Below are positions 1-64,000 of a stretch of 64,000 bases of DNA, piece after piece. Positions within the stretch are counted from its first letter, which is position 1. Every line of letters starts with the position of its first letter. The notes under the pieces were generated by a model. It was not told the DNA's origin, did not search any database, and saw only the letters and a program-made list of their open reading frames with translations. Source of the stretch: Nitrospirae bacterium CG02_land_8_20_14_3_00_41_53 (GTDB taxonomy: Bacteria > Nitrospirota > Thermodesulfovibrionia > Thermodesulfovibrionales > SM23-35); the NCBI GenBank assembly GCA_002780895.1, contig PEUB01000036.1, forward strand, positions 5,547-69,546, read 5' to 3'. The position numbers were made by a program, and so were the translations under genes.

Positions 1-115
1 CAACTATGAATAACCAGAGGAGGGGTCTTGCAATAGCTGAAAAGAGGCGGCTCCTCTCCCTTACAAATTTCTTGAATTCTCTGGCGACTATTACGTAAAT
101 AGCATTGATTTCCAC
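1..115 (-). CDS. ABC-2 type transporter permease, N-terminal fragment (continues off the window)
   Basis: Not in the ORF track because it is open at the window edge. A reverse-strand GTG at 115..113 overlaps the TAG of the upstream ATPase by 1 nt. The translation VEINAIYVIVAREFKKFVRERSRLFSAIARPLLWLFIV looks like an ABC-2 permease N-terminus. Confidence 0.6.
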   Translation of the reverse strand, partial: MEINAIYVIVAREFKKFVRERSRLFSAIARPLLWLFIV

Positions 116-1092
116 TAATGCCTTCTTCTGTATGCCCTTATAGACTCCCTGACTGAATCTTCTCCCGTTGCCTCTTCTTCTCTTATTGTCTTACCCGTGA
201 GCTTTAAAAAGACATCATTCAGGGTCGGTCTCTGAAGCCTGACGGAAAGAACCTTTTCTCCAATAGTTCTTATTACTTCAGGAATACACGTATCGCCCAT
301 AGCACATGTCATAAACAGCTCGCTATCTTTCTCCGACACCCCGAATTTCAACAATCTTTCGATCTCTTTTTTTGCACTCGCATTGTCGGTCGTCTTTATA
401 TAGATGACATCTCCACCTATTGCTTTTTTTAATTCATCAGGAGTTCCAGCAGCAATTATTTTTCCATTGTCTATAATTGCAATCCTGTCACAGACTTCTG
501 CCTCTTCCATGTAATGAGTGGTCATAAAAATGGTCACATTATGTTTTTCTGTAAGTTCTGCTATGAATTCCCACAGTTTAGTTCTGCTCTGGGGGTCAAG
601 ACCGAGCGTTGGTTCATCGAGAAACAGAACCCTCGGCCTATGTATAAGTCCCCTCGCAACCTCAAGCCTGCGTTTCATGCCGCCTGAAAATTTCTTAACG
701 AGGTCATTCTTTCTCTCGTATAAGTCCAGAAACCTCAGGGCATCGTCTACACGTTGCTTCATTTCGTCTTTTGCAACATTGTAAAGATAAGCATGAAAGA
801 TAAGGTTTTCATAGGCAGTCAGGTCCTTATCAAGGGTTGTATCCTGAAAGACTATACCAATAGCCTTTCTAACCTCTGAAGGCTCTTTCATACAGTCGTA
901 TCCTGCAATAAAGGCACTGCCAGAAGTAGGAGAAAGAAGCGTACAGAGGACATTTATTGTAGTGGTCTTTCCGGCTCCATTTGGACCGAGAAAGCCAAAG
1001 ATTGTGCCTTCTTTTACTTCGAAAGAAATATCATTAACAGCAGTGATATTGCCGAATCTTTTTATTAGATTTTCTACTTTGATTATTGGCAT
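115..1092 (-). CDS. ABC transporter ATP-binding protein (ABC-2/DrrA-like)
   Basis: ORF 115..1146 has Walker A GPNGAGKTT, signature FSGGMKRRLEVA and Walker B LFLDEPT. I moved the start to ATG 1092 (MPIIKVENL), directly after the stop of the upstream gene. Confidence 0.9.
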   Translation of the reverse strand: MPIIKVENLIKRFGNITAVNDISFEVKEGTIFGFLGPNGAGKTTTINVLCTLLSPTSGSAFIAGYDCMKEPSEVRKAIGIVFQDTTLDKDLTAYENLIFHAYLYNVAKDEMKQRVDDALRFLDLYERKNDLVKKFSGGMKRRLEVARGLIHRPRVLFLDEPTLGLDPQSRTKLWEFIAELTEKHNVTIFMTTHYMEEAEVCDRIAIIDNGKIIAAGTPDELKKAIGGDVIYIKTTDNASAKKEIERLLKFGVSEKDSELFMTCAMGDTCIPEVIRTIGEKVLSVRLQRPTLNDVFLKLTGKTIREEEATGEDSVRESIRAYRRRH

Positions 1093-1093
1093 A

Positions 1094-2689
1094 CTATTTG
1101 TACCACTCAATTTTATTCTTTGGTACATACCAGTGGATAAAATCATGCCATATTCCGAGTGGTGCTTTTTCTACTCCTTTGAACCTCTTATGAAGTACTG
1201 GCAGGGCATCAGGGACATACAGGAATGTACATGGCTGTTCATCTGAAAGTATTTCATGAATCCTGTGATATATCTTTTTCCTTTTCTCCATATCAAAGCT
1301 GCGTCTTCCCTCGATCAGTAGTTTATCCACCTCATAATTCTTATATGAGATAAAATTAAACTCACCCTCTTTTGTCTTTGAGGAATGCCATATGTCAAAT
1401 ATATCAGGATCCCTCGAAAGTGCCCAGCCCATGATAACAGCCTCGAAGCGTTTCTTATCAATAAATTCATGTAGCATAGCCTGCCATTCAAGAACCTTAA
1501 TGTTCATCTTAATCCCTACCTTTTTTAGATTTTCCTTTATTATTTGTGCGGTCTTAAGCCTTGCATCATTCCCCTGGTTTACAAGCACAGTAAATTCAAA
1601 TGGTTTTCCGTCTTTTTCGAGTAAACCGCTTGGCCCCTTTCTCCAGCCTGCCTCCTCAAAAAGCTTCCTTGATCTCTTAGGATCATACTCAAGGTCTTTT
1701 ACCCCTGGGTTATATGCCCATGATTCCGGGGGAAAGGGTCCTGTGCATGGTGTCCCATAACCGAGCAAAACTCCAGCTATAATATCTTTTTTATTTATAG
1801 CATGAGTTATAGCCTGCCTTATCCTTCTGTCCGAAAATCTCTGGTCAAGAAGGTTATACCCAAGATATGTATATCCAAAAGAAGGATACCGGAATTTATG
1901 AAAGTATTTGTTGAAGAATTTTGTCTCTGCTTGAAGCTTATATTGAGGAGGTGTAAGTCCCATAAAGTCTATACCGCCAAATTTAAGCTCAAGAAACATT
2001 GTTGCAGTATCAGGTATGACGCGTAAGATGTATTTATCTATCATTGGCTTGCCCTCAAAGTAATTATCAAATGCCTCAAGAACTATCTTCTGACCCGTTA
2101 CCCATTCCCTCAATTTATATGGACCAGTACCAATAGGATTTCTACTGTATATTTCGTTAGTTATATCCTTTCCTTCAAGCATATGTTTAGGTATTATACC
2201 CATGCCCCATGACTCAAGCGCAGGCGCGTAAGGCTCTTTGTAAACCACCCTTACCGTGTATCTGTCTAATGCCTCGACCTTTTCAACAGGCCCATAAGTA
2301 CTGCTGTACGGTGTTGGAACTTTCGGATTAATCACCGTGTTATAAGTAAAAATAACATCATCGGCTGTGAACTCCACTCCATCATGCCACAAAACACCTT
2401 TTCTTAAATGAAAGATTATCTGAAGACCATCAGAAGAGACTTCCCACGACTCGGCAAGGTCACCTGTAATTTTTATATCTTTGTCATATTTTGTTAGTCC
2501 ATTGAAAATCCAACCGCTTATATCTCCTGAGGCGCTGTCGGAGGCAAGCAGAGGCAGTAATTTTTTAGCATCTGCAAGTGAACCAATTGTTATGGCATTA
2601 GGTTTCTTGACATCCGGCTCACGACTGCAAGAAGTAAGGACTATAACCAGAATAAATAATAAAAAATAGCGAACATGGTTAGGTTTCAT
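1094..2689 (-). CDS. ABC transporter substrate-binding lipoprotein, family 5 (peptide/nickel, DppA/OppA-like)
   Basis: 531-aa ORF with a signal peptide and lipobox (VLTSC). The whole length resembles a family-5 solute-binding protein. Confidence 0.85.
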   Translation of the reverse strand: MKPNHVRYFLLFILVIVLTSCSREPDVKKPNAITIGSLADAKKLLPLLASDSASGDISGWIFNGLTKYDKDIKITGDLAESWEVSSDGLQIIFHLRKGVLWHDGVEFTADDVIFTYNTVINPKVPTPYSSTYGPVEKVEALDRYTVRVVYKEPYAPALESWGMGIIPKHMLEGKDITNEIYSRNPIGTGPYKLREWVTGQKIVLEAFDNYFEGKPMIDKYILRVIPDTATMFLELKFGGIDFMGLTPPQYKLQAETKFFNKYFHKFRYPSFGYTYLGYNLLDQRFSDRRIRQAITHAINKKDIIAGVLLGYGTPCTGPFPPESWAYNPGVKDLEYDPKRSRKLFEEAGWRKGPSGLLEKDGKPFEFTVLVNQGNDARLKTAQIIKENLKKVGIKMNIKVLEWQAMLHEFIDKKRFEAVIMGWALSRDPDIFDIWHSSKTKEGEFNFISYKNYEVDKLLIEGRRSFDMEKRKKIYHRIHEILSDEQPCTFLYVPDALPVLHKRFKGVEKAPLGIWHDFIHWYVPKNKIEWYK

Positions 2690-2781
2690 CTCTTTAAGAT
2701 ATATACTTTATCACAACGGTATATGTATTTGACACGTAACGGTTTTGTTATAATTATGTTACATCATGAAGGAGGTTAAAG

Positions 2782-2835
2782 ATGAAGGTTATAGCTTTTA
2801 ACGGGAGTCCGAGGGAAAAATCAGTCAATCCCTAA
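2782..2835 (+). pseudogene. 17-codon remnant of a flavodoxin-like/NADPH-dependent FMN reductase gene
   Basis: GAAGGAGG RBS followed by ATG at 2782. The product MKVIAFNGSPREKSVNP then hits a stop. MKVIAFNGSPR is the typical N-terminus of ~180-aa flavodoxin-fold reductases. The reading frame runs into the 3' end of the convergent hemW-like gene. Confidence 0.45.
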
Positions 2836-4248
2836 TCTCTCAAACAACTTCACTATAATTGTATTTGATATAACTATTCCTTTTCTTGTAAGCCTGAGAT
2901 AACCTCTCTCAATCTCGAGATAACCTTCATCAACTAATTCTCTGGATGCTTGGAGTATATTTATGTCATTCCTGCGGAAGCAGGAATCCAGAGAAGTAAA
3001 AAAGCTGGATTCCGCATCAAGTGCGGAATGACAACTCTGATTCCGCGAAACTGTGATGTCAGATAGTGTATTAATGTTTATTCCTTCTGTCTTTCTCAAC
3101 TTTAAAAAAATTATTTCCTTTAATGTATCTGTTGGTGTTAGCTTGATTGATTCTATCTCAGGGATTATCCCGCTGTTCAAATCTTGTATATATCTGTTAA
3201 TATCTTCGGTATTTTTTGAACGTATTCCATTGATAAAAGAGTGGGCTCCTGCACCAACTCCGATGTACTCTCCTCTATCCCAATAATTGAGATTATGAAC
3301 GCATCTGAATCCTGGTAATGCAAAATTGGATATCTCATAGTGTTCATAGCCACAGCTTGCAAAATAATCTATTGCGTGGTTGTACATTTCAATGATCAGT
3401 TCTTCATCAGGCAATTTAATTTTATTTGCAAATTCCCCCTTACCCCCCTTTGCTAAAGTGGGGAATTTACCATTAATAATGTTTCCATCCCCATCGATGG
3501 GGGAGGGGTAGGGTGGGGGTGATTTTTTGTATTCATTTTCACCCTCCCCCTTATCCCCTCCCATCAAGGGAGGGGAAGTATAAGATATTTCGCGTTTATG
3601 TTGCGGGACGGGTTTATTAGATTTCAACAGTTTGTAAAGCGGCGTATTTTCCTCGAGTGTAAGTTCATAAGTGGAAATATGAGTTGGTGACAATTCGACT
3701 GCCGTTGAGATAGAATTATGCCAAGATTCAATCGCCTGACCTGGAACTCCATACATTAAATCAACTGAAAAATTATTTATGCCTTCTTTTTTAATTATCT
3801 CAATTGATCTTGAAGCATCTTCTGATGAATGAATCCTTCCGAGTGTTTTAAGCTCGTCATTATTAAATGATTGTATTCCAATGCTAAGCCTGTTAACCCC
3901 GAGAGAAAGCACCGTATTTATTTTAGATTCATTTATTGTCCCGGGATTTGCCTCTACTGTTATTTCAATATCAGACGAGAAACTAAAATTATCTTTCAGG
4001 CATATAAATAGTTGTTTAAAACATTCATCAGGCAATAAAGATGGTGTGCCACCTCCTGTGTAAATTGTTTTCAATGTCGTATAGAAATCTTTCTTAAGGT
4101 AAAGTTCTTGGTAGAGAGCATCAATGTATGTCTTTGCGACTGACTCATCATATGGCATAGAAAAGAAATCACAATATGTACATTTTTGAATGCAGAATGG
4201 AATGTGAATATAGAGTAAATTAGGCATGAACAGCGGACTCTGTTCCAT
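2821..4248 (-). CDS. hemW: Radical SAM HemN/HemW-family protein (oxygen-independent coproporphyrinogen oxidase-like / heme chaperone) carrying repeat-derived insertions
   Basis: ORF 2821..4281 has YIHIPFCIQKCTYCDF (CxxxCxxC) and the GGGTPS motif. It is about 100 aa longer than usual for the family because of in-frame repeat blocks at 2965..3032 and 3431..3576. The start is uncertain: ATG at 4248 or 4227, and the 4281 ATG lies inside a repeat. Confidence 0.8.
   Translation of the reverse strand: MEQSPLFMPNLLYIHIPFCIQKCTYCDFFSMPYDESVAKTYIDALYQELYLKKDFYTTLKTIYTGGGTPSLLPDECFKQLFICLKDNFSFSSDIEITVEANPGTINESKINTVLSLGVNRLSIGIQSFNNDELKTLGRIHSSEDASRSIEIIKKEGINNFSVDLMYGVPGQAIESWHNSISTAVELSPTHISTYELTLEENTPLYKLLKSNKPVPQHKREISYTSPPLMGGDKGEGENEYKKSPPPYPSPIDGDGNIINGKFPTLAKGGKGEFANKIKLPDEELIIEMYNHAIDYFASCGYEHYEISNFALPGFRCVHNLNYWDRGEYIGVGAGAHSFINGIRSKNTEDINRYIQDLNSGIIPEIESIKLTPTDTLKEIIFLKLRKTEGININTLSDITVSRNQSCHSALDAESSFFTSLDSCFRRNDINILQASRELVDEGYLEIERGYLRLTRKGIVISNTIIVKLFERLGID
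2965..3032. repeat. GTCAT...ATGAC hairpin-pair element, in-frame inside the hemW-like gene
   Basis: The left arm gtcattcctgcggaagcaggaatccag and right arm ctggattccgcatcaagtgcggaatgac are terminal inverted repeats. Each arm contains its own 8-bp hairpin. The element encodes HSALDAESSFFTSLDSCFRRND. Confidence 0.85.
3431..3576. repeat. Three GC-rich nested palindromic elements, in-frame inside the hemW-like gene
   Basis: Copies at 3431..3467 (aattccccc-tta-cccccc-tttgctaaa-gtgggg-aatt), 3486..3521 (reverse orientation) and 3540..3576 (caccctccccc-tta-tcccctccc-atcaa-gggagggga). Together they encode a Pro/Gly-rich stretch, SPPLMGGDKGEG...PPPYPSPIDGDG...LAKGGKGEF. Confidence 0.85.
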
Positions 4249-4252
4249 GATT

Positions 4253-4352
4253 GCATGCTGAACTCTTATGTTTAGACACACCCCTTAATCCCCTCTTGAT
4301 AGAGGGGAAAGAAGAAGTAGACTCCCCTCTATCAAGAGGGGCAGGGGGTGTG
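4253..4352. repeat. Composite repeat: catgctgaac module plus two inverted GC-rich palindromic elements
   Basis: The two copies cacacccc-tta-atcccctc-ttgata-gagggga and ctcccctc-tatcaa-gaggggc-a-gggggtgtg face each other. The gcatgctgaac module is also seen at 6607. Confidence 0.85.
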
Positions 4353-4395
4353 TCATTAAAAATATCCTGCCTATCCAATCAGATCTTATGTCCCT

Positions 4396-6183
4396 TCATT
4401 TTACTTTCAAAACTGCAAGAAATGCCTCCTGCGGCAGCTCGATCTTTCCCACCTGTTTCATCCTCTTTTTACCCTCTTTCTGTTTTTCGAGCAGCTTTCT
4501 CTTACGGGTTATATCACCGCCATAACACTTGGCAATGACATCCTTTCTGAGCGCTCTCACACTTTCCCTCGATATAATCTTATTGCCGATTGCAGCCTGT
4601 ATTACAACCTCAAACATCTGTCTCTGAATAATCTCTCGCAGTTTTTCGGTCAGCTCTCGCCCTTTATAATATGCCTTGTCCTTATGAACTATCAAAGAAA
4701 GCGCATCAACAACTTCACCATTGATTAGTATATTGAGCTTAACAAGGTTTGATTCTCTGAATCCGATGAAATCATAGTCCATAGATGCATAACCCTTTGA
4801 TAAAGACTTTAATCTGTCATAAAAGTCCCAGAGGATTTCATTTAAAGGCAGTTCATACTCAACCTTTATCCTGTCTTTTCCAATGAACGTGAAACTTTTC
4901 TGAAAACCTCTTTTTTCCTGACACAAGTCCAATATTGGACCGATAAAATCTTTAGGCATAAAAATAGTTGCAACAACAAAAGGCTCTTCTATCATCTCGT
5001 ATTTTTCCGGCAGCAGTGCCGGATTTTCGATATATAAAATATCTCCACCTGTTTTTGTTACCCTGTAAACAACTGTTGGTGCCGTGCTTAAGAGTGACAA
5101 ATCAAATTCCCGTTCAAGCCTTTCCTTTATGATCTCCATGTGAAGCAGTCCCAAAAAACCGCACCTGAATCCAGAGCCGAGGGCTAAAGATGTCTCTGGC
5201 TCATAATTGAAAGAAGAATCATTAAGTCTTAATTTATTCAGTGCATCCCTGAGATTTTCATATTGATGTGATTGAGTTGGATAAAGACCACAGAAGACCA
5301 TCGGTTTTATATCTTTATATCCAGGGCATGGCTCTTGTGCAGGGTTATCAGCATCAGTTATCGTGTCACCTATTTTTGTATCAGTAACGCTTTTTATGCC
5401 TGATATTATGTAGCCTACTTCCCCTGAAGAAAGTTCGCTAATAGGCTCCATTTTAGGCGAAAAGATTCCAACCTGAGATACTTCATAGACACCTTCCGTT
5501 GCCATCAGTTTAATTTTTTTGCCAGCCATTACCTTTCCGTCAAATACCCTGACGAGAATGATAATACCCTGGTAATTATCAAACCATGAATCAAAGATTA
5601 AGGCCTTCAATGGCTTATTATCATCTCCTGCTGGGGATGGAATCTTTTTTACTATAGCATCAAGGATTTCCCTCGTGCCTATCCCTTCTTTTGCGCTCGC
5701 AAGTATGGCATCAGAGCAGTCAATCCCGATTGCATCTTCTATCTGTCTCTTTGTTTTTTCTGGATCAGCACTCGGGAGGTCTATCTTGTTTATAACAGGG
5801 ATTATTTCAAGGTTATGCTCTAATGCAAGATAAGCATTTGCAAGTGTCTGCGCCTCAACACCCTGCGACGCATCAACCACAAGGAGTGCTCCATCGCATG
5901 AAGCAAGACTCCTTGAAACCTCATAAGAGAAGTCAACATGTCCTGGGGTGTCTATAAGATTAAGGATATAATTATTACCATCATCAGCCTTATATAAGAG
6001 CCTTACGGCGTGGGCCTTTATGGTAATACCTCTTTCTCTTTCAAGGTCCATTGAATCTAAAACCTGTTCGGTCATCTCCCTTGCACTCAGGGCACCTGTA
6101 TATTCAAGAAGTCTGTCTGCAAGTGTAGACTTCCCATGGTCTATGTGGGCTATGATGGAAAAATTACGTATATTTTTTGCCAT
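4396..6183 (-). CDS. lepA: Elongation factor 4 (LepA)
   Basis: [24 protein letters not shown] GTPase N-terminus with full-length EF4 similarity. The ORF-track start at 6189 is a TTG; I prefer the ATG at 6183. Confidence 0.95.
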
Positions 6184-6302
6184 ATTCAATCGAGGATTAA
6201 TATCGAAGTCTTTTATTCTAACACAAACGAGTTAGAAACGTGGGGCAGGGCTTGGATCAAAGTGTTTGACCAAACATTTAATAATTGTTTAAAATCAACT
6301 AT

Positions 6303-6390
6303 GCCGGAGTGGCGGAATTGGTAGACGCAAGGGACTTAAAATCCCTCGTTCCAAAAGAGCGTGCCGGTTCAAATCCGGCCTCCGGCACCA
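6303..6390 (+). tRNA. tRNA-Leu (anticodon UAA), class II with long variable arm, CCA encoded
   Basis: Acceptor gccggag/ctccggc, anticodon stem aggga/tccct with loop cTTAAaa, T arm gccgg-ttcaaat-ccggc, and terminal ACCA. Confidence 0.93.
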
Positions 6391-6403
6391 GACAATAACT
6401 CGT

Positions 6404-6583
6404 TCATTTATTCTTGCCTGCTTTTTTCAGAAAAGAAATTATCAATAAGGTTGCCACGATAATAATTAGACCCTTGCCCATTAATGCCATCGCACTGAAT
6501 CCGATTTTTGTTATTGTTTTTCCGAAAACCAAAAGGAGAATGATCGCTCCTACTAACAAGGTAATTTTTTGATATTTATTCAT
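6404..6583 (-). CDS. Small hydrophobic protein (59 aa, two predicted TM helices), hypothetical
   Basis: Below the ORF-track cutoff. The product is MNKYQKITLLVGAIILLLVFGKTITKIGFSAMALMGKGLIIIVATLLIISFLKKAGKNK. There is no clear SD. Confidence 0.3.
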   Translation of the reverse strand: MNKYQKITLLVGAIILLLVFGKTITKIGFSAMALMGKGLIIIVATLLIISFLKKAGKNK

Positions 6584-6606
6584 GTCGAACTCTGTTCCAA
6601 TGATCT

Positions 6607-6665
6607 GTCATGCTGAACTTGTTTCAGCATCTCTTTTTCCTTCTATCAAGAGGGGATTAAGAAGG
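6607..6665. repeat. Composite repeat (gtcatgctgaac hairpin plus degenerate GC-rich palindrome)
   Basis: gtcatgctgaa-cttgt-ttcagcatc hairpin followed by ccttc-tatcaa-gaggggattaagaagg. It is homologous in layout to 4253..4352. Confidence 0.7.
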
Positions 6666-6674
6666 ATTATAATA

Positions 6675-7718
6675 TTAAAAAGCGAAATGCTGATAGCCTT
6701 CTGGTACCAAAGGTCTCTCTCTCCCTGAATTATCAATAATAACCCTTTCTGATTTTGTAATCTCTCCGATACAAAATGCCTTTGTTTTTTTATTAGGAAG
6801 TGCGGTAAACAACAGCTCATAATCTTCTCCACCTGATAAGGCTAATTTTACAGGTGAAATGCCAAGATGCGAGGCAGCTTGTTTGAGTTCAGGAGATACA
6901 GGAATATTTTCGATATATATCCTTGCACCAACCTTACTTTCGTTACAGAGCCGCGTTAAATCAATCAGAAGGCCATCGCTTATATCTATCATCGAGGTTG
7001 CATCCTTGAGAAATCTCTTTGGATCTCTTGCCTCAGGCATAAGATGTCTCCTGAGCAACGGTTCAACTACCTTCCAGGATAATTTCTCCCCAAAGAGCTT
7101 AGAGCATTGAGCATAGAGCATAGGATCTTTACTCTTAGCTCTTAGCTCTTTGCCCTTTGCTGATAGCAGAGGGACGTGTCTTTTTATCTTCTTCAGCAAT
7201 TCAAGGCCACAGGCTGAATCGCCGAGGTAGCCAGTTACATAGATTTTATCACCTATGTTTGCTCCAGAGCGTTTTATATGTTTTTTTACATATCCAATAA
7301 GTGTTGCTGATAATGATATGCCTATATTAGTAGCGGAAAGGTCACCCCCGATGAGGATAGTATCGTATAGAGTTAAAGCATCTTTAACCCCATCAAAAAA
7401 CCTATTGATAAATTTCGTATTCGTATTTTTGTTTACAGCGATATTCAGTAGAAGATAGAAAGGCTTTCCACCCATTGCATAGATATCACTTACATTAACT
7501 GATATTAACTTAAAGCCAAGCTGGTATGGGGTTGTAAAATGAAGGTTAAAATGAACCCCTTCGACCATCATGTCAGTTGTCACAAGGAGGTTTTTTCCTA
7601 ACGGCTTAACTACAGCAGCATCATCGCCTATACCGACGACAACATTTTTAGATTTCTTGTAAAAGCTTCTTCTTATCTGCTCCAAAAGGGATAGTTCGCC
7701 GATTTGAGAAAGCTTCAT
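6675..7718 (-). CDS. thiL: Thiamine-monophosphate kinase
   Basis: 347-aa ORF with AIR-synthase-like fold motifs (GDDAAVV, DMMVEGVHF, GGDLS). It contains a heptad-array insert at 7095..7164. Confidence 0.88.
   Translation of the reverse strand: MKLSQIGELSLLEQIRRSFYKKSKNVVVGIGDDAAVVKPLGKNLLVTTDMMVEGVHFNLHFTTPYQLGFKLISVNVSDIYAMGGKPFYLLLNIAVNKNTNTKFINRFFDGVKDALTLYDTILIGGDLSATNIGISLSATLIGYVKKHIKRSGANIGDKIYVTGYLGDSACGLELLKKIKRHVPLLSAKGKELRAKSKDPMLYAQCSKLFGEKLSWKVVEPLLRRHLMPEARDPKRFLKDATSMIDISDGLLIDLTRLCNESKVGARIYIENIPVSPELKQAASHLGISPVKLALSGGEDYELLFTALPNKKTKAFCIGEITKSERVIIDNSGRERPLVPEGYQHFAF
7095..7164. repeat. Heptad-phased array element (10 units of 7 nt) in-frame inside thiL
   Basis: gagctta gagcatt gagcata gagcata ggatctt tactctt agctctt agctctt tgccctt tgctgat. 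The two halves are roughly complementary. It encodes about KELRAKSKDPMLYAQCSKLF. Confidence 0.8.
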
Positions 7719-10114
7719 CAGTCAATCTTTTTTGACTTTCGGCTATTGGCTTTTTTCAGTGCAACCTTGAGTACATCATCCATTGTCTCGGCAAATGCAA
7801 ACTCCATATCCTTTTTGATATATTTTGGAATATCCTCAAGGTCTTTCTTGTTCCTCTTTGGAATAATTATCTTTTTTATTCCCATCCTCTTTGCAGCAAG
7901 TGTTTTTTCCTTCAGCCCTCCGATTGGAAGCACCCTGCCTCTCAGTGTAACCTCTCCGGTCATTGCAATATTCTTATTGACAGGCCTTCCTGTAAGGGCT
8001 GATGCAATCGAAGTAGCGATTGTAATACCTGCTGAAGGCCCATCTTTTGGTGTCGCACCTGCAGGGACATGGATATGAAGGTCTATTTTAGAAAATATAT
8101 CATCCTTTATGCCGAGTTTCTTTGATCTCGAACGCACATAACTCAAGGCAGCCTGGGCAGATTCCTTCATAACATCTCCAAGTTGTCCTGTCAGGGTAAG
8201 ATGGCCCTTGCCTTTCATGGTTGTTGCCTCTACATATATGATATCTCCCCCTGCCTCAGTCCATGCAAGACCTGTAGATACGCCTACCTCATCTTGTTCC
8301 ATCTCTTCTTCAGGCAGGTATTTAACTACGCCGAGGTATCTATGAAGATTTTGTGCGCCTATCACAAATGTTTTTTCTTTGCCCTCGACTATTTTTTTGG
8401 CCGCTTTCCTGCAAAGGTTTGCAATCTCCCTTTCGAGGTTTCTTACACCGGCTTCCCTTGTATACTGTGAGATTATATTAAAGAGTCCCGGGTCTGTGAT
8501 CTTCAGTACCTTACTGTTAAGACCATGTTCAAACAGCTGTTTTGGTATCAGATAGTTTTTTGCAATCCCAAGCTTTTCTTCGGTTGTGTAGCCGGATAGA
8601 TAGATTATCTCCATTCTGTCTCTAAGAGGGCTCGGTATAGTATCCACAAGGTTGCCTGTTGTAATAAACATAACCTTTGATAGGTCAAAAGGGACTGCAA
8701 GATAATGATCTGCAAATGAGTTATTCTGCTCCGGATCAAGAACCTCAAGAAGGGCTGAGGATGGGTCGCCCCTGAAGTCCATTCCTATCTTGTCAATTTC
8801 ATCCAGCATAAACACAGGGTTGTTTGTCCCCGCTGTCTTTATGCCCTGTGTTATTCTTCCAGGAAGAGCGCCAACATAAGTTCTTCTATGTCCTCTTATC
8901 TCTGCCTCATCCCTGACTCCACCCAGTGACATACGGACAAATTCTCTTCCTAATGCCCGTGCTATAGACTTGCCAAGAGAGGTTTTTCCAACACCTGGAG
9001 GACCAATAAAACATAGGATAGGGCCCTTCATTTTTTCTTTTAACTTTCTGACACTAATATACTCTAAAATACGCTCTTTTACCTTCTCGAGGTCGTAGTG
9101 ATCCTCATTAAGCACTTTTTCTGCAGCCTTTATATCGAGGTTATCTTTTGTAGATTTGGACCAGGGAAGCTCAACCATCCAATCAAGATATGTTCTAACA
9201 GTAGCTGATTCAGCGCTGTCAGGATGCATCTTTTCCAGGCGTTTGAGCTGCTTTTCAGCCTCTTCCATCACCTTTTCAGGCATTTTTGCTTCTTCGATCT
9301 TTTTCCTGAACTCTTTTATCTCTTCTGCCCTTTCATCAATGTCACCGAGTTCCTTTTGTATTGCCTTGAGCTGCTCTCTCAAAAAATACTCGCGTTGTGT
9401 CTTGCCTATTTCACCCCTGGCCTCAGATTGAATCTTCTGCTGGACTGTGAGAAGTTCAGTCTCTCTACTCAATATTTCGCTAACACGCTTTAGCCTCTGA
9501 ATAGGGTCTATTATCTCCAGTACCTCCTGTGATAGTTCTGTTTTTAATCCAAGATTTGAGGCAACAAGGTCTGCAAGTCTTCCAGGGTCTTCAATATTTT
9601 CAACGACTCCCATTATATCAGGAAGTATTGCTTTTCCAAGAGAAACAACCTTGTCAATCTGTTCTTTTACAGTCCTAATCTGTGCTTCATCTTCAATGGT
9701 GAGCATTGTTGGTTTTTGGTCATTTATCTTTTCTATTTTGGCTTTTAAAAAAGGTTCGGTCTGAGAATAGGTCAAGGCCTTTGCCTTGGTCAGACCCTGC
9801 ACAAGTATCTTCACCCTGCCGTCAGGAAGCTTGAGCGTCCTCATTATGATAGCAACAGTGCCTACTGAAAAGAGATCCTCAGGGATTGGATTTTCGATAT
9901 TTAGATCCTTCTGAGTAACGAGGAGCACCATTCTATTTGCTTTGAGGGAATATTCTATAGCCTTTATTGACATCTCCCTTCCAACAAAAAGAGGAAGTAT
10001 CATGTAAGGAAATACAACGATATCCCTCACAGGGAGCACAGGTAAGTTATCAGGTATCTCAACTTCCTTGTCAATCTTTTGTTCTACATCTACTACATCT
10101 ACTACATCTGCCAT
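7718..10114 (-). CDS. lon: ATP-dependent Lon protease
   Basis: 798 aa with LON N-domain, AAA+ Walker A GPPGVGKTS and the protease serine motif PKDGPSAG. Confidence 0.96.
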   Translation of the reverse strand: MADVVDVVDVEQKIDKEVEIPDNLPVLPVRDIVVFPYMILPLFVGREMSIKAIEYSLKANRMVLLVTQKDLNIENPIPEDLFSVGTVAIIMRTLKLPDGRVKILVQGLTKAKALTYSQTEPFLKAKIEKINDQKPTMLTIEDEAQIRTVKEQIDKVVSLGKAILPDIMGVVENIEDPGRLADLVASNLGLKTELSQEVLEIIDPIQRLKRVSEILSRETELLTVQQKIQSEARGEIGKTQREYFLREQLKAIQKELGDIDERAEEIKEFRKKIEEAKMPEKVMEEAEKQLKRLEKMHPDSAESATVRTYLDWMVELPWSKSTKDNLDIKAAEKVLNEDHYDLEKVKERILEYISVRKLKEKMKGPILCFIGPPGVGKTSLGKSIARALGREFVRMSLGGVRDEAEIRGHRRTYVGALPGRITQGIKTAGTNNPVFMLDEIDKIGMDFRGDPSSALLEVLDPEQNNSFADHYLAVPFDLSKVMFITTGNLVDTIPSPLRDRMEIIYLSGYTTEEKLGIAKNYLIPKQLFEHGLNSKVLKITDPGLFNIISQYTREAGVRNLEREIANLCRKAAKKIVEGKEKTFVIGAQNLHRYLGVVKYLPEEEMEQDEVGVSTGLAWTEAGGDIIYVEATTMKGKGHLTLTGQLGDVMKESAQAALSYVRSRSKKLGIKDDIFSKIDLHIHVPAGATPKDGPSAGITIATSIASALTGRPVNKNIAMTGEVTLRGRVLPIGGLKEKTLAAKRMGIKKIIIPKRNKKDLEDIPKYIKKDMEFAFAETMDDVLKVALKKANSRKSKKID

Positions 10115-10141
10115 CGTAACTCCTTATAGTTTTTCTAAATT

Positions 10142-11020
10142 TTAATTTTTTAATCTCGCTGCAACCTCAATAATGTACTTTTTAAGCTGTTCGGAAACCT
10201 GCGAGTTTTTCAATGAGAGGTCAATTGTTGCCTTAAGGTAGCCGATCTTATCACCTGCGTCATATCTTTTTCCAGTAAATAGATATCCATATATCGGGCG
10301 TTTTTTCAGCAAACCACAAAGTGCATCTGTCAGTTGTATCTCTCCTCCTTTGCCAGGGCCAATACCTTCGAGTATCTCAAAGATATCGGGGGTAAGGATA
10401 TACCTGCCAATTATTGCCATGTCTGACGGTGCATCGGTTAATCGGGGTTTTTCTACAAGATTGTTTATCCTGTATACATTGCCTTTTTCCCTTATTCCTT
10501 CAATCACCCCATATTTGTTTATATCTGGTATAGGAACCTGTTGAAGAGCAAGGATAGGAGAGTTAAATTCCTTATAAAGATTGATCATATGCTGAAGCAA
10601 GACGGTATCGGGGTCAATGATATCATCACTCAAAAGAACTGCAAAAGGTTCGTCTTTTACAAATGGCTTTGCACAATGTATTGCATGACCAAGTCCAATG
10701 GCCGCCTTCTGCCTGATATATGCAAAGTTCAGGTGGTTCAGGCGACTAATCTCTTCAAGAAGCCTCTTTTTACCAGTCCTTTTCAGATTCTCTTCGAGTT
10801 CGAAAGCAGAATCAAAGTGATCTTCTATAGCCCGTTTGTATTTACCCGTGATAATTATAAATTCTTCTATCCCGCATGCACGTGCCTCTTCAATTGCATA
10901 CTGGATCATCGGCTTGTCAACTATAGGCAGCATCTCCTTTGGAGATGCCTTTGTTGCAGGTAGAAACCTTGTCCCAAGCCCTCCTGCAGGAAGTATAGCC
11001 TTTCTAATCTTTTTTTCCAT
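10142..11020 (-). CDS. galU: UTP--glucose-1-phosphate uridylyltransferase
   Basis: KAILPAGGLGTRFLPATKASPKEMLP N-terminal signature; 292 aa. Confidence 0.92.
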   Translation of the reverse strand: MEKKIRKAILPAGGLGTRFLPATKASPKEMLPIVDKPMIQYAIEEARACGIEEFIIITGKYKRAIEDHFDSAFELEENLKRTGKKRLLEEISRLNHLNFAYIRQKAAIGLGHAIHCAKPFVKDEPFAVLLSDDIIDPDTVLLQHMINLYKEFNSPILALQQVPIPDINKYGVIEGIREKGNVYRINNLVEKPRLTDAPSDMAIIGRYILTPDIFEILEGIGPGKGGEIQLTDALCGLLKKRPIYGYLFTGKRYDAGDKIGYLKATIDLSLKNSQVSEQLKKYIIEVAARLKN

Positions 11021-11203
11021 ATTTACATAACTATTATAGAATAATTTACCTCAAATTACACAAAGATGTCATGAAAACGTTCTAATACCGTCATTGTAGG
11101 AAACTTTGCATAATTTCGGCTTAAATATTACATGAATATACTTGATAATTCAAGAAAAGGAGGGTCAACTGTTCCGCTTTTTCTCTTCCATATTCTCACC
11201 GTC

Positions 11204-12364
11204 CTAAGTCGAATCGGCCAATTCCGGCTGGATAGCGGGCAAGTATATCTTAAAGGTCGTTCCTCTACCCAACTTACTATCCACAATAATCCATCCTCCA
11301 TGTGCATTTACTATGGAATATGCAATTGTGAGGCCGAGGCCTGTCCCCTTACCAACTTCCTTCGTGGTGAAAAAAGGATCAAATATGTTCTGGATGTTAT
11401 TATCAGGAATGCCGCACCCTGTATCAGACACCGAAATACATACATACCTATCTGTCTTATCAGCATGTCTCGCAACACTGTATTTTTCAGTTTTGAATTC
11501 TAAGACACCCTTTCCATCCATAGCATCTGTTGCATTCAAGGTGAGGTTTATTAATACCTGTGTAAGCTGCCCCATGTCTGCCAGTATATCAGGGATATCA
11601 TCTTGAAGATTTAGCCTTATTTCTATCCCGTCCTTAACCGCATGGTATAGAAGACCCATGGTTTCTTCTATAAGGGTATTAATATCGATTTTCTTGAATT
11701 CTGAGGGAATCTTCCTGCCAAAGATAAGAAGCTGCTTTACCAGTGCAGCACCCCTTTGGCAGAGTGTACTTATAGTCTGTAGTCTTTCATAAAAAGGCGA
11801 GTCTTTCGAGATATCCTCAAGAATCAGTTCTGAAAACCCTAATATACCTGTCAGGAGATTATTAAAATCGTGGGCTATTCCGCTTGCAAGCCTTCCTACG
11901 GATTCCATCTTCTGGGCCTGGAAAAGTAACTGCTGAAACTTTTGTCTCTCTGTCTCTGCCTTTTCCTTAGCCTTGCGCTCAGCCCATATCTCAATTGCCC
12001 TTGAAACCCTTGCAGAAAGGCCTACAATGTGTTTCTTAAGGATGTAATCAATTGCCCCCTCTCTAAGGCTGTCCACAGCTATCTGCTCATTACCCATGCC
12101 CGTTATAAAGATTATAGGAGCATCTATCTTCTTCTCCTGACATATATGGATCGCCTCAATCCCCGTCATGTCAGGGAGCACATAGTCAGCGAGGATGACA
12201 TCCGCATCAAGGTCTGAAAGCTTCTCAAAAAACTCCTTTCTGTTTCTTGCCACTTCAAATGAGACGTCAAACCCGCCTTTTCTGAGCTCGTGGAGCTCAA
12301 GCTCTACATCATCAGGATTGTCCTCAAGAAGGAAGACCTTTAGTATTTTCTGTGTTGTGATCAT
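11204..12364 (-). CDS. Hybrid response-regulator receiver / histidine kinase (REC-HisKA-HATPase_c)
   Basis: N-terminal REC (LLEDNPDD...[10 protein letters not shown]), H-box [12 protein letters not shown] and a C-terminal ATPase with G-boxes (DTGCGI, GTGLGL). Confidence 0.88.
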
Positions 12365-12807
12365 GCTCTTACTGGTGGATGTTCATTAATCAAGAGCCAA
12401 TAAAGCCCTATATGTTTAACAGTCTCAACAAACTGGTTAAAGTCAACCGGCTTTTTTATATAACTGTTAACCCCTAAGTCATAGCTCTCTACGACATCCC
12501 TCTCTTCCTTTGATGATGTGAGAACCACGACAGGGATGAGTTTGCGCCTTCTGTCTACCTTTATCCTCCTCAGGACATCTATTCCGTCTACCTTAGGTAG
12601 TTTAAGGTCGAGCAGTATAAGGCCAGGAAGAGGGTGAGATGGATTAGAATACTTCCCTGTATAGAAGAGATAATCGAGTGCCTCCTGTCCATCACGAACA
12701 ATTTCAACAAGATTAACAATATTGTTTTTTTTGAGTGCATGAATAGTTAGTTCTACATCATCAGGGTTATCCTCTACTAAAAGAATATTTACATTTCCAT
12801 TAATCAT
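12361..12807 (-). CDS. Single-domain response regulator (CheY-like)
   Basis: 148 aa with [23 protein letters not shown] and a conserved K. It overlaps both neighbours by 4 nt, suggesting operon coupling. Confidence 0.9.
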
Positions 12808-14930
12808 CTATATCCTCCTTTGGGCAATTTTATAAAAAATGTTGTGCCTTTTCCCGGTTCAGATTCAGCCCATACCTTTCCATGATGGCGGTCAATTATC
12901 CTTTTTACGATTGCAAGACCGATGCCGGTGCCTTCGTATTCTTCGGGAAGATGAAGCCTCTGAAAGACATGGAATATCTTATCATGATATTGCATGTCAA
13001 AACCTATACCATTATCCTTGACAAATGTTGTATCTTTCTCTTCATCAAATCCTATCTCGATCTCCGGCCTCTCCTTCCCCTGTGTAAACTTAATAGCATT
13101 CGAAATGAGATTAGAAAAAACTGTCTGCATCAGTATTAAATCACAATTCATTGCCGGTACTTCCCCTATCTTTATAGAAATACCCCTCGATGCAATTTCT
13201 TCTCTGAAATCCTTCAGTACAGTATTAATTATAGCACCAAACTCTACAGGCCTCAATTGAAGCTCAGTCCTCCCTGCCCTCGAAAGTGCGAGTATATCGT
13301 CTATCAGGATTGACATCCTGTTTATGCCATCACTTATCCTCTTCAGGTAATGTTTGCATCTATCATCAAGCTGTGCTGAATATTCATCAAGGAGTATTAT
13401 TGAAAAGCCGGCAATTCCTCTGAGGGGTGCCCTCAGGTCGTGAGAGACAGAATAGGCAAATGCCTCAAGCTCTTTATTCGCCTGTTCTAATAAATGGGTC
13501 TTTTCATTCAGCATCGCGGTTCTTTCGGCTACCTTCAATTCCAATTCCTTGCTGAATGACGAGATTCTTTCATATAATTTTTCCAAATCATCAAGCATGG
13601 CATTTATGTGCTGGGAAACCATATCTATTGCATCATTCTTTTCCAATACCTCGGTTCTGATACTCAGGTTTCCCTCAGAGACCCTTGATAAGATCACTGA
13701 AAGACCTTTTACCCTTTCCTCAAGGTATCTTCTCTGTTCTTCTTCTCGGGCTGCTGCCTCTTCAATATATCTCAACCTTTCAGCATCTAAGACCGGTGTA
13801 ATGTCCCGAAAGACCTCAAGACCAGCCAGTATTTTACCTGAGGCATCTCTTAGAGGACCAGCGCTTACCATTATCGGGATCTTCTTTCCTTCTCGATTCG
13901 TGATATTTACCCTTAGAGTCTTTACTACGTCTCCCTTTTCAAAACTCTGTTTTATAGGGCATGCGATGTCGCAGATATCTGAATTGAGCAGATTACTGCA
14001 GGTCATCTTTCCTTCTACTTCTTCCTTGGTATACCCCGTAATGTCCTCACATGCTTCATTTAGATGAGTAACTATCATTTCAGGATTGACTATAAACAAA
14101 GGATCAATAATAGCTGTCTTTAAACTGTTTGCATACTCTATCTGATCTTTAATACTCCTGACCATGTAGTTGAAGGTAGTGCCGAGGACTCCGATCTCGT
14201 CTTCTGTCTTTACATCCATGGAAACAGACATGTCTCCCTCAGCAAATCTCTTTGCCTTCTTAGCTAAACTCTCTACAGGATGCCTTACCAATTTAGTCAG
14301 CATGGTATAAATTAAGGCGATTATTGCAAATATGCCTAATATACTCATTAGTATAGTGCGGTTTCTGACAGAGGCAATAGCCGCATAAGTTTCTTCGGTA
14401 TTCATCCTTATTACCATGCTGCCGAGAACCTTCATGGAAGAGCCATGGCAGTGATAACATTCCTCATGGTTCAGAATGGGATGGACATGGATAAGGTATC
14501 TTCCAGTTGGGGTCTCCTCTTCAAAAAAAGCCGGCTTGTGTTCCCCTGTTTTTAGTATATTGCTTAATGTCTGTAAGACATTTTTATTATAAATATGATT
14601 TGCTAAATTGGATTTTACTTTATCCTTGTGTGTGGCATAAATTATCTTTTGGTCAAAATCACAGATAAATACCTCCAATCCTTTCATTTCTTCTTTCACG
14701 TATGATAATTCTTTTTCTATAGACTCGCTGTCTCCTACTGACATGGGATACTTTATTGTGGTATAGATTGTGCTGGCGAGGCCATCAGCGAACCTTTCCA
14801 TCTCTGTTAACATAATTCTGGCCTGATTGGAGGCGGTCATGTAAATTACAACAAGCATAACGACGGTTACACTCACTGTCAGTACTGTCAGAACTGTTCT
14901 ACTTAATCTTTTTCTTATAAACTTAAACAC
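12804..14930 (-). CDS. Sensor histidine kinase with an extracytoplasmic c-type-heme (CxxCH, DUF3365/Tll0287-like) domain, HAMP, PAS, HisKA and HATPase_c
   Basis: Two TM helices flank a ~155-aa domain containing [20 protein letters not shown] (CYHCH codons at 14445..14459). It also has an H-box [10 protein letters not shown] and G-boxes DNGIGF/GTGIGL. Confidence 0.85.
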
Positions 14931-14974
14931 TCTAATTTAAAAATTCTCTTAGCTTGCTAAAGGGGTTCCTTATA

Positions 14975-14999
14975 TCATTCCCACGAAAGCAGGAATGAC
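14975..14999. repeat. Single GTCAT-family hairpin (tcattcccacgaaagcaggaatgac)
   Basis: Imperfect stem attcc(cac)/(gca)ggaat with a GAAA loop, bounded by tcat/atga. Intergenic, between panB and the kinase gene. Confidence 0.7.
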
Positions 15000-15055
15000 G
15001 AAAAACAAATTATAACATTATGTTTTAATACCCTGCGGTCTTGCCGCAAGATGAT

Positions 15056-15856
15056 TTATTTAAAACTTTGTTCTTCTGATGGGAAGATACCTTTTTCTAC
15101 TTCTTCTTTGTAGACCTTTATTGCATTTAATGCTTCATCTTTTAAGTTTACATATCTCTTGGCAAACTTTGGCAAAAACCTTTCAAATAAACCAATAACA
15201 TCATGGAGGACAAGCACCTGCCCGTCACAATATGGACCTGCACCAATACCAATGGTCGGTATTGAAAGCTCCTCTGTAATCTTCTTAGCAAGCCCTATCG
15301 GTATAGCTTCAAGCAGCAAAGAGAATGCACCAGCGTCTTCAGCTATATGGGCTTCTTCTAATAGTTTTTTTGCAGATTCCTCAGTCTTGCCCTGGATCTT
15401 ATATCCACCCATCCTGTGGATAGACTGGGGTGTAAGGCCTATGTGTGCCATAATAGGGATATCTGACTTTGTCATTGCCCTAATATGCGCGGCCACCTCT
15501 GCCCCGCCTTCTATCTTTACAGCAGAAGCGCCAGCGTCTTTTAAAAACCTCCCTGCATTTCTAATAGCATCTTCAATACTTGCCTGATAGGACATGAACG
15601 GGAGGTCTCCGATAACCATTGCATTTTTGACTGCCCTTGAAACAATATTTGTATGGTAAATCATTTCGTCCATTGTAACCGGAAGTGTATTTTCAAGACC
15701 CTGTACAACCATGCCTACAGAATCACCGACAATTATCGCATCAATACCTGCCTCATCAACTATTTTTGCAAACGGATAATCATAGGCAGTAAGCATGGTA
15801 ATCTTTTTGTGCCCTGCTTTTTTCTTAAGAAAATCCTGAATCGTTATCTTGGACAT
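15056..15856 (-). CDS. panB: 3-methyl-2-oxobutanoate hydroxymethyltransferase
   Basis: 266 aa; KITMLTAYDYPFAKIVDEAGIDAIIVGDSVGMVVQG is typical of PanB. Confidence 0.93.
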   Translation of the reverse strand: MSKITIQDFLKKKAGHKKITMLTAYDYPFAKIVDEAGIDAIIVGDSVGMVVQGLENTLPVTMDEMIYHTNIVSRAVKNAMVIGDLPFMSYQASIEDAIRNAGRFLKDAGASAVKIEGGAEVAAHIRAMTKSDIPIMAHIGLTPQSIHRMGGYKIQGKTEESAKKLLEEAHIAEDAGAFSLLLEAIPIGLAKKITEELSIPTIGIGAGPYCDGQVLVLHDVIGLFERFLPKFAKRYVNLKDEALNAIKVYKEEVEKGIFPSEEQSFK

Positions 15857-15900
15857 TTTTAACCCTTAAATTTTAAAAATAGATTTTAACATAAAACATA

Positions 15901-17139
15901 CTAAATGACCAAAGGAAACCTTATCCTGAATGTTGTCCTGTTATCGCTGCTATCAACAGAAATACTTCCCCCATGTGAGACAACTATCTTATGCACTATT
16001 GCGAGTCCAAGACCTGTGCCATTTTCTTTTGTCGTAAAAAATGGTAGAAAGATTTTATCCATTACGTTCTCTGCAATGCCGTGGCCTGTATCAGATATCG
16101 CTACATCTAGAAAATCCCCTTTAGAAGAGGTCTTTATCGTAAGTTCCCCTCCTTGAGGCATGGCTTCGACAGCATTCTCTATAAGGTTTGTAAATGCCTG
16201 CCTCAAGAATACCTCATCACCTTTTATAACAGGCAGTCCCTTAATATCGAGGTAGAGGTTAATATCACCTCGTTCACCTGTGACTGCAGCAACACAGTTT
16301 TCTATGATCGTCTTCAGATCAATATCAGAGATATTGAGTTCAGCAGGTTTTGCAAAAGAAAGGACGTCAGATATAATCCTGTCCATGACAACGATCTCCT
16401 TTGAGATAGTATCCACAGTAGGTGTTAAAGAGCTATCTACCTTTTTTGATAGGAGTTTTGTATAACCTGCAATTACTCCCAGTGGATTCCTTAACTCATG
16501 TGCAATCCCTGCTGATATCTCACCGAGGCTCGAAAGCCTTTTCCTTAATTCCATCTGAGACTCGAACGCCTTAAGATGTGTAAGGTCTGTAAAAATAAGT
16601 ATCTGGCCTATTGTCCTGCCCCCACTGTCTTTTAAAGGAGAGAGTGTAAGTCCCAACCATACTTTCTTTCCTGATGGTGTTATATAACTTATTTCTCCTC
16701 TCTTGATGACCTTTCTATTATTTAGAAGGTCTGTTATGGGTTTGTTCAGCACCTCTGAATGATGTCTTCCAACAATCATTTCTCCTTTAATTTCGAGTAT
16801 CTTCTCAGCAGCAAGATTTACCTTCATAATTCTCATCCCTTCATCAAAACTCATTACCCCGCTCGGGACACTCTGCAGAATGTTTTCATTGTAACCTTCA
16901 ATTGCTATCGCCCTGTCTTCTGCCTTCTGCCGCAGAACTTCAAGTTCTCTTTCCTTATCTTTAAGCTTCGATACAAGCTCATGAAATGTGTCTACTATAA
17001 AACTGACTTGTGATACATCCTCTCGCTCTAATCTCTTCTTTCCGCTATTAAACCTTATAAATGTTCTGAGGAGATATAAAAAAACTGCGACTACAATGAG
17101 CAATATAACCGAATATAAAAATATTATCTCTGCCTTCAT
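15901..17139 (-). CDS. Sensor histidine kinase (TM, PAS, HisKA, HATPase_c; NtrB/PilS-like)
   Basis: H-box SAGIAHELRNPL, N-box and G-boxes DTGHGI/GTGLGL, and an N-terminal TM helix. Confidence 0.88.
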   Translation of the reverse strand: MKAEIIFLYSVILLIVVAVFLYLLRTFIRFNSGKKRLEREDVSQVSFIVDTFHELVSKLKDKERELEVLRQKAEDRAIAIEGYNENILQSVPSGVMSFDEGMRIMKVNLAAEKILEIKGEMIVGRHHSEVLNKPITDLLNNRKVIKRGEISYITPSGKKVWLGLTLSPLKDSGGRTIGQILIFTDLTHLKAFESQMELRKRLSSLGEISAGIAHELRNPLGVIAGYTKLLSKKVDSSLTPTVDTISKEIVVMDRIISDVLSFAKPAELNISDIDLKTIIENCVAAVTGERGDINLYLDIKGLPVIKGDEVFLRQAFTNLIENAVEAMPQGGELTIKTSSKGDFLDVAISDTGHGIAENVMDKIFLPFFTTKENGTGLGLAIVHKIVVSHGGSISVDSSDNRTTFRIRFPLVI

Positions 17140-17143
17140 CTAA

Positions 17144-17938
17144 CTATCTGCCCACTATATACCAGTAAAATATTTCCTGACCAAAAAAAAGTGTTATAAA
17201 TGCACCAAGAGCAAGATAAGGACCAAATGGAATCTTTGAGCCCCATTCTCTTCCCTTAAGTACCATCAACAGGACACCAATAATTGCGCCTGAAAGACTT
17301 CCGAGGAAGGTTGTAAGAATTACCCCTTTCCAGCCGAGAAATCCTCCAATCATGGTCATCAGTTTGATATCTCCGTCTCCCATTGCCTCTTTTTTAAGAA
17401 TACGATATCCTGCTTCTGCAACCAGATAGTAGAATCCAAAACCGATAAATGCTCCTATCAGGGAGGATTTTATTCCAAGGGATGAATGCCGCATAAAAGG
17501 ATCAAGTAATAAAAAGCTACCGAATATTATTCCTGTAGGGATGCCAGGCAGTGTTATTCTGTCTGGAATTATCTGAGAGTCCAGATCTATAAATGTCACA
17601 ACAATAAGGGCTGAACAAAAAATAAAATACACAGGGGTATGCCACTCAAAACCAAATCTCCATACGACCAGAAAATATGATATTGCATTCAGGAACTCGA
17701 CCAATGGATATCTAAAGGATATCCGTGCCTTGCATGCCCTGCATCTGCCACCAAGAAGTATATAGCTTATTATCGGAATATTATCCCAGGGTTTGATAGG
17801 AATGTTACAGGAAGGACACCTTGAAGAAGGCATGATTATTGATATGTTCCTGGGTATCCTGTATATGCAGACATTAAGGAATGAACCAACAATAGAGCCG
17901 AATACGAAAACAACGATATATAAAATTATGCTATGCAT
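17144..17938 (-). CDS. pilD: Prepilin (type IV leader) peptidase / N-methyltransferase, A24 family
   Basis: 264 aa, polytopic membrane protein. It has the N-terminal CPSC...CRAC zinc motif and the GDGDIKLM aspartyl motif. Confidence 0.88.
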   Translation of the reverse strand: MHSIILYIVVFVFGSIVGSFLNVCIYRIPRNISIIMPSSRCPSCNIPIKPWDNIPIISYILLGGRCRACKARISFRYPLVEFLNAISYFLVVWRFGFEWHTPVYFIFCSALIVVTFIDLDSQIIPDRITLPGIPTGIIFGSFLLLDPFMRHSSLGIKSSLIGAFIGFGFYYLVAEAGYRILKKEAMGDGDIKLMTMIGGFLGWKGVILTTFLGSLSGAIIGVLLMVLKGREWGSKIPFGPYLALGAFITLFFGQEIFYWYIVGR

Positions 17939-17941
17939 AAT

Positions 17942-18253
17942 TTAAATTGTACTGCTTATCTCTGAAGCCTTCTTTTTTGTTATTTCTATCTCAGCATCAA
18001 TTTTCTCTATCTCGGTAATGGATTCCATTATAACCCTGTCTTTTAAGATGTATCTGTCAGGGTGTTCTTTCAACTTATAAACACGCTGGCCGATTGTTTT
18101 CATCAGTTCATCCCTTTTCCTTTCCAACTGCCCTGACTGGTAAAGCAGTTTCATCACTAAGTACTCTATCTTGAATCTTTCTGAAAGCAGTGATGAGAAC
18201 CACTTTATTTTTTCTATTCCGCTATCAAAGTTATTTTTTAACCTTTTCCACAT
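17942..18253 (-). CDS. Hypothetical coiled-coil protein (103 aa)
   Basis: ORF tightly packed between recG and pilD. I recognise no motif. Confidence 0.5.
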   Translation of the reverse strand: MWKRLKNNFDSGIEKIKWFSSLLSERFKIEYLVMKLLYQSGQLERKRDELMKTIGQRVYKLKEHPDRYILKDRVIMESITEIEKIDAEIEITKKKASEISSTI

Positions 18254-18262
18254 ATTCCTCCC

Positions 18263-20356
18263 TCAACCTGTCTTGAACAGTTCAATCTTCCCTTCCCAGA
18301 ATGTCTCAAGGGATTTCCTCAATAAAGGAAATCCCTTCAAATCAGGATCTCTATCTATGATGCTGAATGCCTCTCTTCTTGCTTTACTAAGGAGCATTCC
18401 ATCCCTGATGATGTTTGCTATCCTGAGGTCTGGCATGCCGGATTGACGCGTTCCAAAGAATTCTCCCGGCCCTCTTATATTCAGGTCTTCCTCAGCTATC
18501 CTGAAACCATCATTGCTCTTTACCATTATATCAAGTCTTCTCTTAGCTTCTTCCCTATAGGGTTCATATGCTAATAGTATACAATAGGATTGATACGATC
18601 CCCTACCAATCCTTCCCCTGAGCTGATGTAGCTGGGAAAGCCCAAATCTCTCAGCATGTATTATAAGCATAAGCGTTGCATTCGGCACATCTACACCTAC
18701 CTCTATTACGGTTGTCGTAACCAGTATGTCTATTTCTCCCTGTTTAAAAGATGCCATTATCTCTTCTCTTTCCTGCGCCTTCATCCTGCCATGAAGTAAC
18801 ATGACCTTAAATTCAGGGAAGAACTTCTCTAAGGCATTTTTACCTATTATCGCCGACCTGAGATCAGTTTTCTCTGACTCTTCTATTATCGGATAAACAA
18901 CATAGACCTGTCTTCCTTTTTTTACCTCTTCTTTGATAATCCTGTATATGTAGTCCTTCTGTTTTGAATTAAACAAAAGAGTTGTTACAGGTCTTCTTTC
19001 AGGCGGAAGTTCATCAATAACAGAGTAATCGAGATCACCATATAATGTAAGCGCGAGTGTCCTTGGTATCGGGGTTGCTGTCATGACAAGGACATCAGGG
19101 TTATTTGCCTTTCTCCTGAGAAGGGCCCTTTGCATTACACCGAACCTATGTTGTTCATCTATAACCACGAGACCGAGGTTTTTAAATACCACCCCTTCCT
19201 GGATAAGTGCATGGGTTCCAACAACCATATCAATCTCTCCTGAGGCAATCTTGTTTAGAGGTCTATCTTTCATGCTGCCTGTCAAAAGACATAGCTTCAA
19301 ACCCAGGTCTTCTATCATCCTGTATATATTAATATAGTGCTGTTCAGCTAATATTTCCGTTGGTGCCATCAGGGCTGATTGATATCTACATTCGGCTGCG
19401 GTCAGCATAGCCATTAAGGCAACAATAGTCTTTCCACAACCAACGTCACCTTCTATGAGCCTGTTCATGGGGTAAGGCCTTTTCATGTCTCTGATTATAT
19501 CGTTAAATACATTTTCCTGCGCCCTCGTTAACCTGAATGGAAGTACCTCCATAAGTCTTTTCAGGAAGGTACCTCCAGGATTAAATGCAATCCCTTTTTT
19601 AAGTATGCTCCCCCTCTTCATTACAGCGAGCCCGAGTTCGAGCATAAAGAGCTCATCAAACGCAAGTCTTTTGTGAAAATCACTCACTCCCCTGTTAAGA
19701 AGTTCCACATCAACATAAGAATCAGGAAAGTGAATCTGTGAAAGGCTTTGAGAGAGATCCGGCAATGCGGTTCTATTAATGATTTCCGCAGGTATTGTAT
19801 CGCTTACATCTTTAATACATGTGGTTAGAATATTGAACATTATTGACCGAATCTGTCTTACACTTAAGCCGCTTGTTACCCTGTATACAGGCACAACCCT
19901 GTTTGTATGGATTAACGGATCACCATCATCACTCACAATTTCATATTCAGGGTTATCCATCTCAAATCCAATCCCCCGGTAAGGATTCCTTTTGACAGAA
20001 CCGCAAAGCAATACCTCATGCCCTACCTTGAAATTCTTTTTCATGAAAGGCTGGTTAAACCATTTACCCTTTAAAAGACCACTTCCGTCATTAATTGTGA
20101 GTTCGAATATCTTCAGATTTCTTCCCGGTAGTCTTATCACTTCAGCAGAAATAACCTTTCCGAATACAGTTTCTGTATTACCGTACCTCAGATCACTTAT
20201 CTTTCTGATATTACTTCTGTCTTCGTATCTGTATGGCAGGTAGTACAAGGCATCTTTAACTGTTTTGATACCGAGACGAGTCAAGAGGCTGGCCCTTTTA
20301 GGCCCTACACCTTTTATATACTGGATCTGAAAATCTGAAAGGTTTTTAACCATCAA
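18263..20356 (-). CDS. recG: ATP-dependent DNA helicase RecG
   Basis: 697 aa with a wedge domain and SF2 helicase motifs (GDVGCGKT, DEQH, and TATPIPRT in place of the usual SAT motif). Confidence 0.94.
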   Translation of the reverse strand: MMVKNLSDFQIQYIKGVGPKRASLLTRLGIKTVKDALYYLPYRYEDRSNIRKISDLRYGNTETVFGKVISAEVIRLPGRNLKIFELTINDGSGLLKGKWFNQPFMKKNFKVGHEVLLCGSVKRNPYRGIGFEMDNPEYEIVSDDGDPLIHTNRVVPVYRVTSGLSVRQIRSIMFNILTTCIKDVSDTIPAEIINRTALPDLSQSLSQIHFPDSYVDVELLNRGVSDFHKRLAFDELFMLELGLAVMKRGSILKKGIAFNPGGTFLKRLMEVLPFRLTRAQENVFNDIIRDMKRPYPMNRLIEGDVGCGKTIVALMAMLTAAECRYQSALMAPTEILAEQHYINIYRMIEDLGLKLCLLTGSMKDRPLNKIASGEIDMVVGTHALIQEGVVFKNLGLVVIDEQHRFGVMQRALLRRKANNPDVLVMTATPIPRTLALTLYGDLDYSVIDELPPERRPVTTLLFNSKQKDYIYRIIKEEVKKGRQVYVVYPIIEESEKTDLRSAIIGKNALEKFFPEFKVMLLHGRMKAQEREEIMASFKQGEIDILVTTTVIEVGVDVPNATLMLIIHAERFGLSQLHQLRGRIGRGSYQSYCILLAYEPYREEAKRRLDIMVKSNDGFRIAEEDLNIRGPGEFFGTRQSGMPDLRIANIIRDGMLLSKARREAFSIIDRDPDLKGFPLLRKSLETFWEGKIELFKTG

Positions 20357-21434
20357 CAGAAGGGGGAGAGAAAGTCCTGTCTGCTTCTTCCATTTTTATC
20401 TTAGAATATTCAGTTTCGCTTAATATATCTATATCCCAGCCTGTGAGCTTCATTGCAAGCCTGACATTCTGACCTTTTTTGCCTATAGCAAGCGAGAGTT
20501 GCTGGTCATTTACAACTACCATGGCTGTCTTAGCTTCCTCATTTATCCCTATTCTGTCAACCGCAGCAGGGCTTAACGCCCTTGCAATAAGCTGCCTGGG
20601 ATCATCAGTCCATGGTATGATATCTATCCTCTCTCCCCTGAGTTCACGCACTATTGATTGTACCCTTGTACCTTTCATTCCCACGCATGCACCTACTGGG
20701 TCAATAGAAGGATTCTTCGAGTACACTGCCAGTTTTGTCCTTTCTCCAGGCTCCCTGACTATATCTTTGATTATGACAAGCCCTTCATTAATCTCCGGGA
20801 CCTCCATCTTAAATAAAGCTGCAACGAATAGCGGGTTGGTCCTCGTAACCACAATCGCCGGCCCCTTTGGTGTTATCCTCACATCTTCTATAAATGCCCT
20901 GACAGTATCGCCTCGCTTCAAGTTTTCATTAGGAAGGGTTTCCTTTATTGGCAGCATGGCCTCTGTCTTACCGAGGTTAAGAAAATATACCCCCTTTTCT
21001 TTTCTCATGACTATCCCGCTTACAATCTGCCCTACCTTGTCCTTAAATTCACTGTAAATCACATCTCTTTCTGCTTCCCTCACCCTCTGAAAGATAACTT
21101 GTTTTGCTGTCTGGGCAGCAATCCTGCTAAATCCATGCAAATCTAAAGGTACATTGACTGTATCTCCATCCAGCATCTCAGGAAAAATCTTTCTGGCATC
21201 ATCAATAGAGATTTCTTCGTCTTTATCGGAAACCTTTGAGACAATCTTTTTAGTTTCAAAGACAGATATGTCGCATGTCTTTGGATCTATTCTGAGATCT
21301 ATGTTAGTCCTACCACCAAATTTTTTCCTTGTGGCAGAAAGCAAGGCAGACCTTAAGGTTTCAATCAATATATCTCTTGATATACCTTTTTCTCTGCTTA
21401 TCTGGTCTACTACATAGCAGAGTTCTTTTGACAT
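20346..21434 (-). CDS. nusA: Transcription termination/antitermination factor NusA (no C-terminal AR repeats)
   Basis: 362 aa with N-terminal domain, S1 and KH1/KH2 (GACVGMKGTRVQSI, AIGKKGQNVRLA). Confidence 0.95.
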   Translation of the reverse strand: MSKELCYVVDQISREKGISRDILIETLRSALLSATRKKFGGRTNIDLRIDPKTCDISVFETKKIVSKVSDKDEEISIDDARKIFPEMLDGDTVNVPLDLHGFSRIAAQTAKQVIFQRVREAERDVIYSEFKDKVGQIVSGIVMRKEKGVYFLNLGKTEAMLPIKETLPNENLKRGDTVRAFIEDVRITPKGPAIVVTRTNPLFVAALFKMEVPEINEGLVIIKDIVREPGERTKLAVYSKNPSIDPVGACVGMKGTRVQSIVRELRGERIDIIPWTDDPRQLIARALSPAAVDRIGINEEAKTAMVVVNDQQLSLAIGKKGQNVRLAMKLTGWDIDILSETEYSKIKMEEADRTFSPPSVDG

Positions 21435-21886
21435 TTAAACTCTACCTCCAGTCTTGCTTTTGATATTCTATCAAATGGTATATCTATCTTACGTTCATTT
21501 ACTAAGAGTTTTACAAAATCATTGCTGACTTCTAATATGCGGCCTATAAAAAATTTCTGGTTCTCTATTTTCTCTACTGTAACTATGCGGGTAAGCTTAC
21601 CTGTATTTTTCTCAAAATCCTTTATGCCCTTCAGCGGTCTGTCAAGGCCCGGAGAAGAAATCTCCAGCGTGTATGACCCTGGAAACGGGTTTTCAACATC
21701 TAAGACAGCCCCAAGGCTTTTGCTGAACCTCTCACAGTCATTTAGAGTAACCCCCTCTTCTTTATCAATAATAACCCTGAGCAATAACTTACCCTTTCCT
21801 AATAACTCAATGTCAAATATTTCAACACCCTGCTTATCAGCAACCTGTTTTGCAAAGTTTAAAACCTTTTGCTTTATATCATTCAT
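21410..21886 (-). CDS. rimP: Ribosome maturation factor RimP
   Basis: 158 aa with LEISSPGLDRPL motif. It sits immediately upstream of nusA and overlaps it. Confidence 0.92.
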   Translation of the reverse strand: MNDIKQKVLNFAKQVADKQGVEIFDIELLGKGKLLLRVIIDKEEGVTLNDCERFSKSLGAVLDVENPFPGSYTLEISSPGLDRPLKGIKDFEKNTGKLTRIVTVEKIENQKFFIGRILEVSNDFVKLLVNERKIDIPFDRISKARLEVEFKCQKNSAM

Positions 21887-21907
21887 AATTCAATCCTGTA
21901 TTCAAGG

Positions 21908-22002
21908 TGTAGCCGCAACCTTTAGGTTGCGTGGTTTTCTGTATGTATCTTTTACGATTCATAAACGCAGGCTAAAGCCTGTGGCTACAAAGAATCGTAA
22001 AA
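21908..22002. repeat. TGTAGCCGC-family nested palindromic element
   Basis: tgtagccgcaacctttaggttgcg pairs with cgcaggctaaagcctgtggctaca. The right-hand module lies inside the arms ttttacgattc/gaatcgtaaaa. A related copy is at 30411..30453. Confidence 0.8.
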
Positions 22003-22016
22003 ACCCTATAAAACAA

Positions 22017-22038
22017 AAGAGTGGGTAAACCCACTCTT
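22017..22038 (-). terminator. Intrinsic-terminator-like hairpin in the rimP-nusA leader
   Basis: 9-bp stem aagagtggg/cccactctt with loop taaa. On the minus strand it is followed by cttttgttttat. Confidence 0.55.
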
Positions 22039-22100
22039 CGCATTGAAAATCATATAGAATTATTCATTATAATATCAGTTTTTAGTATGAAAAGCAAATT

Positions 22101-22125
22101 CAGGGATGGGTGGTACCCATCCCTG
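22101..22125 (-). terminator. Intrinsic terminator of the small lipoprotein gene
   Basis: 10-bp stem cagggatggg/cccatccctg, 13 nt after the stop. The minus-strand tail is aatttgctttt. Confidence 0.6.
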
Positions 22126-22138
22126 AAAATCTAATAAA

Positions 22139-22318
22139 CTACTTACCTGCTGGTGGGGCTGGTGCAGGTGCTGGTGCTGGTGCCTCTGGTGCTGGGGCTG
22201 GTGCTGTTGCCGGTGCAGGAGCCGGTGCCTCTGGCTTTGGTGTTTCAGCTGGCTTGCAGCCCACACTAAAAGCCGCAAGTAACAATAATGATAAGACTAA
22301 CGCTAAAAACCTCTTCAT
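22139..22318 (-). CDS. Small lipoprotein with Pro/Ala-rich tail (59 aa)
   Basis: Missed by the ORF track (under 60 aa). GGAGGTG RBS, then MKRFLALVLSLLLLAAFSVGC (signal peptide plus lipobox Cys), then KPAETPKPEAPAPAPATAPAPAPEAPAPAPAPAPPAGK. A terminator hairpin follows. Confidence 0.7.
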   Translation of the reverse strand: MKRFLALVLSLLLLAAFSVGCKPAETPKPEAPAPAPATAPAPAPEAPAPAPAPAPPAGK

Positions 22319-22656
22319 TAATTTTCACCTCCTTCCAAGAATACTTAATAAATATCTTAAAAAGATATTATAACACAAAAATCTTTGTCAACCTTAAATT
22401 TCAAGGAAATTTTATAACTGTGTGCTATAAAAATCAAGATGTTTCTGACAATAATTTATTCAAAAGAGATTTACATCACTATTACCTGCTGAAAATTAGT
22501 TAAGTTAAGGTATAATATTTATCTTAAGATGCCTCGAATTTTTTTAAAGTCCATCAAAAAAACTCTTTACCTGAAAATAAAATTTATGTTATTATGGTGA
22601 TATTTACCTTTACCCTGGAGTCCTGATGGGTAAGGGAAGGAAGGAGTCTTCAGGAA

Positions 22657-23439
22657 ATGTTAATAATAGGGGAGAAGCTAAGCATAATAGCCAAGAGGGT
22701 AAGAGAGGCTATGATGAAAAAAGACAAAGGACCTATACAGGATATCGCAACTTCTCAATGGAAAGCAGAAGCAGGGATGATAGATGCGAATATAGGTCCG
22801 GCTGAAGACGGTGGTGGGGAATTAATGCAGTGGATGGTCACTACTATACAGGAGGTTGTCCCCCTTCCTTTGTGTCTTGACACAACAAATTATAATGCAA
22901 TAGAGGCTGGCCTCAAGGTACACAATAACCAGTGGGGAAGACCCCTGATAAATTCTACATCAAATGATCCCGAGAGGTTTGCAATGCTTGAACTTGCAGC
23001 AAAATATAATGCTCAGATAATCGGTCTTACAGTCGGTAAGGGCGGACTCCCGGCAGATGCCGAGGAAAGGGCTGCCATCGCAGCAGAGATTATGGCAAGG
23101 GCTGCGGAATATGGAGTTCCGCTTGAGGACTTATATCTCGACCCCCTTGTCCTGCAGATTGCAACTTCACAGGATCATGCATTAAAGGTTATAAAAGCAA
23201 TAAAGATGTTTCAGGAGCTGAATGATCCGCCTATGAAGACAGTAGTGGGACTTAGTAATGTTTCGAATGGATGTCCCAAACAATTGAGACCCATATTAAA
23301 CAATTATTTTCTTTCTCTATTAATATACGAAGGTCTTACTGCTGCCATAGCAGATCCGCATGAGATAACGCCAACAGTTAAGACTATAGATGTAATACTG
23401 GGCAAGACACTTTATGCCCATTCGTATCTGGAAATGTGA
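22657..23439 (+). CDS. acsE: Methyltetrahydrofolate:corrinoid/iron-sulfur protein methyltransferase
   Basis: 260 aa, collinear with my recollection of Moorella AcsE: an MLIIGE start, CLD(T/S)TN, INSTS and GLSNVS motifs. Confidence 0.93.
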   Translation: MLIIGEKLSIIAKRVREAMMKKDKGPIQDIATSQWKAEAGMIDANIGPAEDGGGELMQWMVTTIQEVVPLPLCLDTTNYNAIEAGLKVHNNQWGRPLINSTSNDPERFAMLELAAKYNAQIIGLTVGKGGLPADAEERAAIAAEIMARAAEYGVPLEDLYLDPLVLQIATSQDHALKVIKAIKMFQELNDPPMKTVVGLSNVSNGCPKQLRPILNNYFLSLLIYEGLTAAIADPHEITPTVKTIDVILGKTLYAHSYLEM

Positions 23440-23443
23440 AAAA

Positions 23444-23527
23444 GAGCTAAGAGCTAAGAGCTAAGGCAAAAAACTCCATGCTCTTTGCTATTCGCTCTAT
23501 GCTAATTGCTCTTTGCTCTTTGCTAAA
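23444..23527. repeat. Heptad-phased array element (12 units of 7 nt) in the acsE-acsD spacer
   Basis: gagctaa x3, ggcaaaa, aactcca, tgctctt, tgctatt, cgctcta, tgctaat, tgctctt x2, tgctaaa. It belongs to the same family as 7095..7164, in opposite orientation. Confidence 0.85.
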
Positions 23528-23539
23528 GAGGAGGTTGAA

Positions 23540-24481
23540 ACGGCTTTTGCCCCACCAAAAGATACTTATTCAGGTAAGGTTTACTCAGTAAATATCGGCA
23601 CTGCCTCAGGAGAAGTTACCTTTGGAGGTGAGAATATACTTCCATTCCATACCTTTGAAGGTGTAGCGCCGAACAGACCTCTTATTGCATTTGAGATACA
23701 GGATGTTCCCCCAACTGACTGGCCAGAAAATGTACAAAAACCGTATAAGGATGTTTCGAATGACCCTGTATCATGGGCAAAATTTTGTCAGGATACTTTA
23801 AAGGCCAGGGCCATAGCGCTCAGGCTCATAGGCACGCACCCTGATAGGGAGAATCGTTCGCCTGAGGATGCAGCAAAGACTGTCAGGGATGTTCTTTCTG
23901 CAATAAGCATTCCGTTGATTATACTCGGAAGTAACCATGCTGAGAAGGATGCCTCTGTTTTAATTGCTGCTGCAGAGGCTGCAAAAGACAGGAACTGTAT
24001 TATAGGTAAGGCACAGGAGGCGAATTATAAGACGATTGCTGCTGCTGCAATGGCTAACAAACACAAATTGATTGCTATGTCTGAGCTTGATATAAATCTT
24101 TCGAAACAGTTGAACATCCTTATCACACAGATGGGGTTTGACAAAGAGAGATTAATTACAGACCCGATGTGTTCGGCCCTCGGGTACGGTCTTGAATATA
24201 CCTATTCGGTTATGGAGAGGATAAGGCTTGCTGCCCTTACACAGAATGATATAACCATGCAGCCACCAATGTTGGGTGACATAGGGATGTATGTCTGGAA
24301 GGTAAAAGAGGCGCAGGCTAGCGAAGCAGATTTACCTCAGTGGGGTTCTTTAGAAGAGAGAGGAATAGCATGGGAGGCTGTTACAGCAACAGCATTAATT
24401 ATAGCTGGTGTTGAACTTCTTATAATGCGTCACCCCAAGGCTGTTGAAGCAGTAGAAAAGGTGATTGAAGAACTTGTTTAA
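23540..24481 (+). CDS. acsD: Corrinoid/iron-sulfur protein small subunit (AcsD/CdhD-like)
   Basis: ORF 23513..24481 with VTFGGENILPFHTFEG and a TIM-barrel-like remainder. The only canonical in-frame start (TTG 23513) lies inside the repeat array and has no SD. A strong SD (GGAGG, 23530..23534) sits 5 nt before an in-frame ACG at 23540. The 5' end is therefore uncertain. Confidence 0.85.
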   Translation, partial: TAFAPPKDTYSGKVYSVNIGTASGEVTFGGENILPFHTFEGVAPNRPLIAFEIQDVPPTDWPENVQKPYKDVSNDPVSWAKFCQDTLKARAIALRLIGTHPDRENRSPEDAAKTVRDVLSAISIPLIILGSNHAEKDASVLIAAAEAAKDRNCIIGKAQEANYKTIAAAAMANKHKLIAMSELDINLSKQLNILITQMGFDKERLITDPMCSALGYGLEYTYSVMERIRLAALTQNDITMQPPMLGDIGMYVWKVKEAQASEADLPQWGSLEERGIAWEAVTATALIIAGVELLIMRHPKAVEAVEKVIEELV

Positions 24482-24483
24482 TG

Positions 24484-24688
24484 ATAAATTCTAAATTCGA
24501 AATACTAAATTCTAAACAAATTCAAGATCCAGATGTTTAAAACTGACAACCATACTGTCATTCTGAGCGGTAGCGAAGAATCTCTTCTTATGTCAGACCC
24601 TTCGCCTTTGGCTCAGGGTGACACTAAAGTGTCATTTTGGGTATTTGATATTGTTTAGTATTTCGTGCTTAGGATTTTGAGAATTTCT
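24484..24688. repeat. Composite about 205-bp palindromic element between acsD and acsC
   Basis: Outer heptad-phased arms (24484..24525, ctaaatt cgaaata ctaaatt ctaaaca; complementary arm 24635..24688, ttgtttagtatttcg...tttgagaattt). They enclose a GTCAT-type element (24557..24622, inverted ends gtcattctgagc / gctcagggtgac) and a 6-bp hairpin at 24619..24634. Confidence 0.85.
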
Positions 24689-24702
24689 CTTGGAGGGTTG
24701 GG

Positions 24703-26055
24703 ATGGCTTTAACTGGCGTTGAAATATTTAAACTCCTACCAAAAACAAATTGTAAGAAGTGCGGGTTCCTTACATGTCTTGCCTTTGCAATGAAACTTGC
24801 CCAGAGGCAGGCCTCCTTAGATTTATGCCCTGATGTCTCTGAAGAAGCAAAACAGAAACTCGGTGAGGCATCTGCTCCTCCTGTAAGACCGATTATATTC
24901 GGTGCAGGTGATAGGTCGGTTAAGATGGGCGAGGAGACAGTGCTTTTCAGACATGATAAAAGGTTTGTTAACCCGTCTGTTTTTGCACTTGAAATAAAAG
25001 ATACATTTTCAGAAGCTGATATAAATAGTAAGATTGAGGAAGTTCTTAACTCAGAAATAGACAGGGTAGGTCAAAAACTGAGGATTGATGCAGTAGCTAT
25101 TATAAATGAATCTAATGACGTAAGAAGGTTTGAGGCTGCTTCAAAGATTATTGCAATAAAAGCACCTGACATCCCTGTAATTATCTGTACAGCCAATCCT
25201 CAGGCTGCTGAGGCAGCGGTAAAACTATTTACAGATAAGAAGCCAATCATATATGGAGTAAATTCAGAAAATACAGAGGCAATGGTCAATATCGCAAAGA
25301 CATATAAAGCAACTCTCGGTGTGGCGGCAAAATCACTTGATGAACTATCTGTCCTTACAGAAAAAGTCAAAGCAGCCGGTGTTGCTGATATAGTAATAGA
25401 TTCGGGTGCAAGGAATGCAAAGGAAATCATAGAGCATAATACATTAGTCAGAAGGGCAGCTATAAGGAAGAATTTCAAACCCCTCGGTTATCCTGTCATA
25501 ACCTTTGCACAGCGTGAAGATAGCCTTGTCGAGGTGCTTATAACAGTAATTGGGGTTGCAAAATACTCTTCAATAATTGTCCTGAGCAGTATTGAGAAGT
25601 GGAAGAACCTTGCCTTATTTACTTTGAGGCAGAATCTCTATACAGACCCACAGGTTCCGATGCAGGTTGAGCAGAAGGTTTATAAGTTTGGTGAACCAAA
25701 ATCTAATTCGCCATTGCTTATTACAACGAATTTTTCTCTTACTTATTTTATAGTCTCGGGAGAGGTTGAAAACAGTAAGGTCCCGAGTTATCTTGCTGTT
25801 ATGGATTGTGAAGGTCTTTCGGTACTTACAGCATGGGCAGCAGGGAAGTTTACAGCGGCAAGGATCGCACAGTTCATAAAGGAAAGCGGGATAGAAAATG
25901 ATATAAACGATAGGGAGCTTGTTATCCCTGGCTATGTGGCGATACTAAGCGGCGCAATAGAGGATAAACTTGAAGGCTGGAAAGTGACTGTTGGCCCGCG
26001 AGAGGCTAATGCAATACCAGCATTCTTAAAATCTAGGATGGCAAGCAAAAAATAG
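24703..26055 (+). CDS. acsC: Corrinoid/iron-sulfur protein large subunit (AcsC/CdhE-like)
   Basis: 450 aa with the N-terminal 4Fe-4S motif CKKCGFLTCLAFAM...C, followed by TIM-barrel and B12-binding regions. GGAGGG RBS. Confidence 0.92.
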   Translation: MALTGVEIFKLLPKTNCKKCGFLTCLAFAMKLAQRQASLDLCPDVSEEAKQKLGEASAPPVRPIIFGAGDRSVKMGEETVLFRHDKRFVNPSVFALEIKDTFSEADINSKIEEVLNSEIDRVGQKLRIDAVAIINESNDVRRFEAASKIIAIKAPDIPVIICTANPQAAEAAVKLFTDKKPIIYGVNSENTEAMVNIAKTYKATLGVAAKSLDELSVLTEKVKAAGVADIVIDSGARNAKEIIEHNTLVRRAAIRKNFKPLGYPVITFAQREDSLVEVLITVIGVAKYSSIIVLSSIEKWKNLALFTLRQNLYTDPQVPMQVEQKVYKFGEPKSNSPLLITTNFSLTYFIVSGEVENSKVPSYLAVMDCEGLSVLTAWAAGKFTAARIAQFIKESGIENDINDRELVIPGYVAILSGAIEDKLEGWKVTVGPREANAIPAFLKSRMASKK

Positions 26056-26079
26056 TGAATATTTTATTAGGAGGTCAGG

Positions 26080-28278
26080 ATGTCTAAGTTAATAGCCTCA
26101 GCTGCTATAAAAGGTGCACATACGCTTGTTAAAAAGGCTGAGGATATGCTCCAGAAGGTTATCGTTGAAAAAGGTGAAGACTTCGCTTTTGAATTTCCTG
26201 ACACAGCTTTTTATCTTCCGATGATTTATGCAATGACAACCTTCCCAGTTAAAACACTTGGGGATATGAGGGTTGCGCTGGGTATGGCAAAGGAACTGCT
26301 TCATGAAGAGCCGGAAGAGCATTTATGGAAGCCGTATCTCGGCGAGGCGCTGGACTCAGGGATGGCAACACTCTTTGCTGAAGAGATAATTCTCGCATTA
26401 AAGTATATCAACGGTCTTGAACCAGCAAAAGACACTGAGACAGGCTATGTTTATAATGGATTCATCACCGATACTATCCAGAGGAATCTGGGCATCCAGC
26501 TCGTTGACGGCACGATGCCAGGCTTTGCAGTCATTATAGGCGCGGCTCCGAATGACGAAACAGCGGTAAATATCGTCAGGAAACTTCAGGGAAAGAATAT
26601 TCTCACATTCCTCTCAGGACATGTAAACGGTAACAGCGTTACAAAACAGCTCCTGAGAAAAGGTGTTGAATTAGGATGGGACACAAGAATCGTCCCTCTC
26701 GGGCCCGATACCGAGCACGCACTTTATGCAGCAGACTGGGCAATAAGGGCGTCCCTGATATACGGAGGCAAAAAACCCGGCGATTACAAAGAACATCTCA
26801 AATACCAGAAAGACAGGGTCTTTGCATTTGCAGTGGTTCTTGGTGAACTTGATGACATAATATGGACTACAGGCGCAGGAGCAATTAACATGGGATTCCC
26901 GGCAATATGCGACACTGACGTGCCGGTGATACATCCGACAGGTGTATGTATTTATGAAGAGGTAGAGAAAGAGCTTGACCACAACAAGATCGTGCAGAAG
27001 GCAATAGAGGTTAGAGGTTTGAAGATTATCGTTGAGAAACCACCTATCCCTGTTGCATATGGCCCGGCATTTGAGGGTGAAAGAATAAGGAAAGAAGATA
27101 TGTTCTTAGAGTTTGGCGGTACTCGTACACCTTCATTCGAATGGGTAAGAATGAGGGGAATGGAGGATATAGAGGACGGTAAGGTTGTAGTTGTTGGAAA
27201 TAATTGGCAGGAGAGATATGAAAAGGGTGGTGAGATGCCACTCGGAATAGTTGTTGATGTTGCAGGTAGAAAAATGCAGAAAGATTTCGAGCCGGTTATA
27301 GAAAGAAAGATTCATTCTAATATCAATGAGGCTCAGGGTGTATGGCATATGGGTCAGAGGGATATAAACTGGATGAGAATAAGTCATAATGCTAAGAAGG
27401 AAGGATTTACCCTTGAGCATCTCGGAATAATCAATGCTACTATGACCCACCACAGATTCAGGGCAATTGTGGATAAGGTTCAGGTAACGATTTATACAGA
27501 TGGGTCGGATGTATTAAGACTTATGGAAGAGGCAAGAAGTGTTTACAAAGAGCGTGACCAGAGGCTCGGCGGACTCGTAGATGAGGCAGTTGATATATTC
27601 TATTCGTGTCTCCTCTGTCAATCTTTTGCACCAAGCCATGTATGCGTAATAAGCCCTGAAAGGCTTGGTCTCTGCGGGGCATATAGCTGGCTTGATTGTA
27701 AGGCTGCATTCGAGATAGACCCAACAGGTGGGAATCAGCCAATAATAAAGGGAGAGCTTCTGGATGAAAGATATGGCAGATATACTGGCATTGACGAATA
27801 TCTGAAGAAGGCATCAGGGGGTGCGGTCGAGACGCTTAACCTTTATACCATAATGGAAAATCCCATGACCTCATGTGGTTGTTTTGAATGCATTATTGCG
27901 ATAATTCCAGAGGCAAACGGTGTGATGATAGTTCAGCGTGGTCATACAGAAATGACACCTGTAGGGATGAAATTTTCGACATTGGCAGGTAGTGTTGGCG
28001 GAGGCACACAGAATCCTGGGTTTATGGGAATTGGAAGGAACTTTATAGTCAGTAAAAAGTTTCTCCATGGTGACGGGGGAATTAAAAGGATAGTCTGGAT
28101 GACAAAGAATTTGAAAGAAAGTCTTAAAGAAGCATTTGAGAAAAGGGCTGAAGAGGAAGGTGTCCCTGATCTTCTTGATAAGATAGCTGATGAGACAGTG
28201 GCCGAAGACTCAGAAAAATTACTCGAGTTTCTCACAAGTGTAGGACATCCAGCACTTGAGATGGAACCTATGTTATGA
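26080..28278 (+). CDS. acsB: Acetyl-CoA synthase (A-cluster subunit, AcsB/CdhC)
   Basis: 732 aa with A-cluster cysteines CLLCQSFAPSHVC...C and SCGCFEC. AGGAGG RBS. Confidence 0.95.
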   Translation: MSKLIASAAIKGAHTLVKKAEDMLQKVIVEKGEDFAFEFPDTAFYLPMIYAMTTFPVKTLGDMRVALGMAKELLHEEPEEHLWKPYLGEALDSGMATLFAEEIILALKYINGLEPAKDTETGYVYNGFITDTIQRNLGIQLVDGTMPGFAVIIGAAPNDETAVNIVRKLQGKNILTFLSGHVNGNSVTKQLLRKGVELGWDTRIVPLGPDTEHALYAADWAIRASLIYGGKKPGDYKEHLKYQKDRVFAFAVVLGELDDIIWTTGAGAINMGFPAICDTDVPVIHPTGVCIYEEVEKELDHNKIVQKAIEVRGLKIIVEKPPIPVAYGPAFEGERIRKEDMFLEFGGTRTPSFEWVRMRGMEDIEDGKVVVVGNNWQERYEKGGEMPLGIVVDVAGRKMQKDFEPVIERKIHSNINEAQGVWHMGQRDINWMRISHNAKKEGFTLEHLGIINATMTHHRFRAIVDKVQVTIYTDGSDVLRLMEEARSVYKERDQRLGGLVDEAVDIFYSCLLCQSFAPSHVCVISPERLGLCGAYSWLDCKAAFEIDPTGGNQPIIKGELLDERYGRYTGIDEYLKKASGGAVETLNLYTIMENPMTSCGCFECIIAIIPEANGVMIVQRGHTEMTPVGMKFSTLAGSVGGGTQNPGFMGIGRNFIVSKKFLHGDGGIKRIVWMTKNLKESLKEAFEKRAEEEGVPDLLDKIADETVAEDSEKLLEFLTSVGHPALEMEPML

Positions 28279-28282
28279 GACA

Positions 28283-28403
28283 GTCATTAGTTACACCCCT
28301 CACCCTAACCCTCTTCCGCAAGGGGAGAGGGGACTTATTTTATTATCCCCTCCCTTGACGGGAGGGGATAGAGGGGAGGGTGAACTACTGATGACTAATG
28401 ACT
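28283..28403. repeat. Composite TIR-bounded element filling the acsB-cooS spacer
   Basis: 10-nt perfect terminal inverted repeats agtcattagt / actaatgact enclose two GC-rich palindromes. These are 28294..28334 (cacccctcaccc-taa-ccctcttcc-gcaa-ggggagagggg) and 28343..28382 (ttatcccctccc-ttgac-gggaggggata-gaggggagggtg). Confidence 0.85.
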
Positions 28404-28418
28404 TGATATGGAGGATAT

Positions 28419-30410
28419 ATGGAGAAAAAAATAGTAAAGAGTGCGAATGAAGCTGCTGAACAGATTATAGAGTGGGGTGAATCCCACGGTATAGAGACAT
28501 GCTTTGACAGGGCACAGAGACTTAAACCATGCCCTATCGGCGCTGCCGGTGCATGCTGTAAGACATGTCACATGGGACCCTGTAGGTTTGTTGGAAAGAA
28601 TGCCGAAGAGGAGGCAAGAGGGGTATGTGGCGCTACGCTGCCTACAGTTGCTTCAAGAAATCTGCTTAGAATGGCAATAGCAGGATCAGCAGCACATACG
28701 GACCATGCGAGAGATATGGCCTTTATCCTGCTTGCTGTTGCCAATGGGGAGACAAGTGATTTTAGAATAACCGATGTGAGAAAGCTTTATAAGGTTGCAG
28801 GAATCCTTGATATAGAGTTTGGAAATGGAATGGCTGTCAATGATGTTGCAAGAGATGTCGCGCTGAGATTAATTAAAGATTTCGGAAGGCAGAAGGGAGA
28901 GTTAAATTATATTAAAAGAGCTCCCAATAAGACTCAGGAAAGATGGAAAAAGTGGGGTATTACTCCAAGAGGAATTGACAGGGAAATAACAGAGGCAATG
29001 CATCGCACTCACATGGGTGTTGACCATGCCCCTGATAACCTTCTTTTAAGCGCCCTCAGGGTTTCCCTCGCTGATGGCTGGGGAGGTTCTATGATCTCAA
29101 CTGATATTACAGATATTCTTTTTGGTACTCCTCGACCAGTAAAGGCAGAGGCGGGTTTTGGGATATTTAAAGAAGATGAGGTCAATATTGTTGTGCATGG
29201 ACATGAACCCTCACTTGCAGAAATGATTGTGGATGTAGTAAATGAACCTGAGATGATTGCATATGCAAAATCAAAGGGTGCAAAGGGAATAAATCTTGGT
29301 GGCATGTGCTGTACTGCAAATGAGGTATTAATGAGGCACGGGATCCCAACAGCAGGTGGATTTACAAATCAGGAGTTAGCGATCATGACAGGACTCATTG
29401 ATGCAATAACAGTTGATGTCCAGTGTATAATGCCTGCATTAGTAGAACTTTCAAGGAAATTTCATACAAAGGTAATTACCACATCTTATAAGGCAAAAAT
29501 ACCGGGTGCTGTTCATATTGAATATGACGAGCACAGGGCGAAGGAAATCGCAAGGGAGATAGTAAAGTTTGCTATAGATAACTATCCTAATAGAAAGGCA
29601 GAAGGGATACATATAAATCAGAAATTTCCGGTTATAGCAGGTTTTTCACATGAATATATTGAATATATGCAGGGAGGTAGATGGAGGGCATCCTTCAGGC
29701 CATTGAATGATGCAATTATGGCAGGTAGGATTCGTGGAGTTGTTGGTCTTGCAGGTTGTGACAATCCACGGGTTCCTTCACAAGGGCTTCATCGCTTTCT
29801 TGCAGTTGAGCTAATCAAGAATGATGTGCTTATACTATCAACAGGGTGTGGATCTCATGCATGTGGGACCGCGGGATATCTTATACCAGAGATGGCATTG
29901 GAAAATGCCGGTCCAGGATTAAGAGAGGTATGCGAGGCAATAGGGGTTCCTCCTATCCTTCACCTTGGCTCATGTGTAGATAATTCAAGAATTTTAACGA
30001 TTGTCTCTGCAATGGCAGCAGAAGGCGGCCTCTCTGATGAGATTGGGGGTATGCCTGTTGTAGGTATTGCCCCTGAATGGATGTCAGAGAAGGCGATTTC
30101 TATCGGGTGTTATCTCGCTGCATCAGGCGTCCCTGTGATATTTGGCGGTGAATCACCAGTGAGTGCAAGTGAGGAAGTAACTAAGATAATGACAGAGGTA
30201 TGGTTTGAAAGATTCAAGGGTGCGTTACATTTTGAGCCTGACCCTGAAAAAATACTGAGCCTTACCCTTGAATATATAGATAGGGCCAGGGAAGCACTTA
30301 AACTTAGAAAATATGAACCCGGCAAGTTTGGCGCTGAAAGGGTTCTTCTGGATATGGCTGCAAGGCGTGAACTTGAAAAGGCAGCTAAGCCGCATATAGG
30401 AATATATTAG
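28419..30410 (+). CDS. acsA: Anaerobic Ni-Fe-S carbon monoxide dehydrogenase catalytic subunit (CooS/AcsA)
   Basis: 663 aa with an N-terminal D/B-cluster motif CPIGAAGACCKTCHMGPCR and C-cluster region motifs (HGHEP, GGMCCTANE, GCDNP, GSCVDNSR). Confidence 0.95.
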   Translation: MEKKIVKSANEAAEQIIEWGESHGIETCFDRAQRLKPCPIGAAGACCKTCHMGPCRFVGKNAEEEARGVCGATLPTVASRNLLRMAIAGSAAHTDHARDMAFILLAVANGETSDFRITDVRKLYKVAGILDIEFGNGMAVNDVARDVALRLIKDFGRQKGELNYIKRAPNKTQERWKKWGITPRGIDREITEAMHRTHMGVDHAPDNLLLSALRVSLADGWGGSMISTDITDILFGTPRPVKAEAGFGIFKEDEVNIVVHGHEPSLAEMIVDVVNEPEMIAYAKSKGAKGINLGGMCCTANEVLMRHGIPTAGGFTNQELAIMTGLIDAITVDVQCIMPALVELSRKFHTKVITTSYKAKIPGAVHIEYDEHRAKEIAREIVKFAIDNYPNRKAEGIHINQKFPVIAGFSHEYIEYMQGGRWRASFRPLNDAIMAGRIRGVVGLAGCDNPRVPSQGLHRFLAVELIKNDVLILSTGCGSHACGTAGYLIPEMALENAGPGLREVCEAIGVPPILHLGSCVDNSRILTIVSAMAAEGGLSDEIGGMPVVGIAPEWMSEKAISIGCYLAASGVPVIFGGESPVSASEEVTKIMTEVWFERFKGALHFEPDPEKILSLTLEYIDRAREALKLRKYEPGKFGAERVLLDMAARRELEKAAKPHIGIY

Positions 30411-30453
30411 TGTAGCCGCACCCTTTAGGGTGCGTTTATTATAGCAGGCTACA
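30411..30453. repeat. TGTAGCCGC-family hairpin element
   Basis: tgtagccgcaccctttagggtgcg...gcaggctaca, immediately after the cooS stop. Related to 21908..22002. Confidence 0.75.
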
Positions 30454-30467
30454 TTTTTGGAGGTTAA

Positions 30468-30953
30468 ATGATAATAGAAGAGATTGAAATTGATGAACAA
30501 ATAGGAGAGGTTGGTAGAATACTTAGTAAGCAGGAAAGGAAGAGAGGATTACTGATACATGTTCTCCAACAGATTCAGGAGAATGATGGTTATTTGCAGG
30601 AAGAAGTTTTAAGGAGGCTTTCTAAAAACCTCAATATTTCGCTTGCTGAGATTTATAGTGTTGCAAGTTTTTACAAAATGTTCCACTTCAAACCCAGAGG
30701 CAGAAAAATTGTAAGGGTTTGTCTTGGCACGGCCTGTTACGTAAGAGGATCAAAAAAGATTTTAACAACACTTGAAGAAGAGTTTGGTATAAAGAACGGA
30801 GAAACAACCGAAGACCTTGCTATGACTTTAGAGACAGTAGGATGTATAGGTTGTTGTGGACTTGCGCCTGTTACTATGATTAATGAGGAAATTATAGGTG
30901 AAATCGGAACAAAAAAAATAGAAGGAATAGTTAACGCGATAAAAGAAGAATAA
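30468..30953 (+). CDS. NuoE/HydC-like thioredoxin-fold [2Fe-2S] protein
   Basis: 161 aa with CLGTACYVRGS...GCIGCCGLAP cysteine pattern. GGAGG RBS. Confidence 0.88.
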   Translation: MIIEEIEIDEQIGEVGRILSKQERKRGLLIHVLQQIQENDGYLQEEVLRRLSKNLNISLAEIYSVASFYKMFHFKPRGRKIVRVCLGTACYVRGSKKILTTLEEEFGIKNGETTEDLAMTLETVGCIGCCGLAPVTMINEEIIGEIGTKKIEGIVNAIKEE

Positions 30954-30966
30954 TAAAAAGGAAATT

Positions 30967-33294
30967 ATGAAAAGATTTAATAGTGTTAACGACCTAATTT
31001 CCTATAGAAAACTACTTCTTACAGAAGGATTATTAATCCCGGGGAAGAACAGGATTAAAGTTTGCTGTGGTACAGCGTGTGGTGCATCAGGTTCTCACAA
31101 GGTTGTAAGGGCATTAGAGGATTACCCTAAAAGCGATTTAGATATTGAACTCATAAAGACAGGGTGTCAGGGTCTTTGTCAAAAAGGTCCTGTTATGAAG
31201 GTCGAACCATATGATTATTTCTATCAGAAAGTCAGTCCTGATAAAGCATCAGAGATACTCTCCACATATATAACAGGACTCCCTGCACGAGACCTTCTTT
31301 ATAGAGAATCATTCATCAATCCTCCGATTGAGAAGATGGAGGGGGTGCCTTTTTATAAGAAGCAGTTAAGAGTTGTACTTAGAAATAATGGAAGGATAGA
31401 TCCCTGTAATATATCCCACCATATTGCTGTTGGTGGGTATTTAGCAATTGAGAAGATATTTTCCTCAATGACTCCAGAGCAAGTTCTTGATGAGGTAAAA
31501 AAGGCAAATATCAGGGGTCGAGGTGGTGCAGGATTTCCAGCTGGCATAAAATGGGGATTCGCTAAAAAGTCTCCTGTTTCAAATAAGATGGTAATAGCCA
31601 ACGGTGATGAAGGTGACCCTGGCGCTTTTATGGACAGGTCAGTTATGGAGGGTGACCCTTTCAGCTTGCTTGAGGGGATGCTTATATGTGCCTATGTAAT
31701 TTGCGCACATTACGGGTTTATTTATGTCCGTCATGAGTATCCACTTGCTGTTAAGAATCTGGGTATAGCAATTAAGAAGGCAGAGGAAATTGGACTCTTG
31801 GGTAAAAATATCCTCGGGACAGGGTTTGATTTTACAGTTCACATAAGGGAAGGCGCTGGAGCTTTTGTATGTGGCGAGGAGACAGCACTCATGGCATCAG
31901 TCGAGGGAGAAAGGGGATTTCCAAGACCAAAACCTCCATTTCCTGCTGAGAGTGGTCTATGGAATAGCCCTACGATTATTAACAATGTTGAGACACTTGT
32001 AAATATTCCTTATATTATAGAAAAGGGAGCAGATTGGTTTCTGAGTATGGGGACACAAAATTCACCAGGGACGAAGGTCTTTGCCCTTACAGGAAAGGTT
32101 GTTGACACAGGGCTTGTTGAGGTACCTATGGGAATAACCCTCAGGGAGATTATCTTCGATATTGGTGGAGGAATTATAAATAATAAAAAGTTTAAGGCAG
32201 TACAGACAGGAGGGCCTTCAGGTGGATGCATTCCCGAGCAATATCTTGATCTGCCTGTAGATTATGATTCTCTTGCAAAGGTTGGTTCGATAATGGGTTC
32301 AGGCGGAATGGTAGTGATGGATGAGGATAACTGCATGGTAGATATTGCTAAGTTTTTCCTCTCCTTTACACAGTCTGAGTCATGCGGGAAATGTCCGCCA
32401 TGCCGAATTGGGACATATCAGATGCTCCAAATCCTTGAAAAAATAACGTCTGGTAATGGTGAGCCTGGAGATATAGAGAAACTTGAGAAGCTCGGGAAAC
32501 TTGTAAAGACAGGCTCTCTTTGTGGCCTTGGCCTGACTGCACCAAATCCAGTGCTAACAACAATTAAATATTTCCGTGAAGAATACGAAGAGCACATACA
32601 TGATAAATACTGCAGGGCAAAGGTTTGTAGCGGTCTTGGCATGTTTATCATAGAACAAAGTGAATGTATCCTTTGTGGTCTATGCAAGCAGGCATGTGCC
32701 TTTGATGCAGTTAAGGAGACGAGAAGGAGATTCTTTATTGACCAGGATTACTGCACAAGGTGTAAGGCTTGCTACCTTGCATGTCCCACAGGTGCTGTGA
32801 AGATAAAGAAGAAAAGACATGTAAGGCTTGAAGAGGTATTCGGGATACCACCTGAAAGCATAGAAATCATGGAAAGGAGATGTAGAATGACATTAAGAGA
32901 TATCTTAAAATCAAAACCGCCTATGATCGTGACTATTCAAAAAAATCGCACTATTAGAGATGCAGTATATACCATGAGCGAGAAGAATGTCAGCGGGATT
33001 TTTGTGGTTGATGAAAATAATAAATTGGCAAGTATATTTACGGAAAGGGATATTGTGCGATGTGTTTTTAATAATATATCTCTCGATGAGACTATCGAGA
33101 ATATAATGAGACGTGATATTACAACATTTGATCCCTCGACAGAAATAAGTTCAGCAATAACGGTCGCTTCAAGAAAGAAGATCAGACATATACCTGTTGT
33201 GGAAGGAGATAACATTGTGGGAATGATTACTTTTAGGGATTTAGTTTCATATCTGCTTCCAGAAATCTGCTATATGTCAGAAGCACTTTATTGA
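30967..33294 (+). CDS. NuoF/HydB-like FMN- and NAD(P)H-binding FeS subunit with N-terminal 2Fe-2S domain, C-terminal 2x[4Fe-4S] and a fused CBS pair
   Basis: 775 aa. Motifs: CCGTACGASGS...GCQGLCQKGP; RGRGGAGFPAG; ANGDEGDPGAFMDR; ESCGKCPPCRIGT; CILCGLCKQAC / CTRCKACYLACP. The C-terminal ~135 aa is a tandem CBS region (IFVVDENNKLASIFTERDI, IPVVEGDNIVGMITFRDL). Confidence 0.88.
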   Translation: MKRFNSVNDLISYRKLLLTEGLLIPGKNRIKVCCGTACGASGSHKVVRALEDYPKSDLDIELIKTGCQGLCQKGPVMKVEPYDYFYQKVSPDKASEILSTYITGLPARDLLYRESFINPPIEKMEGVPFYKKQLRVVLRNNGRIDPCNISHHIAVGGYLAIEKIFSSMTPEQVLDEVKKANIRGRGGAGFPAGIKWGFAKKSPVSNKMVIANGDEGDPGAFMDRSVMEGDPFSLLEGMLICAYVICAHYGFIYVRHEYPLAVKNLGIAIKKAEEIGLLGKNILGTGFDFTVHIREGAGAFVCGEETALMASVEGERGFPRPKPPFPAESGLWNSPTIINNVETLVNIPYIIEKGADWFLSMGTQNSPGTKVFALTGKVVDTGLVEVPMGITLREIIFDIGGGIINNKKFKAVQTGGPSGGCIPEQYLDLPVDYDSLAKVGSIMGSGGMVVMDEDNCMVDIAKFFLSFTQSESCGKCPPCRIGTYQMLQILEKITSGNGEPGDIEKLEKLGKLVKTGSLCGLGLTAPNPVLTTIKYFREEYEEHIHDKYCRAKVCSGLGMFIIEQSECILCGLCKQACAFDAVKETRRRFFIDQDYCTRCKACYLACPTGAVKIKKKRHVRLEEVFGIPPESIEIMERRCRMTLRDILKSKPPMIVTIQKNRTIRDAVYTMSEKNVSGIFVVDENNKLASIFTERDIVRCVFNNISLDETIENIMRRDITTFDPSTEISSAITVASRKKIRHIPVVEGDNIVGMITFRDLVSYLLPEICYMSEALY

Positions 33295-33325
33295 AGTAAT
33301 AATGAAATGATAATATTAGGTAACT

Positions 33326-35422
33326 ATGAAAAGACTCGATAGTATTGATGACCTTATTGTCCTCCGTAACCTTCTATTAAAAGAAGGGGTATTAGCCCCT
33401 GGTAAAAAAAGGATAAAGGTTTGTTGTGGGCTTCCCTGTAGCACCTTGGGTTCCCATGAAGTTACAAAGGAATTAGAGAATGAAATCTCTAAGAACAGTC
33501 TGGATATCGAAGTGATAAAAACAGGATGCCAGGGTCTTTGCCAGAGAGGACCCCTTATAAAGACCGAACCATATAATTATTTCTATCAGAAAGTCAGTCC
33601 AGAAAAAGTAGGAGAGATTATATCTAAGACCTTTTTAGCAGGACGACCTGTAAGAGAGTGTCTTTTCAGAGATTCTTTTCTTGAGCCACCCAAAGAAGTA
33701 ACTGAAGAGATTCCTTTTTATAAGAAGCAGCTGAAGGTTGCACTCAGGAATACTGGTTGTATAGACCCGCATAGTATATCTCACTATATTGTAACCGGCG
33801 GGTATATGGCTATTGAAAAGATATTTTCCTCCATGAGCCCAGAACAAGTACTTGAGGAGGTAACAAAGGCTAACCTCAGGGGCCGGGGTGGTGCAGGGTT
33901 CCCCGCAGGGAAAAAGTGGAAACATACCAAAAGTTCTCGTTGTGACATAAAATTTGTGATAGCCAATGGTGATGAAGGTGACCCTGGCGCTTTTATGGAC
34001 AGGTCTGTCATGGAAGGTGATCCTCACAGCCTGCTCGAGGGAATGCTTATATGTGCTTATGCAATTAGTGCACATTATGGGATTATTTATGTCCGTCACG
34101 AGTACCCTCTTGCCATTAAGAATTTGGGAATAGCTATTAATCAAGCGCAGGAGCTTGGGCTTATAGGTAAAAATATCCTCGGGACAGGATTTGATTTTAC
34201 AGTTCACATAAGGGAAGGCGCGGGTGCCTTTGTGTGCGGTGAATCTACTGCTCTTATTGCATCGGTAGAAGGAGAAAGGGGTATGCCGCGACCAAGACCT
34301 CCGCGACTTTCTGAAATTGGAGGAGGGGTTTGGGGATATCCAACTAATTTGAATAATGTAGAGACTTATGCTTGTATGCCTCAAATAATCGAGAAGGGAG
34401 CCGATTGGTTCCTGAATATAGGAACAGAAAATTCACCTGGTACAAAAGTATTTTCTCTTGCAGGAAAGGTTAAAAATACAGGGCTTATTGAAGTGCCTAT
34501 GGGGATAACCCTGAGGGAGATCATATTCGATATTGGGGGAGGAATATTAAATAATAAGAAATTCAAGGCAGTGCAGACAGGAGGGCCTTCGGGCGGGTGT
34601 ATCCCTGAGCAATATCTTGATCTGCCTGTAGATTATGATTCTCTTGCAAAGGTTGGCTCAATAATGGGTTCAGGTGGAATGGTCGTAATGGATGAGGACA
34701 ACTGTATGGTAGATGTTGCTAAGTTTTTCCTCTCCTTTACACAGGCTGAGTCATGCGGGAAATGTCCTCCATGCAGGATAGGTACATACCAGATGCTCCA
34801 AATCCTCGAAAAGATAACATTAGGCAATGGAGAGGAAGGAGATATAGGAAAACTTGAAAGGTTTGGGAAACTTGTAAAGGCAGGTTCCCTCTGTGGTCTT
34901 GGCCAGAATGCACCAAACCCTGTTCTTACGACCATCAAATATTTCCGTGAAGAATACGAAGAGCATATAAGAGATAAATATTGCAGGGCAAAGGTCTGCA
35001 CCGGACTCGGATTACTCTCAATAAACACTGAAATCTGCTACCAGTGTATGCGCTGCATGGATACATGTCCATTTGAGGCAATAAAAGAATCCAGGGAAGG
35101 TGGATTTTATATAGACCAGGTGCTCTGCCAGAGATGTAAGGCATGCTATATGGCATGTCCCTTAGGCGCTATAGAGATTAAAGAACAGCCCTTTACCTAT
35201 ATAGATACAGAGCTATGCTATCTCTGCGGCCGCTGTAAAGATGTATGCAGGATTAATGCAATAAAGGAAACTTCAACCGGATTCATGATAGATCGCTTTG
35301 TATGTAGGAAGTGCGGTGATTGTTACAATATATGCCCTATGGGAGCTGTGAGGTTTGAGAAAAGAACCCACCCCCCTGTGTCCCCCCTTAGTAAGGGGGG
35401 AATTAAAGAGGGGTGCCCTTAG
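33326..35422 (+). CDS. Second NuoF/HydB-like subunit (tandem paralog) with C-terminal polyferredoxin extension
   Basis: 698 aa with the same core motifs as the upstream paralog. Four CxxCxxCxxxCP-type clusters follow at the C-terminus. The last ~17 aa (HPPVSPLSKGGIKEGCP) are encoded by a GC-rich palindromic repeat. Confidence 0.88.
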   Translation: MKRLDSIDDLIVLRNLLLKEGVLAPGKKRIKVCCGLPCSTLGSHEVTKELENEISKNSLDIEVIKTGCQGLCQRGPLIKTEPYNYFYQKVSPEKVGEIISKTFLAGRPVRECLFRDSFLEPPKEVTEEIPFYKKQLKVALRNTGCIDPHSISHYIVTGGYMAIEKIFSSMSPEQVLEEVTKANLRGRGGAGFPAGKKWKHTKSSRCDIKFVIANGDEGDPGAFMDRSVMEGDPHSLLEGMLICAYAISAHYGIIYVRHEYPLAIKNLGIAINQAQELGLIGKNILGTGFDFTVHIREGAGAFVCGESTALIASVEGERGMPRPRPPRLSEIGGGVWGYPTNLNNVETYACMPQIIEKGADWFLNIGTENSPGTKVFSLAGKVKNTGLIEVPMGITLREIIFDIGGGILNNKKFKAVQTGGPSGGCIPEQYLDLPVDYDSLAKVGSIMGSGGMVVMDEDNCMVDVAKFFLSFTQAESCGKCPPCRIGTYQMLQILEKITLGNGEEGDIGKLERFGKLVKAGSLCGLGQNAPNPVLTTIKYFREEYEEHIRDKYCRAKVCTGLGLLSINTEICYQCMRCMDTCPFEAIKESREGGFYIDQVLCQRCKACYMACPLGAIEIKEQPFTYIDTELCYLCGRCKDVCRINAIKETSTGFMIDRFVCRKCGDCYNICPMGAVRFEKRTHPPVSPLSKGGIKEGCP
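35367..35415. repeat. GC-rich nested palindromic element forming the 3' end of the NuoF-2 gene
   Basis: cccacccccc-tgt-gtcccccc-ttagtaa-gggggg-aattaaa-gaggggtg. The stop codon is at 35420..35422. Confidence 0.8.
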
Positions 35423-35439
35423 AAATATTTGGAGGAAAA

Positions 35440-36057
35440 ATGAGCGAAGAGAGTTTAATCGAGGAAAAGGAGAAAAAACTCGAGGACATAAGGAAAGAGG
35501 CTGAGGAAAAGGCATGTCTTGTTCAAAGGGCTCTATATTATGTTGAGGAATTCCTTGCAGGGCCTATGTGTGGCAGGTGCTATCCCTGTTCACTCGGAAC
35601 TTATGAAGCAAGGATCAGGTTAATCAGGATCAGCCAACATTTGGAAAATGTCAACGAGTCAGATATCAAGGCTCTTAAAAGAATCGGTTCAAAGATGATG
35701 GAGGGTTCATTTTGTAAAAAGGGAAAAGATACAGGTAAGTTTATTATCGAGACACTTACAAGTTCAGAGGAGGAGATCAATCAGCATCTTTCAGGTATCT
35801 GTCCAAAAAAGGAATGTATCAACCTTATTGAATATGTGATAAATCCTGAATTGTGTATCATGTGTGGAAAATGTTTAGAGACATGTAAATATGATGCAAT
35901 AATAGGTGAAAAAAGAGAGCCCTATCTTTCTGGATACCTTCCTTTTGAGATAAGGCAGAAGAGGTGTACAAGGTGCGGAGAATGTATTAAAGTTTGCCCT
36001 GCAGAGGCGATTGAGGTTATAACGACGAAAATAGAGGAATTAGTTAGCAGCAAATAA
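35440..36057 (+). CDS. FeS protein: NuoF C-terminal (4Fe-4S N3-type) helical domain homolog fused to 2x[4Fe-4S] ferredoxin
   Basis: GGAGG RBS plus ATG at 35440 (MSEESL). MCGRCYPCSLGTYEARIRLIRI parallels ESCGKCPPCRIGTYQMLQILEKI of the NuoF paralogs. CIMCGKCLETC and CTRCGECIKVCP follow. Confidence 0.75.
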   Translation: MSEESLIEEKEKKLEDIRKEAEEKACLVQRALYYVEEFLAGPMCGRCYPCSLGTYEARIRLIRISQHLENVNESDIKALKRIGSKMMEGSFCKKGKDTGKFIIETLTSSEEEINQHLSGICPKKECINLIEYVINPELCIMCGKCLETCKYDAIIGEKREPYLSGYLPFEIRQKRCTRCGECIKVCPAEAIEVITTKIEELVSSK

Positions 36058-36084
36058 TTTCATAATAAAATAGAGGAGGTCTGA

Positions 36085-38106
36085 ATGGAAAAATTGATTA
36101 AACTTCAAATAGACGGCAGAGAGGTTCAAGTACCTGAAGGGATGAACATTATTGATGCAGCAGAACTTGCAGAGATTCATATACCTAATCTCTGTTATCT
36201 CAAAGGGATGAAGGGGATCGGTGCTTGCAGGCTCTGTCTTGTGGAGATAGAAGGGATGAAGGCACCTGTAATAGCATGCAATACAAAGGCTAAGGATGGT
36301 ATGGTTGTTAATACAAAAACTGATAAGGTTCAAGAGATCAGGAAATTTGTCGTAGACCTTATCCTTTCAATGCACCCACTCGATTGTATGACATGTACAA
36401 AGGCAGGGGTATGCAACCTTCAGAAATATGCCTATGACTTTGAACTTAAGGAATCGAGCTTTACAAGAAAAAGGATGGGCTATCCAACTGATGAAGCAAA
36501 TCCATTTATAAAGAGAGATCCCGAATATTGTATACTGTGCGGCAGGTGTGTCAGGGTATGCAAAGAACAGGGGACGAATGTACTCGCGTTCATGGGAAGA
36601 GGTGTCGGAGCAAAAGTTATCACTGCAAATGACAAGCCACTTCAGGAATCGGAGTGCACATTCTGTGGAAGCTGTCTTGATGCGTGTCCAGTAAATGCCC
36701 TCCTTGAGGCAGACAGATGGCGTAAAGGCAGGGAGTGGGAGTATGAAAGAATCAATTCTGTTTGTCTTTTGTGCGGCAATGGCTGCGACATCATAGTAAG
36801 CACTAAAGATGGCAGTGTGCAGAAGATTAGCGCAGGGGCACCGAAGGGCTCTGCGGAAAGATATATTTGTGCCTATGGCAGATTTGGTTTTGACTCTATT
36901 GAGGCAGAGACGCGCCTTACATCTCCCATGAAAAGGGTAAACAGTGAACTCAAAGAGACTACATGGGAAGACGCCCTCAGTATAGTTGCTGATAAATTAA
37001 AAAAAGCTGGCAAGGGAGCAGGCTTTATAAGCATTGCTGGCATAGAAAATGAAGATGCGATAACCCTGAAAAAGCTTGCTAAAGATGTTGTTAAGACAAA
37101 GAATTTCGACACAACTATGAGTCTCTATGCAGAGAGTGATTCTCTAAAAAACTCTCAAACAGCAGACATCAATAAGGCAGACCTTATTGTACTTGTCGGT
37201 CTAAATCCTTCCCAGTGGGAAAGGATTTTACCTGCACTTGATGCCTCTGTAAGAAGAAGGGTTGACAGAGGGGCAAAGCTTGTTGTCATAAATTCCTCTG
37301 ATACAAAAATCGGAGAGGCAGCAACAATAAATATTATAGGAAACGAGACATCCATTCTGAAACGTATTGCAAAGGCTTTAATAGGAAAGGGACTGAAAGC
37401 AGATAAAAAGTTAGAGGCTTCTGTCAAAGACGTAGAACTATCAGAGGAGATCGAAAAGGCAGCAACATTTATTGCTGAGGCAAAGGAGCCGGTACTATTG
37501 AGTTCTCCTTCACTTTTTGATGCATCAGCCAATATTGCGCTGATGAAAGGAAAGATCATTACTGTTGGCCTTGAAAGCAATGCGCATGGTGTTGCCCTGA
37601 TGGGGTTGACGACAGAGGGGAAAACTTATAAGGAAATGGTCTCTGATGGGATGAAAGTCCTTTATGCTGTCGGTGAAGTTCCTTTAAACAAAAGACCGGA
37701 TACGGATTTCCTCATAGTGCAGAACTCACATCTTACAGAACTTGCTAAACAGGCGGATGTTGTACTGCCTTCAGCGACTTTCCTTGAATCTGCTGGTACA
37801 ATAATAGATTATATGGGAAGACTGAAATATCTTCCAAAGGTAATAGAACCTCAGGGAGAATCAAAAAGCCACAGAGATATTTTTATCCATCTTGCAAAGA
37901 TTATGGGAGCCACAATTAAAAGACCTGCAGAGGCCGAGGTTAAAAAGGCGTCAAAGGTGGAGACCAAACTTATATTCAGCCCGTTTACTAAAAAAGAAGG
38001 GCTTGATATATCGCCAAATGAGATAATCGAATCTGTCAATGCCTCTGTTATTAATGGTTCAAGACTTTTGTGGCTTAAAGAGGCTGAAAAGGCAGTGGCT
38101 GTGTAA
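36085..38106 (+). CDS. NuoG/HylA-like polyferredoxin with short molybdopterin-oxidoreductase-type domain
   Basis: 673 aa. It has an N-terminal 2Fe-2S (CYLKGMKGIGACRLCLVEI...C), a His-ligated cluster region (HPLDCMTCTKAGVCNLQ), 2x[4Fe-4S] (CILCGRCVRVC, CTFCGSCLDACP) and CLLCGNGCDI. There is no H-cluster domain and no in-frame TGA. Confidence 0.8.
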   Translation: MEKLIKLQIDGREVQVPEGMNIIDAAELAEIHIPNLCYLKGMKGIGACRLCLVEIEGMKAPVIACNTKAKDGMVVNTKTDKVQEIRKFVVDLILSMHPLDCMTCTKAGVCNLQKYAYDFELKESSFTRKRMGYPTDEANPFIKRDPEYCILCGRCVRVCKEQGTNVLAFMGRGVGAKVITANDKPLQESECTFCGSCLDACPVNALLEADRWRKGREWEYERINSVCLLCGNGCDIIVSTKDGSVQKISAGAPKGSAERYICAYGRFGFDSIEAETRLTSPMKRVNSELKETTWEDALSIVADKLKKAGKGAGFISIAGIENEDAITLKKLAKDVVKTKNFDTTMSLYAESDSLKNSQTADINKADLIVLVGLNPSQWERILPALDASVRRRVDRGAKLVVINSSDTKIGEAATINIIGNETSILKRIAKALIGKGLKADKKLEASVKDVELSEEIEKAATFIAEAKEPVLLSSPSLFDASANIALMKGKIITVGLESNAHGVALMGLTTEGKTYKEMVSDGMKVLYAVGEVPLNKRPDTDFLIVQNSHLTELAKQADVVLPSATFLESAGTIIDYMGRLKYLPKVIEPQGESKSHRDIFIHLAKIMGATIKRPAEAEVKKASKVETKLIFSPFTKKEGLDISPNEIIESVNASVINGSRLLWLKEAEKAVAV

Positions 38107-38312
38107 CCCGTTCATCCAAATCTGCATAGACCAGATATATTTTTCTCTTCCGCCGATTGGCTGTTTTTAATTCCTGTTCAGCTAAAGTGAAGAAACCACG
38201 CCGATTGTAAAGACCGATGAGTCATAGACCATCAAGGAAGGGGAAGATATAAGTAGATAAGGGTTTATATGGGTTGATTATTGATTAACAAGTCCGTATT
38301 GTCAAGGAATTT

Positions 38313-38759
38313 TTACCTTATTGCCTTGAGCAGTTCTTTTTCTTTTCTCTCCATTTTATTCTTTCGATACCTGCTTTTTTCGTGGTCATAATCAATGAGA
38401 TGAAGGAGGCCGTGGATTAGGAGTTTTTTAAGTTCTTCATTAAAGGTATGTCCGTACTCTGATGCCTGTCTTTTAGCCTGATGAAGATTTATGATTATAT
38501 CACCCAAAACAAATTGCTGAGAGCTGAGAGCTGAGAGCTGAGAGCTATATTCAATTTGAGGGAATGAAAGCACATCCGTGGTTCTGTCCACGCCCCTGTA
38601 CTGACGGTTCAGTATCCTCATTCTCCTATCATTTACAAAAAGGATACTGAGTTCAGCCTTGTGGAGGCCGAGCAGGCGGAGTGCCTTCCTTAGAAGACTT
38701 TTTATTCTCTGCTGATTTACCTTTAAGAGTCTTTGGCAGTTCTTTATATAGACCTTCAT
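38313..38759 (-). CDS. ybeY: Endoribonuclease YbeY (rRNA maturation)
   Basis: HGLLHLIDYDH zinc motif. The start is placed at ATG 38759 (MKVYIKN). It contains heptad array 38514..38548. Confidence 0.9.
   Translation of the reverse strand: MKVYIKNCQRLLKVNQQRIKSLLRKALRLLGLHKAELSILFVNDRRMRILNRQYRGVDRTTDVLSFPQIEYSSQLSALSSQQFVLGDIIINLHQAKRQASEYGHTFNEELKKLLIHGLLHLIDYDHEKSRYRKNKMERKEKELLKAIR
38514..38548. repeat. Heptad tandem array, ttgctga (gagctga)x3 gagctat, inside ybeY
   Basis: Direct 7-nt tandem repeats encoding SSQLSALSSQQ in a variable loop of YbeY. Confidence 0.85.
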
Positions 38760-40257
38760 CTGTAAAATCAAATCCCGGATAATCTATCCTTCTATGAAAT
38801 ATGTTTGTTAGTACATGAGAGAAACGCTTCTTTATCTCATAGATATCTTTCAGCGTAAGCTCGCATTCATCGAGCTGACCTTCAAGGAATATATGGTTTA
38901 TTATCCTGTCAACCAATGATGTAATTCTTGCCGGCGTTGGATCTGTAAGAACCCTTGATGCAGCTTCAACCGCATCTGCCATCATCACAAGTGCGGCCAC
39001 GCGTGTCTGTGGTTTTGGGGCATGATATTTATAGTCTTCCTCAACAGGTGAGACATCATCTTTCTGCTCTTTTGCCTTTTGATAAAAATAACTGACCAGC
39101 ATGTTACCATGATGCTGCTCTATGATATCAATAATAGACTCTGGAAGCTTACCTTGCCTGGCAAGTTCGACACCCTCCTTGACATGGTTGATGATTATCA
39201 TGCTGCTCATGTGCGGGGTTAATTTGTCGTGTTTGCTGACTGAACCACTCTGGTTTTCAACAAAATATTCCGGCATCTTAATTTTACCAATATCATGGTA
39301 ATATGCACTTACCCTCGCAAGCAAAGGGTTTACGCCAACTGCTTCTGCAGCAGATTCCACAAGGTTTCCGACAATAACACTGTGATGATATGTGCCCGGT
39401 GCTGTGACCATAAGGGTTTTCATTATTGGCTGATCGAGATCAAGCAGTTCGAGCAAGCTTATGTCAGTGGTGACCTTGAACAAATATTCAAGAATGGGCA
39501 GCAGAATGGAAACAATTGCAGTAACACCTATGCCTCCGAGCGCGGCAAACATTATTGAGGGTGGTGCCTTTGCTGTGAAAAGCTCGTTTTTAAACAGGAG
39601 TATTATTATTACAGTTAAAATATTTACTGCAATTACATAGCTTCCTCCTTTGAGAAGCGCAGACCTTTTTTTGCACCTTATAACGCTGAAGGCTGCTGTA
39701 ATGCTTCCAACGAATGCATATATGGTGAAGGATGCATCATGGAGCCAGAGCCCTGTGAGAAGGCTGACTGTGAAGGAAAAAGTAATTGCAGTATGAAAGT
39801 CAAAAATGAGTGATACAAGCATTGCCCCTGCTGGGATGGGAATTCCGAACAAGGCACTATCTAAGACTTTAAACTCCAGACCCTTGGAGAGGCTTTGCAG
39901 TAAATAACCGAATAGCCTGCCTATCAGGAGGGTGCTTATAAGCATCACGCCGAGAAGTAATAACATATTGTATTTCTTAATATAGGCAGGCTTATATCTC
40001 ATTATATCTCTGTAAAGGATGAACAGCAGCAGACAGGTGATAAAGAAACCACCAATCAATTGTTCTATACTAAATTTTTCCTGTAATGACAGAGCAGCTA
40101 TGAATCCGGCTGTGACAATTAAAGATATCCTTATGATCTGATCATGTTTACTATAGCGGATTGGGGCATCTTTTACTTTTGAAGGAGTCACTTCAAACAG
40201 TGCCCTGAAAAAGTCAATAATCCTCTGGGTTTTATTCTTCTGAGGACCGTTTTTCAT
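38653..40257 (-). CDS. 7TM-receptor/HD-domain phosphohydrolase (PgpH/YqfF family)
   Basis: 534 aa with a multi-TM region followed by an HD domain (HHSVIVGNL...YHDIGK). It sits in the conserved phoH-pgpH-ybeY order. The 3' end overlaps ybeY by about 107 nt. Confidence 0.85.
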   Translation of the reverse strand: MKNGPQKNKTQRIIDFFRALFEVTPSKVKDAPIRYSKHDQIIRISLIVTAGFIAALSLQEKFSIEQLIGGFFITCLLLFILYRDIMRYKPAYIKKYNMLLLLGVMLISTLLIGRLFGYLLQSLSKGLEFKVLDSALFGIPIPAGAMLVSLIFDFHTAITFSFTVSLLTGLWLHDASFTIYAFVGSITAAFSVIRCKKRSALLKGGSYVIAVNILTVIIILLFKNELFTAKAPPSIMFAALGGIGVTAIVSILLPILEYLFKVTTDISLLELLDLDQPIMKTLMVTAPGTYHHSVIVGNLVESAAEAVGVNPLLARVSAYYHDIGKIKMPEYFVENQSGSVSKHDKLTPHMSSMIIINHVKEGVELARQGKLPESIIDIIEQHHGNMLVSYFYQKAKEQKDDVSPVEEDYKYHAPKPQTRVAALVMMADAVEAASRVLTDPTPARITSLVDRIINHIFLEGQLDECELTLKDIYEIKKRFSHVLTNIFHRRIDYPGFDFTDEGLYKELPKTLKGKSAENKKSSKEGTPPARPPQG

Positions 40258-41200
40258 ATTTTTCGTATGCCTTTACAATCTCCTGGACAAGCTTATGTCT
40301 TACCACATCTCTTTCAGAGAAATATATAAATTTAATGCCCTCAATGTCGCTCAGTATCCTCTCAGCCTCTATAAGACCTGAGGTTCTTCCTGCAGGGAGG
40401 TCTATCTGTGTTATATCTCCTGTAATAACGGTCTTCGAATTAAAACCGAGCCGTGTAAGATACATCTTCATCTGCTCAGAGGTTGTGTTCTGCGCCTCGT
40501 CGAGAATTACGAACGAGTCATTGAGGGTTCTGCCCCTCATGAATGCAAGCGGTGCGATCTCAATAATTCCACGTTCTATAAGTTTACCTGCTTTTTCTGC
40601 TTCCATCATATCTAAGAGTGCGTCATATAATGGTCTCAGATAAGGGTTAAATTTCTCGTATATGTCGCCGGGCAGAAAACCAAGTTTTTCTCCTGCTTCT
40701 ACAGCCGGCCTTGCAAGGACGATCCTGCTAATCTGTTTTTTAAGAAATGCATTTATAGCCATTGCCATTGCGAGATAGGTTTTTCCTGTACCTGCAGGCC
40801 CTATCCCGATGACTATGTCAAAATTTTTTATAGCATCTATATATTTTCTCTGGGTCTCTGTTTTTGGTATGATAAATCGTTTTTTTGAAGATACAGGAAT
40901 ATTGTTCAGGAACAGGTCTTTCACTGAAGTATATTCCCCTTCCAATGTAGCAGACCTTAGCGCATAACGTATATCTTCGGGGTTGAGATTGTAACCGCTG
41001 GAGCTTATTGACCGAATATCGTGGATGAATCTTTCTGCCTTTTCTACGGATTTATCAGTACCCTGCAAAAAAATTTTATTTCCTCTTTGAGAGGCTATAA
41101 TACCGAGTGTTTCCTCTATCACCTTAAGGTTTTTGTCAAGCCCTCCATAAAGAAGGTTGGATTCTTTTTCACTGTCAAGTTCGATCTCTAAGGTTAACGT
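40232..41200 (-). CDS. phoH: PhoH-like ATPase
   Basis: Walker A GPAGTGKTY and DEAQN. The ORF-track start (GTG 41122) truncates a conserved N-terminal region (LTLEIELDSEKESNLLYGGLDKNLK) that stays open up to the stop at 41219..41221. AGGAG (41206..41210) lies 5 nt before an in-frame ACG at 41200..41198. Confidence 0.85.
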   Translation of the reverse strand, partial: TLTLEIELDSEKESNLLYGGLDKNLKVIEETLGIIASQRGNKIFLQGTDKSVEKAERFIHDIRSISSSGYNLNPEDIRYALRSATLEGEYTSVKDLFLNNIPVSSKKRFIIPKTETQRKYIDAIKNFDIVIGIGPAGTGKTYLAMAMAINAFLKKQISRIVLARPAVEAGEKLGFLPGDIYEKFNPYLRPLYDALLDMMEAEKAGKLIERGIIEIAPLAFMRGRTLNDSFVILDEAQNTTSEQMKMYLTRLGFNSKTVITGDITQIDLPAGRTSGLIEAERILSDIEGIKFIYFSERDVVRHKLVQEIVKAYEKYEKRSSEE

Positions 41201-41208
41201 AAGTTCTC

Positions 41209-41820
41209 CTATTCTGTTTTAAATGTTACGAATGTTTTTAGACCCTCAGCCTTTTTTATTTTGATAGATAGTACCTCAGCCTCTTTTCTGGTAACGAAAT
41301 CGCCTACTATCACCTTATAGAGTTTTTTATGTTTTTTTGTCTTTGATTGGGTCACAAATGTCTTATATCCTTTTTTATCGAGTTTTGTCTTTAAGGCATT
41401 TGCATCAGAGGCATCCTTGAATGCACCTGCCTGAACTGTGTATTTTCTTGTTTTTGTAGTTTTTGGGGTTTCTCGGGTTTGTTTAGTTTCCCTTATTTGT
41501 TGAGTTTGTTGATTTTTTCTTGTCTGTTGATTTTGTAGGACTTGTTGTAATTTTATGGTTTGTTGTGTTTCCTGTGGTTTTAGAGTTTGCTCTGGTTGCT
41601 GGGCTATTGTTTCTTTTTTATCAGGTTCTGCATTTTTCTGTTCGGCGCTATCCTGCTGGGGAATAACAGATGTCTGATTTACAAGAGGAGGTTGGACGCT
41701 TCTACCAACAAAATAACCGAGTGCAAAGCTGAGTGACGATGTAATGAGTATAGCTATAATAATAATCCCTTTGCCAATAAAAAACACAGATGAATTTTCT
41801 TTTAAATCACTCCTTTTCAT
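41209..41820 (-). CDS. SPOR-domain protein with N-terminal TM helix and Gln/Thr-rich linker
   Basis: C-terminal YTVQAGAFKDASDANALKTKL...YKVIVGDF SPOR fold signature. Confidence 0.75.
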   Translation of the reverse strand: MKRSDLKENSSVFFIGKGIIIIAILITSSLSFALGYFVGRSVQPPLVNQTSVIPQQDSAEQKNAEPDKKETIAQQPEQTLKPQETQQTIKLQQVLQNQQTRKNQQTQQIRETKQTRETPKTTKTRKYTVQAGAFKDASDANALKTKLDKKGYKTFVTQSKTKKHKKLYKVIVGDFVTRKEAEVLSIKIKKAEGLKTFVTFKTE

Positions 41821-42824
41821 AAAATAAGCATAGCATCACCATAAGAGAGAAATCTATACCCTCTGGCAATAGCCTCCTTATAAGCCTTCAATAATTTTTC
41901 CCAGCCGCACATAGCAGAGGCTAACATGAGAGGCGTAGACCCTGGAAGGTGGAAATTTGTAACTAATGAGTCAACAATCCTGAAATTGTATCCAGGGTAG
42001 ATAAAGGCATCAGTCGTTCCCTTTATCCTCCCATTTTGAAGAGTTACATTACACTTACCGCTCACATATCCCTCTATTGCCCTTGTTGTAGTAGTTCCCA
42101 CAGAAATAACTCTTTTACCCGAGGCCTTAATCTCTTTAATTTCAGAGATAAGTTCTTTATCTATATCAAAATACTCAGCACCCATAGAATGTTCCTCGAC
42201 ATTTTCAGTTCTAATAGGCATGAATGTACCAATGCCTACATGCAGTGTCAGTTCCCTGAGCTTTATACCCTTTGAGGTGATTTCCTTTAGTAATTTATCC
42301 GTAAAGTGAAGGCCTGCTGTAGGGGCTGCTATGGAGCCTTCTTTTTTTGCATATATGGTCTGGTAGGTTTCTTTATCCGATTCATCGGGAGAACGTCTTA
42401 AATAAGGTGGAAGCGGCATGTTACCGTATTTCCAGATTATATCCATTAAATCTCCAGGATATTTAAAATATGCGGTATCTCCGTTATGAATCTCTAACTG
42501 CAGCTCCTCTGAAATCTTTAGTGTTCCTGTAAATCTTCCTTTTGAGAGTACCTCCCATGCATTATCTTTTTTTTTCCTTACAAGCAGGATTTCTAACCTC
42601 CCTCCATTTTTTTTAAATCCAGTAAGCCTTGCAGGGAAGACCCTCGTGTTATTTATAAGCAGTATGTCTCCTTTGTCGAGATAAGAGGGAAGATCAGAGA
42701 ACCTTTCGTGTTCGATCGTACTATCTGTATGGAGTACAAGAAGTCTTGAGCTGGGGCGCTCTTTTAGAGGTCTTTTGGCAATAAGGTCTTCAGGGAGAAA
42801 AAAGTCGAAATCAGCGACTTTCAT
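41817..42824 (-). CDS. queA: S-adenosylmethionine:tRNA ribosyltransferase-isomerase
   Basis: 335 aa with MKVADFDFFLPEDLIAKRP and PLPPYL motifs. Confidence 0.93.
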   Translation of the reverse strand: MKVADFDFFLPEDLIAKRPLKERPSSRLLVLHTDSTIEHERFSDLPSYLDKGDILLINNTRVFPARLTGFKKNGGRLEILLVRKKKDNAWEVLSKGRFTGTLKISEELQLEIHNGDTAYFKYPGDLMDIIWKYGNMPLPPYLRRSPDESDKETYQTIYAKKEGSIAAPTAGLHFTDKLLKEITSKGIKLRELTLHVGIGTFMPIRTENVEEHSMGAEYFDIDKELISEIKEIKASGKRVISVGTTTTRAIEGYVSGKCNVTLQNGRIKGTTDAFIYPGYNFRIVDSLVTNFHLPGSTPLMLASAMCGWEKLLKAYKEAIARGYRFLSYGDAMLIL

Positions 42825-43794
42825 ACAACTGTATTATAGTCCCTGGGTAAAAAAAGGATAGGATTTCTTTGTAATTTTTCCCTTCACGTGCCATCTGGAG
42901 TGCACCCCACTGACACAGTCCAACACCATGACCGTAACCTTTTCCTTTAAATATCATGGAGTCCCCATCACGTGTTACACTAAAATTTGTGCTCGGAAGA
43001 CGACTCCAGCCGAGTGCTTTTCTGAGATCGGTTGCATTGATTGTAATTATTCCAGAATTATTTATTATGTCGAGTTGTTTAACCCTTTTTGTTGAGGTAT
43101 AGGACTTTATTGATATTTCTTTAATCCCTGACAGGTTTAGTGCCTTTTCGATCTCGGTAATCTCAATCCTCTTTTCCCATGTCGAGTATGGTGATATTTC
43201 ACAGTTTGATTCCACTGATTTTAAATAAGGGTAGCTTTTTCCAAAGACATCCTCTGGGTTTTCTGTCTTTCCCCCACATGTTGAATGATAAAAGGCCTCT
43301 ATTGCTCTGTTATCGAAAGTAAGAATCTCTCCACTTGTTTCTGCAACAGCATATGCTACCCTTACGTTGGGATTATTGCCCTTATAAACCTGGTTAAGGA
43401 CGGAAGATACGATATGGTATATTGAGTCTCCATTTATCTTTTTCTGGTATACAGCATATGTCCTTGATATAACAGCCTGTGCCTTAAGTGCTTCCATATC
43501 CCAGTTTGAACCAACCTCTGCCACAACAACATCCTTAACATAATCTTCTATCGGAAGTTCGTTTATAAGATAGATCCCGCCTTCACCTTTCCATACATCG
43601 ATATTACCGGTATATCGGGAACCCATCACGAGGAGATCTCCCCTCATACTTCCGAGCTTCTCTATCTTCTCATTCTTTGCAGGGATTTTAGGATATGTAT
43701 CATTCACAATAAGCACTTTTATATTGTCCGAGGCATGAGCATTCCATACAACGATAGAAAAGGATAAACAAAATCCAGCTATAAGAAATGTCAT
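42811..43794 (-). CDS. SpoIID/LytB-domain protein (secreted)
   Basis: CSTCGGKTE-like motif (HSTCGGKTE) and GHGVGLCQWGA. I prefer the start at ATG 43794 (MTFLIAGFCLSFSIVVWNAHA signal peptide). The longer ORF to 43941 reads through a repeat element. Confidence 0.82.
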   Translation of the reverse strand: MTFLIAGFCLSFSIVVWNAHASDNIKVLIVNDTYPKIPAKNEKIEKLGSMRGDLLVMGSRYTGNIDVWKGEGGIYLINELPIEDYVKDVVVAEVGSNWDMEALKAQAVISRTYAVYQKKINGDSIYHIVSSVLNQVYKGNNPNVRVAYAVAETSGEILTFDNRAIEAFYHSTCGGKTENPEDVFGKSYPYLKSVESNCEISPYSTWEKRIEITEIEKALNLSGIKEISIKSYTSTKRVKQLDIINNSGIITINATDLRKALGWSRLPSTNFSVTRDGDSMIFKGKGYGHGVGLCQWGALQMAREGKNYKEILSFFYPGTIIQLYESR

Positions 43795-43865
43795 TGCGAG
43801 TGAAACGAAGCAATCTTGTCTTTTCTTGTGAGATTGCCACGCACCCTTTGGGTGCTCGCAATGAC
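43790..43865. repeat. GTCAT...ATGAC element (gtcattgcgag / ctcgcaatgac TIRs)
   Basis: 11-nt perfect terminal inverted repeats with an internal hairpin gcaccc-ttt-gggtgc. The left TIR contains the SpoIID start codon. Confidence 0.85.
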
Positions 43866-43948
43866 AGACAAAGCAATCAATTGTTCTTATTATTGGATAC
43901 GGGAATAAGATTGTAAGAATGAACCTTATGACTTTCCCCATAATCTTT

Positions 43949-44176
43949 TCATCTCCGCCTAATGAGCCAGAAAATAAAGGTTAAAATCACACTTAAGAGT
44001 ATACTTGTAGCTAAAGGAAAATAAAAACTGAAATTCTTTCTCTGGATTATGATGTCTCCGGGAAGTCTGCCGAGCCATGGGATTTTACCTGAAAGAAGAA
44101 GTATTCCACCAATGGCAGAGATCACAATGCCGAGAATTATTAAAAACCTGCCTATGTACTGAACACCGTCAACCAT
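43949..44176 (-). CDS. Small membrane protein, DUF2905-like
   Basis: 75 aa with two TM helices and the motif LGRLPGDIIIQRKNFSFYFP. Confidence 0.7.
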   Translation of the reverse strand: MVDGVQYIGRFLIILGIVISAIGGILLLSGKIPWLGRLPGDIIIQRKNFSFYFPLATSILLSVILTFIFWLIRRR

Positions 44177-44182
44177 GTCGTT

Positions 44183-44713
44183 TTACTTTTTAAGATATCT
44201 CTCCATCTCCGAATATACACATCCGCAATATTTCTGTCTGTAAAGTCCAAGTTCTTTTGACAGTCTGATGCCGTCCTTCCATCCGGGCCTGAAGTCTTCA
44301 AAATAGAATGGTATCGAATATCTCTTCCCCATCTCTTTGCCTACATTTATTATCATATCAAATTTCTGGTAAGGACTAACAAGGAGGGAAGTTGTGAAAC
44401 CCTCAAGCCCCATCTTTTTTGCGGTTTTTGCGGTCTCCTCAAGTCGCATGGAATAGCATGATATACAACGGTTGTCTTCCCTGTTTACTACAGCCCTTAA
44501 GAATTCCTTCAGTCCATAGTGGTCAATATATTCTATATCAAGACCCCATACCTTCTGGAGTTTTTGCAGAGAATCAAGACGCATTCGATATTCAGTATAA
44601 GGATGGATATTCGGATTAAGCCACAGCCCTTTTACATCAATGCCCTTAGAGAAGAGAGTCTTAAGCGGGTATAAACTGCAATTAGCGCAGCAGATGTGCA
44701 TTAAGAGCTTCAA
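44183..44713 (-). CDS. queH: Epoxyqueuosine reductase QueH (DUF208)
   Basis: 176 aa with an MHICCANCSLYP start and a C-terminal YCGCVYSE cysteine motif. Confidence 0.8.
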   Translation of the reverse strand: MKLLMHICCANCSLYPLKTLFSKGIDVKGLWLNPNIHPYTEYRMRLDSLQKLQKVWGLDIEYIDHYGLKEFLRAVVNREDNRCISCYSMRLEETAKTAKKMGLEGFTTSLLVSPYQKFDMIINVGKEMGKRYSIPFYFEDFRPGWKDGIRLSKELGLYRQKYCGCVYSEMERYLKK

Positions 44714-44727
44714 CTAAAGCACCTGCC

Positions 44728-45030
44728 CTACAGCGAATCCAGTTCAGGTGAGAAGTTTGGATCGATTAGATATGCCTGCTTAAAATATTCATTTGCCTCG
44801 CTAAATTTCCTAAGTTCATATAACGCATAACCTATGCGATAATATGCAGAAGGCTCTGGTTTCTTTTTTATGTACTCCTGGAAAAGCCTGACGGCTTCTT
44901 TATATTTTCCGCTATTGTAATATTTAAGAGCAGTATCATAATCGGTATCAGTCTTTGCAAGAATTGTGTCTGATACTGCAAATAATACAAAAGACATAAT
45001 TATGATAAAAGCGATTTTTTTCATAATCAC
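44728..45030 (-). CDS. Small secreted TPR-repeat protein
   Basis: Signal peptide followed by TPR-like YYNSGKYKEAVRLFQEY...YYRIGYALYELRKFSEANEYFKQA. Confidence 0.65.
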   Translation of the reverse strand: MIMKKIAFIIIMSFVLFAVSDTILAKTDTDYDTALKYYNSGKYKEAVRLFQEYIKKKPEPSAYYRIGYALYELRKFSEANEYFKQAYLIDPNFSPELDSL

Positions 45031-45138
45031 CTCCGTGTTTTACAATGCCGTTTAAGTTTCAAGTTAATATCAATAATAAAAAAAGTTTATCATTATACAT
45101 ATATGTTTGCAAGCCTTATTCAATTTAAATCTTTTATC

Positions 45139-46188
45139 TTAAAACAATCCCTGTGGGACATTTATATTGAGATGCTGATACGCTCTTCTCGTTGCCTGTC
45201 TGCCACGAGGGGTTCTTTCAATAAACCCTTCCTGAAGGAGATAAGGTTCGTAGACATCTTCGATGGTCTCTTTATCCTCCCTTAATGATGCTGCAATGGT
45301 TTCTATGCCAACAGGACCACCATTAAACTTTTCTATAATTGTTGAAAGGAGCTTTCTGTCCATATCATCAAGCCCTCTTTCATCGATATCGAGAGATAGC
45401 AGTGAGCTTCTTGTTATATTCAGGTTGATCCTTCCATCGCTTTTAACCTGCGCAAAATCCCTTATCCGTCTGAGCAGCCTGTTAGCTATCCTTGGTGTTC
45501 CTCTCGAGCGATGAGCAATCTCAAATGCAGCGTCATCGTCGATTTCTGTATTAAGTATCTTAGATGAGCGGAGAACTATTTTTTTAAGATCATCAGGGGA
45601 ATAGAATTCAAGTCTGTTTATTACGCCGAACCTCTCCCTTAGGGGTGAAGTTAGCAGCCCTGTCCTTGTTGTGGCACCTATCAGCGTAAACTTGGGGAGG
45701 TTTAATTTCAATGTTCTTGCACTTGGTCCCTGGCCTATGATTATATCAAGCTGATAGTCTTCCATAGCAGGATAGAGTATTTCCTCCACTATGCGGGGCA
45801 ATCTGTGTATCTCATCGATGAAAAGTATGTCAAGGTCAGCAAGATTGGTAAGTATAGCAGCAATGTCGCCAGGTCTTTCAAGCACAGGGCCTGATGTTGA
45901 CTTTATATTTACCTTTAATTCTGTTGCTATGATATGAGAGAGTGTTGTCTTTCCGAGTCCGGGCGGCCCGCAGAAAAGCACATGGTCAAGAGGCTCTTTT
46001 CTCCTGCCTGTTGCCTCTATGAATATCCTTAGGTTATCTTTAATCCTGTCCTGACCAATGAATTCATCAAATGACCTCGGTCTCAAGGTCAGTTCATAGC
46101 CGAGTTCATCATCTGAAATTGTCTTGTCCGGTATAACAGGATTAATTGTCTTATCCGGTGAGAATCTCTGATTATCTGGTTTTTTCAC
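45139..46188 (-). CDS. ruvB: Holliday junction branch-migration helicase RuvB
   Basis: 349 aa with [15 protein letters not shown] and an [13 protein letters not shown] sensor. Confidence 0.96.
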
Positions 46189-46778
46189 TTAACATCTCCT
46201 GTTCGTTGAGAATCTCTGTTCAGATATTTTAATGCCTCCTTGAGTAGCCCTTCAATGTCATGGTAACCTTTCTTATATGCCTTTTCCAGAGACTCCAGAG
46301 CAATAGATTTTTTATATCCAAGGTTTACAAGAGCAGATAGCGTATCTTCAAAAACCCTGTCAACTGTTTCTTTCGCTGGCGGAAGTTTTTCCCTGAGCTC
46401 AAGGATTAATCTCTGTGCGGTTTTTTTCCCCAACCCTGGTATTCTGCAAAGTTGTGCAACATCTTCAGTCTCAATTGCCTGCAGAAGGTCATTGTGGGAA
46501 ATTCCTGAAAGTATATTTAATGCCATTTTAGGCCCTATACCTGTTATGCCGAGGAGCGTGATGAATATCTTTTTTTCATCTTCTGATGTGAAACCATAAA
46601 GTTGTAATATATCCTTACGCACATGAGTATAGATATGGAGGAAGACATCTTTGCCCTCTTCAGGGAGGATAGATATGGTGTTAAATGTCACATTTACGCG
46701 GTATCCAACGCCACTGACCTCAACAATAAGATTGTCAGATTTCTTGTATATAAGTTTCCCTCTTAATGACCCAATCAT
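46185..46778 (-). CDS. ruvA: Holliday junction DNA-binding protein RuvA
   Basis: 197 aa with MIGSLRGKL, HhH motifs [18 protein letters not shown]. Confidence 0.94.
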
Positions 46779-47470
46779 TTCAGCCCTCTTCGCCTCGGTC
46801 GTCTCAGGTGACTCGCCGAGGACAGCGAATTGGACGACTCCGATAATGCCCTTTTAAATCTTATATTATTTAAGTGGCATAAAGCGAGGGCTAGGGCATC
46901 TGCACTGTCGTTAGTGAGATTCGCGATTTGTGATTTGAGATTTAAGATTTTCATTACCATATCCTGAACCTGCCTTTTTTCGGCCATTCCATAACCGGTG
47001 ACAGCTTTTTTAACCTCGAGTGCACTGTATTCATAGACATTTAGATCCTCTGATGCAGCTGCAAGAAGTGCAATTCCCCTTGTCTGTCCGAGGCTTAATG
47101 CAGCCCTTACATTTTTTGCAAAAAACATACTTTCAACTGCCATTTCCTGAGGTCTATATTCCCTGATAATATCTATGAGGGAATCATAAAGTTTTTTTAA
47201 TCGCAGATGCAGCGGACTTTTTGGTGGTAAAGTAATTCTCCCTGAGGCGATGTAAGTGCAGTTTGGCTTGTTCGTTTGCAAGCTTGAAATCCTGCCAGCT
47301 TTTTGAGCATTGACTGTGGTTATAAGTCCATAACCGCACATGACACTGCCTGGATCGATACCGAGGATTCTAAATTCATCTACCTCATTGTAAGTCGATA
47401 CCGACCGATGCGAACTATTTTTTCCTTGGTACCTCAAAGAGTATCTCTTCCACCATCTGGCAGATGACAT
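46775..47470 (-). CDS. ruvC: Holliday junction resolvase RuvC (N-terminus uncertain)
   Basis: RILGIDPGS and DSADALALALCH catalytic motifs. The ORF has a 20-30 aa extension before the usual M-x-ILGIDPG start. Candidate starts are ATG 47470 or TTG 47434. It contains a heptad array at 46916..46950. Confidence 0.85.
   Translation of the reverse strand: MSSARWWKRYSLRYQGKNSSHRSVSTYNEVDEFRILGIDPGSVMCGYGLITTVNAQKAGRISSLQTNKPNCTYIASGRITLPPKSPLHLRLKKLYDSLIDIIREYRPQEMAVESMFFAKNVRAALSLGQTRGIALLAAASEDLNVYEYSALEVKKAVTGYGMAEKRQVQDMVMKILNLKSQIANLTNDSADALALALCHLNNIRFKRALSESSNSLSSASHLRRPRRRGLK
46916..46950. repeat. Heptad-phased array (gagattc gcgattt gtgattt gagattt aagattt) inside ruvC
   Basis: Five 7-nt units read directly from the sequence. 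They encode KILNLKSQIANL. Confidence 0.75.
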
Positions 47471-48002
47471 GCCCGAGTGTTATGTGGGTCTCTTGAATTC
47501 GCGGGGTGTTATCAGATGGAACTATGAATGTATATGTTGACTTCGATGCAAGCTTTTCTCCTTTTAAGCCGGTAAATGCAACTGTTGTTAGTCTCTTCTT
47601 TTTTGCAACATCGATAGCCTTAAGGATATTGGGAGAATTTCCACTTGTACTGATTGCAATTACAATGTCTCCCTCATCTGCAAGGGCTTTAAGCTGCTTT
47701 GCGAAGATTTCAGAAAAATCATAATCGTTAGCAATTGATGTGATTACTGCCATGTCTGTATTGAGCGCGATAGCTGGGAGACCGGGACGATCTTTCTTGA
47801 ACCTATTAATAAACTCTGCTGCAATGTGCGAGGCATCAGTTGAACTCCCGCCATTGCCAAAAAGGATTAGCTTTTTCCCATCGTTGAAGGCATTGGCAAT
47901 AGCCTTTGCAACCTCAATAATTTTGTCAATATTCTTTTCCTCTGCAAATTTCTCTTTAACGTTGATACTTTCTTCAAATGCCTTAAGTATTTTGTCTTTC
48001 AT
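47415..48002 (-). CDS. gmhA: D-sedoheptulose-7-phosphate isomerase (SIS domain)
   Basis: FGNGGSSTDASHIAAEF and ISTSGNSPN motifs. The start is set at ATG 48002 (MKDKILKAF). Confidence 0.85.
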   Translation of the reverse strand: MKDKILKAFEESINVKEKFAEEKNIDKIIEVAKAIANAFNDGKKLILFGNGGSSTDASHIAAEFINRFKKDRPGLPAIALNTDMAVITSIANDYDFSEIFAKQLKALADEGDIVIAISTSGNSPNILKAIDVAKKKRLTTVAFTGLKGEKLASKSTYTFIVPSDNTPRIQETHITLGHVICQMVEEILFEVPRKK

Positions 48003-48135
48003 ATCAGCAAGGTTATTAGTTTTTTCCGCCCCGGCAGATTCGCCTGAGGCGAACATGATACCTCTATTTCTTGATTAGAGTAACTAAATCAGAGTTTTTA
48101 TGTCAATCAGTTATATAACTTTTTTACCAAAATCC

Positions 48136-48164
48136 TTGACCTTTCAATAATTCTATGTAATACT
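48136..48164 (+). promoter_or_regulatory. Sigma70-like promoter of the cold-shock gene
   Basis: TTGACC (48136..48141), a 17-nt spacer with TG at -15/-14, then AATACT (48159..48164). This leaves a 5' UTR of about 110 nt, as is usual for csp genes. Confidence 0.4.
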
Positions 48165-48280
48165 ATTCACGAAGTTTCGGAAGTTTTGTTGTATACAGCC
48201 TCAAGGACTATGAATCTTGCGGCTTCTCTATGGCAAGATTCCGTAATCTTCGATTTTTATTAGCAAGGAGGTGTAGCAGC

Positions 48281-48481
48281 ATGGTAAAGGGAACCGTTAA
48301 GTGGTTCAATGAATCCAAGGGTTTTGGATTCATCACCAAGGAAGACGGCGGAGATGTTTTTGTTCACTATTCTGAAATTCAGGGTAATGGGTTTAAATCC
48401 CTGTCCGAAGGTCAGGCAGTGAGCTTCGAAGTTGTTGATGGTCCTAAGGGTCCAAAAGCAGCAAACGTTACAAAACTCTAA
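48281..48481 (+). CDS. cspA: Cold-shock protein (CspA family)
   Basis: AGGAGG RBS and ATG at 48281. [18 protein letters not shown] (RNP1) and VFVHYS (RNP2). Confidence 0.95.
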
Positions 48482-48488
48482 GCCAAAA

Positions 48489-48518
48489 ATGCAGGTCCCG
48501 ATTTATCGGGACCTGCAT
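48489..48518. terminator. Bidirectional intrinsic terminator between csp and the convergent lipoprotein gene
   Basis: 13-bp perfect stem atgcaggtcccga/tcgggacctgcat with loop ttta. An A-run on the left gives a U-tract for the minus-strand gene. The tail for csp is weakly T-rich. Confidence 0.65.
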
Positions 48519-48652
48519 TATCAATCTTATAAATCTCCACAAAATATTCAATCTGTGAATTATTTTTTTACAATGTCATTGATTTTGAGGATGAATTTAA
48601 GACTTATCTTGGTTATCACATGCCGCGATAGAAAGCATATAGATTAATGAAC

Positions 48653-49627
48653 TTATCTATATGGGATAAAAACTATATTTCTTATTTCTGCAGGGAGGCT
48701 TTCTTTTGAAGGGCCAAGAGCAGTTACTCTGTAACTCCTCTTGGTTGATGGTTTATCTTTGTCAAGGAATGCAGGGGTCTGGGTATCTCCAATAAATATA
48801 AAACCCTCTTGCTTATTTATCTCTCTGTAAACCTTGTAACCAACTACCCATGTATCAGGAGATTCTTTCCAGCTGAGATATACATTCTCCTTTTTAACTA
48901 TTGCCTGAAGGCCTGAGGGAGAAGATGGCACAAATTCCAAAGGATTTATCTCAACCTCTCCTGAGGCAGGTCCTTCGTCCCTTATATCGGAACCTACAAG
49001 GCTTCTTATTGTATAGTAAACATGCCCTTTTATTGCAAAGTTATCCCTGAATGAGGTTTCCTTAATTGGTTCTTTATGCACAGGCATTAAACGGTATATG
49101 CCTTTCTCATTACTTTTATAGATGTTATAAAGGATTCTATCTCCCGCACTTTCCCAGTTCAATGTCAGAGAGTCATGTTCTACCTTAAATAGAATTTTTC
49201 CGGGAGGGGGAGGTACGGTTTCAGGATCAATTTGTATGATATTTGAGTCATTACTTATTACATTTTTCAGATTCTGGGAAACGATTTTATATTTGTATTT
49301 AGAGCCTATTTTAAAATCATTATCTATATAAGACCGCTTATTATTTTCAAGGGTGGCGATCTTTTCAAAATCCCCACCTGTTGATTTCATCAGGTAAAAT
49401 CCTTTTATTGCTGGTTCTTTATCTTTTGGAAATTCCCACAGGAGGATAATCTCTGATTCTCTGTGGACGGCCCTGAGCGCAGAAGGCGGATCCGGCTTTT
49501 CGTATGATTTGAGTGTAGGGTCACCTTTTTTGCCACATGAGGGGAGTAAACAGTAAACAGTAAATAGTAAACAAAAGATAAAAAGACCAAATCTGACTTC
49601 TGACTTCTGTATTCTGAGTTCTATCAT
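48653..49627 (-). CDS. Lipoprotein with beta-sandwich (Fn3-like) repeats, function unknown
   Basis: 324 aa. The N-terminus MIELRIQKSEVRFGLFIFCLLFTVYCLLPSCG (signal peptide plus lipobox Cys) is encoded entirely by heptad arrays. Confidence 0.7.
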   Translation of the reverse strand: MIELRIQKSEVRFGLFIFCLLFTVYCLLPSCGKKGDPTLKSYEKPDPPSALRAVHRESEIILLWEFPKDKEPAIKGFYLMKSTGGDFEKIATLENNKRSYIDNDFKIGSKYKYKIVSQNLKNVISNDSNIIQIDPETVPPPPGKILFKVEHDSLTLNWESAGDRILYNIYKSNEKGIYRLMPVHKEPIKETSFRDNFAIKGHVYYTIRSLVGSDIRDEGPASGEVEINPLEFVPSSPSGLQAIVKKENVYLSWKESPDTWVVGYKVYREINKQEGFIFIGDTQTPAFLDKDKPSTKRSYRVTALGPSKESLPAEIRNIVFIPYR

Positions 49628-49634
49628 CTGAAGA
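49544..49634. repeat. Heptad-phased array element (13 units of 7 nt)
   Basis: gagtaaa cagtaaa cagtaaa tagtaaa caaaaga taaaaag accaaat ctgactt ctgactt ctgtatt ctgagtt ctatcat ctgaaga, in one continuous 7-nt phase. Confidence 0.85.
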
Positions 49635-49662
49635 TGCTTCTTTTATTTGGTTGTCATTCTGG

Positions 49663-49751
49663 TCGGAATCGACTCGTACCGAGCTTGTCCAGAATCCTTC
49701 TTTGGTCCCCTTGAACAAAGATAAGAAAGATTCCCGACAAGCGGGAATGAC
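49663..49751. repeat. GTCAT...ATGAC element
   Basis: gtcattctggtcggaatc...gattcccgacaagcgggaatgac. Intergenic, between argH and the lipoprotein gene. Confidence 0.8.
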
Positions 49752-49776
49752 ATCAATACCAGTTTGAGTGATTGTT

Positions 49777-51150
49777 TCATTTGATTAAATTATCGAGTCT
49801 TCTTATCTGTCTTCTGACTTCATCCGGAGCTGTACCACCCCTCGATGTCTTTGCCTTTACAGAATCTTCGGCTTCAATATGAGAATATATGTCTTTTTTA
49901 ATTAAAGGAGAAAATTTTTTCAACTCATTGATAGAAAGCTCTTCGAGTTTCTTTTTCTCCTTGATGCAATAAAGAACAATCTTACCTGTGATTTTATGAG
50001 CCTTCCTGAAGGGTACCCCTTTTTTTACAAGGTATTCTGCAATATCAGTTGCGGTCGAATAGGCATCTCCTGCGGTTTCATGCATTCTCTTTGTGTTTAC
50101 TTTTATGCTTGGTAGCATTTCATTCAGGACGATAAGGCAGGATTTGACCGTCTCCACTGTATCAAAGACAGGCAACTTGTCTTCCTGTAGATCCCTGTTG
50201 TATGAGAGTGGAATGCCTTTCATTACAGTTAAAAGAGATAACAGGTTTCCATAAACCCTCCCTGTTTTTCCCCTGATAAGTTCTGCTACATCCGGATTCT
50301 TTTTCTGAGGCATTATGCTCGAACCTGTTGTAAAAGCATCAGGTAGTTCGATGAATCTGAATTCCTCAGTTGACCATAATATAAGCTCCTCAGCAAGCCT
50401 TGAGAGATGCATGATGAGTAAGGCAGCACTTGATAGGAACTCTATTGCAAAGTCCCTGTCTGATACCGCATCAATACTATTTTGAGAGATTCCCTTAAAA
50501 TCGAGAAGTTTTGCGACATAACCCCTGTCTATAGGAAGGGCTGTCCCTGCAATGGCACAGGAGCCTAAGGGAAGCAGGTTTATCCTTTTTAATGCATCTT
50601 TAAATCTTTCGTTGTCCCTCTGCAGCATCTCAACATAGGCGAGCAGGTGATGAGAAAATAGTACAGGCTGTGCCCTTTGCAGATGTGTATAGCCAGGCAT
50701 TAATGAATTGAGGTGGTTTGTTGCCATATTAAGAAGTATCTTCTGGAATTTCTTTATAAGTGATAGTATCTCTTTTATCTCTGCCCTGAGATATAATCTG
50801 AGGTCAAGTGCTACCTGATCGTTCCTTGACCGTGCTGTGTGAAGTTTTCCACCCACATTACCTAACTTTTTTATAAGTGCAGCCTCGATATTCATGTGAA
50901 TATCTTCGAGGTCTTCTCTGAACTTGAACTTTCCGGTTCCTATCTCTTTTGCTATAATTTCAAGACCATTTATTATCTTTTCAGAATCTGCTTTTGTAAT
51001 GATACCCTGTTTGCAGAGCATCTTTGTGTGCGCAATGCTTCCTTCAATATCGTATCTCCATAAACGGTGGTCAAATGAGATTGACTCTGTGAAGGATTCC
51101 ACGGTCTTTGAGGTCTTTTCCTTGAACCTTCCTGCCCAGGGTTTTTTCAT
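49777..51150 (-). CDS. argH: Argininosuccinate lyase
   Basis: 457 aa with the GSSIMPQKKNPD signature. Confidence 0.96.
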   Translation of the reverse strand: MKKPWAGRFKEKTSKTVESFTESISFDHRLWRYDIEGSIAHTKMLCKQGIITKADSEKIINGLEIIAKEIGTGKFKFREDLEDIHMNIEAALIKKLGNVGGKLHTARSRNDQVALDLRLYLRAEIKEILSLIKKFQKILLNMATNHLNSLMPGYTHLQRAQPVLFSHHLLAYVEMLQRDNERFKDALKRINLLPLGSCAIAGTALPIDRGYVAKLLDFKGISQNSIDAVSDRDFAIEFLSSAALLIMHLSRLAEELILWSTEEFRFIELPDAFTTGSSIMPQKKNPDVAELIRGKTGRVYGNLLSLLTVMKGIPLSYNRDLQEDKLPVFDTVETVKSCLIVLNEMLPSIKVNTKRMHETAGDAYSTATDIAEYLVKKGVPFRKAHKITGKIVLYCIKEKKKLEELSINELKKFSPLIKKDIYSHIEAEDSVKAKTSRGGTAPDEVRRQIRRLDNLIK

Positions 51151-51222
51151 GTTTTTTCCTTGAACCCCATTGTTATATCTTCAAGCTGTTTAAAGACCTC
51201 GAAGATTATCTCAGTAGTATTT

Positions 51223-51432
51223 TTATTCCAAGATATGAACCTGTGGGGCTAATTTTAGGCAATCATCCCGCCACAGGCAGTTAATCTGGTCGCATACCCC
51301 TGCTGCAGCATTGCCGAAACAGTCAATGTTCCCTTCAGCTCGCTGGATGGTACGGATAATATTCTCCTTCTTCATGTTCCCGACCTTCACGCCTTTTTTC
51401 TTCGCAATCTTTCTTACCTGTTTCAGAGTCAT
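51223..51432 (-). CDS. Small SAP/Rho-N-like domain protein with C-terminal Cys motif
   Basis: 69 aa. LKQVRKIAKKKGVKVGNMKKENIIRTIQRAEGN (helix-extended-helix) followed by CFGNAAAGVCDQINCLWRDDC. Confidence 0.6.
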   Translation of the reverse strand: MTLKQVRKIAKKKGVKVGNMKKENIIRTIQRAEGNIDCFGNAAAGVCDQINCLWRDDCLKLAPQVHILE

Positions 51433-51469
51433 AATTGTCCTCCTTACTTAGGTAAACAGTCTACCAAAT

Positions 51470-52303
51470 CTACTTCACTATTTTCAAGCTGATGTCTACC
51501 GATACTGCCGAATGGGTAAGTGCACCAACAGAAATTAGATCAACACCTGTCTCAGCAATATCTCTAACATTTTCAAGTTTAATGCCGCCAGATGCCTCGA
51601 TTATAACTCTACCGTTTGATATCTTAACAGCTTCTTTTATATCACTAACCGACATGTTGTCTAACATCACTATGTCTGCCCCAGCCTCTATTGCCTCATT
51701 TAGATCATGAAGATTCTCAACCTCGACCTCGATTCTGGCAAGATGGTGACCGCCTTTTGCAAGTTTTACAGCTTCTTTGATGCTGCCTACTGCCTCTATG
51801 TGGTTATTCTTTATGAGGATACCATCAAAAAGGCCGAACCTGTGGTTACTTCCTCCTCCCATTCTTACTGCATACTTTTCCAGAAATCTCTGGCATGGGG
51901 TTGTCTTTCTTGTATCAACTATCTTTGCCTTTAGTCCTTTAATGTTATCCACATACATACTGCTGAGGGTTGCAATACCGGAAAGTCTCTGTAATATATT
52001 CAGACTTACTCTTTCTCCTGCAAGAATAGTCCGGGTTTTTCCCAAAACCTCAGCAACCACATCTCCTTTTATGACCTTAGCGCCCTCATTATAAAAGATA
52101 TTAAAGGACATCGAGGGGTCGAGTATTTGAAAAACCTCTCTTGAAAAAGGAAGACCAGCCAGAACAAAATTTTCCTTTGCAATATACAGTGCCCTTGATT
52201 TATTCTCATTAGGTATCAGGAGGGATGTAGTAATATCACCAGGGCCTATATCCTCTTCAAGGGCACGATGAATTAGATCAATCACACTTAAAGGAATCTC
52301 CAT
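51470..52303 (-). CDS. nadC: Nicotinate-nucleotide pyrophosphorylase (quinolinate phosphoribosyltransferase)
   Basis: 277 aa with DTRKTTP, HRFGLFD, IMLDNM motifs. Confidence 0.94.
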   Translation of the reverse strand: MEIPLSVIDLIHRALEEDIGPGDITTSLLIPNENKSRALYIAKENFVLAGLPFSREVFQILDPSMSFNIFYNEGAKVIKGDVVAEVLGKTRTILAGERVSLNILQRLSGIATLSSMYVDNIKGLKAKIVDTRKTTPCQRFLEKYAVRMGGGSNHRFGLFDGILIKNNHIEAVGSIKEAVKLAKGGHHLARIEVEVENLHDLNEAIEAGADIVMLDNMSVSDIKEAVKISNGRVIIEASGGIKLENVRDIAETGVDLISVGALTHSAVSVDISLKIVK

Positions 52304-52304
52304 C

Positions 52305-52793
52305 CTATTCCCTTCTGGATAATAAAGAGAGAAAGCCCCAAACTCCCCCCAAAACAGCGCCTAAGGCAAGAGCAGAATGCCAGTCAAGAAGCGTTGTTAC
52401 ATTTCCTTCGATCTTATTAGCGATAACAAGGAATGCAGAAGTATTCTCTGACTTCACATCTCTTCCAGCCATAAAGCCAACAGCAGATCTGTTAACAATT
52501 GTATGTTCTCTTGAAATGGACACAGGAGAAAATGAAAAATTTATAGATACATTTTCAGCAGCAGTAACACCACTTATACTCTGGTTAAGACTTATATCAT
52601 TTCCTCTGAGGATAGCAGTTGCCCCCTGTGTAACCTCTACCTTTTCTCCGTCTATGCTGAGTGCTCCTACCTGCTGGAGTTCGATATGACCTCCTTCAAC
52701 AGCCCTGACAGTGCTCTGTTTTATATTGATAAACTCCCCCTCAATAAATTCGAGGTCTCTTTCTTCAAGTTCTCTTCCGTCTCTATGGGTCAT
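52305..52793 (-). CDS. Hypothetical tail-anchored protein with repetitive beta-strand-like core
   Basis: 162 aa with a C-terminal TM helix (ALALGAVLGGVWGFLSLL). It overlaps the valS stop by 11 nt and ends 1 nt before nadC. Confidence 0.5.
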   Translation of the reverse strand: MTHRDGRELEERDLEFIEGEFINIKQSTVRAVEGGHIELQQVGALSIDGEKVEVTQGATAILRGNDISLNQSISGVTAAENVSINFSFSPVSISREHTIVNRSAVGFMAGRDVKSENTSAFLVIANKIEGNVTTLLDWHSALALGAVLGGVWGFLSLLSRRE

Positions 52794-55611
52794 TTTTCAC
52801 CTCCACATCTTTAAGCATTTTAATACTTTCTAAAATCCTTTTCTTTATAATTATCAGTTCTTCATATTTTGCTTTTTCCTTATCAATAATCTCTCTGGGC
52901 GCCCTCTGGAGGAAGTCCTCATTAAAGAGTTTCCTGTTCAAAGACACGATAGACACATCTACCTTTGCCTCCTCTTTCTTAAGTCTATCGACTTCTGCAG
53001 TAATATTCAAGACCCCTTTAAGAGGAACATATATCTCCATAGAACTCTTAACAGAGGTTGCAGAGCACTCTGGCTTCTCAATGTTCATACCTATCTTAAT
53101 TTCGCCAGCCTTTGCAAGGTTTTTGAGATATTGTACGTTTTCCTTCAATATTTTCTCTGCCATTTGAGAAAATGTCTTTATTGACACATTGAGTTTAAGT
53201 GATGGTGATATGTTCAGCTCCCCTCTGATGGTTCTTATTCCCATTACAGCCTCTATGATATATGACATGTCTTCTTCAGCCTGGTAGTCTCTTGGTAAAG
53301 ACTTCGGATAATCTGAGACCATAATACTCTCCTTAATTGCTGAATGCTGAATTTTTATCGTCTGCCAAATCTCCTCTGTAACAAAGGGCATAAAAGGATG
53401 CAGCAGCCGTAAGGATGTATCGAGTGTATGCAGGAGACACCATCTGACGCCAGTTTGTGAGTTTAGGGTTCGGGGTTCGGAGTTTCCATCCCCTCCCTTG
53501 CCCTCCCCCCTCGAGAGGGAGGGTTGGGTGGGTGGGTTGATTTCGGATTTCGCCATCTCAAGATACCAGTCACAGAATTCATGCCATACGAACTGGTATA
53601 TACTACTTGCTGCGTCATTAAACCGATATTCTTCGAGTGCCCTGTTTATATCATCTGCTATAGCGGCAAGTCTGCTCAATATCCATTTACTTGCAAGATC
53701 ATGAGGCGTGTGAGTAATCCTCTCAACCCCTTCTTTTTCAAATCCCCCCTTACCCCCCTTTTCTAAAGGGGGGGTGGGGGGATTAGTATTCATCATAATG
53801 AATCTTGCTGCGTTCCAAAGCTTATTTACAAAATGCCTGTACCCTTCAACCCTTTTTTCCGAAAACTTAATATCGCGCCCCTGTGCAGTAAAAGCAGCAA
53901 GTGTAAACCTGAATGCATCTGTACCGTATCTGTCTATCATTATCAAAGGATCAACAACATTACCTTTTGATTTAGACATCTTCTGGCCTTTCAGATCCCT
54001 GACGAGTGCATGTATATAAACATCCCTGAAAGGCACGTCTCCCATGAATTTAAGTCCCATCATTATCATCCTTGCGACCCAGAAAAAGATTATATCGAAC
54101 CCTGTCACAAGAACGCTTGTAGGATAGAAGGTCTTAAGATCGTCAGTATTATCAGGCCAGCCAAGGGTAGAAAATGGCCATAGGGCAGACGAAAACCATG
54201 TATCGAGTACATCTTCATCCTGAATCAATTCTTCTGAGCTACAGTAAGGACATACTTGTGGTACATCTCTTGATACTATAACTCCATTTTGCATTTTGCA
54301 TTTTGCATTTTGCATTTTCTGACAGTACCATACAGGTATTCTGTGTCCCCACCATATCTGACGGGATATGCACCAGTCTTTTATATCTTCCATCCATGCA
54401 AAATATGTATTCTCCCATGTTTTAGGTATGATGTTAATTTTTCCCTCTTTAACTACCCTGATAGCATCTTTAGCAATGGACTGTACATTCACATACCACT
54501 GAGGTGTTGACAGCGGCTCGGTAATAGTCTTGCATCTGTAACAGTGGCCTACAGCATATTTGTACAACTCCTCTTTTTCTAAAAGATTAAGTACCTTCAA
54601 ATCTTTAATGACAAGTTTTCTGCACTCATATCTATCCAGACCTGCATATCTGTTTCCTGCATTTACTGTCATAAGACCATCGGCCCCGATCACGGTTATG
54701 AATTCTAAAGGTGGGATCTGTTTTTTTGCTATAGCCTCGTCATTAAAATCATGGGCTGGTGTTACCTTTACTGCGCCTGTACCAAAAGAAGGGTCTACTG
54801 CATGATCAGAAATAATAAGGATTTTTCTGTCAGTTAGAGGCAGGTTTATAGTTTTACCAATGAATTTTTGGTATCTGCTGTCTTCAGGGTTTACAGCCAC
54901 AGCAGTATCTCCGAGCATCGTCTCAGGCCTGGTAGTTGCTACAGTTATATACCCCCTCTTATTATCCCCCCCCCTTGCTAAGGGGGGGATAGGGGGGGTT
55001 AGTGGATACTTTATGTAAGTCAGCTTTCCTTCTAATTCCTCGTATTCTACCTCGAGGTCGGAAAGCGCGGTGTTACAGCGGGGGCACCAGTTTATAAGCC
55101 GGTTATCCCTGTATATCAGACCTTCCTCATAAAGTCTTACAAAAACCTCTCTTACAGCCTTTGAAAGCCCATCATCAAGTGTAAACCTTTCCCTTGACCA
55201 GTCACATGAAGCGCCGAGCCTTTTAAGCTGGTGGATTATCTTTCCACCGTATTCGGCCTTCCATTTCCATACACGCTCTATAAAGGCATTACGGCCGAGT
55301 TTATCCCTATCAAGTCCCGTAGATGCGAGCTGCTTTTCTACAACGTTCTGTGTAGCAATGCCTGCATGGTCAGTGCCTGGCAGCCATAGGACTTTATAAC
55401 CTGACATACGCTTCCAGCGAGAGAGTATATCCTGTAGTACCGTATTAAGGGCATGGCCCATGTGGAGAGAACCTGTAATATTCGGAGGGGGTATTACTAA
55501 AGAGTAAAAACTGCCTTTGAGGTCCGGGTCTGGCTTAAAATATCCTTTTGAGACCCAGTATTCATACCACCTTTCTTCTATACCTTGCGGATTGTAGCCT
55601 TTTTCTAAAAT
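52783..55611 (-). CDS. valS: Valyl-tRNA synthetase carrying five in-frame repeat insertions
   Basis: The ORF-track start (ATG 55461) is the Met of the HIGH motif (PPPNITGSLHMGHA). The frame continues upstream through ILEKGYNPQGIEERWYEYW to the stop at 55636..55638 with no ATG/GTG/TTG. The candidate start is ATT at 55611..55609, 5 nt after TAAGG. KMSKS motif and C-terminal coiled coil are present. Confidence 0.9.
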   Translation of the reverse strand: MLEKGYNPQGIEERWYEYWVSKGYFKPDPDLKGSFYSLVIPPPNITGSLHMGHALNTVLQDILSRWKRMSGYKVLWLPGTDHAGIATQNVVEKQLASTGLDRDKLGRNAFIERVWKWKAEYGGKIIHQLKRLGASCDWSRERFTLDDGLSKAVREVFVRLYEEGLIYRDNRLINWCPRCNTALSDLEVEYEELEGKLTYIKYPLTPPIPPLARGGDNKRGYITVATTRPETMLGDTAVAVNPEDSRYQKFIGKTINLPLTDRKILIISDHAVDPSFGTGAVKVTPAHDFNDEAIAKKQIPPLEFITVIGADGLMTVNAGNRYAGLDRYECRKLVIKDLKVLNLLEKEELYKYAVGHCYRCKTITEPLSTPQWYVNVQSIAKDAIRVVKEGKINIIPKTWENTYFAWMEDIKDWCISRQIWWGHRIPVWYCQKMQNAKCKMQNGVIVSRDVPQVCPYCSSEELIQDEDVLDTWFSSALWPFSTLGWPDNTDDLKTFYPTSVLVTGFDIIFFWVARMIMMGLKFMGDVPFRDVYIHALVRDLKGQKMSKSKGNVVDPLIMIDRYGTDAFRFTLAAFTAQGRDIKFSEKRVEGYRHFVNKLWNAARFIMMNTNPPTPPLEKGGKGGFEKEGVERITHTPHDLASKWILSRLAAIADDINRALEEYRFNDAASSIYQFVWHEFCDWYLEMAKSEINPPTQPSLSRGEGKGGDGNSEPRTLNSQTGVRWCLLHTLDTSLRLLHPFMPFVTEEIWQTIKIQHSAIKESIMVSDYPKSLPRDYQAEEDMSYIIEAVMGIRTIRGELNISPSLKLNVSIKTFSQMAEKILKENVQYLKNLAKAGEIKIGMNIEKPECSATSVKSSMEIYVPLKGVLNITAEVDRLKKEEAKVDVSIVSLNRKLFNEDFLQRAPREIIDKEKAKYEELIIIKKRILESIKMLKDVEVKNDP
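53452..53537. repeat. Heptad array (53452..53486) abutting a GC-rich nested palindrome (53487..53537), in-frame in valS
   Basis: agtttgt gagttta gggttcg gggttcg gagtttc, then catcccctccc-ttg-ccctcccccc-tcgag-agggaggg-ttg-ggtgggtggg. Encodes PPTQPSLSRGEGKGGDGNSEPRTLNSQTG. Confidence 0.85.
53741..53784. repeat. GC-rich nested palindrome in-frame in valS
   Basis: aatcccccc-tta-cccccc-ttttctaaa-gggggg-gt-gggggg-att. Encodes PPTPPLEKGGKGGF. Confidence 0.9.
54284..54318. repeat. Heptad tandem array, ccatttt then (gcatttt)x4, in-frame in valS
   Basis: Tandem 7-nt units. On the coding strand they read (aaaatgc)n and encode CQKMQNAKCKMQNG. Confidence 0.9.
54951..54999. repeat. GC-rich nested palindrome in-frame in valS
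   Basis: accccctc-ttat-tatccccccc-cttgctaag-ggggggata-gggggggt. Encodes TPPIPPLARGGDNKRG just before the ATTRPETMLGDTAVAV motif. Confidence 0.9.
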
Positions 55612-56402
55612 TCTGACCTTATCCTCTCTATCTCTTTAGAAATCATCGTCTCTGCAAGGTCAGGTACAGTCTCCCATATTACCTTTTCAACCTCTTTTGT
55701 AAGGGATTCGAGGGCACCTTTTAATATCTCTTTCAGCATCCTCTCAACAAGGTCAGGTACAACTTCCCATAGTATCTTCTCGACGGAATCCTTCATCGAA
55801 GGCATCAGTGAGGTAAGGATAATTTCTTTTAAATCAAGCGAGGATAGTAATGAAGATATTCTTTCGTTAACAGTATTCTCGAATATGTCTTTAAGTTCGT
55901 CCTTTGAAGGAATTTCTACTTCAGGGATACCAATCTTTACCTCTGTAGCTGCAGCTTCTTCAACTGAAACTTCCTCTAAACCAACAGCCTCGGCTTCAGC
56001 AATACCCCCGGCTTCTTCTCCTTCCATTACAGATGATACAGTAAGAGCAGCATTTATCTTGTTTATTAACTCCTGTGATTCGAAGGGTTTTATAATAAAA
56101 TCATCTGCCTTAACCTGTTTTGCAAGCTCTTCATCAATCGGTTCAAATGCGCCTGCAAGGAGTATTACCGGGATACTGCTTATTAAAGGGTCTTGTTTTA
56201 TCTTTTCAGAAAGCTGGTAGCCGTTAATCTTGGGCATCTCTATGTCAGCAAGGATTATATCAGGCTTAAAAGAAGGGATAACAGCTAAAGCTTCCTCACC
56301 ATTATTAGTTACCTTGATCTCAAACCCTTCCTGTGCGAGGATAAGTTCTACAACCTTTTGTATGGTGATACTGTCATCTGCAAGAAGCAGTTTAATAGCC
56401 AT
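55605..56402 (-). CDS. Response regulator receiver protein with acidic linker and duplicated C-terminal helical motif
   Basis: REC domain (LLLADDSITIQK...ILADIEMPKINGY...IIKPF). The C-terminus has two copies of VEK(I/V)(L/I)WE(V/T)VPDL(V/A)E(R/T)M(L/I).KEI. Confidence 0.8.
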   Translation of the reverse strand: MAIKLLLADDSITIQKVVELILAQEGFEIKVTNNGEEALAVIPSFKPDIILADIEMPKINGYQLSEKIKQDPLISSIPVILLAGAFEPIDEELAKQVKADDFIIKPFESQELINKINAALTVSSVMEGEEAGGIAEAEAVGLEEVSVEEAAATEVKIGIPEVEIPSKDELKDIFENTVNERISSLLSSLDLKEIILTSLMPSMKDSVEKILWEVVPDLVERMLKEILKGALESLTKEVEKVIWETVPDLAETMISKEIERIRSEF

Positions 56403-56482
56403 GTTTCACCTCTTATTATATCTTGAAAGATTTTATTGTTAAGTACCGAAAAAGTCAAGTGGTATTCTCTTTCCTGCATATG

Positions 56483-57301
56483 TCACATAAGGCTTTTATC
56501 GTAAAGTTCCTTCTTGCTCAACCCGTATGCATCGGCAATCTTTTTAACCGCCTCTTTTCTACCGAGGCCTTTTTTCATCAAAGCGCTGACCTCTGAAATG
56601 GCATCCTCAGTTGTAAGTTTTTTTTCCTCTGTCCTGCCATCTACAGCGATTACGTACTCACCTGCTATTGTAGTCTTTTTAATTTTGGTGAGTATTTCCG
56701 GAATGCTGCCCCTTAACACCTCCTCATGGATTTTAGTAATTTCTTTTATAAGTGCAGCCTTTCTTTCTAAAAATATCTTTTCCATATCCTTAAGTGTCTG
56801 AAGAATCCTGTGCGGTGCTTCATAAAAAACGAGTGTCCGGCGTTCAAGACTCAAGTCTTTGAGAATCTTCTGGCGCTGACTCTCTTTTGTTGGAAGAAAT
56901 CCTATAAATATAAATTCTTCAGTATGAAGTCCTGATAAAGACAATGCAGCAATCAATGCTGACGGACCGGGTATTGAAACAACCTGAATATTTTCTTCAA
57001 TAGCTTTTTTTATGAGAACAGCTCCAGGGTCTGATATGCCGGGCGTGCCGGCATCTGAGATGAGGGCAACTGATTGTCCGGAATGCAGCCTCTCTACGAT
57101 CTCTGCTGATTTAACTTTCTCTCTTTCGCCCCAGTAACTTATTAATGGCTTCGAGATACCATAATGGGTCAAGAGTTTACGGGAGTGTCTTGTGTCCTCT
57201 GCTGCTATGACATCTGCTTCTTTTAAAACCCTTAAAGCCCTGAAGGTAAGGTCTCCAAGATTACCTATAGGTGTCGAGACTATATAAAGGGTGCCGCTCA
57301 C
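56483..57301 (-). CDS. rsmI: 16S rRNA (cytidine1402-2'-O)-methyltransferase
   Basis: GTLYIVSTPIGNLGDLTFRALRVLKEADVIAAEDTRHS; 272 aa. Confidence 0.92.
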   Translation of the reverse strand: MSGTLYIVSTPIGNLGDLTFRALRVLKEADVIAAEDTRHSRKLLTHYGISKPLISYWGEREKVKSAEIVERLHSGQSVALISDAGTPGISDPGAVLIKKAIEENIQVVSIPGPSALIAALSLSGLHTEEFIFIGFLPTKESQRQKILKDLSLERRTLVFYEAPHRILQTLKDMEKIFLERKAALIKEITKIHEEVLRGSIPEILTKIKKTTIAGEYVIAVDGRTEEKKLTTEDAISEVSALMKKGLGRKEAVKKIADAYGLSKKELYDKSLM

Positions 57302-57558
57302 TCTATCTTCAGCAGTTTTATCAGCCTTCTATTCGTTCTGACAATCTCATCCACGTTATCGCCTGTGATATCCCATGTATATTTGCCCTCTGCTGAACGT
57401 TTAAGTTTGATCTTAACAGGCTTTTTGGGTTTTACCTGTTGTATGTCAGGCTGCTTCTTGAACTGAAGATTCTTGTTATCTTCAGAATAAGCACAGCTAA
57501 AAATAAGAATTATAGAAATGGATATAGCTATTAGCAGGAAAATAAATTTTTTCTTCAA
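57298..57558 (-). CDS. Small lipoprotein, hypothetical
   Basis: 86 aa. MKKKFIFLLIAISISIILIFSC signal peptide plus lipobox. Overlaps the rsmI start by 4 nt. Confidence 0.55.
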   Translation of the reverse strand: MKKKFIFLLIAISISIILIFSCAYSEDNKNLQFKKQPDIQQVKPKKPVKIKLKRSAEGKYTWDITGDNVDEIVRTNRRLIKLLKIE

Positions 57559-57588
57559 TATATCAAACCTTTCTTTGGCTTAAAACTC

Positions 57589-59337
57589 TTAATACCCCCT
57601 ATATTTATTTGTTATCGGGAAGCGTCGATCTTTTCCAAATGCCCTTTGGGTTATCTTAATGCCAGGAGGTGCCTGTCTTCTTTTGTATTCACTTTTATCA
57701 ATCATCTTGATAACATTCTGTGCACGTTCAACATTACAGCCGAGAGACAATATTTCTTCAAAACTTTTGTCATCCTCTATATATGCCTTTAATATGGGGT
57801 CAAGCACGGGATATGGTGGAAGTGTATCCGTATCTTTCTGGGCGGGCTTAAGTTCTGCTGATGGTTCTTTCAATATAACCCTTTCAGGTACTACAGCCCT
57901 GCCATTTTTATTATTTTTCCACTTGCAAAGCTCGTATACCATTGTTTTTGGTACATCCTTTATTACTGCAAATCCGCCTGCCATATCACCATAAAGGGTT
58001 GCATATCCAACACTCATCTCTGATTTATTACCGGTTGTCAAGACAAGCCATCCAAACTTATTTGAAAATGCCATAAGGATATTACCCCTTATCCTTGCCT
58101 GGAGATTTTCCTCTGTTACATCTGCTGGCAGTCCTTGGAATTCATTTTTCAATGCATTGAGATAGCTCTTCAATATACTATCAATTGGTGACTCAATAAC
58201 CTTTATCCCAAGATTGCCTGCAAGGGCATAAGCATCTTCTCTACTCTCCATCGATGTATATGGAGAGGGCATAAATAGACATGTCACATTCTCTTTACCA
58301 ATCGCATCTACTGCAATGGATGCTACAAGCGATGAATCGATGCCACCGCTCAGACCTATAACGACACCTTTAAATCCATTCTTAGTAACATAATCAGATG
58401 TGCCGAGTACAAGCGCCATATAGACCTCTTGTAATGGCTCTAAAACCGTATAACCTAATAATGATGATAAACGAAGATGTGATTTTGCCCTTTTTTTACT
58501 TAATGTCTTTTCAACCGGGACATTGATCCTTTCAAAAGCTCCCTTTCCGAGTTTAATTACTTCCTGTCTCCTGCGCGGGGCATGAAGCCTTCGCATCATA
58601 ACACCCTCAAGGTCTAAGTCAACGACGATCAGGTCTTCTTCGAACTGTTTTCCCCTTGCGATTACAATACCATCCTGGTCAAGGATAAAGCTGTGGCCAT
58701 CGAATACAAGCTCGTCCTGTCCTCCAACTGTATTCAGATAAGCCACTATAACCATATTGTCAGTTGCCCTTGTTGAAAGCATATTTTCTCTAAATTTCCC
58801 TTTACCAATCCGATATGGTGATGCGTTTATATTTAAGATCACCTCAGCGCCCGCAAGTGACTGGACCATTGAAGGCCCTTCTGGATACCAGATGTCTTCA
58901 CATATATTAACCCCTATCCATGTATCACCAATCTGATAAATAGGACATCTTGTACCAGCCTGGAAATAACGATATTCATCAAATACACCATAATTTGGCA
59001 GGTACATCTTGTGATAGGTATCTATCAGTCTTTTGTTGTGGATTATTGCGGCAGCATTGTAGATATCGTCTCTTTTGTCGACAAAACCTACTACAGCCAC
59101 TATATCACCTACATTTCGCCGCACTTTTTCCAGTGCATCGAGGTTATCTTCTATAAACTGGGTTTTCAACAACAAATCTTCAGGGGGATAACCTGTTATT
59201 GCAAGTTCAGGAAACGCAACTACTTGAGCACCGGCTTTATTTGCCTTCTTAATATAATTGAGAATCTTTGAGACATTACCATCAAGATCTCCGACAGTAG
59301 GATTAATCTGTGCAAGTGCAATCCTAAGAATTTTCAT
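57589..59337 (-). CDS. nadE: Glutamine-dependent NAD+ synthetase (CN-hydrolase plus NAD synthase domains)
   Basis: N-terminal nitrilase-type domain ([21 protein letters not shown]) and a C-terminal SGGIDSS PP-loop. The start is set at ATG 59337 ([10 protein letters not shown]). Confidence 0.93.
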
Positions 59338-59487
59338 TATATCCCCATCCATATTGAATCATTCAGTGCACCCTAAATGGATATGAATTTTTGCATATTA
59401 TAGCATTAGAGCAAAAATTCAACAAAAAAATCCATATTTCTTTTCTGGGTATTGTCTTATTGAACACCGAAAGGCAAAAATAAAGAT

Positions 59488-60429
59488 ATGTTTATGGATT
59501 TAAATACTATGAAACTGAGAAGGCCAACCATCATGTTGTTCTTATTATTTTTCCTTACTTTTATGAATACTCTTTATGCCGAACCCAATAAGATCCAGAC
59601 AAAAGAAGTCATAGTCATTTTTGAGGAGCCATTAGAAAACGTGGCTAAAGATGTAGTGAAGGTATACCCTGCTGTTAAAGCAGATCTCGTTGCAACCCTC
59701 GATTGGAAGGTTGATGTCAGACCAGATGTAATTCTGGTTAAAGATAAAAGCACCCTAATGAAAATGGTCGGAAGCGATATAATTATTGCATTTGCTATCC
59801 CTGACAGAAATCTTATTGTACTTGATACCTCAAGGATATATACCAGGCCCTTTACCCTTGAGGCAACACTCAAGCACGAGTTATGTCATATCCTTTTGCA
59901 CAGCAATATCAAAAACGATAGACTGCCCAGATGGCTTGACGAGGGGGTCTGCCAATGGGCAAGCGGAGGGATTGCAGAGCTTATAGCAGACGACGGGGAC
60001 AGTGCGATTACAAAAGCTACAATTTCTGACAGTACAATAAGCATAGGGGATCTCATAAGATTTCCTCGCGATGAAAAGTCTCTTCTTCTTGCGTATGAGG
60101 AAAGCAAAAGCATCGTGGAATATATCGTCAGTGAGTACGGCAAGCAAGGGATTTTACAGATACTTGAATATCTGAAAGAAGGGCATTCTATAGACGATTC
60201 TATCCAGAAAAGTCTTTCTGTCAGTACTTCCGAACTTGAGATTAAGTGGCTTGTATATCTAAAAAGAAAGCATACTTGGTTTTCATATTTAAGCTACAAC
60301 ATCTACACAATCCTCTTTTTCCTCGCCGCTGTGATTACTGTATATGGTTTTATAAGATTGCTGAAAAAGAAAAGGGCTTATGTTGATGAGGATGAAGAGA
60401 AGGGTAGGGGGGGTGGAAACACATCCTGA
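59488..60429 (+). CDS. Putative membrane-anchored zinc metallopeptidase (HExxH)
   Basis: N-terminal signal/TM, HELCHILLH motif and a C-terminal TM helix (IYTILFFLAAVITVYGFI). The start may be ATG 59509. Confidence 0.55.
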   Translation: MFMDLNTMKLRRPTIMLFLLFFLTFMNTLYAEPNKIQTKEVIVIFEEPLENVAKDVVKVYPAVKADLVATLDWKVDVRPDVILVKDKSTLMKMVGSDIIIAFAIPDRNLIVLDTSRIYTRPFTLEATLKHELCHILLHSNIKNDRLPRWLDEGVCQWASGGIAELIADDGDSAITKATISDSTISIGDLIRFPRDEKSLLLAYEESKSIVEYIVSEYGKQGILQILEYLKEGHSIDDSIQKSLSVSTSELEIKWLVYLKRKHTWFSYLSYNIYTILFFLAAVITVYGFIRLLKKKRAYVDEDEEKGRGGGNTS

Positions 60430-60490
60430 AAGTAATATAGAAAGTACTATAGTAAAAAAAGTAGTAAAATAGGGACACATCCCATTTTAC

Positions 60491-60519
60491 TTGACATCCA
60501 AGACTATAGTCGTTAAACT
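60491..60519 (+). promoter_or_regulatory. Candidate promoter giving a leaderless RAYT transcript
   Basis: TTGACA (60491..60496), 17 nt, then TAAACT (60514..60519). The ATG at 60525 is only 5 nt downstream and has no SD. Confidence 0.35.
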
Positions 60520-60524
60520 TCCCA

Positions 60525-61196
60525 ATGCCAAGGATCGGTAGAGCGGTTGCACCGGGCTATCCGCACCATGTCATTCAAAGAGGAAATAACAAAGAGCATG
60601 TCTTCTTTGAAAAAGAAGACCGAGAGCAGTATCTGTCATTGCTAAAGAAATATGCCTTCAAGTGGAACTCTCCGATTATGGCCTACTGCCTGATGAGCAA
60701 TCATGTCCATTTGCTGACAAAGCCGGAAACGAACGAATCGTTGTTTAAGATGATGCAGGGACTCACTCTCTGCTACACGCAACATATAAATAGGACGTAT
60801 GAGAGGACAGGCAGATTGTGGGAAAGTCGCTATCATTCATGCATTGTGGATCATGAGAAATACCTGTGGGCGGTTGCACGGTATATCGAGCAAAATCCGG
60901 TTAGGGCAAAGATGGTTGAGAGAGCCGAAGACTATGCCTATTCAAGTGCCCGATCTCATGTAAAGGGCAGCGAGGATCCTGTTCTGGGAGAAGACCTATT
61001 TAGCAATGACGTACGAAAGGACTATATACTCCTGCTGCGCTCTGATATGCCTGAAAAAGAAATTGAGAGGTTGCGCTATGCTACAAAAACGGGAAGACCT
61101 CTTGGCAGTGCGGAGTTTGTGGTCGAGATGGAAAAGAAGCTTGAAAGAAGGCTTTTGCAACGCCCGAAGGGAAGACCGAGGAAGAAATGCCGTTAA
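60525..61196 (+). CDS. REP-associated tyrosine transposase (RAYT; IS200-like Y1 transposase family)
   Basis: 223 aa with YHVIQRGN-type start (PHHVIQRGNNKEHVF), HUH motif MSNHVHLL and catalytic-Tyr region WAVARYIEQNPVRAKMV. The C-terminus is basic, ending GRPRKK. Confidence 0.85.
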   Translation: MPRIGRAVAPGYPHHVIQRGNNKEHVFFEKEDREQYLSLLKKYAFKWNSPIMAYCLMSNHVHLLTKPETNESLFKMMQGLTLCYTQHINRTYERTGRLWESRYHSCIVDHEKYLWAVARYIEQNPVRAKMVERAEDYAYSSARSHVKGSEDPVLGEDLFSNDVRKDYILLLRSDMPEKEIERLRYATKTGRPLGSAEFVVEMEKKLERRLLQRPKGRPRKKCR

Positions 61197-61335
61197 AATG
61201 GGATGTGTCCCTATTTTCAATTTTCTATTTTCACTATTTTCAAGAAAAAAAGCGATCCTGATCGGAAATAGAAAAATTCTATTCCCTATTTTTGGTTCTT
61301 CAGAGAATTGTGTGGAAGGTGCATACCCAAAAAAA

Positions 61336-61368
61336 CCCTCCCCTAACCCCTCCCATCGAGGGAGGGGG
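61336..61368. repeat. GC-rich nested palindrome (intergenic)
   Basis: ccctcccc-taa-cccctccc-atcga-gggaggggg. Confidence 0.8.
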
Positions 61369-61460
61369 ACTAATTTGGAAGACTCCTTTCAAGGACAGGG
61401 GCTAATAGCGGTCTCTACAGAAAAGTCTGAAGGACCTTTTTATTGGGTAGCTTTGTTTAG

Positions 61461-61490
61461 TTGACTTTGAATACAGACGCTGTTTAAACT
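61461..61490 (+). promoter_or_regulatory. Candidate promoter giving a near-leaderless argS transcript
   Basis: TTGACT (61461..61466), 18 nt, then TAAACT (61485..61490). The ATG at 61499 is 8 nt downstream and has no SD. Confidence 0.35.
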
Positions 61491-61498
61491 CTATTTCC

Positions 61499-63160
61499 AT
61501 GAAAAAAGAACTCGTAAAAGTAATTGAGGATTCACTTAAAGCACTCGGTCTGGAGACAATCCCTTCTATTGAGGCAGAAGTTCCACCTAACGATTCTATG
61601 GGCGATTTGGCAACGCCTGTAGCAATGTCCATAGCGGCATTACTAAAAAAATCTCCGAGAAAGATAGCAGAAGAACTTATAAATTCCATTAAAGACTTGT
61701 CTGCAAAGGCAGGTAAATCTGCCTTTGAGAAGATAGATATTGCAGGTCCTGGATTCATTAACTTTACATTCTCAAAAGAATATCTGTATTCAGAGATTAA
61801 GAAATTAATTGAGTATAAAAGCGGATTTTTGAGGGAGGATATTGGTAAAGGCAGAAGGGTCCAGATTGAATTCATTAGTGCAAATCCGACAGGCCCGCTC
61901 CATCTTGGACATGGAAGGGGTGGTGCTACAGGTGAAGCCCTCTCAAATCTTCTTAATGCTGCAGGATATAAGGTTGAGCGTGAGTATTATATAAACGATG
62001 CAGGTAAGCAGGTAAAACTCCTCGGTTTATCCGTATTTGCCCGCTATCAGCAATTGCTTGGGATAGAATATCCGTTTCCAGAGGAAGGGTATAAAGGTGG
62101 ATATATAGAGGATGTCGCAAATGAGATAATTAAAGAAAATGGCAAAAAATTCCTTCAGAGAAGCTTTGAAGCAGTATCAGATTTCTTCATTGATTATTCT
62201 TACAGGATGATTTTGTCCGGTATAAAAAAAGATTTAAAGGATTTTGGTATTAATTTTGATACATGGCAGAGTGAAGAAGAACTATACAAAAAAGGAGATG
62301 TAGAAGAAGCTATTGAAGATCTCAAAATAAAGGGTTTTATATATGAAAAAGATGGTGCAACATGGTTCAGATCAACAGCATTTGGAGATGACAAAGACAG
62401 GGTTATTATAAAACAGGATGGCGAGTATACATATTTCACTTCTGACATCGCATACCATAAGAAGAAAATAGAGAAGACATATGATGAGCTAATTGATATA
62501 TGGGGCGCTGACCACCATGGTTATATCCCAAGGGTTAAGGCTGTCATTGAGGCACTGGGCTATCCAAAAGAGAAATTAAAGGTTTTACTTGTACAGATGG
62601 TTAATCTGCTGAGAGGCGGGAAACCTGTCCAGATGTCAAAAAGGGCAGGTGAGTTCGTAACGTTGAGAGAGGTTATGAATGAAGTTGGTCCAGATACAAC
62701 AAAATTTATATTCCTTACAAGAAGACCTGACAGCCATCTCGATTTTGACCTTGAAGTTGCAAAAGCACAGTCATCAGAAAACCCTGTTTTTTATGTACAA
62801 TATGCAAATGCAAGGATAAACAGCATATTTACCCATGCAAAAGAAAAAGGTATCAATACAGACAGGCTTTATGATGCAGACCTCATGCTATTATCTGTTT
62901 ATGATGAACTCAGGATAATCAGGAAGCTCCTTATCTATCCGATGGTATTTGAAGGCGCTGTCAATACCTATGAGCCGCACAGGATTACATTCTACCTGCA
63001 AGAAATTTCTGGCATGTTTCATCCTTACTACAATAAATTCAGGGTTGTAAGCGATGATATTGAACTGACCAGGGCAAGACTTGCTCTGTGTGGAGCTATA
63101 AGGATTGTACTCCAGGATGGTCTTGAGATACTCGGTATAAGTGCCCCCGAGAAGATGTGA
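61499..63160 (+). CDS. argS: Arginyl-tRNA synthetase
   Basis: 553 aa with SANPTGPLHLGHGR (HIGH), an MSKR-type loop (QMSKRAG) and a C-terminal DALR anticodon-binding domain ending in M. Confidence 0.95.
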   Translation: MKKELVKVIEDSLKALGLETIPSIEAEVPPNDSMGDLATPVAMSIAALLKKSPRKIAEELINSIKDLSAKAGKSAFEKIDIAGPGFINFTFSKEYLYSEIKKLIEYKSGFLREDIGKGRRVQIEFISANPTGPLHLGHGRGGATGEALSNLLNAAGYKVEREYYINDAGKQVKLLGLSVFARYQQLLGIEYPFPEEGYKGGYIEDVANEIIKENGKKFLQRSFEAVSDFFIDYSYRMILSGIKKDLKDFGINFDTWQSEEELYKKGDVEEAIEDLKIKGFIYEKDGATWFRSTAFGDDKDRVIIKQDGEYTYFTSDIAYHKKKIEKTYDELIDIWGADHHGYIPRVKAVIEALGYPKEKLKVLLVQMVNLLRGGKPVQMSKRAGEFVTLREVMNEVGPDTTKFIFLTRRPDSHLDFDLEVAKAQSSENPVFYVQYANARINSIFTHAKEKGINTDRLYDADLMLLSVYDELRIIRKLLIYPMVFEGAVNTYEPHRITFYLQEISGMFHPYYNKFRVVSDDIELTRARLALCGAIRIVLQDGLEILGISAPEKM

Positions 63161-63190
63161 TTGACTTTGCATATGATGTATTGGTATAAA
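63161..63190 (+). promoter_or_regulatory. Candidate promoter giving a near-leaderless ilvE transcript
   Basis: TTGACT (63161..63166) directly after the argS stop, 18 nt, then TATAAA (63185..63190). The ATG at 63200 is 9 nt downstream and has no SD. Confidence 0.35.
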
Positions 63191-63199
63191 TAAAATTCT

Positions 63200-64000
63200 A
63201 TGATACCAAAGACAGAAAAGATATGGATGGATGGTAAGTTTGTAAGCTGGGACAATGCTACTGTACATATCCTTACCCATACCCTCCACTACGGTCTCGG
63301 GGTTTTTGAAGGAATAAGATGCTATGAAACCAGGGAAGGCACTGCAATATTCAGGCTTAATGAGCATATTGACAGACTTTTTAACTCAGCACATATATTC
63401 TTGATGGATATACCTTATTCAAAGGTAGAGATCAGGGATGCAATAATCAAAACAATCAGGGTAAATAAGATTAAGGAATGCTATATCAGGCCGCTTGTTT
63501 ATATAGGCTATGGTGCTATGGGCCTCTATCCAAAGGAAAATCCTATTAACGTCTCTATTGCAGTGTGGTCGTGGGGATCCTACCTCGGAGACAAAGGGCT
63601 TAAAGATGGTATTAGAATCAAGACCTCATCCTTTATAAAGAATCATGTAAATGCAAACATGGCAAGGGGTAAGGTCTGTGGATATTATGTAAATTCACAG
63701 CTTGCAAAAAAAGAGGCGATTTCATGTGGATATGATGAGGCCCTTTTGCTTGATACAGAAGGGTATGTGTCTGAGGGAAGTGGTGAGAATATCTTTATAG
63801 TAAGGAACGGGATATTAAAGACCACGCCTCTTACCTCAATACTTGAAGGGATAACAAGAAACAGCATTATTAACATAGCAAATGATGAAGGAATCAAAGT
63901 TGCTGAGGAAAGGTTCACAAGAGACGAACTTTACATTGCAGATGAGTCATTCTTTACAGGTACAGCTGCAGAGGTTACTCCTATAAGAGAGGCTGATGGA
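63200..64000 (+). CDS. ilvE: Branched-chain amino acid aminotransferase, 5' part (continues off the window)
   Basis: Not in the ORF track because it is open at the window end. [42 protein letters not shown]... and later LEGITRNS are class IV aminotransferase signatures. Confidence 0.9.

Follow-up and report, generated by a model that had tools for sequence, protein, structure and literature searches.

Palindromic repeats that lie in frame in housekeeping genes, and that homologs of those genes lack, have been described as RPE and as intragenic REPs (PMC10969869, citing Ogata et al. 2000; PMC3733652). Dimers of such repeats encode 20-30 amino acids and clusters of them 43-82 (PMC10969869; PMC3733652, Di Nocera et al. 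2013), and the inserts are thought to lie in loops or linkers (PMC10969869; PMC3733652). In-frame REP insertion with tRNA synthetases among its targets has been documented earlier (PMC3733652). Two further systems are close to the elements considered here. The first comprises the Ssn GIY-YIG ssDNA nucleases with NTS and Ssn-related motifs (SRM; Chenal et al. 2025, PMC11893778), where no more than 2% of the NTS of N. meningitidis are reported to be intragenic (PMC11893778). The second comprises REPINs, pairs of inverted REPs with a spacer that RAYT transposases mobilise (PMC3337134), together with bacterial MITEs (PMC10969869).

Here we analysed a 64-kb stretch of DNA (the window) from an uncultured Thermodesulfovibrionales bacterium, a free-living member of the Nitrospirota. 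Its hemW gene (radical SAM heme chaperone; 2821..4227, minus strand) is a clear new example of the phenomenon known from Rickettsia and other bacteria. Taken as a whole, our explanation is that small non-coding hairpin repeats, selfish and REP/REPIN-like, entered a functional hemW at two of its loops, and we hold this to be very probably correct. A preliminary description of this DNA had reported a HemW-like radical SAM gene with four in-frame repeat elements, and the sequence agrees: all four lie inside the ORF in frame, and the ORF is open throughout. The 468-aa product scores 327 bits against the TIGR00539 equivalog profile (cutoff 205.4), in a match cut in two by the insert at the first of two sites. 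A Pfam search gave 92.8 bits to PF04055 and 35 bits to PF06969 (HemN_C), the latter in two stretches, of which profile positions 1-28 precede the insert at the second site. By family profile the product is HemW, for which heme binding and transfer are predicted. Site 1 lies between the radical-SAM core and the helices that follow it, and site 2 within the C-terminal HemN_C domain.

The lepA-hemW gene order is conserved among relatives. Genes near hemW have been lost in this lineage, where an FMN-reductase remnant is left. Were hemW a decaying pseudogene, with its frame open by chance only, one might point to the four foreign segments that make up 20% of the protein, to a terminator-like hairpin on the sense strand and to the deletion of neighbour genes that left this remnant. 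Yet the full 468-aa ORF keeps every invariant family residue and an intact CxxxCxxC cluster motif (CIQKCTYC), and the HemW profile score is far over the cutoff. ORFs with inserts are also open in several diverged lineages, some of which have inserts ~11% diverged at the DNA level, and the lepA-hemW arrangement is itself conserved. We regard decay as very improbable.

Site 2 is occupied by a 68-bp element, which we term family A (2965..3032; GTCATTCCTGCGGAAGCAGGAATCCAG-AGAAGTAAAAAAG-CTGGATTCCGCATCAAGTGCGGAATGAC). From its sequence and fold it is a dimer of two inverted NTS/SRM-type hairpins that, with the flanking T and A counted, spans 70 nt (2964..3033). It comprises a left hairpin (2964-2991), a 13-nt spacer (2992-3004) and a right hairpin (3005-3033), so that inverted arms of 28 and 29 nt make up most of the 70-nt unit, the combination of small size and terminal inverted repeats seen in MITEs and REPINs. 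Each hairpin has an 8-bp stem, ATTCCTGC-GGAA-GCAGGAAT and ATTCCGCA-TCAAG-TGCGGAAT respectively, with CCAG after each. As DNA, the element folds at -19 kcal/mol (z = -7.2), and none of 200 shuffles folds as well. On the sense strand, a hairpin followed by a T-run within the element fits a terminator consensus. The element encodes residues 399-421 (CHSALDAESSFFTSLDSCFRRND), at which point the HemN_C domain is split. The only other family A copies in the window are two single hairpins, at ~14965..14999 and ~49725..49751. Beside the element, ~3036..3062 (CTGATTCCGCGAAACTGTGATGTCAG) resembles the right hairpin by eye and is possibly a decayed third SRM-type hairpin, part of the inserted block. The evidence for this is weak; the stretch encodes approximately residues 389-398, where a low-confidence region of the structural model (residues 389-421) starts.

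Site 1 holds a 198-nt block (3424..3621, minus strand; residues 203-268) composed of three GC-rich palindromes, spacers and a 45-nt leader (3577-3621; SNKPVPQHKREISYT). Element B1 (3430..3468; encoding KFPTLAKGGKGEF) is of a pure C/G-run subtype whose loop is TTTGCTAAA. The underlying palindrome has four runs and this copy three (fold z = -3.5); versions with all four are present in L124, L097 and L107, and a single insert homologous to it occurs in P0029, P0030, P0043, P0071 and other orthologs. Elements B2 (3488..3522; CCCCTCCC stem, encoding SPPPYPSPIDGDG) and B3 (3539..3576; encoding SPPLMGGDKGEGE) belong to a TCACCC-tagged subtype. B2 is common to the window, L002, P0004, P0012, P0020 and P0022; B3 forms a perfect 8-9 bp hairpin (z = -3.5), and in L002 a further hairpin of 24 nt is nested within it. 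The preliminary description had noted that two of the three palindromes are head-to-head; these are B2 and B3, and when 3483..3577 is folded (z = -3.4) their G-box and C-box pair with each other. It had also counted two repeat families. With two subtypes among the GC-rich palindromes, the number may be three.

The GC-rich elements are, on sequence grounds, an unnamed REP-like family, and a literature search found no account of it, nor of any of these elements in Nitrospirota. A dimer of the same family lies between lepA and hemW (4267..4364), with 42-nt inverted arms separated by 14 nt. It folds at -32.4 kcal/mol (z = -8.9) and is conserved in L001 and L125-L128. Across the 64-kb window there are nine perfect 7-bp C/G-run hairpins, whereas 100 dinucleotide shuffles average 0.14 and never exceed 1; a narrower hairpin pattern has three matches against 0.08 expected. 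Approximately 12 copies of the family are present in the window, seven of them inside ORFs, namely those of hemW, valS (three in-frame copies) and a nuoF-like gene (one). The palindromic elements of the hemW inserts are thus dispersed in several copies, as is typical of RPE. These copies also bear out the earlier claim that in-frame tolerance extends beyond valS; this generalisation holds, but it had been anticipated by documented cases of in-frame REP insertion (PMC3733652).

To place the inserts in the context of the family we compared HemW orthologs. Insert-free orthologs are 373-377 aa long compared with 468 aa here, and alignment of the two forms gives a gain of ~93 residues. Other alleles in the set have 399 aa (P0010) and 373 aa (P0048). 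Between anchors, site 1 spans 75 residues against a baseline of 11, which is found in 63 of 99 orthologs, and site 2 spans 50 against a baseline of 21, found in 24 of 99. Among the 99 orthologs with locatable anchor motifs, 97 lack the family A element at site 2, and it is also present there in P0027/L123. These alignments uphold the proposal that the segments are inserts rather than family features. The lengthening was likewise correctly noted, although its original figure of ~70 residues was too low; the inserted blocks include the 45-nt leader (3577..3621) and the possible decayed hairpin (~3036..3062).

Closely related alleles differ in whether they carry the inserts, as the preliminary description had proposed to check. 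Over most of the gene L001 shows 95-100% identity to the window, yet the 198-nt site-1 block is missing from it. L002 bears that block on an L003-like backbone, while L003, 96% identical to L002, is without it. Special DNA conservation of the site-1 block was ruled out, since the identity between the window and L002 is 89.2% in the block and 89.3% and 87.7% in its flanks. L123 and L124 are 94% identical and unlike at both sites, L123 also lacking the site-1 block. Thirteen contigs, assembled from several JGI samples, encode the identical 468-aa protein, and for this reason we reject an assembly artefact; the source samples are JGI 3300004143, 3300004149, 3300004196 and 3300004214. No clear case of target-site duplication was found at the inserts, family A offering no empty site with matching flanks for comparison; the GC-rich insert of L124 is flanked by GATAAAAAT and GATAAAATT, which could reflect a duplication or else belong to the inverted ends of the element itself.

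Across the orthologs there are at least 15 different expanded states, some with inserts nested inside others, and the occupants differ by lineage, so that one and the same site may hold family A or the GC-rich family. By sequence comparison, both HemW sites are insertion hot spots with lineage-specific occupants. The reading frame is kept in every insert variant, in a set that was gathered as full-length proteins and so misses disrupted alleles. An alternative reading of this distribution is that the long form is ancestral, the inserts being old family features from which short forms arose by repeated precise deletion. A single GC-rich element stands beside the downstream anchor of site 1 in orthologs of 65-72% identity (P0029, P0030, P0043, P0071, P0108), and the block occurs on two different backbones, both of which this reading would accommodate. 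It is, however, hardly credible when set against segments that are copies of repeats dispersed in intergenic DNA and unrelated genes, that have no counterpart in the HemW profile or in HemN, and that appear in more than 15 occupancy states with nested insertions, when the majority of orthologs are short.

The predicted structure of the protein places the inserts in the same two regions. In the AlphaFold model, residues 205-268 and 389-421 have pLDDT below 50 and no secondary structure. They are the only long low-confidence, structure-free stretches in the model and coincide with the inserts. The HemN-like core is retained, and among PDB structures the model is matched best by HemN (1OLT, E 2.9e-18). 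This is what the structural check suggested in the preliminary description returned, low confidence falling exactly over the inserts. A surface-loop position would be expected of RPE-like inserts, and structure-free insert stretches beside an intact core are consistent with one in a model that, being built from a shallow alignment, is a prediction rather than a structure.

A protein of normal length could in principle be restored after transcription or translation, by intron-like or intein-like removal of the inserts or by translational bypass, and the strong hairpins at the RNA/DNA level would lend themselves to such a process. In this case keeping the frame would be needless, yet it is kept in all the variants seen among full-length orthologs. 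Inteins are far longer than these segments of 23-66 aa, and the Pfam search found only Radical_SAM and HemN_C, with no intein or Hint domain. A permissive-threshold Rfam search of 2600-4500 likewise returned no family at gathering score; the sub-threshold matches were miRNA-precursor-like, reflecting the long hairpins, apart from a weak match to the Wolbachia sRNA WsnRNA46 (21.9 bits versus 65.3). We give removal of the inserts practically no credence. Intein, intron, pseudogene, ancestral feature and assembly artefact were all rejected as explanations of the hemW inserts.

Inserts that remain in the protein might have been co-opted, the loops giving HemW (and ValS) a new linker, interaction surface or regulatory property that selection, positive or purifying, would maintain. 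Alleles with inserts have persisted in lineages ~11-18% apart at the DNA level, and the same two loops are filled in many orthologs, as co-option would predict. On the other side, closely related alleles lack inserts, the occupants differ by lineage (family A or the GC-rich family at one site), the model gives the inserts no structure and the same elements are also intergenic. The insert peptides are of low complexity and vary freely, for example between the window and P0002, which fits neutrality and is silent on function. We consider co-option improbable.

To relate the family A element to known repeats we examined its hairpins in other genomes. Over 119 genome stretches from many phyla carry the hairpin, and it is also present in Rickettsia. 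Among 137 instances, 35 have an inverted partner within 400 nt, and 26 of these form units of 61-135 nt. In Rickettsia genomes, the hairpin GTCATTCCTGCG...GCAGGAATCC ends 135-nt units (L049). We rejected membership of a named Rickettsia RPE family, the host being a member of the Thermodesulfovibrionales and only the terminal hairpin being common to the Rickettsia units. In two further loci (L058 and L141) the same terminal hairpins flank an ORF with a PF01541 domain. At 80 metagenomic loci encoding GIY-YIG (Ssn-like) homologs, the hairpin is found upstream in 63, inverted downstream in 56 and on both sides in 48. Given these 48 flanked genes, the family A element looks like a gene-less miniature of such a unit. 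A tblastn search of the 64-kb window for an Ssn-like gene found none, a weak negative since the query was an approximate GIY-YIG consensus. SRM hairpins elsewhere are depleted within long ORFs, lying there in 22 of 137 cases (16%) compared with 68% of random positions, which rules out a general enrichment in ORFs in other genomes.

Of the 28 positions of the NTS consensus CGTCATTCCCGCGMAVGCGGGAATCYRG, 24 agree with the left family A hairpin, and among the mismatches two make up a compensatory stem pair. The degenerate pattern published for SRM, HGTCWYN(0-2)YYVSBRHN(0-5)WNVSBRGN(0-2)RNCYNB, has no match in the window (0-2 in shuffles). Each family A hairpin misses it by one position, and for that reason we do not claim strict SRM membership. 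In the window the tag is TGTC at both ends, while related copies carry CGTC, TGTC or AGTC.

These data allow us to propose how the gene came to its present form. The insert lengths preserve the frame and no stop codon interrupts the one in use; the inserts are missing from close relatives, and segments bearing them are found on different allele backbones. We propose that the 68-bp element would be a gene-less derivative of a unit consisting of hairpin, GIY-YIG (Ssn) nuclease gene and hairpin, and that its spread probably depends on a single-strand-specific nuclease such as Ssn, or on the ssDNA hairpin itself. New copies would tend to land in or beside older ones, turning the two loops into hot spots, and homologous recombination may carry insert blocks between alleles. 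The inserts would be translated as flexible Pro/Gly-rich or Ser/Asp/Arg-rich loops tolerated by the fold, and would persist because selection removed every insertion that broke the gene. A bolder version, which we offer as speculation and think unlikely as it stands, is that the family A unit is an actively mobile, non-autonomous derivative of hairpin/ssn/hairpin elements, homing to hairpins already in coding loops, with Ssn nucleases as the long-missing mobiliser of CGTC-tagged REPs and Rickettsia RPE-type elements. If true, preferential homing of this kind would explain how the same two HemW loops hold different families by lineage.

Hairpin repeats therefore colonise housekeeping genes in frame not only in Rickettsia and Proteobacteria but also in free-living Nitrospirota, where two or three repeat families can add 20% to the length of a single gene. 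The hemW clade provides a natural series of empty, single, double and nested-filled alleles at two loops, which could be used to gauge protein insertion tolerance, to date insertions and to test Ssn-driven movement of hairpins. For annotation, peptides of repeat origin in conserved proteins, for example PPLxKGGxGG or LDSCFRRND, are to be read as repeat insertions and not as new domains.

Compared with REPINs and MITEs, family A is likewise a non-coding, inverted hairpin doublet with a short spacer and many copies, for which there is a gene-bearing counterpart with the same ends, and the presence of inserts varies between close relatives. It differs in that the associated gene codes for a nuclease of the GIY-YIG type and not for a tyrosine transposase of the IS200/IS605 type, and in that its transposition is a proposal, with no clear target-site duplication found; the GC-rich family, for its part, has no known associated gene. 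The 68-bp element looks from its sequence like a member of a known cross-phylum family, that of NTS/SRM and CGTC-tagged REPs, with the strict SRM pattern unmatched. It shares with NTS the GTCAT 5' tag and CCAG tail, and its 8-bp stems and 4-5 nt loops fall within the dimensions tabulated for CGTC-tagged REPs (8-9 bp stem, 4-5 nt loop, 3-bp tail; PMC3733652), although its tag in the window is TGTC and not CGTC. As with NTS/SRM (PMC11893778), family A hairpins flank GIY-YIG genes on both sides in other genomes, whereas here they enclose just 13 nt and no gene, and the hemW element is intragenic and in frame, unlike most NTS. The closest likeness is to RPE and intragenic REPs: the hemW inserts are palindromic, lie in frame in a conserved gene and are missing from homologs, and a tRNA synthetase gene (valS) is among the targets here too. 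The host, in contrast, belongs to the Nitrospirota (Thermodesulfovibrionales), a phylum not listed in PMC10969869 or PMC3733652, and the hemW units are far shorter than RPE-1. Further differences from RPE are that two or three unrelated families share hemW, and even one loop, and that both HemW loops are hot spots across the whole ortholog clade.

The ORF at 2821..4227 (- strand) encodes 468 aa with the MPNLLYIHIPFC start taken, and its product scores 327 bits against TIGR00539, the HemW equivalog (cutoff 205.4), in two stretches. Radical_SAM and HemN_C domains are present, the latter also matched in two pieces, CxxxCxxC is unbroken, and the best structural match of the AlphaFold model is E. 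coli HemN (1OLT; E 2.9e-18). As in all relatives examined, lepA lies upstream. An assembly accident is excluded, since 13 contigs from several JGI metagenomes encode the identical protein. Those relatives that are named belong to Nitrospirota, and the nearest named contig is a Thermodesulfovibrionales MAG. A 17-codon ORF at 2783-2836 (MKVIAFNGSPREKSVNP, then stop) matches the N-terminus, MKVVAFNGSPRKK, of a 190-aa FMN reductase (PF03358) encoded convergently to hemW on related contig L123. The window lacks both the remainder of that gene and the genes for FKBP, DsbC_N and thioredoxin found in relatives between hemW and the SBP_bac_5 gene; the short ORF looks like a deletion remnant.

The open hemW frame contains four palindromic elements. 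The 68-bp family A element (2965..3032), read with its flanking T and A as 2964..3033, is TGTCATTCCTGCGGAAGCAGGAATCCAG / AGAAGTAAAAAAG / CTGGATTCCGCATCAAGTGCGGAATGACA: two inverted 8-bp hairpins around a 13-nt spacer, with a DNA fold of -19 kcal/mol (z = -7.2). Three GC-rich palindromes, B1 to B3, occupy 3430..3468, 3488..3522 and 3539..3576; the latter two are head-to-head, and in the fold their facing G-box and C-box are able to pair. Perfect 7-bp C/G-run hairpins number nine in the window against 0.14 expected from shuffles. Sequence, folds, frame and hairpin excess together bear out the preliminary description of these elements and their coordinates. A sub-threshold Rfam match at 2945-3051 to Wolbachia sRNA 46 (21.9 bits against a gathering score of 65.3) is probably explained by an overlap of that sRNA with a Wolbachia repeat of the Ssn-related motif (SRM) type. 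In the sense orientation of hemW, CCAGCTTTTT follows the right family A hairpin (3009-3029, - strand), with a match to an intrinsic-terminator consensus about 190 nt ahead of the stop codon; judged by sequence, it could attenuate hemW transcription.

We aligned 29 orthologs and counted anchor spacings in the 99 of 120 retrieved orthologs with locatable anchor motifs. At site 1 (YELTxExxTxL to PxEELIL) the spacing is 11 residues in 63 of the 99 and 75 in the window protein, the other 36 showing at least 15 further expanded states of 23 to 79 residues. Site 2 (LRKxxGI to EGY) spans 21 residues in 24/99; most others hold one (32 residues) or two (44) GC-rich elements, translated PPFIPPLPRGD or similar, and only the window (50) and ortholog P0027 (45) carry family A there. 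All four segments are therefore insertions, as had been proposed, being absent at baseline spacing in many relatives. The proposed enlargement of the protein also holds, but not its size of roughly 70 residues: compared with insert-free orthologs of 373-377 aa the gain is about 93, of which site 1 accounts for 64 and site 2 for 29. The difference from the proposed figure is due to a 45-nt leader (3577..3621) and to what may be a decayed third hairpin (about 3036..3062).

DNA alignment of close alleles shows the inserts to be present in some and absent from others. Over most of hemW, L001 shares 95-100% identity with the window, yet it lacks the whole 198-nt site-1 block (3424..3621). This block is present in L002, where its identity to that of the window, 89%, equals flank identity, and is missing from L003, which is 96% identical to the L002 backbone. 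L123 and L124, 94% identical to each other, differ at both sites: in L124 one GC-rich element occupies site 1 and nothing is inserted at site 2; in L123 site 1 is empty and site 2 contains the two family A hairpins of the window, directly abutting without the spacer. Around site 2 (2900-3250, the 3' third of hemW), identity between the window and L001 falls from >95% to 38-71% and returns to 95%, with recombination breakpoints flanking the family A element. Together with the insert patterns, this drop and recovery mark hemW as a recombinant mosaic, with insert-bearing segments apparently travelling between alleles via homologous recombination. The B3 homolog of L002 contains, at about 1100-1125, a nested 24-nt hairpin of another type, CCCGCCTGCCGTCCGTCGGGCAGG, which translates as PACRPSGR, and orthologs of other lineages (P0022, P0034, P0118) have different nested inserts, PAPLRRARPG and ASVASRCD, at nearly the same spot.

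The left family A hairpin is identical to the Neisseria NTS consensus CGTCATTCCCGCGMAVGCGGGAATCYRG at 24/28 positions, two of the differences forming a compensatory stem pair (PMC11893778). With 8-bp stems and loops of 4 and 5 nt, the two family A hairpins have the dimensions listed for CGTC-tagged REPs, whose intragenic R. conorii copies are equated with RPE-4 and RPE-6 (PMC3733652). Neither family A hairpin matches the published degenerate SRM pattern, each being off at one position. A scan with GTCATTCCTGCGNNNGCAGGAATCC of one genome per species matched at least 119 stretches, those listed coming from Nitrospirota, Bacteroidota, Chloroflexota, Planctomycetota, Omnitrophota, Proteobacteria including Rickettsia, and a Nanoarchaeote. 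Among the matches listed, 35 of 137 instances have an inverted partner within 400 nt, several partners being identical to the window's right hairpin; 26 of these 35 units are 61-135 nt long and the others 173-367 nt. The same pair of hairpins encloses a 100-aa GIY-YIG ORF in L058, and among 80 metagenomic loci of its relatives a hairpin lies upstream in 63, inverted downstream in 56, and on both sides in 48. At the L141 GIY-YIG locus both flanking hairpins nearly equal the window's pair. Immediately 3' of that gene, at 830-891, two hairpins form a 62-nt unit of the same build as the window element, which places a miniature unit next to a gene-bearing one. Given these flanking hairpins, the 68-bp element is best read, from sequence comparison, as the gene-less ends of a hairpin / ssn / hairpin unit, the relation of a MITE or REPIN to its autonomous partner; Ssn, the GIY-YIG ssDNA nuclease, may mobilise it. 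A tblastn search of the 64-kb window with an approximate GIY-YIG consensus found no ssn gene. Single hairpins of the family A type also occur at about 14965-14999 (ATCATTCCCACGAAAGCAGGAATGAC) and about 49725-49751 (GATTCCCGACAAGCGGGAATGAC); each is intergenic, between co-directional - strand genes (12804-14930/15056-15856 and 48653-49627/49777-51150). In other genomes, long ORFs contain only 16% of the listed family A hairpins but 68% of random positions, and in Neisseria NTS are reported as intragenic in 2% of cases (PMC11893778); intragenic copies are thus a minority outcome everywhere.

GC-rich copies in the window and relatives share a C-run, 2-4 nt, C-run, loop and G-run, to which full copies add 2-4 nt and a further G-run, often bounded by AAAATC...GATTTT. 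In one subtype the C/G runs are pure and the loop reads TTTxCTAAA (B1; copies at 35371, 53744 and 54952). The second bears a TCACCC tag and CCCCTCCC stem (B2, B3; further copies include 28327 and 61336). Dimers occur in both orientations. In the lepA-hemW spacer, two elements tail-to-tail form a 98-nt near-perfect palindrome (4267-4364; fold z = -8.9), kept in L001 and L125-L128. Other Nitrospirota (L042) and a Dehalococcoidia MAG (L074) contain similar elements, and no name for the family was found in the searchable literature. Of about 12 window copies, seven are inside ORFs: hemW has three, valS (52786-55635; NF004349, 1208 bits) has three in frame at 53491, 53744 and 54952, and a nuoF-like fusion ORF (33320-35419) has one in its last 20 codons, the C-terminal tail. 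The valS product exceeds the profile span in length by about 68 residues. The element at 61336-61367 lies within two overlapping ORFs on opposite strands, 60964-61461 (+) and 60999-61388 (-), which may be spurious products of the repeat. With family A and GC-rich elements both in the open hemW frame, in-frame tolerance does extend beyond valS and to at least two repeat families.

How hemW survives is suggested by its AlphaFold model, in which residues 205-268 and 389-421, precisely the two inserted blocks, have pLDDT <50 and no secondary structure, while the barrel and flanking helices are kept. In the 29-ortholog alignment the insert peptides, Pro/Gly-rich or, for family A, Ser/Asp/Arg-rich, are free to change between lineages, and direct reading shows family A hairpins to be stop-free in 5/6 frames. 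This is most simply explained by a selection filter, in which insertions would land in many places and the survivors would be those in tolerant loops, in frame and stop-free. Because elements cluster, nest (L002, P0022, P0034, P0118) and alternate in family at one loop, these patterns suggest that existing hairpins may also attract new ones, in addition to the filter.

The hemW inserts are confirmed as observed, and the interpretation first placed on them is supported with refinements. The case is valuable for its many events in one gene and natural allelic series, and it concretely links intragenic REP/RPE-type inserts to Ssn-associated hairpins. The first palindromic inserts described as keeping the reading frame came from Rickettsia, as PMC10969869 summarises. 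In several phyla, in-frame GTAG and CGTC REP dimers encode 20-30 aa and clusters 43-82 aa, with tRNA synthetases among the targets (PMC3733652). Apart from host and element identity, the hemW inserts agree with this intragenic REP/RPE class on every point tested, and are another instance of an already known class.

Follow-up and report, generated by a model that had tools for sequence, protein, structure and literature searches.

We found that 13 short, G/C-rich units in the window (the whole 64,000-nt stretch of DNA that was analysed) belong to one family of dispersed DNA elements that has been gained and lost among relatives. These loci are probably copies of the G/C-rich intrastrand triplex motif repeat that goes by the names of BoxC (Bergler 1992; Bachellier 1999), PIT (Hoyne/Maher 2000) and TMECO (Holder et al. 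2015, NAR 43:10126, PMC4666352). This is a known kind of element with a new behaviour, in that its copies are dense and partly in frame within genes, in a phylum new to the family; what is new here is the Nitrospirota host, a density of about 0.2 copies per kb, the presence of a BoxC-type motif in frame in essential genes such as that of valyl-tRNA synthetase (ValRS, gene valS), and clean pairs of filled and empty sites. No description of the repeat family in Nitrospirota was found in the literature searched, whose incomplete coverage does not prove absence.

Results

A family of C-rich structured repeats

The host is a Crystal Geyser Nitrospirota MAG with 41% G+C, and homologues are labelled Thermodesulfovibrionales. 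The window contains housekeeping and Wood-Ljungdahl genes. An identical ValRS protein sequence is indexed in 80 assembly-collection blocks, a recurrence which shows that the repeats are not an assembly artefact, and 24 contigs carrying it were inspected.

The first-pass annotation had counted at least 14 copies of a repeat in 64 kb. Inspection of the sequence revealed a copy at all 13 of the coordinates it had listed (3431, 3486, 3540, the pair 4277/4322, 6634, the pair 28294/28343, 35367, 53487, 53741, 54951 and 61336), and the fourteenth item is only a G-rich half copy at 60402-60420. To count as a copy under a strict hairpin-plus-box rule, a locus needed a 7-bp C/T arm with at least five C, no G and at most one mismatch, a loop of 3-9 nt and a flanking C-box or G-box. 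This rule returned 11 loci in the window, whereas 40 shuffles that preserved the dinucleotides gave 0.05 on average and never more than 1, a contrast that bears out the view of a single repeat family with a shared consensus as opposed to unrelated G/C runs. The rule missed 28294, which has a bulged stem, and the degenerate 6634, although their sequence kinship to 28343 and to 4277/4322, respectively, is clear. Since the variable loops could not be aligned in register with MAFFT, the rule-based scan with shuffles was used in place of a covariance model; an Rfam scan of the window gave tRNA alone above threshold. The copies outside genes, together with the half copy, are as follows.

4277-4352, no strand assigned: inverted doublet between the lepA stop (4396) and the hemW start (4248), both genes on the minus strand
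6638-6668, minus strand: degenerate unit of the 4277 subfamily, 6 nt 3′ of the stop of an AIR-synthase-related gene (6675-7718, minus strand)
28294-28383, no strand assigned: inverted doublet flanked by the ACS beta-subunit gene (stop 28278) and the CODH gene (start 28419)
60402-60420, minus strand: G-rich half copy GGGTAGGGGGGGTGGAAAC at the 3′ end of the Peptidase_MA_2 gene, placed here by a weak resemblance to the B′-A′ end of the valS site-3 unit
61335-61368, plus strand: single unit ACCCTCCCC-TAA-CCCCTCCC-ATCGA-GGGAGGGGG, intergenic between a Y1 transposase-like gene and argS

In all 13 copies a C-rich box A is followed by a short linker, a C-rich box B, a loop and the G-rich complement B′, and some units are closed by an additional G-rich box A′. 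The units are 31-54 nt long, with a linker of 2-4 nt (TTA or TAA in six of the 13; TA, TTAA or another short linker in the rest) and a loop of 3-5 nt, and their stems are of two types, CCCCTC(C/T) with the loops ATCAA, ATCGA and TGAT, and poly-C with loops like TTT-NCT-AAA. They occur as singles, as inverted pairs and as composites, the three REP/BIME-like arrangements that had been proposed. The doublet at 4277-4352 consists of box A CACACCCC, TTAA, the hairpin TCCCCTCT-TGAT-AGAGGGGA, a 14-nt spacer, the inverse hairpin, CA and the A′ box GGGGGTGTG; as single-stranded DNA it folds into one long hairpin (-32.4 kcal/mol, z = -9.4). Folding of the doublet at 28294-28383 gave z = -4.9. The degenerate unit at 6638-6668 has the loop and stem TCCCCTCT-TGAT-AGA in common with 4277/4322.

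The element had been described as a nested palindrome. The element itself was confirmed, but its actual build is that of a mirror repeat combined with an inverted repeat, and the "nested palindromes" are collapsed doublets. Box A is the mirror image of box B, with matches at 8/8 positions in the unit at 61335, at 8/9 in the unit at 3539, and at 7-9 out of 8-10 positions in most units. In the mirror register, a T of box B faced a non-C of box A in 24 of 28 cases and a C faced a C in 78 of 81 (Fisher p = 6e-17, a value that overstates independence because the copies are related by descent, from a test that is nearly trivial where the stem is poly-C), whereas in the direct register the two boxes showed no association (p = 0.6). 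All five stem variants keep both the hairpin complementarity and the mirror symmetry. The 4277 subfamily has an A at positions where a T is expected, as do the E. coli copies described below. By analogy with the E. coli motif, B and B′ would form a Watson-Crick hairpin, in the groove of which the third block could lie as a triplex. As copying from a complementary template cannot make a mirror repeat, the three-block unit is either propagated whole or kept by selection for the triplex.

Relation to BoxC/PIT/TMECO

The published TMECO pattern is 5′-CCCTCNCCC N3-6 GGGNGAGGG N3 GGGNGAGGG-3′ (Holder et al. 2015, PMC4666352), and the order box A - TTA - box B - loop - B′ is its reverse complement. 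Hence, the first-pass annotation was right in recognising a family but overlooked its existing name. The TMECO motif and the window units have in common a C-stem, a loop of 3-6 nt, a G-stem, a 3-nt linker (TAA or TTA) and a second G-stem mirroring the first, as well as the occurrence of single units next to inverted ("palindromic") pairs. The exact TMECO pattern had no match in the window, where most stems read CCCCTCCC or poly-C as opposed to CCCTCNCCC, and the unit at 28294 is one base off.

This unit at 28294 is identical to an E. coli BoxC copy at 39 of 40 positions. A BLAST search with positions 28290-28388 matched 420 plasmid records, including ones from Klebsiella, Sinorhizobium, Azospirillum and E. 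coli, and blastn with the first unit (28290-28340, 51 nt) found matches in 5359 of the 5426 E. coli genomes. The median number of places per genome was 15, and identity was 86% across 51 nt and reached 97.5% across 40 nt. Copies in E. coli have the form CCCCTCACCC-TAA-CCCTCTCCC-loop-GGGAGAGGG, and those inspected lie between flgH and flgG and upstream of fabI/envM; the latter position supports the identity with BoxC, because BoxC was first described there. When viral contigs were scanned with the CCCCTCCC hairpin, three contigs of 58-61% G+C proved to carry full doublets with the same box A, so the family is not specific to one lineage. Apparent intragenic copies in Azospirillum were rejected, as the match merely touches the btsR stop codon.

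In E. coli, BoxC is 56 bp long and present in 32 copies (PMC2267715), and TMECO has 23 copies in MG1655, "always located intergenically", some of them as inverted tandems (PMC4666352). The same survey formed the TMECO intrastrand triplex in vitro, as followed by CD/NMR, counted 3610 copies across 262 proteobacterial genomes, found local sequence variability raised near the copies, and saw no association with transposons and no transposase or integrase remnants nearby; at its close in 2015, the mechanism and the evolutionary origins were called unanswered (PMC4666352). Locally variable regions and the lack of a nearby transposase are likewise features of the elements described here. The differences lie in position, density and host: 7 of the 13 window copies are in frame inside genes, unlike the always intergenic BoxC copies of MG1655, the density is about 0.2 per kb compared to about 0.005 per kb for BoxC/TMECO in E. 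coli, and the host is a Nitrospirota with 41% G+C, whereas TMECO was reported from Proteobacteria. This similarity across phyla could reflect convergence on structure or common descent.

Copies within genes

Translations confirmed that half of the copies lie inside coding sequence: 7 of the 13 do so, all in frame and free of stops, three in the HemW gene, three in valS and one in a NuoF-like gene. We agree with the earlier remark that such a position is unusual for REP/BIME-type elements; REPs of other families are occasionally found within genes, among them tRNA synthetase genes (Di Nocera et al. 2013, PMC3733652).

3426-3611, minus strand: 62-codon in-frame block (186 nt) of three units in alternating orientation in the HemW gene, resembling a BIME cluster
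3431-3467, plus strand: poly-C-stemmed unit inside HemW with its B′ arm degenerate, peptide KFPTLAKGGKGEF
3486-3522, minus strand: unit in the opposite orientation inside HemW, peptide SPPPYPSPIDGDG, the G-rich half of which makes four G-tracts
3539-3576, plus strand: single unit TCACCCTCCCCC-TTA-TCCCCTCCC-ATCAA-GGGAGGGGA inside HemW, peptide SPPLMGGDKGEG
35367-35415, plus strand: nested unit with which the NuoF-like gene (33326-35422) ends, making up its final 18 codons (THPPVSPLSKGGIKEGCP)
53486-53539, no strand assigned: valS site 3, nested unit, aa 642-663 NPPTQPSLSRGEGKGGDGNSEP; the unit shared with relatives reaches about 53463-53544
53741-53784, no strand assigned: valS site 2, nested poly-C unit, aa 560-578 NPPTPPLEKGGKGGFEKEG from the translation; sequence AATCCCCCC-TTA-CCCCCCTTT-TCT-AAAGGGGGG-GT-GGGGGGATT
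54951-54999, no strand assigned: valS site 1, nested poly-C unit, aa 155-170 TPPIPPLARGGDNKRG from the translation

The boundaries of the inserts can be read from the proteins. The NCBIfam HemW profile matches in two stretches, the first of which ends at aa 224, and the homology to PDB structures ends at aa 225, which is the start of the insert. In an alignment with the T. thermophilus ValRS (1GAX), gaps fall at all three insert sites. In the AlphaFold model of ValRS, which is poor (mean pLDDT 61), residues 162-168, 562-583 and 645-663 are coil with pLDDT below 50, which hints that the inserts may be coils between a strand pair or between helices. From the open frames and the conserved peptides, the in-gene copies appear to be translated. 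Peptides such as NPPTPPLEKGGKGGFEK would be expected from them.

Single and nested units leave 2-6 of the six frames free of stops, mostly 3-6, and the doublets leave 1-2. The survival of the units inside essential genes follows from their C-runs and G-runs being read as stop-free Pro...Gly peptides, and we infer that such genes retain only copies whose length is divisible by three and which fall in variable loops. The start of valS is probably the ATT at 55611. An extra element disrupting the valS 5′ end was considered and rejected, since the CCCCTCC at 55484 encodes the conserved PPP of the synthetase.

In-frame insertion into functional, often essential genes, with the addition of short peptides, also characterizes the Rickettsia palindromic elements (RPE), the presence or absence of which likewise varies among orthologues, as it does here for the units in ValRS, HemW and an fn3-like gene. 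RPE are 100-150 nt long, A/T-rich and confined to Rickettsia, and they lack a triplex-type mirror block (Ogata et al. 2000, as cited in PMC3733652); the window units, at 31-54 nt, differ from them in being short, G/C-rich, similar to BoxC and equipped with such a block.

Gain and loss among relatives

We examined the sites in related sequences and found them filled in some and empty in others; the valS and hemW sites that carry units are hypervariable. Of 120 ValRS orthologue clusters, 19 have a unit at site 1, 7 have one at site 2 and 2 have one at site 3 (where a further cluster has a nested insert), and a fourth site after EEIWQxI, which is empty in the window, is filled in 6. Relatives among the matches listed in a contig search with ValRS were all at 70% identity or less. 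The site-3 unit is absent from P0003-5, and an 82-nt unit is common to site 3 of the window and site 4 of L088 and L089, with 83-88% identity and in the identical reading frame at both sites. At site 2, the relative L150 (93% nucleotide identity) has an unrelated linker. The 3-nt loop at site 1 is GCT in four relatives and its reverse complement, AGC, in the window; this change is a flip of the hairpin loop.

The closest HemW orthologues are without the 186-nt block at 3426-3611, and in those with 80-84% identity LYKLIK is directly joined to SHKIDMPDE; AATAAA is found at both junctions of the block, and a single CATAAA at the empty site. In the relative L151 (95% nucleotide identity), a poly-C unit lies in an fn3-like lipoprotein gene, the corresponding site of which is empty in the window (at about 49379), in L150 and in L089 (empty site TCAACAGGTGGGGATTTTGAAAAG, filled site TCAAGCTCCTCTACCCCCCCCTTAGAAAAGGGGGGCTGGGGGGATTTTGAAAAG). 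This recent gain added a net 30 nt in frame and replaced about 9 nt, with no target duplication and with homology to the target on both sides, the target having already resembled the 3′ end of the element. In addition, the site-3 unit of L150 contains a nested 24-nt G/C hairpin, CCCGCCTGCCRTCCGTCGGGCAGG, which recurs in reversed orientation within the HemW unit of L154, with a junction ambiguity of 2 nt or less; it was found neither in the window nor in the viral contigs. Small hairpins of this kind have a parallel in the small dispersed repeats of cyanobacteria, which Elhai and colleagues reportedly described in 2008 as hairpins of about 21-27 nt that nest in one another and can lie in genes; sequences and hosts differ. 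The doublet at 4277-4352 is conserved with two substitutions in the relative L152 (92% nucleotide identity) and is old, because of this conservation.

Alternative explanations

The first-pass annotation had proposed testing for a link to a transposase, and the only transposase gene in the window is a Y1 transposase-like one at 60525-61196. Y1 (HUH) enzymes recognise hairpins on single-stranded DNA, so that the repeats might be REP/REPIN elements mobilised in trans by this RAYT-like enzyme. Its product matches the Pfam Y1_Tnp family and scores 73 bits with the NCBIfam REP_Tyr_transpos model (cut-off 80), the gene is flanked, as in a REPtron, by the unit at 61335, which lies 140 nt downstream, and by the inversely oriented half copy about 100 nt upstream, and the doublets fold into one long hairpin in the manner of REPINs. 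The window elements further resemble REP, BIME and REPIN sequences in being short G/C-rich imperfect palindromes with long-hairpin doublets and alternating clusters (Bertels & Rainey 2011, PMC3116915), mostly downstream of genes. They differ from them, however, in having an extra mirror-repeat block and no GTAG or CGTC tag at one end of the palindrome; neither tetranucleotide occurs at a fixed position in the aligned window copies. The homologues of the Y1 gene also point elsewhere: all 37 full-length loci (50-92% identity) have conserved terminal repeats of their own, AATAGGGACACATCCCATTTT at one end and AAATGGGATGTGTCCCTATTT at the other, with a GGGACACATCCC core; these repeats occur only twice in the window, and none of the 59 homologue loci retrieved (178 kb) contains a C-rich palindrome. 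This arrangement is that of a tyrosine transposase with terminal inverted repeats ("TIRYT"), not a REPtron, in the terminology of Di Nocera et al. 2013. The relatives L150 and L089 carry the elements and lack the Y1 gene at the locus, and the E. coli motif shows neither transposon association nor transposase or integrase remnants nearby (PMC4666352). A 229-aa ORF beside the peptidase gene in L089 was examined as a RAYT homologue and rejected, as it has no similarity. Because the terminal repeats are unrelated, the homologue loci lack the C-rich palindrome and relatives lack the gene, the adjacency was treated as a coincidence; the link is negative for the sole Y1 gene in the window, and mobilisation by its product is very unlikely. 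MITEs moved by a DDE transposase that recognises AATCCCCCC/GGGGGGATT or TCACCC/GGGTGA ends and duplicates its target are likewise a poor prospect. The ends of the elements are indeed inverted repeats, and the AATAAA on either side of the HemW block can be taken as a 6-bp direct repeat with a single CATAAA at the empty site, but the gain in L151 shows replacement of target sequence and homology on both sides in place of a duplication, the junctions of the 24-nt nested insertions show no more than 2 nt of ambiguity, units of 34-54 nt are well under the usual size of a MITE, and no DDE transposase is encoded in the 64-kb window.

Two further explanations were considered. The repeats could be regulatory or structural signals of the host, such as stabilisers of mRNA 3′-ends, attenuators, protein sites or hot spots of replication or recombination, with the in-gene copies as by-products. 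Intergenic copies lie just 3′ of stops between co-directional genes (at a distance of 16 nt for the ACS gene, 6 nt for the AIR-synthase-related gene and 44 nt for lepA), the doublet at 4277-4352 has been conserved in a relative, and E. coli copies mark locally variable regions (PMC4666352), as the hypervariable valS and hemW sites do here. More than half of the copies (7 of 13) are intragenic, though, no T-run follows the hairpins, and earlier tests in E. coli gave no promoter or terminator activity (summarised in PMC4666352); a signalling role is also compatible with a selfish repeat, and as the primary explanation we consider it improbable. That the loci arose by chance as low-complexity C/G runs, or that selection on the protein produced Pro/Gly linkers with no DNA element behind them, would fit the PP..GG peptides that the in-gene copies encode in loops (coil in the AlphaFold model, pLDDT below 50). 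Nevertheless, 11 copies stand against 0.05 expected, hairpin complementarity and mirror symmetry persist through five stem variants, and the DNA of the in-gene copies recurs between genes, as well as in either orientation. This explanation is refuted by the copies outside genes and by the DNA identity across species, with the unit at 28294 sharing 39 of 40 positions with non-coding E. coli DNA, and its chance of being right is close to nil. The loci are best read as BoxC/PIT/TMECO-type repeats.

Discussion

For these BoxC/PIT/TMECO-type repeats, the spread may be independent of the neighbouring Y1 transposase. The short homologies at the junctions (AATAAA; GGGGATTTTGAAAAG) fit either a copy-in by replication or repair, or an enzyme that acts in trans; in the former case, template switching or microhomology-guided patching might place the element. 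This proposed insertion route draws on three junctions, and no donor copy, transposition intermediate or enzyme was identified in this analysis. Insertions in genes would survive where their length is suitable and where they fall in variable loops of essential genes. We tentatively raise a wider possibility, to which we give clearly less credence than to the identity with BoxC: BoxC-type motifs might be tiny mobile DNA elements of pan-bacterial distribution, copied in under the guidance of structure or microhomology during replication or repair, with no dedicated transposase at their side, such that the 39/40 identity between Nitrospirota and E. coli would reflect horizontal spread and not convergence.

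BoxC/PIT/TMECO has been known in E. coli since the 1990s, and its function and origin are still unexplained. Beyond what E. coli offers, this lineage provides dense copies, insertion boundaries in conserved genes that can be read from codons, nested insertions, and filled and empty sites among relatives at 83-95% identity, which together allow direct tests of how the element spreads and which targets it prefers. Essential enzymes here tolerate Pro/Gly-rich inserts of 12-60 residues that are encoded by structure-forming DNA. If these motifs are indeed mobile without a dedicated transposase, then even essential coding sequences could be colonised in frame by such elements.

Insertions in hemW and Relatives

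The hemW gene of the window contains a second kind of in-frame repeat, a double hairpin unrelated to the C-rich units (2967-3030, minus strand), which is built as CATTCCGCA..TGCGGAATCC / GGATTCCTGC..GCAGGAATG and is translated as SCHSALDAESSFFTSLDSCFRRND. Since most relatives carry a C-rich palindrome at this site instead, and two carry nothing, the site is an insertion hot spot.

In relatives, a 24-nt G/C hairpin (CCCGCCTGCCRTCCGTCGGGCAGG) was found inserted within C-rich units, without target duplication. Its length equals 8 codons, its host gene is valS in one relative and hemW in another, and it is absent from the window. The two copies, which are in opposite orientations, are as follows:

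Locus L150, 11860-11883, 24-nt hairpin
Locus L154, 1102-1125, 24-nt hairpin

Full inverted doublets of the C-rich BoxC-type family (box A, CACCCTCCCC) were also observed on three IMG/VR contigs classed as viral (L155, L156 and L157), which have a G+C content of 58-61%; the source organisms of these doublets are of much higher G+C.

Loop Inversion and Start Codon of valS

At site 1 of valS, the 3-nt apical loop of the hairpin (54970-54980) reads AGC in the window and GCT in four relatives (L088, L089, L150 and L151), at an overall identity of 93-95%. As AGC is the reverse complement of GCT, this change is an inversion of the hairpin loop.

The start codon of valS is probably a rare ATT at 55611: ValRS has 942 aa in the NCBI models versus 892 aa when read from the first ATG, which drops about 50 conserved N-terminal residues. 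At 55605-55611, this ATT overlaps the stop codon (TAG) of the response-regulator gene that lies upstream. The ValRS gene also contains a CATTTTG tandem repeat (4.9 copies), giving the peptide AKCKMQNAKCKMQN. Heptanucleotide tandem repeats are numerous in the window, several of them within genes, and recall the short tandemly repeated heptamers of cyanobacteria:

7094-7161
23442-23526
38516-38546
46915-46950
49545-49622
53466-53484
54285-54318

Transposase-Like Element and Its Spacer

Conserved terminal inverted repeats (core, GGGACACATCCC) flank the Y1/RAYT-like transposase gene (60525-61196, within the region 60468-61243), and the left one includes a TTGACA box. Immediately outside both ends, there are short tandem repeats (7-9 nt) of a 'stuttered' kind (61213-61243 in the window). 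The same ends occur in homologues at 50-92% identity (loci L091-L138), many of which are on very short contigs, a pattern typical of multi-copy elements. Between argS and the Peptidase_MA_2 gene lies a variable hot spot, a spacer whose gene content differs among the three sequences compared:

Window, 60430-61500, Y1 transposase-like gene
Locus L150, 3100-4680, ParE/antitoxin and DUF2283 genes
Locus L089, 2100-4730, TIR- and PIN-domain genes

G-Quadruplex Potential of the C-Rich Units

The G-rich halves of several C-rich units (for example, GGGAGGGTTGGGTGGGTGGG) hold at least four G-tracts and are, therefore, also canonical G-quadruplex motifs:

3495-3523
28359-28382
53513-53539

The G-quadruplex predicted from the sequence of these halves could compete with hairpin/triplex folding.

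Follow-up and report, generated by a model that had tools for sequence, protein, structure and literature searches.

A predicted Bfu-family flavin/iron-sulfur module linked to CODH/ACS genes in three bacterial phyla

CODH/ACS is an ancient carbon-fixing enzyme that makes acetyl-CoA from CO2 or splits it. Ties between CODH and pyridine nucleotides have been proposed from gene content: the CODH-CooF-FNOR clusters of Carboxydothermus, Clostridium and Thermanaeromonas, for instance, are predicted CO:NAD(P)+ oxidoreductases. A CODH-linked Bfu was independently proposed by Schut et al. 2022 (PMC9304861), who predicted Codh-Bfu in Acetohalobium arabaticum and Clostridium cellulovorans. Two further systems provide structural reference points. 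HydABC of Thermoanaerobacter kivui, an [FeFe]-hydrogenase that bifurcates electrons, is NADP+-specific, and R340 of its HydB subunit contacts NADP+ (PMC10021017). In the Stn enzyme, the inactive FdhF-like domain of StnC is structural within a functional enzyme (PMC10482914, PMC11829005). The B2, B3, B4 and B5 sites, absent from non-bifurcating homologs, serve as the criterion for a BfuB subunit (PMC11829005). Here we describe a locus in which a module of this kind follows the genes for CODH/ACS.

The acs genes and their junction with the module

The window analyzed is a 64,000-nt stretch of contig PEUB01000036.1 from Nitrospirae bacterium CG02_land_8_20_14_3_00_41_53. Positions 22657-38106 hold ten plus-strand ORFs, each at the coordinates earlier described, in the order acsE-acsD-acsC-acsB-cooS followed by a NuoE-like gene, two HydB-type NuoF paralogs, a gene here termed frag, and a NuoG-like gene:

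22489..22516, plus strand: sigma-70-like promoter match (CTGAAA-16-TATAAT), the best upstream of acsE and a consensus match only
22657..23439, plus strand: acsE, methyl-THF:corrinoid Fe-S protein methyltransferase, 260 aa (Pterin_bind domain)
23513..24481, plus strand: acsD, the corrinoid Fe-S protein's small subunit, 322 aa (CdhD domain; NF003376, 434 bits vs cut-off 280)
24703..26055, plus strand: acsC, the corrinoid Fe-S protein's large subunit, 450 aa (FeS and CdhD domains; NF003195, 593 bits vs cut-off 306)
26080..28278, plus strand: acsB, acetyl-CoA synthase, 732 aa (NF040764, 1016 bits vs cut-off 800)
28419..30410, plus strand: cooS/acsA, Ni-CODH catalytic subunit, 663 aa (TIGR01702, 571 bits vs cut-off 478)
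30408..30458, plus strand: REP-like nested hairpin, then U5, directly 5' of the GGAGG Shine-Dalgarno of the NuoE-like gene (-23 kcal/mol, z = -3.2)
30468..30953, plus strand: BfuC/HydC/NuoE-like [2Fe-2S] subunit, 161 aa (PF01257 at 1.3e-48)
30967..33294, plus strand: BfuB/HydB-like flavoprotein copy 1, 775 aa (domains, motifs, 764 bits to NiFe-HydB 7t2r_B)
33326..35422, plus strand: BfuB/HydB-like flavoprotein copy 2, 698 aa (domains, motifs, nucleotide signature)
35413..36057, plus strand: frag, stand-alone homolog of the HydB C-terminal third, 214 aa (matches 7p5h_B residues 465-626)
36085..38106, plus strand: BfuA-type NuoG-like polyferredoxin, 673 aa (one 2Fe-2S and four 4Fe-4S motifs, then a catalytically dead molybdopterin-fold domain)

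Successive gaps measure 73, 221, 24, 140, 57, 13, 31, -10 and 27 nt, and both coordinates and domain content match the original prediction of ten same-strand genes with short gaps. The block is an island: housekeeping genes of the other strand flank it on both sides, rimP-nusA-recG upstream and 7TM-HD, PhoH, SPOR and queA downstream. GC skew changes sign at its edges, near 22 kb and 38 kb. The promoter match lies in a 338-nt non-coding stretch separating acsE from a divergent lipoprotein ORF. AcsE falls below its NCBIfam cut-off (NF040758, 249.7 bits vs 370) and is 71-90% identical to the same-position gene of related acs clusters; acsD starts, as listed, with TTG. The A-cluster motif of AcsB is complete (C510/C513/C522/C532 and C599-G-C601). 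The C-cluster ligand positions are present in CooS (H262, C298, C336, C447, C477, C519), the N-terminus of which carries the D/B-cluster cysteine pattern.

The operon had been described as running straight into the module. The genes are indeed adjacent, but the 57-nt cooS/nuoE gap is taken up by the stable hairpin listed above. This repeat is found two more times, at 21909-21988, while non-homologous hairpins, mostly with a U-run after them, occupy the same junction in five relatives (L001, L002, L003, L006 and L007). The hairpin may be a partial terminator or an mRNA-stabilizing element. Because terminator-like hairpins lie in the junction here and in the five relatives, the two halves of the operon are probably expressed unevenly, though not necessarily separately. 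A Pfam scan of window ORFs of at least 110 aa turned up neither cooC/acsF nor RACo, nor any gene for a hydrogenase, formate dehydrogenase (FDH) or Nuo subunit, in agreement with the earlier description of a cluster lacking Ni-insertion and corrinoid-activation genes and of a module lacking a hydrogenase or FDH partner.

Composition of the flavin/iron-sulfur module

By their domains and motifs, the last five genes are assigned to a soluble flavin/iron-sulfur module of the Bfu (HydABC-like) family, with a predicted BfuC, a duplicated BfuB, an extra three-cluster subunit that seems to duplicate HydB's C-terminus, plus a BfuA. The NuoE-like protein has Cys 85, 90, 126 and 130 for cluster C1. NuoF copy 1, which scores only ~375 bits to complex I NuoF, contains an N-terminal Trx-like 2Fe-2S domain (B5), the FMN/NAD(P)H site, B1, a His/Cys (Zn) B2 site and B3/B4; it ends in a CBS pair, and its nucleotide signature is of NAD type (CGEE...PPF). 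Copy 2 shares the cofactor sites of copy 1. An additional di-cluster ferredoxin domain brings its CxxCxxCxxxC motifs to four, and its signature is of NADP type (CGES...RPPR), with R327 aligning to T. kivui HydB R340. Both copies score ~2x higher to structurally solved bifurcating BfuB than to complex I NuoF, and both possess every cofactor site that separates the two. The placement proposed as a check thus assigns both NuoFs to bifurcating BfuB, not to complex I. The start of frag overlaps the stop of copy 2 by 10 nt. Its product comprises an NADH_4Fe-4S domain and two [4Fe-4S] motifs; it carries B1-like, B2-like (H125, C130, C135) and B3/B4-like sites with no FMN domain, and its Cys and His residues are invariant across the family.

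The NuoG-like protein, matched by TIGR01973 over its whole length, appears from its sequence to be a NuoG/StnC-type iron-sulfur wire devoid of a catalytic metal site. It had been predicted to have a short molybdopterin-type domain and no H-cluster. The domain search indeed returned no hydrogenase or H-cluster domain; the molybdopterin-type domain, however, is not short: nearly the full PF00384 model is covered, and the protein lacks instead the active site and the C-terminal domain that binds Mo (Molydop_binding). Where Rhodobacter capsulatus FdsA reads ARVCHSP (C386-H387), the NuoG-like protein reads MSLYAES, and the ORF has no Cys past residue 262 and no in-frame TGA. With the catalytic Cys/Sec-His replaced by Tyr-Ala and Molydop_binding lost, an active formate dehydrogenase is ruled out; a complete FDH in this position had been named as one of three findings that would overturn the prediction of a dedicated route to CODH/ACS, which is thus not refuted on this count.

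Loss of catalytic residues, together with that of the C-terminal domain in Nitrospirota, invites the idea that the module is a functionless, decaying remnant of an NAD-dependent FDH or hydrogenase operon, and in Desulfobacterales a true FDH, whose NuoF is related, adjoins the acs genes. We find this hardly credible. Every ORF is intact, the cluster-binding Cys and His of the module are all kept across phyla down to ~30% identity, and gene order stays while flanks change. The molybdopterin domain is equally dead in cassette NuoG-like proteins of all lineages, as in the functional StnC.

Equally, the module might be taken for NuoEFG, the N module through which NADH feeds a respiratory complex I, with the membrane part of that complex encoded elsewhere. 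The NuoE-like protein clears the cut-off of the NuoE model PRK07539.1-2 (144.9 bits vs 141), the TIGR01973 match to the NuoG-like protein is end to end, 'Nuo-Bfu' complexes were earlier proposed for Nitrospirae, and 11-subunit complex I genomes are known. Against this, NuoF and NuoG model scores are under cut-offs, the NuoFs have HydB-type extra domains, the window scan found no nuo genes, and the cassette sits in acs rather than nuo operons in three phyla. In Ca. Sulfobium mesophilum, moreover, the cassette lies between cooS and nfnBA while elsewhere the genome has a full nuoA-N operon that includes separate nuoE, nuoF and nuoG genes; the cassette is therefore not the N-module of that complex I, and we consider such a role very unlikely.

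Linkage to acs genes and the proposed electron route

The search for cooS-nuoE-nuoF adjacency beyond this genome gave further cases, so uniqueness, another of the named refuting findings, does not apply. The order acsE...cooS-nuoE-nuoF-frag-nuoG is retained in 10 of 13 Nitrospirota species genomes, only one of which has a flank in common with the window. The cassette also occurs in Bacillota and Actinomycetota, where it lies within the acs operon, immediately 5' of cooS, in a rearranged and tighter arrangement: cooC-nuoE-nuoF-frag-nuoG-cooS-acsB... in Desulfothermobacter acidiphilus and Ammonifex thiophilus, cooC-nuoE-nuoF-nuoG-cooS-acsB..., without frag, in Desulforudis sp., and acsD-nuoE-nuoF-frag-nuoG-cooS-acsB in Ca. 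Oleimmundimicrobium (Actinomycetota). Metagenomic loci read acsD-acsE-cassette-cooS, and in L082, L161 and L162 the stop of the nuoG-like gene overlaps the start of cooS. In L082 the cassette adjoins a genuine selenocysteine FDH with a NuoE and NuoF of its own, and therefore is not the diaphorase of that FDH. In the remaining three Nitrospirota genomes (L004, L012 and L013) the cassette lies apart from acs, so co-transcription is not obligatory. Cassette NuoFs cluster together in a simple neighbor-joining tree without support values and have CGE[S/A]...PPR in common, as in NADP+-specific T. kivui HydB; most cassettes encode one BfuB, of NADP type, with no second nucleotide site.

Since the module's own substrate sites are only those for NAD(P)H and, by prediction, ferredoxin, another enzyme must serve as third partner, and the conserved gene linkage points to CODH/ACS. 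We favor the cassette being a redox partner dedicated to CODH/ACS and linked to NADP(H) and ferredoxin, with a probability of roughly 0.6 and with support that is genetic rather than biochemical. The NuoG-like protein that is no FDH, the recurring linkage and the BfuB-type NuoFs thus all support the dedicated, possibly bifurcating NAD(P)H-linked route originally proposed. Gene content, cofactor motifs, a lost FDH active site and linkage kept in three phyla are seen in the sequences; from them we infer that the module touches CODH, which nucleotide it prefers, and that it bifurcates or confurcates. Two residues shared with a single characterized enzyme suggest that the cassette BfuB uses NADP(H).

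A free-standing soluble NADPH:ferredoxin oxidoreductase or Nfn/Stn-like transhydrogenase, co-located for co-regulation and supplying CODH/ACS through free ferredoxin, is a tentative alternative. Among solved structures, the NfnABC/Stn large subunit, minus its GltD insertion, is nearest to the NuoG-like protein; the window pairs an NAD-type with an NADP-type BfuB, and frag copies the presumed ferredoxin-binding part of HydB. The three detached cassettes fit here too, as do NfnAB-like genes adjoining the cassette in L005, L007 and L012, which accord just as well with a general redox-pool balancing role; an adjoining NfnAB nevertheless argues for different jobs of the two enzymes. For most cassettes, with their single NADP-type BfuB, a transhydrogenase reaction is impossible, and a plain NADPH:ferredoxin reductase would not need ~13 iron-sulfur clusters in four subunits. 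Co-regulation alone hardly explains the nuoG-like/cooS overlaps, or the placement of the cassette between acsD or acsE and cooS.

A role of the module in feeding low-potential electrons to reductive activation or repair (corrinoid Fe-S Co(II) to Co(I), or the A- or C-cluster Ni sites) rather than to catalytic flux appears improbable. Very low-potential electrons could be drawn from NADPH by a bifurcating-type module, the window cluster is without RACo and CooC genes, and in other phyla both genes adjoin the cassette. Yet RACo and cassette occur side by side in Bacillota and Actinomycetota loci, so the cassette is no RACo replacement. NADPH bifurcation also needs a high-potential acceptor, of which the cassette encodes none, and a complex of four or five subunits is big for a repair role.

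As a dedicated partner of CODH/ACS, the module would exchange electrons with the CODH C-cluster by way of that enzyme's B and D clusters, using the cluster chains in frag, in the NuoG-like protein or in both. From there electrons would reach FMN/B1/C1 in BfuBC, to be split between, or collected from, NADP(H) and ferredoxin. During acetyl-CoA oxidation, exergonic NADP+ reduction could pull cleavage, with half of the electrons kept as reduced ferredoxin; during CO2 fixation, NADPH and reduced ferredoxin would jointly reduce CO2 to enzyme-bound CO, halving ferredoxin demand. The window's second BfuB, of NAD type and with CBS domains, may add NADH as a partner and regulation by adenine nucleotides. 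Why the low-potential donor CO would need a bifurcating-type enzyme is a counterpoint, raised also by Schut et al. 2022 (PMC9304861).

Comparison with known systems

T. kivui HydABC (PDB 8a6t; PMC10021017) offers full-length homologs of BfuB and BfuC, with 713 bits between NuoF2 and HydB, and the same FMN, B1, Zn/B2, B3/B4 and B5 sites; the nucleotide-site Ser (CGES) and Arg340 (PPR) recur in NuoF2 and all single-copy cassette NuoFs. Unlike HydABC, the cassette A subunit has no H-cluster domain and ends in a dead molybdopterin fold. For this large subunit the nearest relative is that of Stn/NfnABC (Nfn-Bfu; PDB 8oh5, 9bov, 9n5u; PMC10482914, PMC11829005), inactive FdhF-like domain included, and the BfuBC core is common to both. 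The GltD-like FAD/NADPH domain of Stn/NfnABC (inserted at ~105-563) is missing, however, such that the match to Caldicellulosiruptor saccharolyticus-type NfnA 9bov_A comes in two pieces that skip the insertion, and NADP(H) is predicted to bind instead at the BfuB FMN site. HylABC-FdhF2 and the NAD-dependent FdsABG formate dehydrogenases have the NuoE/NuoF/NuoG-like trio, and FDHs of this kind adjoin acs genes in Desulfobacterales and L082; here, by contrast, there is neither catalytic Cys/Sec-His nor Molydop_binding, and no separate FdhF gene within the window.

CODH-CooF-FNOR clusters likewise tie CODH to pyridine nucleotides, but in them one GltD-like FAD protein, FNOR, accompanies CooF; it bears no relation to NuoEFG/Bfu, and the partner is a monofunctional CODH rather than CODH/ACS. 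In Codh-Bfu (PMC9304861), as here, the genes for a BfuABC-type module are linked to those for Ni-CODH, and CO/CO2 is put forward, by prediction from genes, as a third substrate beside NAD(P)H and ferredoxin. Codh-Bfu nonetheless has a monofunctional CODH and extra [4Fe-4S] subunits between bfuB and bfuA, with no ACS, whereas the cassette partners a bifunctional CODH/ACS operon, its BfuA is a dead NuoG/StnC-type protein, its BfuB signature is NADP-type, and it has the extra HydB-C-terminus-like subunit. Codh-Bfu is known in four Firmicutes sequences; the cassette spans Nitrospirota, Bacillota and Actinomycetota, and its pairing with acs in three phyla suggests an undescribed NADPH-linked electron route to CODH/ACS.

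Layout of the ten-gene block and its junctions

The CODH/ACS genes and the cassette that follows them lie on a single strand as ten ORFs, with successive gaps of 73, 221, 24, 140, 57, 13, 31, -10 and 27 nt. The block is an island between housekeeping genes on the opposite strand, rimP-nusA-recG upstream and genes for a 7TM-HD hydrolase, PhoH, a SPOR protein and queA downstream, and the sign of the GC skew flips at both of its edges.

Features of the ten-gene block
22657-38106 (+): acsE, acsD, acsC, acsB, cooS, then the nuoE-like, two nuoF-like, frag and nuoG-like genes
30967..33294 (+): NuoF copy 1, 775 aa
33326..35422 (+): NuoF copy 2, 698 aa
35413..36057 (+): frag, a 214-aa protein resembling the C-terminal third of HydB

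Pfam and NCBIfam bear out the gene list of the original prediction. Four of the five CODH/ACS subunits (acsD, acsC, acsB and cooS) score above curated NCBIfam cut-offs; acsE falls under its cut-off, and is assigned from the Pterin_bind domain, from where it lies and from homology to its positional counterpart in related clusters. AcsB contains the A-cluster motifs, and CooS has the positions that ligate its D, B and C clusters. The components of a bacterial CODH/ACS (AcsABCDE) are all encoded: an A-cluster AcsB, a C-cluster CooS/AcsA, a two-subunit corrinoid Fe-S protein and a methyltransferase. A Pfam scan of window ORFs of 110 aa or longer found no hydrogenase, formate dehydrogenase or nuo genes, and no cooC/acsF or RACo gene; the original prediction had noted that these last two are missing from the cluster. 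Two-component genes occupy 11204-17139 (-), at a distance of 5-11 kb on the upstream side of the acs cluster; they encode a hybrid histidine kinase, a response regulator and two further kinases, one HAMP/PAS and one PAS, and panB interrupts the run. Closer by, a previously unlisted ORF at 22139-22318 (-) encodes a 59-aa protein that combines a signal peptide and the lipobox FSVGC with an Ala-Pro repeat. A strong Shine-Dalgarno sequence precedes this ORF and a strong terminator (22099-22127) lies behind it; the listed plus-strand ORF 22110-22373 mirrors it and is probably spurious.

The acs operon had been described as running straight into the cassette, a picture that needs correction: a stable hairpin occupies the cooS/nuoE junction. 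Within the 57-nt gap a nested hairpin of -23 kcal/mol, a folding energy equalled by only 1 of 200 shuffles, is followed by U5, GGAGG and ATG. The hairpin belongs to a family of short REP-like palindromic repeats, GTAGCCGCANCCTTTAGGNTGCG, of which the window holds three copies with compensatory stem changes, where none is expected by chance.

Copies of the REP-like repeat
21909-21931 (+)
21966-21988 (-)
30412-30434 (+), in the junction hairpin

An IS200/Y1-type transposase-like ORF at 60525-61196 (+) could be a REP-associated transposase. In five relatives the same junction holds unrelated, equally strong hairpins, mostly with a U-run just before the ribosome-binding site, while in two further relatives the longest ORFs overlap there. 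The gap is too small for a promoter. Read-through with partial termination, or transcript processing, is the likely outcome, and would yield less of the module than of CODH/ACS. Further stable hairpins, at 24611-24642 in the acsD/acsC gap and two within 28309-28375 in the acsB/cooS gap, suggest that in the acs part, too, transcript stability is controlled segment by segment. An Rfam scan of the window returned one tRNA only, with no leader and no riboswitch.

Subunits of the cassette

The Bfu family of electron-bifurcating enzymes provides the frame for these proteins. As defined by Schut et al. 2022 (PMC9304861), BfuC has a NuoE-type 2Fe-2S domain (IPR002023/PF01257); BfuB combines an FMN domain (IPR011538/PF01512), an SLBB domain (IPR019554/PF10531), a NuoF 4Fe-4S domain (IPR019575/PF10589) and a 4Fe-4S ferredoxin-type domain (IPR017896); and BfuA carries at minimum 2Fe-2S and 4Fe-4S ferredoxin-type domains. 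The 161-aa NuoE-like protein matches PF01257 at 1.3e-48, as expected of BfuC. Both NuoF copies contain PF01512, PF10589 and Fer4, and we count them as BfuB by domain content; their SLBB domains score 19.4 and 25.0 bits, below the Pfam gathering score of 27. By bit score, the placement check proposed for these proteins puts both nearer to bifurcating BfuB, with 746-765 bits to B subunits of solved electron-bifurcating enzymes (A. mobile NiFe-HydABCSL, A. woodii and T. kivui HydABC, S. ovata Stn, and NfnABC) versus about 375 to complex I NuoF.

Sites provide a sharper test. B2 (His/Cys, Zn), B3, B4 and B5 are absent from non-bifurcating NuoF, HoxF and FdsB (Li et al., PMC11829005), B2 being a Zn site in solved structures (PMC11829005). 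NuoF copies 1 and 2 carry every one of them.

Bifurcation-associated sites, numbered as in NuoF copy 1 (the same sites are present in copy 2)
B5, N-terminal thioredoxin-like site: C33/34, C38, C67, C71
B2, His/Cys site after the N3-type cluster: H543/H545, C549, C554
B3/B4, C-terminal di-cluster domain: eight Cys within 567-606

Copy 2 has a second di-cluster domain, and copy 1 ends in a CBS-domain pair (32884-33294, residues ~640-775); among the matched BfuB chains of known structure, none reaches past B3/B4. The fusion points to regulation by adenine nucleotides or a ligand of that kind. CBS-fused HydB-type flavoproteins also occur in the homologous loci L001-L005, L012, L013, L094, L100 and L107. 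Identity with NuoEFG of complex I was considered and rejected: the two NuoFs score 480 and 461 bits against a TIGR01959 cut-off of 558.65, and bear extra N- and C-terminal domains where complex I NuoF has ~420-450 aa and no HydB-type extras, while the NuoG-like protein reaches 366.5 bits against a TIGR01973 cut-off of 470.

The 673-aa NuoG-like protein contains Fer2_4 and Fer4, as BfuA does; it has five cluster motifs and a molybdopterin-fold domain that is almost complete. The original prediction allowed it only a short molybdopterin-type domain; the fold is instead near full-length and catalytically dead. That it is neither an active-site-bearing formate dehydrogenase, which would have refuted the original prediction, nor a carrier of an H-cluster holds on residues, domains and scores alike. 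The alpha subunit of a Mo/W formate dehydrogenase (FdhA/FdsA/FdhF) is marked by a catalytic Cys or Sec with His next to it, a conserved Arg and, at the C-terminus, a Molydop_binding domain (PF01568). Here positions C386-H387 of R. capsulatus FdsA (6tg9_A) align to Tyr-Ala, no Cys occurs past residue 262, the gene has no in-frame TGA, Pfam finds no PF01568, and the TIGR01591 score, 166 bits, is far from the cut-off of 666. The Cys/Sec-His pair is likewise missing from the cassette NuoG-likes of all the lineages found in other phyla. As for [FeFe]-hydrogenase HydA, only the N-terminal 2Fe-2S/4Fe-4S region (residues 5-214) matches hydrogenase models, whole-protein scores stay far under the cut-offs (NF040763, for example, gives 223 bits against 765), and no hydrogenase Pfam domain is present. 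Among solved structures, the NuoG-like protein is closest to the large subunit of NfnABC/Stn transhydrogenases, which it matches in two pieces, skipping the inserted GltD-like NADPH domain (9bov_A ~106-563). In none of the ten proteins does Pfam detect a Pyr_redox or Fer4_20 domain, setting the cassette apart from Stn/NfnABC. The equivalent dead FdhF-like domain of StnC is structural (PMC10482914).

The remaining subunit, frag, combines a NuoF 4Fe-4S domain with two ferredoxin-type clusters. It is homologous to the last third of HydB but encoded on its own; it has sites resembling B1, B2 and B3/B4 and lacks a flavin domain. Its family numbers 872 matches in a 90% clustered database; the best 120 of these are ~200-aa proteins, the named ones from Nitrospirota or Thermodesulfovibrionales, and the closest, at 96% identity, is encoded on a 1.2-kb contig. 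Clustering at 50% leaves 21 representatives with E < 1e-30. Stand-alone members down to ~30% identity retain each Cys and the His; that the cassette is a functionless remnant is, in our estimate, very improbable, the least likely of all readings. Five metagenomic loci (L081, L089, L102, L108, L111) have two tandem frag-like genes upstream of the NuoG-like gene. From the domains and sites of the five proteins, the module therefore reads as a Bfu-type BfuBC core with a wire-only BfuA and one extra wire subunit of three clusters, in which the flavin would be the only substrate site of the module's own.

Conservation, linkage and nucleotide signature

A scan with NuoF copy 1 over one genome per species found 13 close relatives at 63-75% identity, all Nitrospirota/Thermodesulfovibrionales MAGs. 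In ten of the 13, acsE-acsD-acsC-acsB-cooS is followed by nuoE-nuoF-frag-nuoG, one of the ten having a 4.3-kb insert between the two halves; in the other three the four-gene cassette lies apart from acs. Only one relative's locus shares the window's upstream flank and none its downstream flank, so the block has been kept through rearrangements. The cooS-nuoE-nuoF adjacency, which the original prediction proposed to seek in related genomes, is hence not unique to this one, and in Bacillota and Actinomycetota the cassette is likewise joined to acs genes, in other orders. Individual loci vary: a Fur-family regulator lies between acsC and acsB (L011 3665-4063), an IS1595 transposase directly after the NuoG-like gene (L002 15286-16239) and a CooC-like ATPase immediately upstream of acsE (L003 1043-1810).

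Ca. Sulfobium mesophilum (L007) is an instructive case. Its published Table S2 lists acsE to cooS as loci 170011-170015 and NfnB and NfnA as 170020-170021, leaving out the four genes between (PMC5812927). In this genome cooC lies elsewhere, and another contig holds a full nuoA-N operon that includes separate nuoE, nuoF and nuoG genes (PMC5812927), so the cassette is not a missing complex I N-module there. Given this separate nuoA-N, the HydB architecture of the NuoFs and the acs-embedded position of the cassette, we reject the complex I N-module as an explanation and regard it as very improbable. Three Nitrospirota genomes have NfnAB-like pairs (a GltD-like and a DHODB-type Fe-S protein) right next to the cassette, arranged in two ways; such separate genes occur only in relatives, not in the window.

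NfnAB-like pairs beside the cassette
L005 6276-8581 (-)
L012 6652-8966 (-)
L007 14728-16985 (+), annotated NfnB, NfnA

Beyond Nitrospirota, a metagenome search with a 5-sequence alignment of distant frag-like proteins (a 13-sequence alignment was too divergent) found loci whose AcsB and CooS are only ~50% identical to those of the window, with the cassette again joined to acs in other orders.

Gene orders of cassette loci in other lineages
Metagenomic order 1: acsB-acsC-RACo-cooC-acsD-acsE-nuoE-nuoF-frag-nuoG-cooS
Metagenomic order 2: nuoE-nuoF-frag-nuoG-cooS-acsB-acsC-cooC-acsD-acsE
Desulfothermobacter acidiphilus, Ammonifex thiophilus (Bacillota): cooC-nuoE-nuoF-frag-nuoG-cooS-acsB-acsC-RACo-cooC-acsD-acsE
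Desulforudis sp. DRI-14: as in Desulfothermobacter/Ammonifex, without frag
Ca. Oleimmundimicrobium (Actinomycetota): fhs-RACo-cooC-folD-acsD-nuoE-nuoF-frag-nuoG-cooS-acsB-acsC

RACo genes stand in several of these clusters beside the cassette, for which a role of its own in reductive activation appears improbable. In L082, L161 and L162 the nuoG-like stop overlaps the cooS start, and in L164 and L165 the gap is ~20 nt. Immediately upstream, L082 also has a genuine selenocysteine formate dehydrogenase that comes with a NuoF and a NuoE of its own, so the cassette is an additional, distinct set rather than the diaphorase of that enzyme. The link of cassette to cooS/acsB is thus tight and recurrent in three phyla, and this comparative evidence supports the dedicated NAD(P)H-linked route to CODH/ACS originally proposed.

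An apparent second case, in the Desulfobacterales/Deltaproteobacteria MAGs L020, L026 and L043, was rejected as an ordinary formate dehydrogenase beside acs, with a full-length 934-aa Sec/Cys FdhA. The order there is acsD-acsB-acsC-acsE, fructose-1,6-bisphosphatase (annotated in L020, an equal-sized ORF in L026 and L043), NuoE, NuoF and full-length FdhA, the last split in L043, probably at the Sec codon; the NuoF reads CGES and, in a neighbor-joining tree, falls together with the cassette clade. The remaining 64 of the 80 loci in the genome scan (~49-59% identity, mostly Firmicutes) have nuoE and nuoF and no acs genes, and the acs operon of T. phaeum as described does not include the cassette.

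The cassette might alternatively be a free-standing NADPH:ferredoxin oxidoreductase or transhydrogenase, merely co-regulated with the pathway. Kinship to Stn/Nfn, the NfnAB-like neighbors in L005, L007 and L012, and the three genomes with the cassette apart from acs all speak for this, but most cassettes have a single nucleotide site, and the nuoG-like/cooS stop-start overlaps sit poorly with it; we judge it unlikely, though well ahead of the other alternatives.

Which nucleotide the flavoprotein would use can be predicted from two residues and one characterized enzyme. T. kivui HydABC uses NADP+, held in the structure by Phe205 and Arg340 (PMC10021017), and NAD is documented for A. woodii HydB, StnB and NfnB (PMC10482914, PMC10021017, PMC11829005). 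In our alignments the site reads CGES...RPPR in T. kivui HydB and CGEE...PPF in the other four top-scoring BfuB. Among the latter is the A. mobile enzyme, which we take to use NAD; the Glu of CGEE presumably corresponds to E. coli NuoF E183, the residue discriminating against NADPH. CGE[S/A]...RPPR appears in 11/11 single-copy Nitrospirota cassette NuoFs, and also in those of the metagenomic loci, Desulfothermobacter and Oleimmundimicrobium, while hydrogenase- or FDH-type NuoFs neighboring in the same loci have CGEE...PPF. The cassette NuoFs form one group apart from Firmicutes HydB-like proteins in a neighbor-joining tree without support values. NADP specificity is our prediction for them. 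The window and L006 represent a Nitrospirota sublineage with duplicated NuoF: copy 2 of the window retains the NADP-type signature and copy 1, with the CBS pair, has changed to the NAD type, as have both copies in L006.

A candidate redox partner for CODH/ACS

We place the probability that the module is a dedicated NADP(H)/ferredoxin-linked redox partner of CODH/ACS at about 0.6, judging from gene content and linkage. Electrons would travel to or from the C-cluster by way of the B and D clusters in CooS, with the cluster chains of frag or the NuoG-like protein at the other end, and would be divided at the FMN/B1/C1 site between NADP(H) and ferredoxin. During CO2 fixation, confurcation of reduced ferredoxin with NADPH would mean that only half as much ferredoxin is spent; when the pathway runs oxidatively, acetyl-CoA cleavage would be drawn forward by NADP+ reduction, with reduced ferredoxin still gained. 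For CO2 plus a methyl group going to acetyl-CoA, the overall couple lies near -200 mV. E0' of CO2/CO is -520 mV (Schut et al., PMC9304861). If CO is held at a very low level inside the enzyme tunnel, the potential at which the enzyme works would therefore be intermediate, in the range where Bfu enzymes handle H2, formate or NADPH.

A more specific proposal is tentative, and we would give it somewhat less than even odds. CODH/ACS in Thermodesulfovibrionia, Ammonifex/Desulforudis-type Bacillota and Aquicultoria-type Actinomycetota would not be purely ferredoxin-dependent; it would assemble with a four-subunit Bfu module of the NADP(H) type into a supercomplex that confurcates NADPH with reduced ferredoxin for CO2 reduction at the C-cluster and, run backward, bifurcates electrons from acetyl-CoA cleavage to NADP+ and ferredoxin. 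In the organism studied here, the duplicated, CBS-regulated NAD-type flavoprotein would add exchange with NADH.

CODH/ACS is a ferredoxin-dependent enzyme in textbooks. If true, an NADP(H)/ferredoxin-wired module would alter how ATP and redox equivalents are accounted for along the Wood-Ljungdahl pathway of carrier organisms, and would give the recently defined Bfu family a physiologically central new member. The named carriers are respiring organisms, not classical acetogens: those in Bacillota have sulfur-compound-reducing, autotrophic lifestyles, and Ca. Sulfobium is described as a sulfate reducer able to oxidize acetate completely. The question bears on how low-potential electrons are supplied for CO2-to-CO reduction in sulfate-, sulfur- or nitrate-respiring autotrophs, and on how acetate oxidizers pull the unfavorable cleavage of acetyl-CoA. 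Since the cassette occurs in cultured Desulfothermobacter acidiphilus, Ammonifex thiophilus and Desulforudis, the idea is directly testable.

No paper describing the acs-embedded cassette as a unit was found in the searchable literature outside subscription journals, only passing mentions: nuoEF 'close to' CODH/ACS in an NPL-UPA2 MAG, 'nuo' drawn in actinobacterial CODH/ACS neighborhoods, 'Unassigned' genes upstream of cooS, and 'only the nuoEFG complex' in Ca. D. audaxviator. In published genome papers the genes are unassigned, counted as complex I parts or missing from tables.

The nearest described idea is Codh-Bfu, predicted from four Firmicutes sequences with BfuB of clade 49, in which a monofunctional CODH and extra [4Fe-4S] subunits lie between bfuB and bfuA (Schut et al. 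2022, PMC9304861). The cassette loci differ from it in both gene layout and content. Whereas Codh-Bfu has its CODH inside the bfu cluster, cooS in the window is upstream of bfuC with a hairpin between, and in the loci of other phyla it directly follows bfuA. The cassette loci lack a CooF gene and have ACS genes, the partner being the whole CODH/ACS operon, and their BfuA is a dead NuoG/StnC-type protein. To this the cassette adds the frag subunit, an NADP-type BfuB signature and a spread across three phyla.
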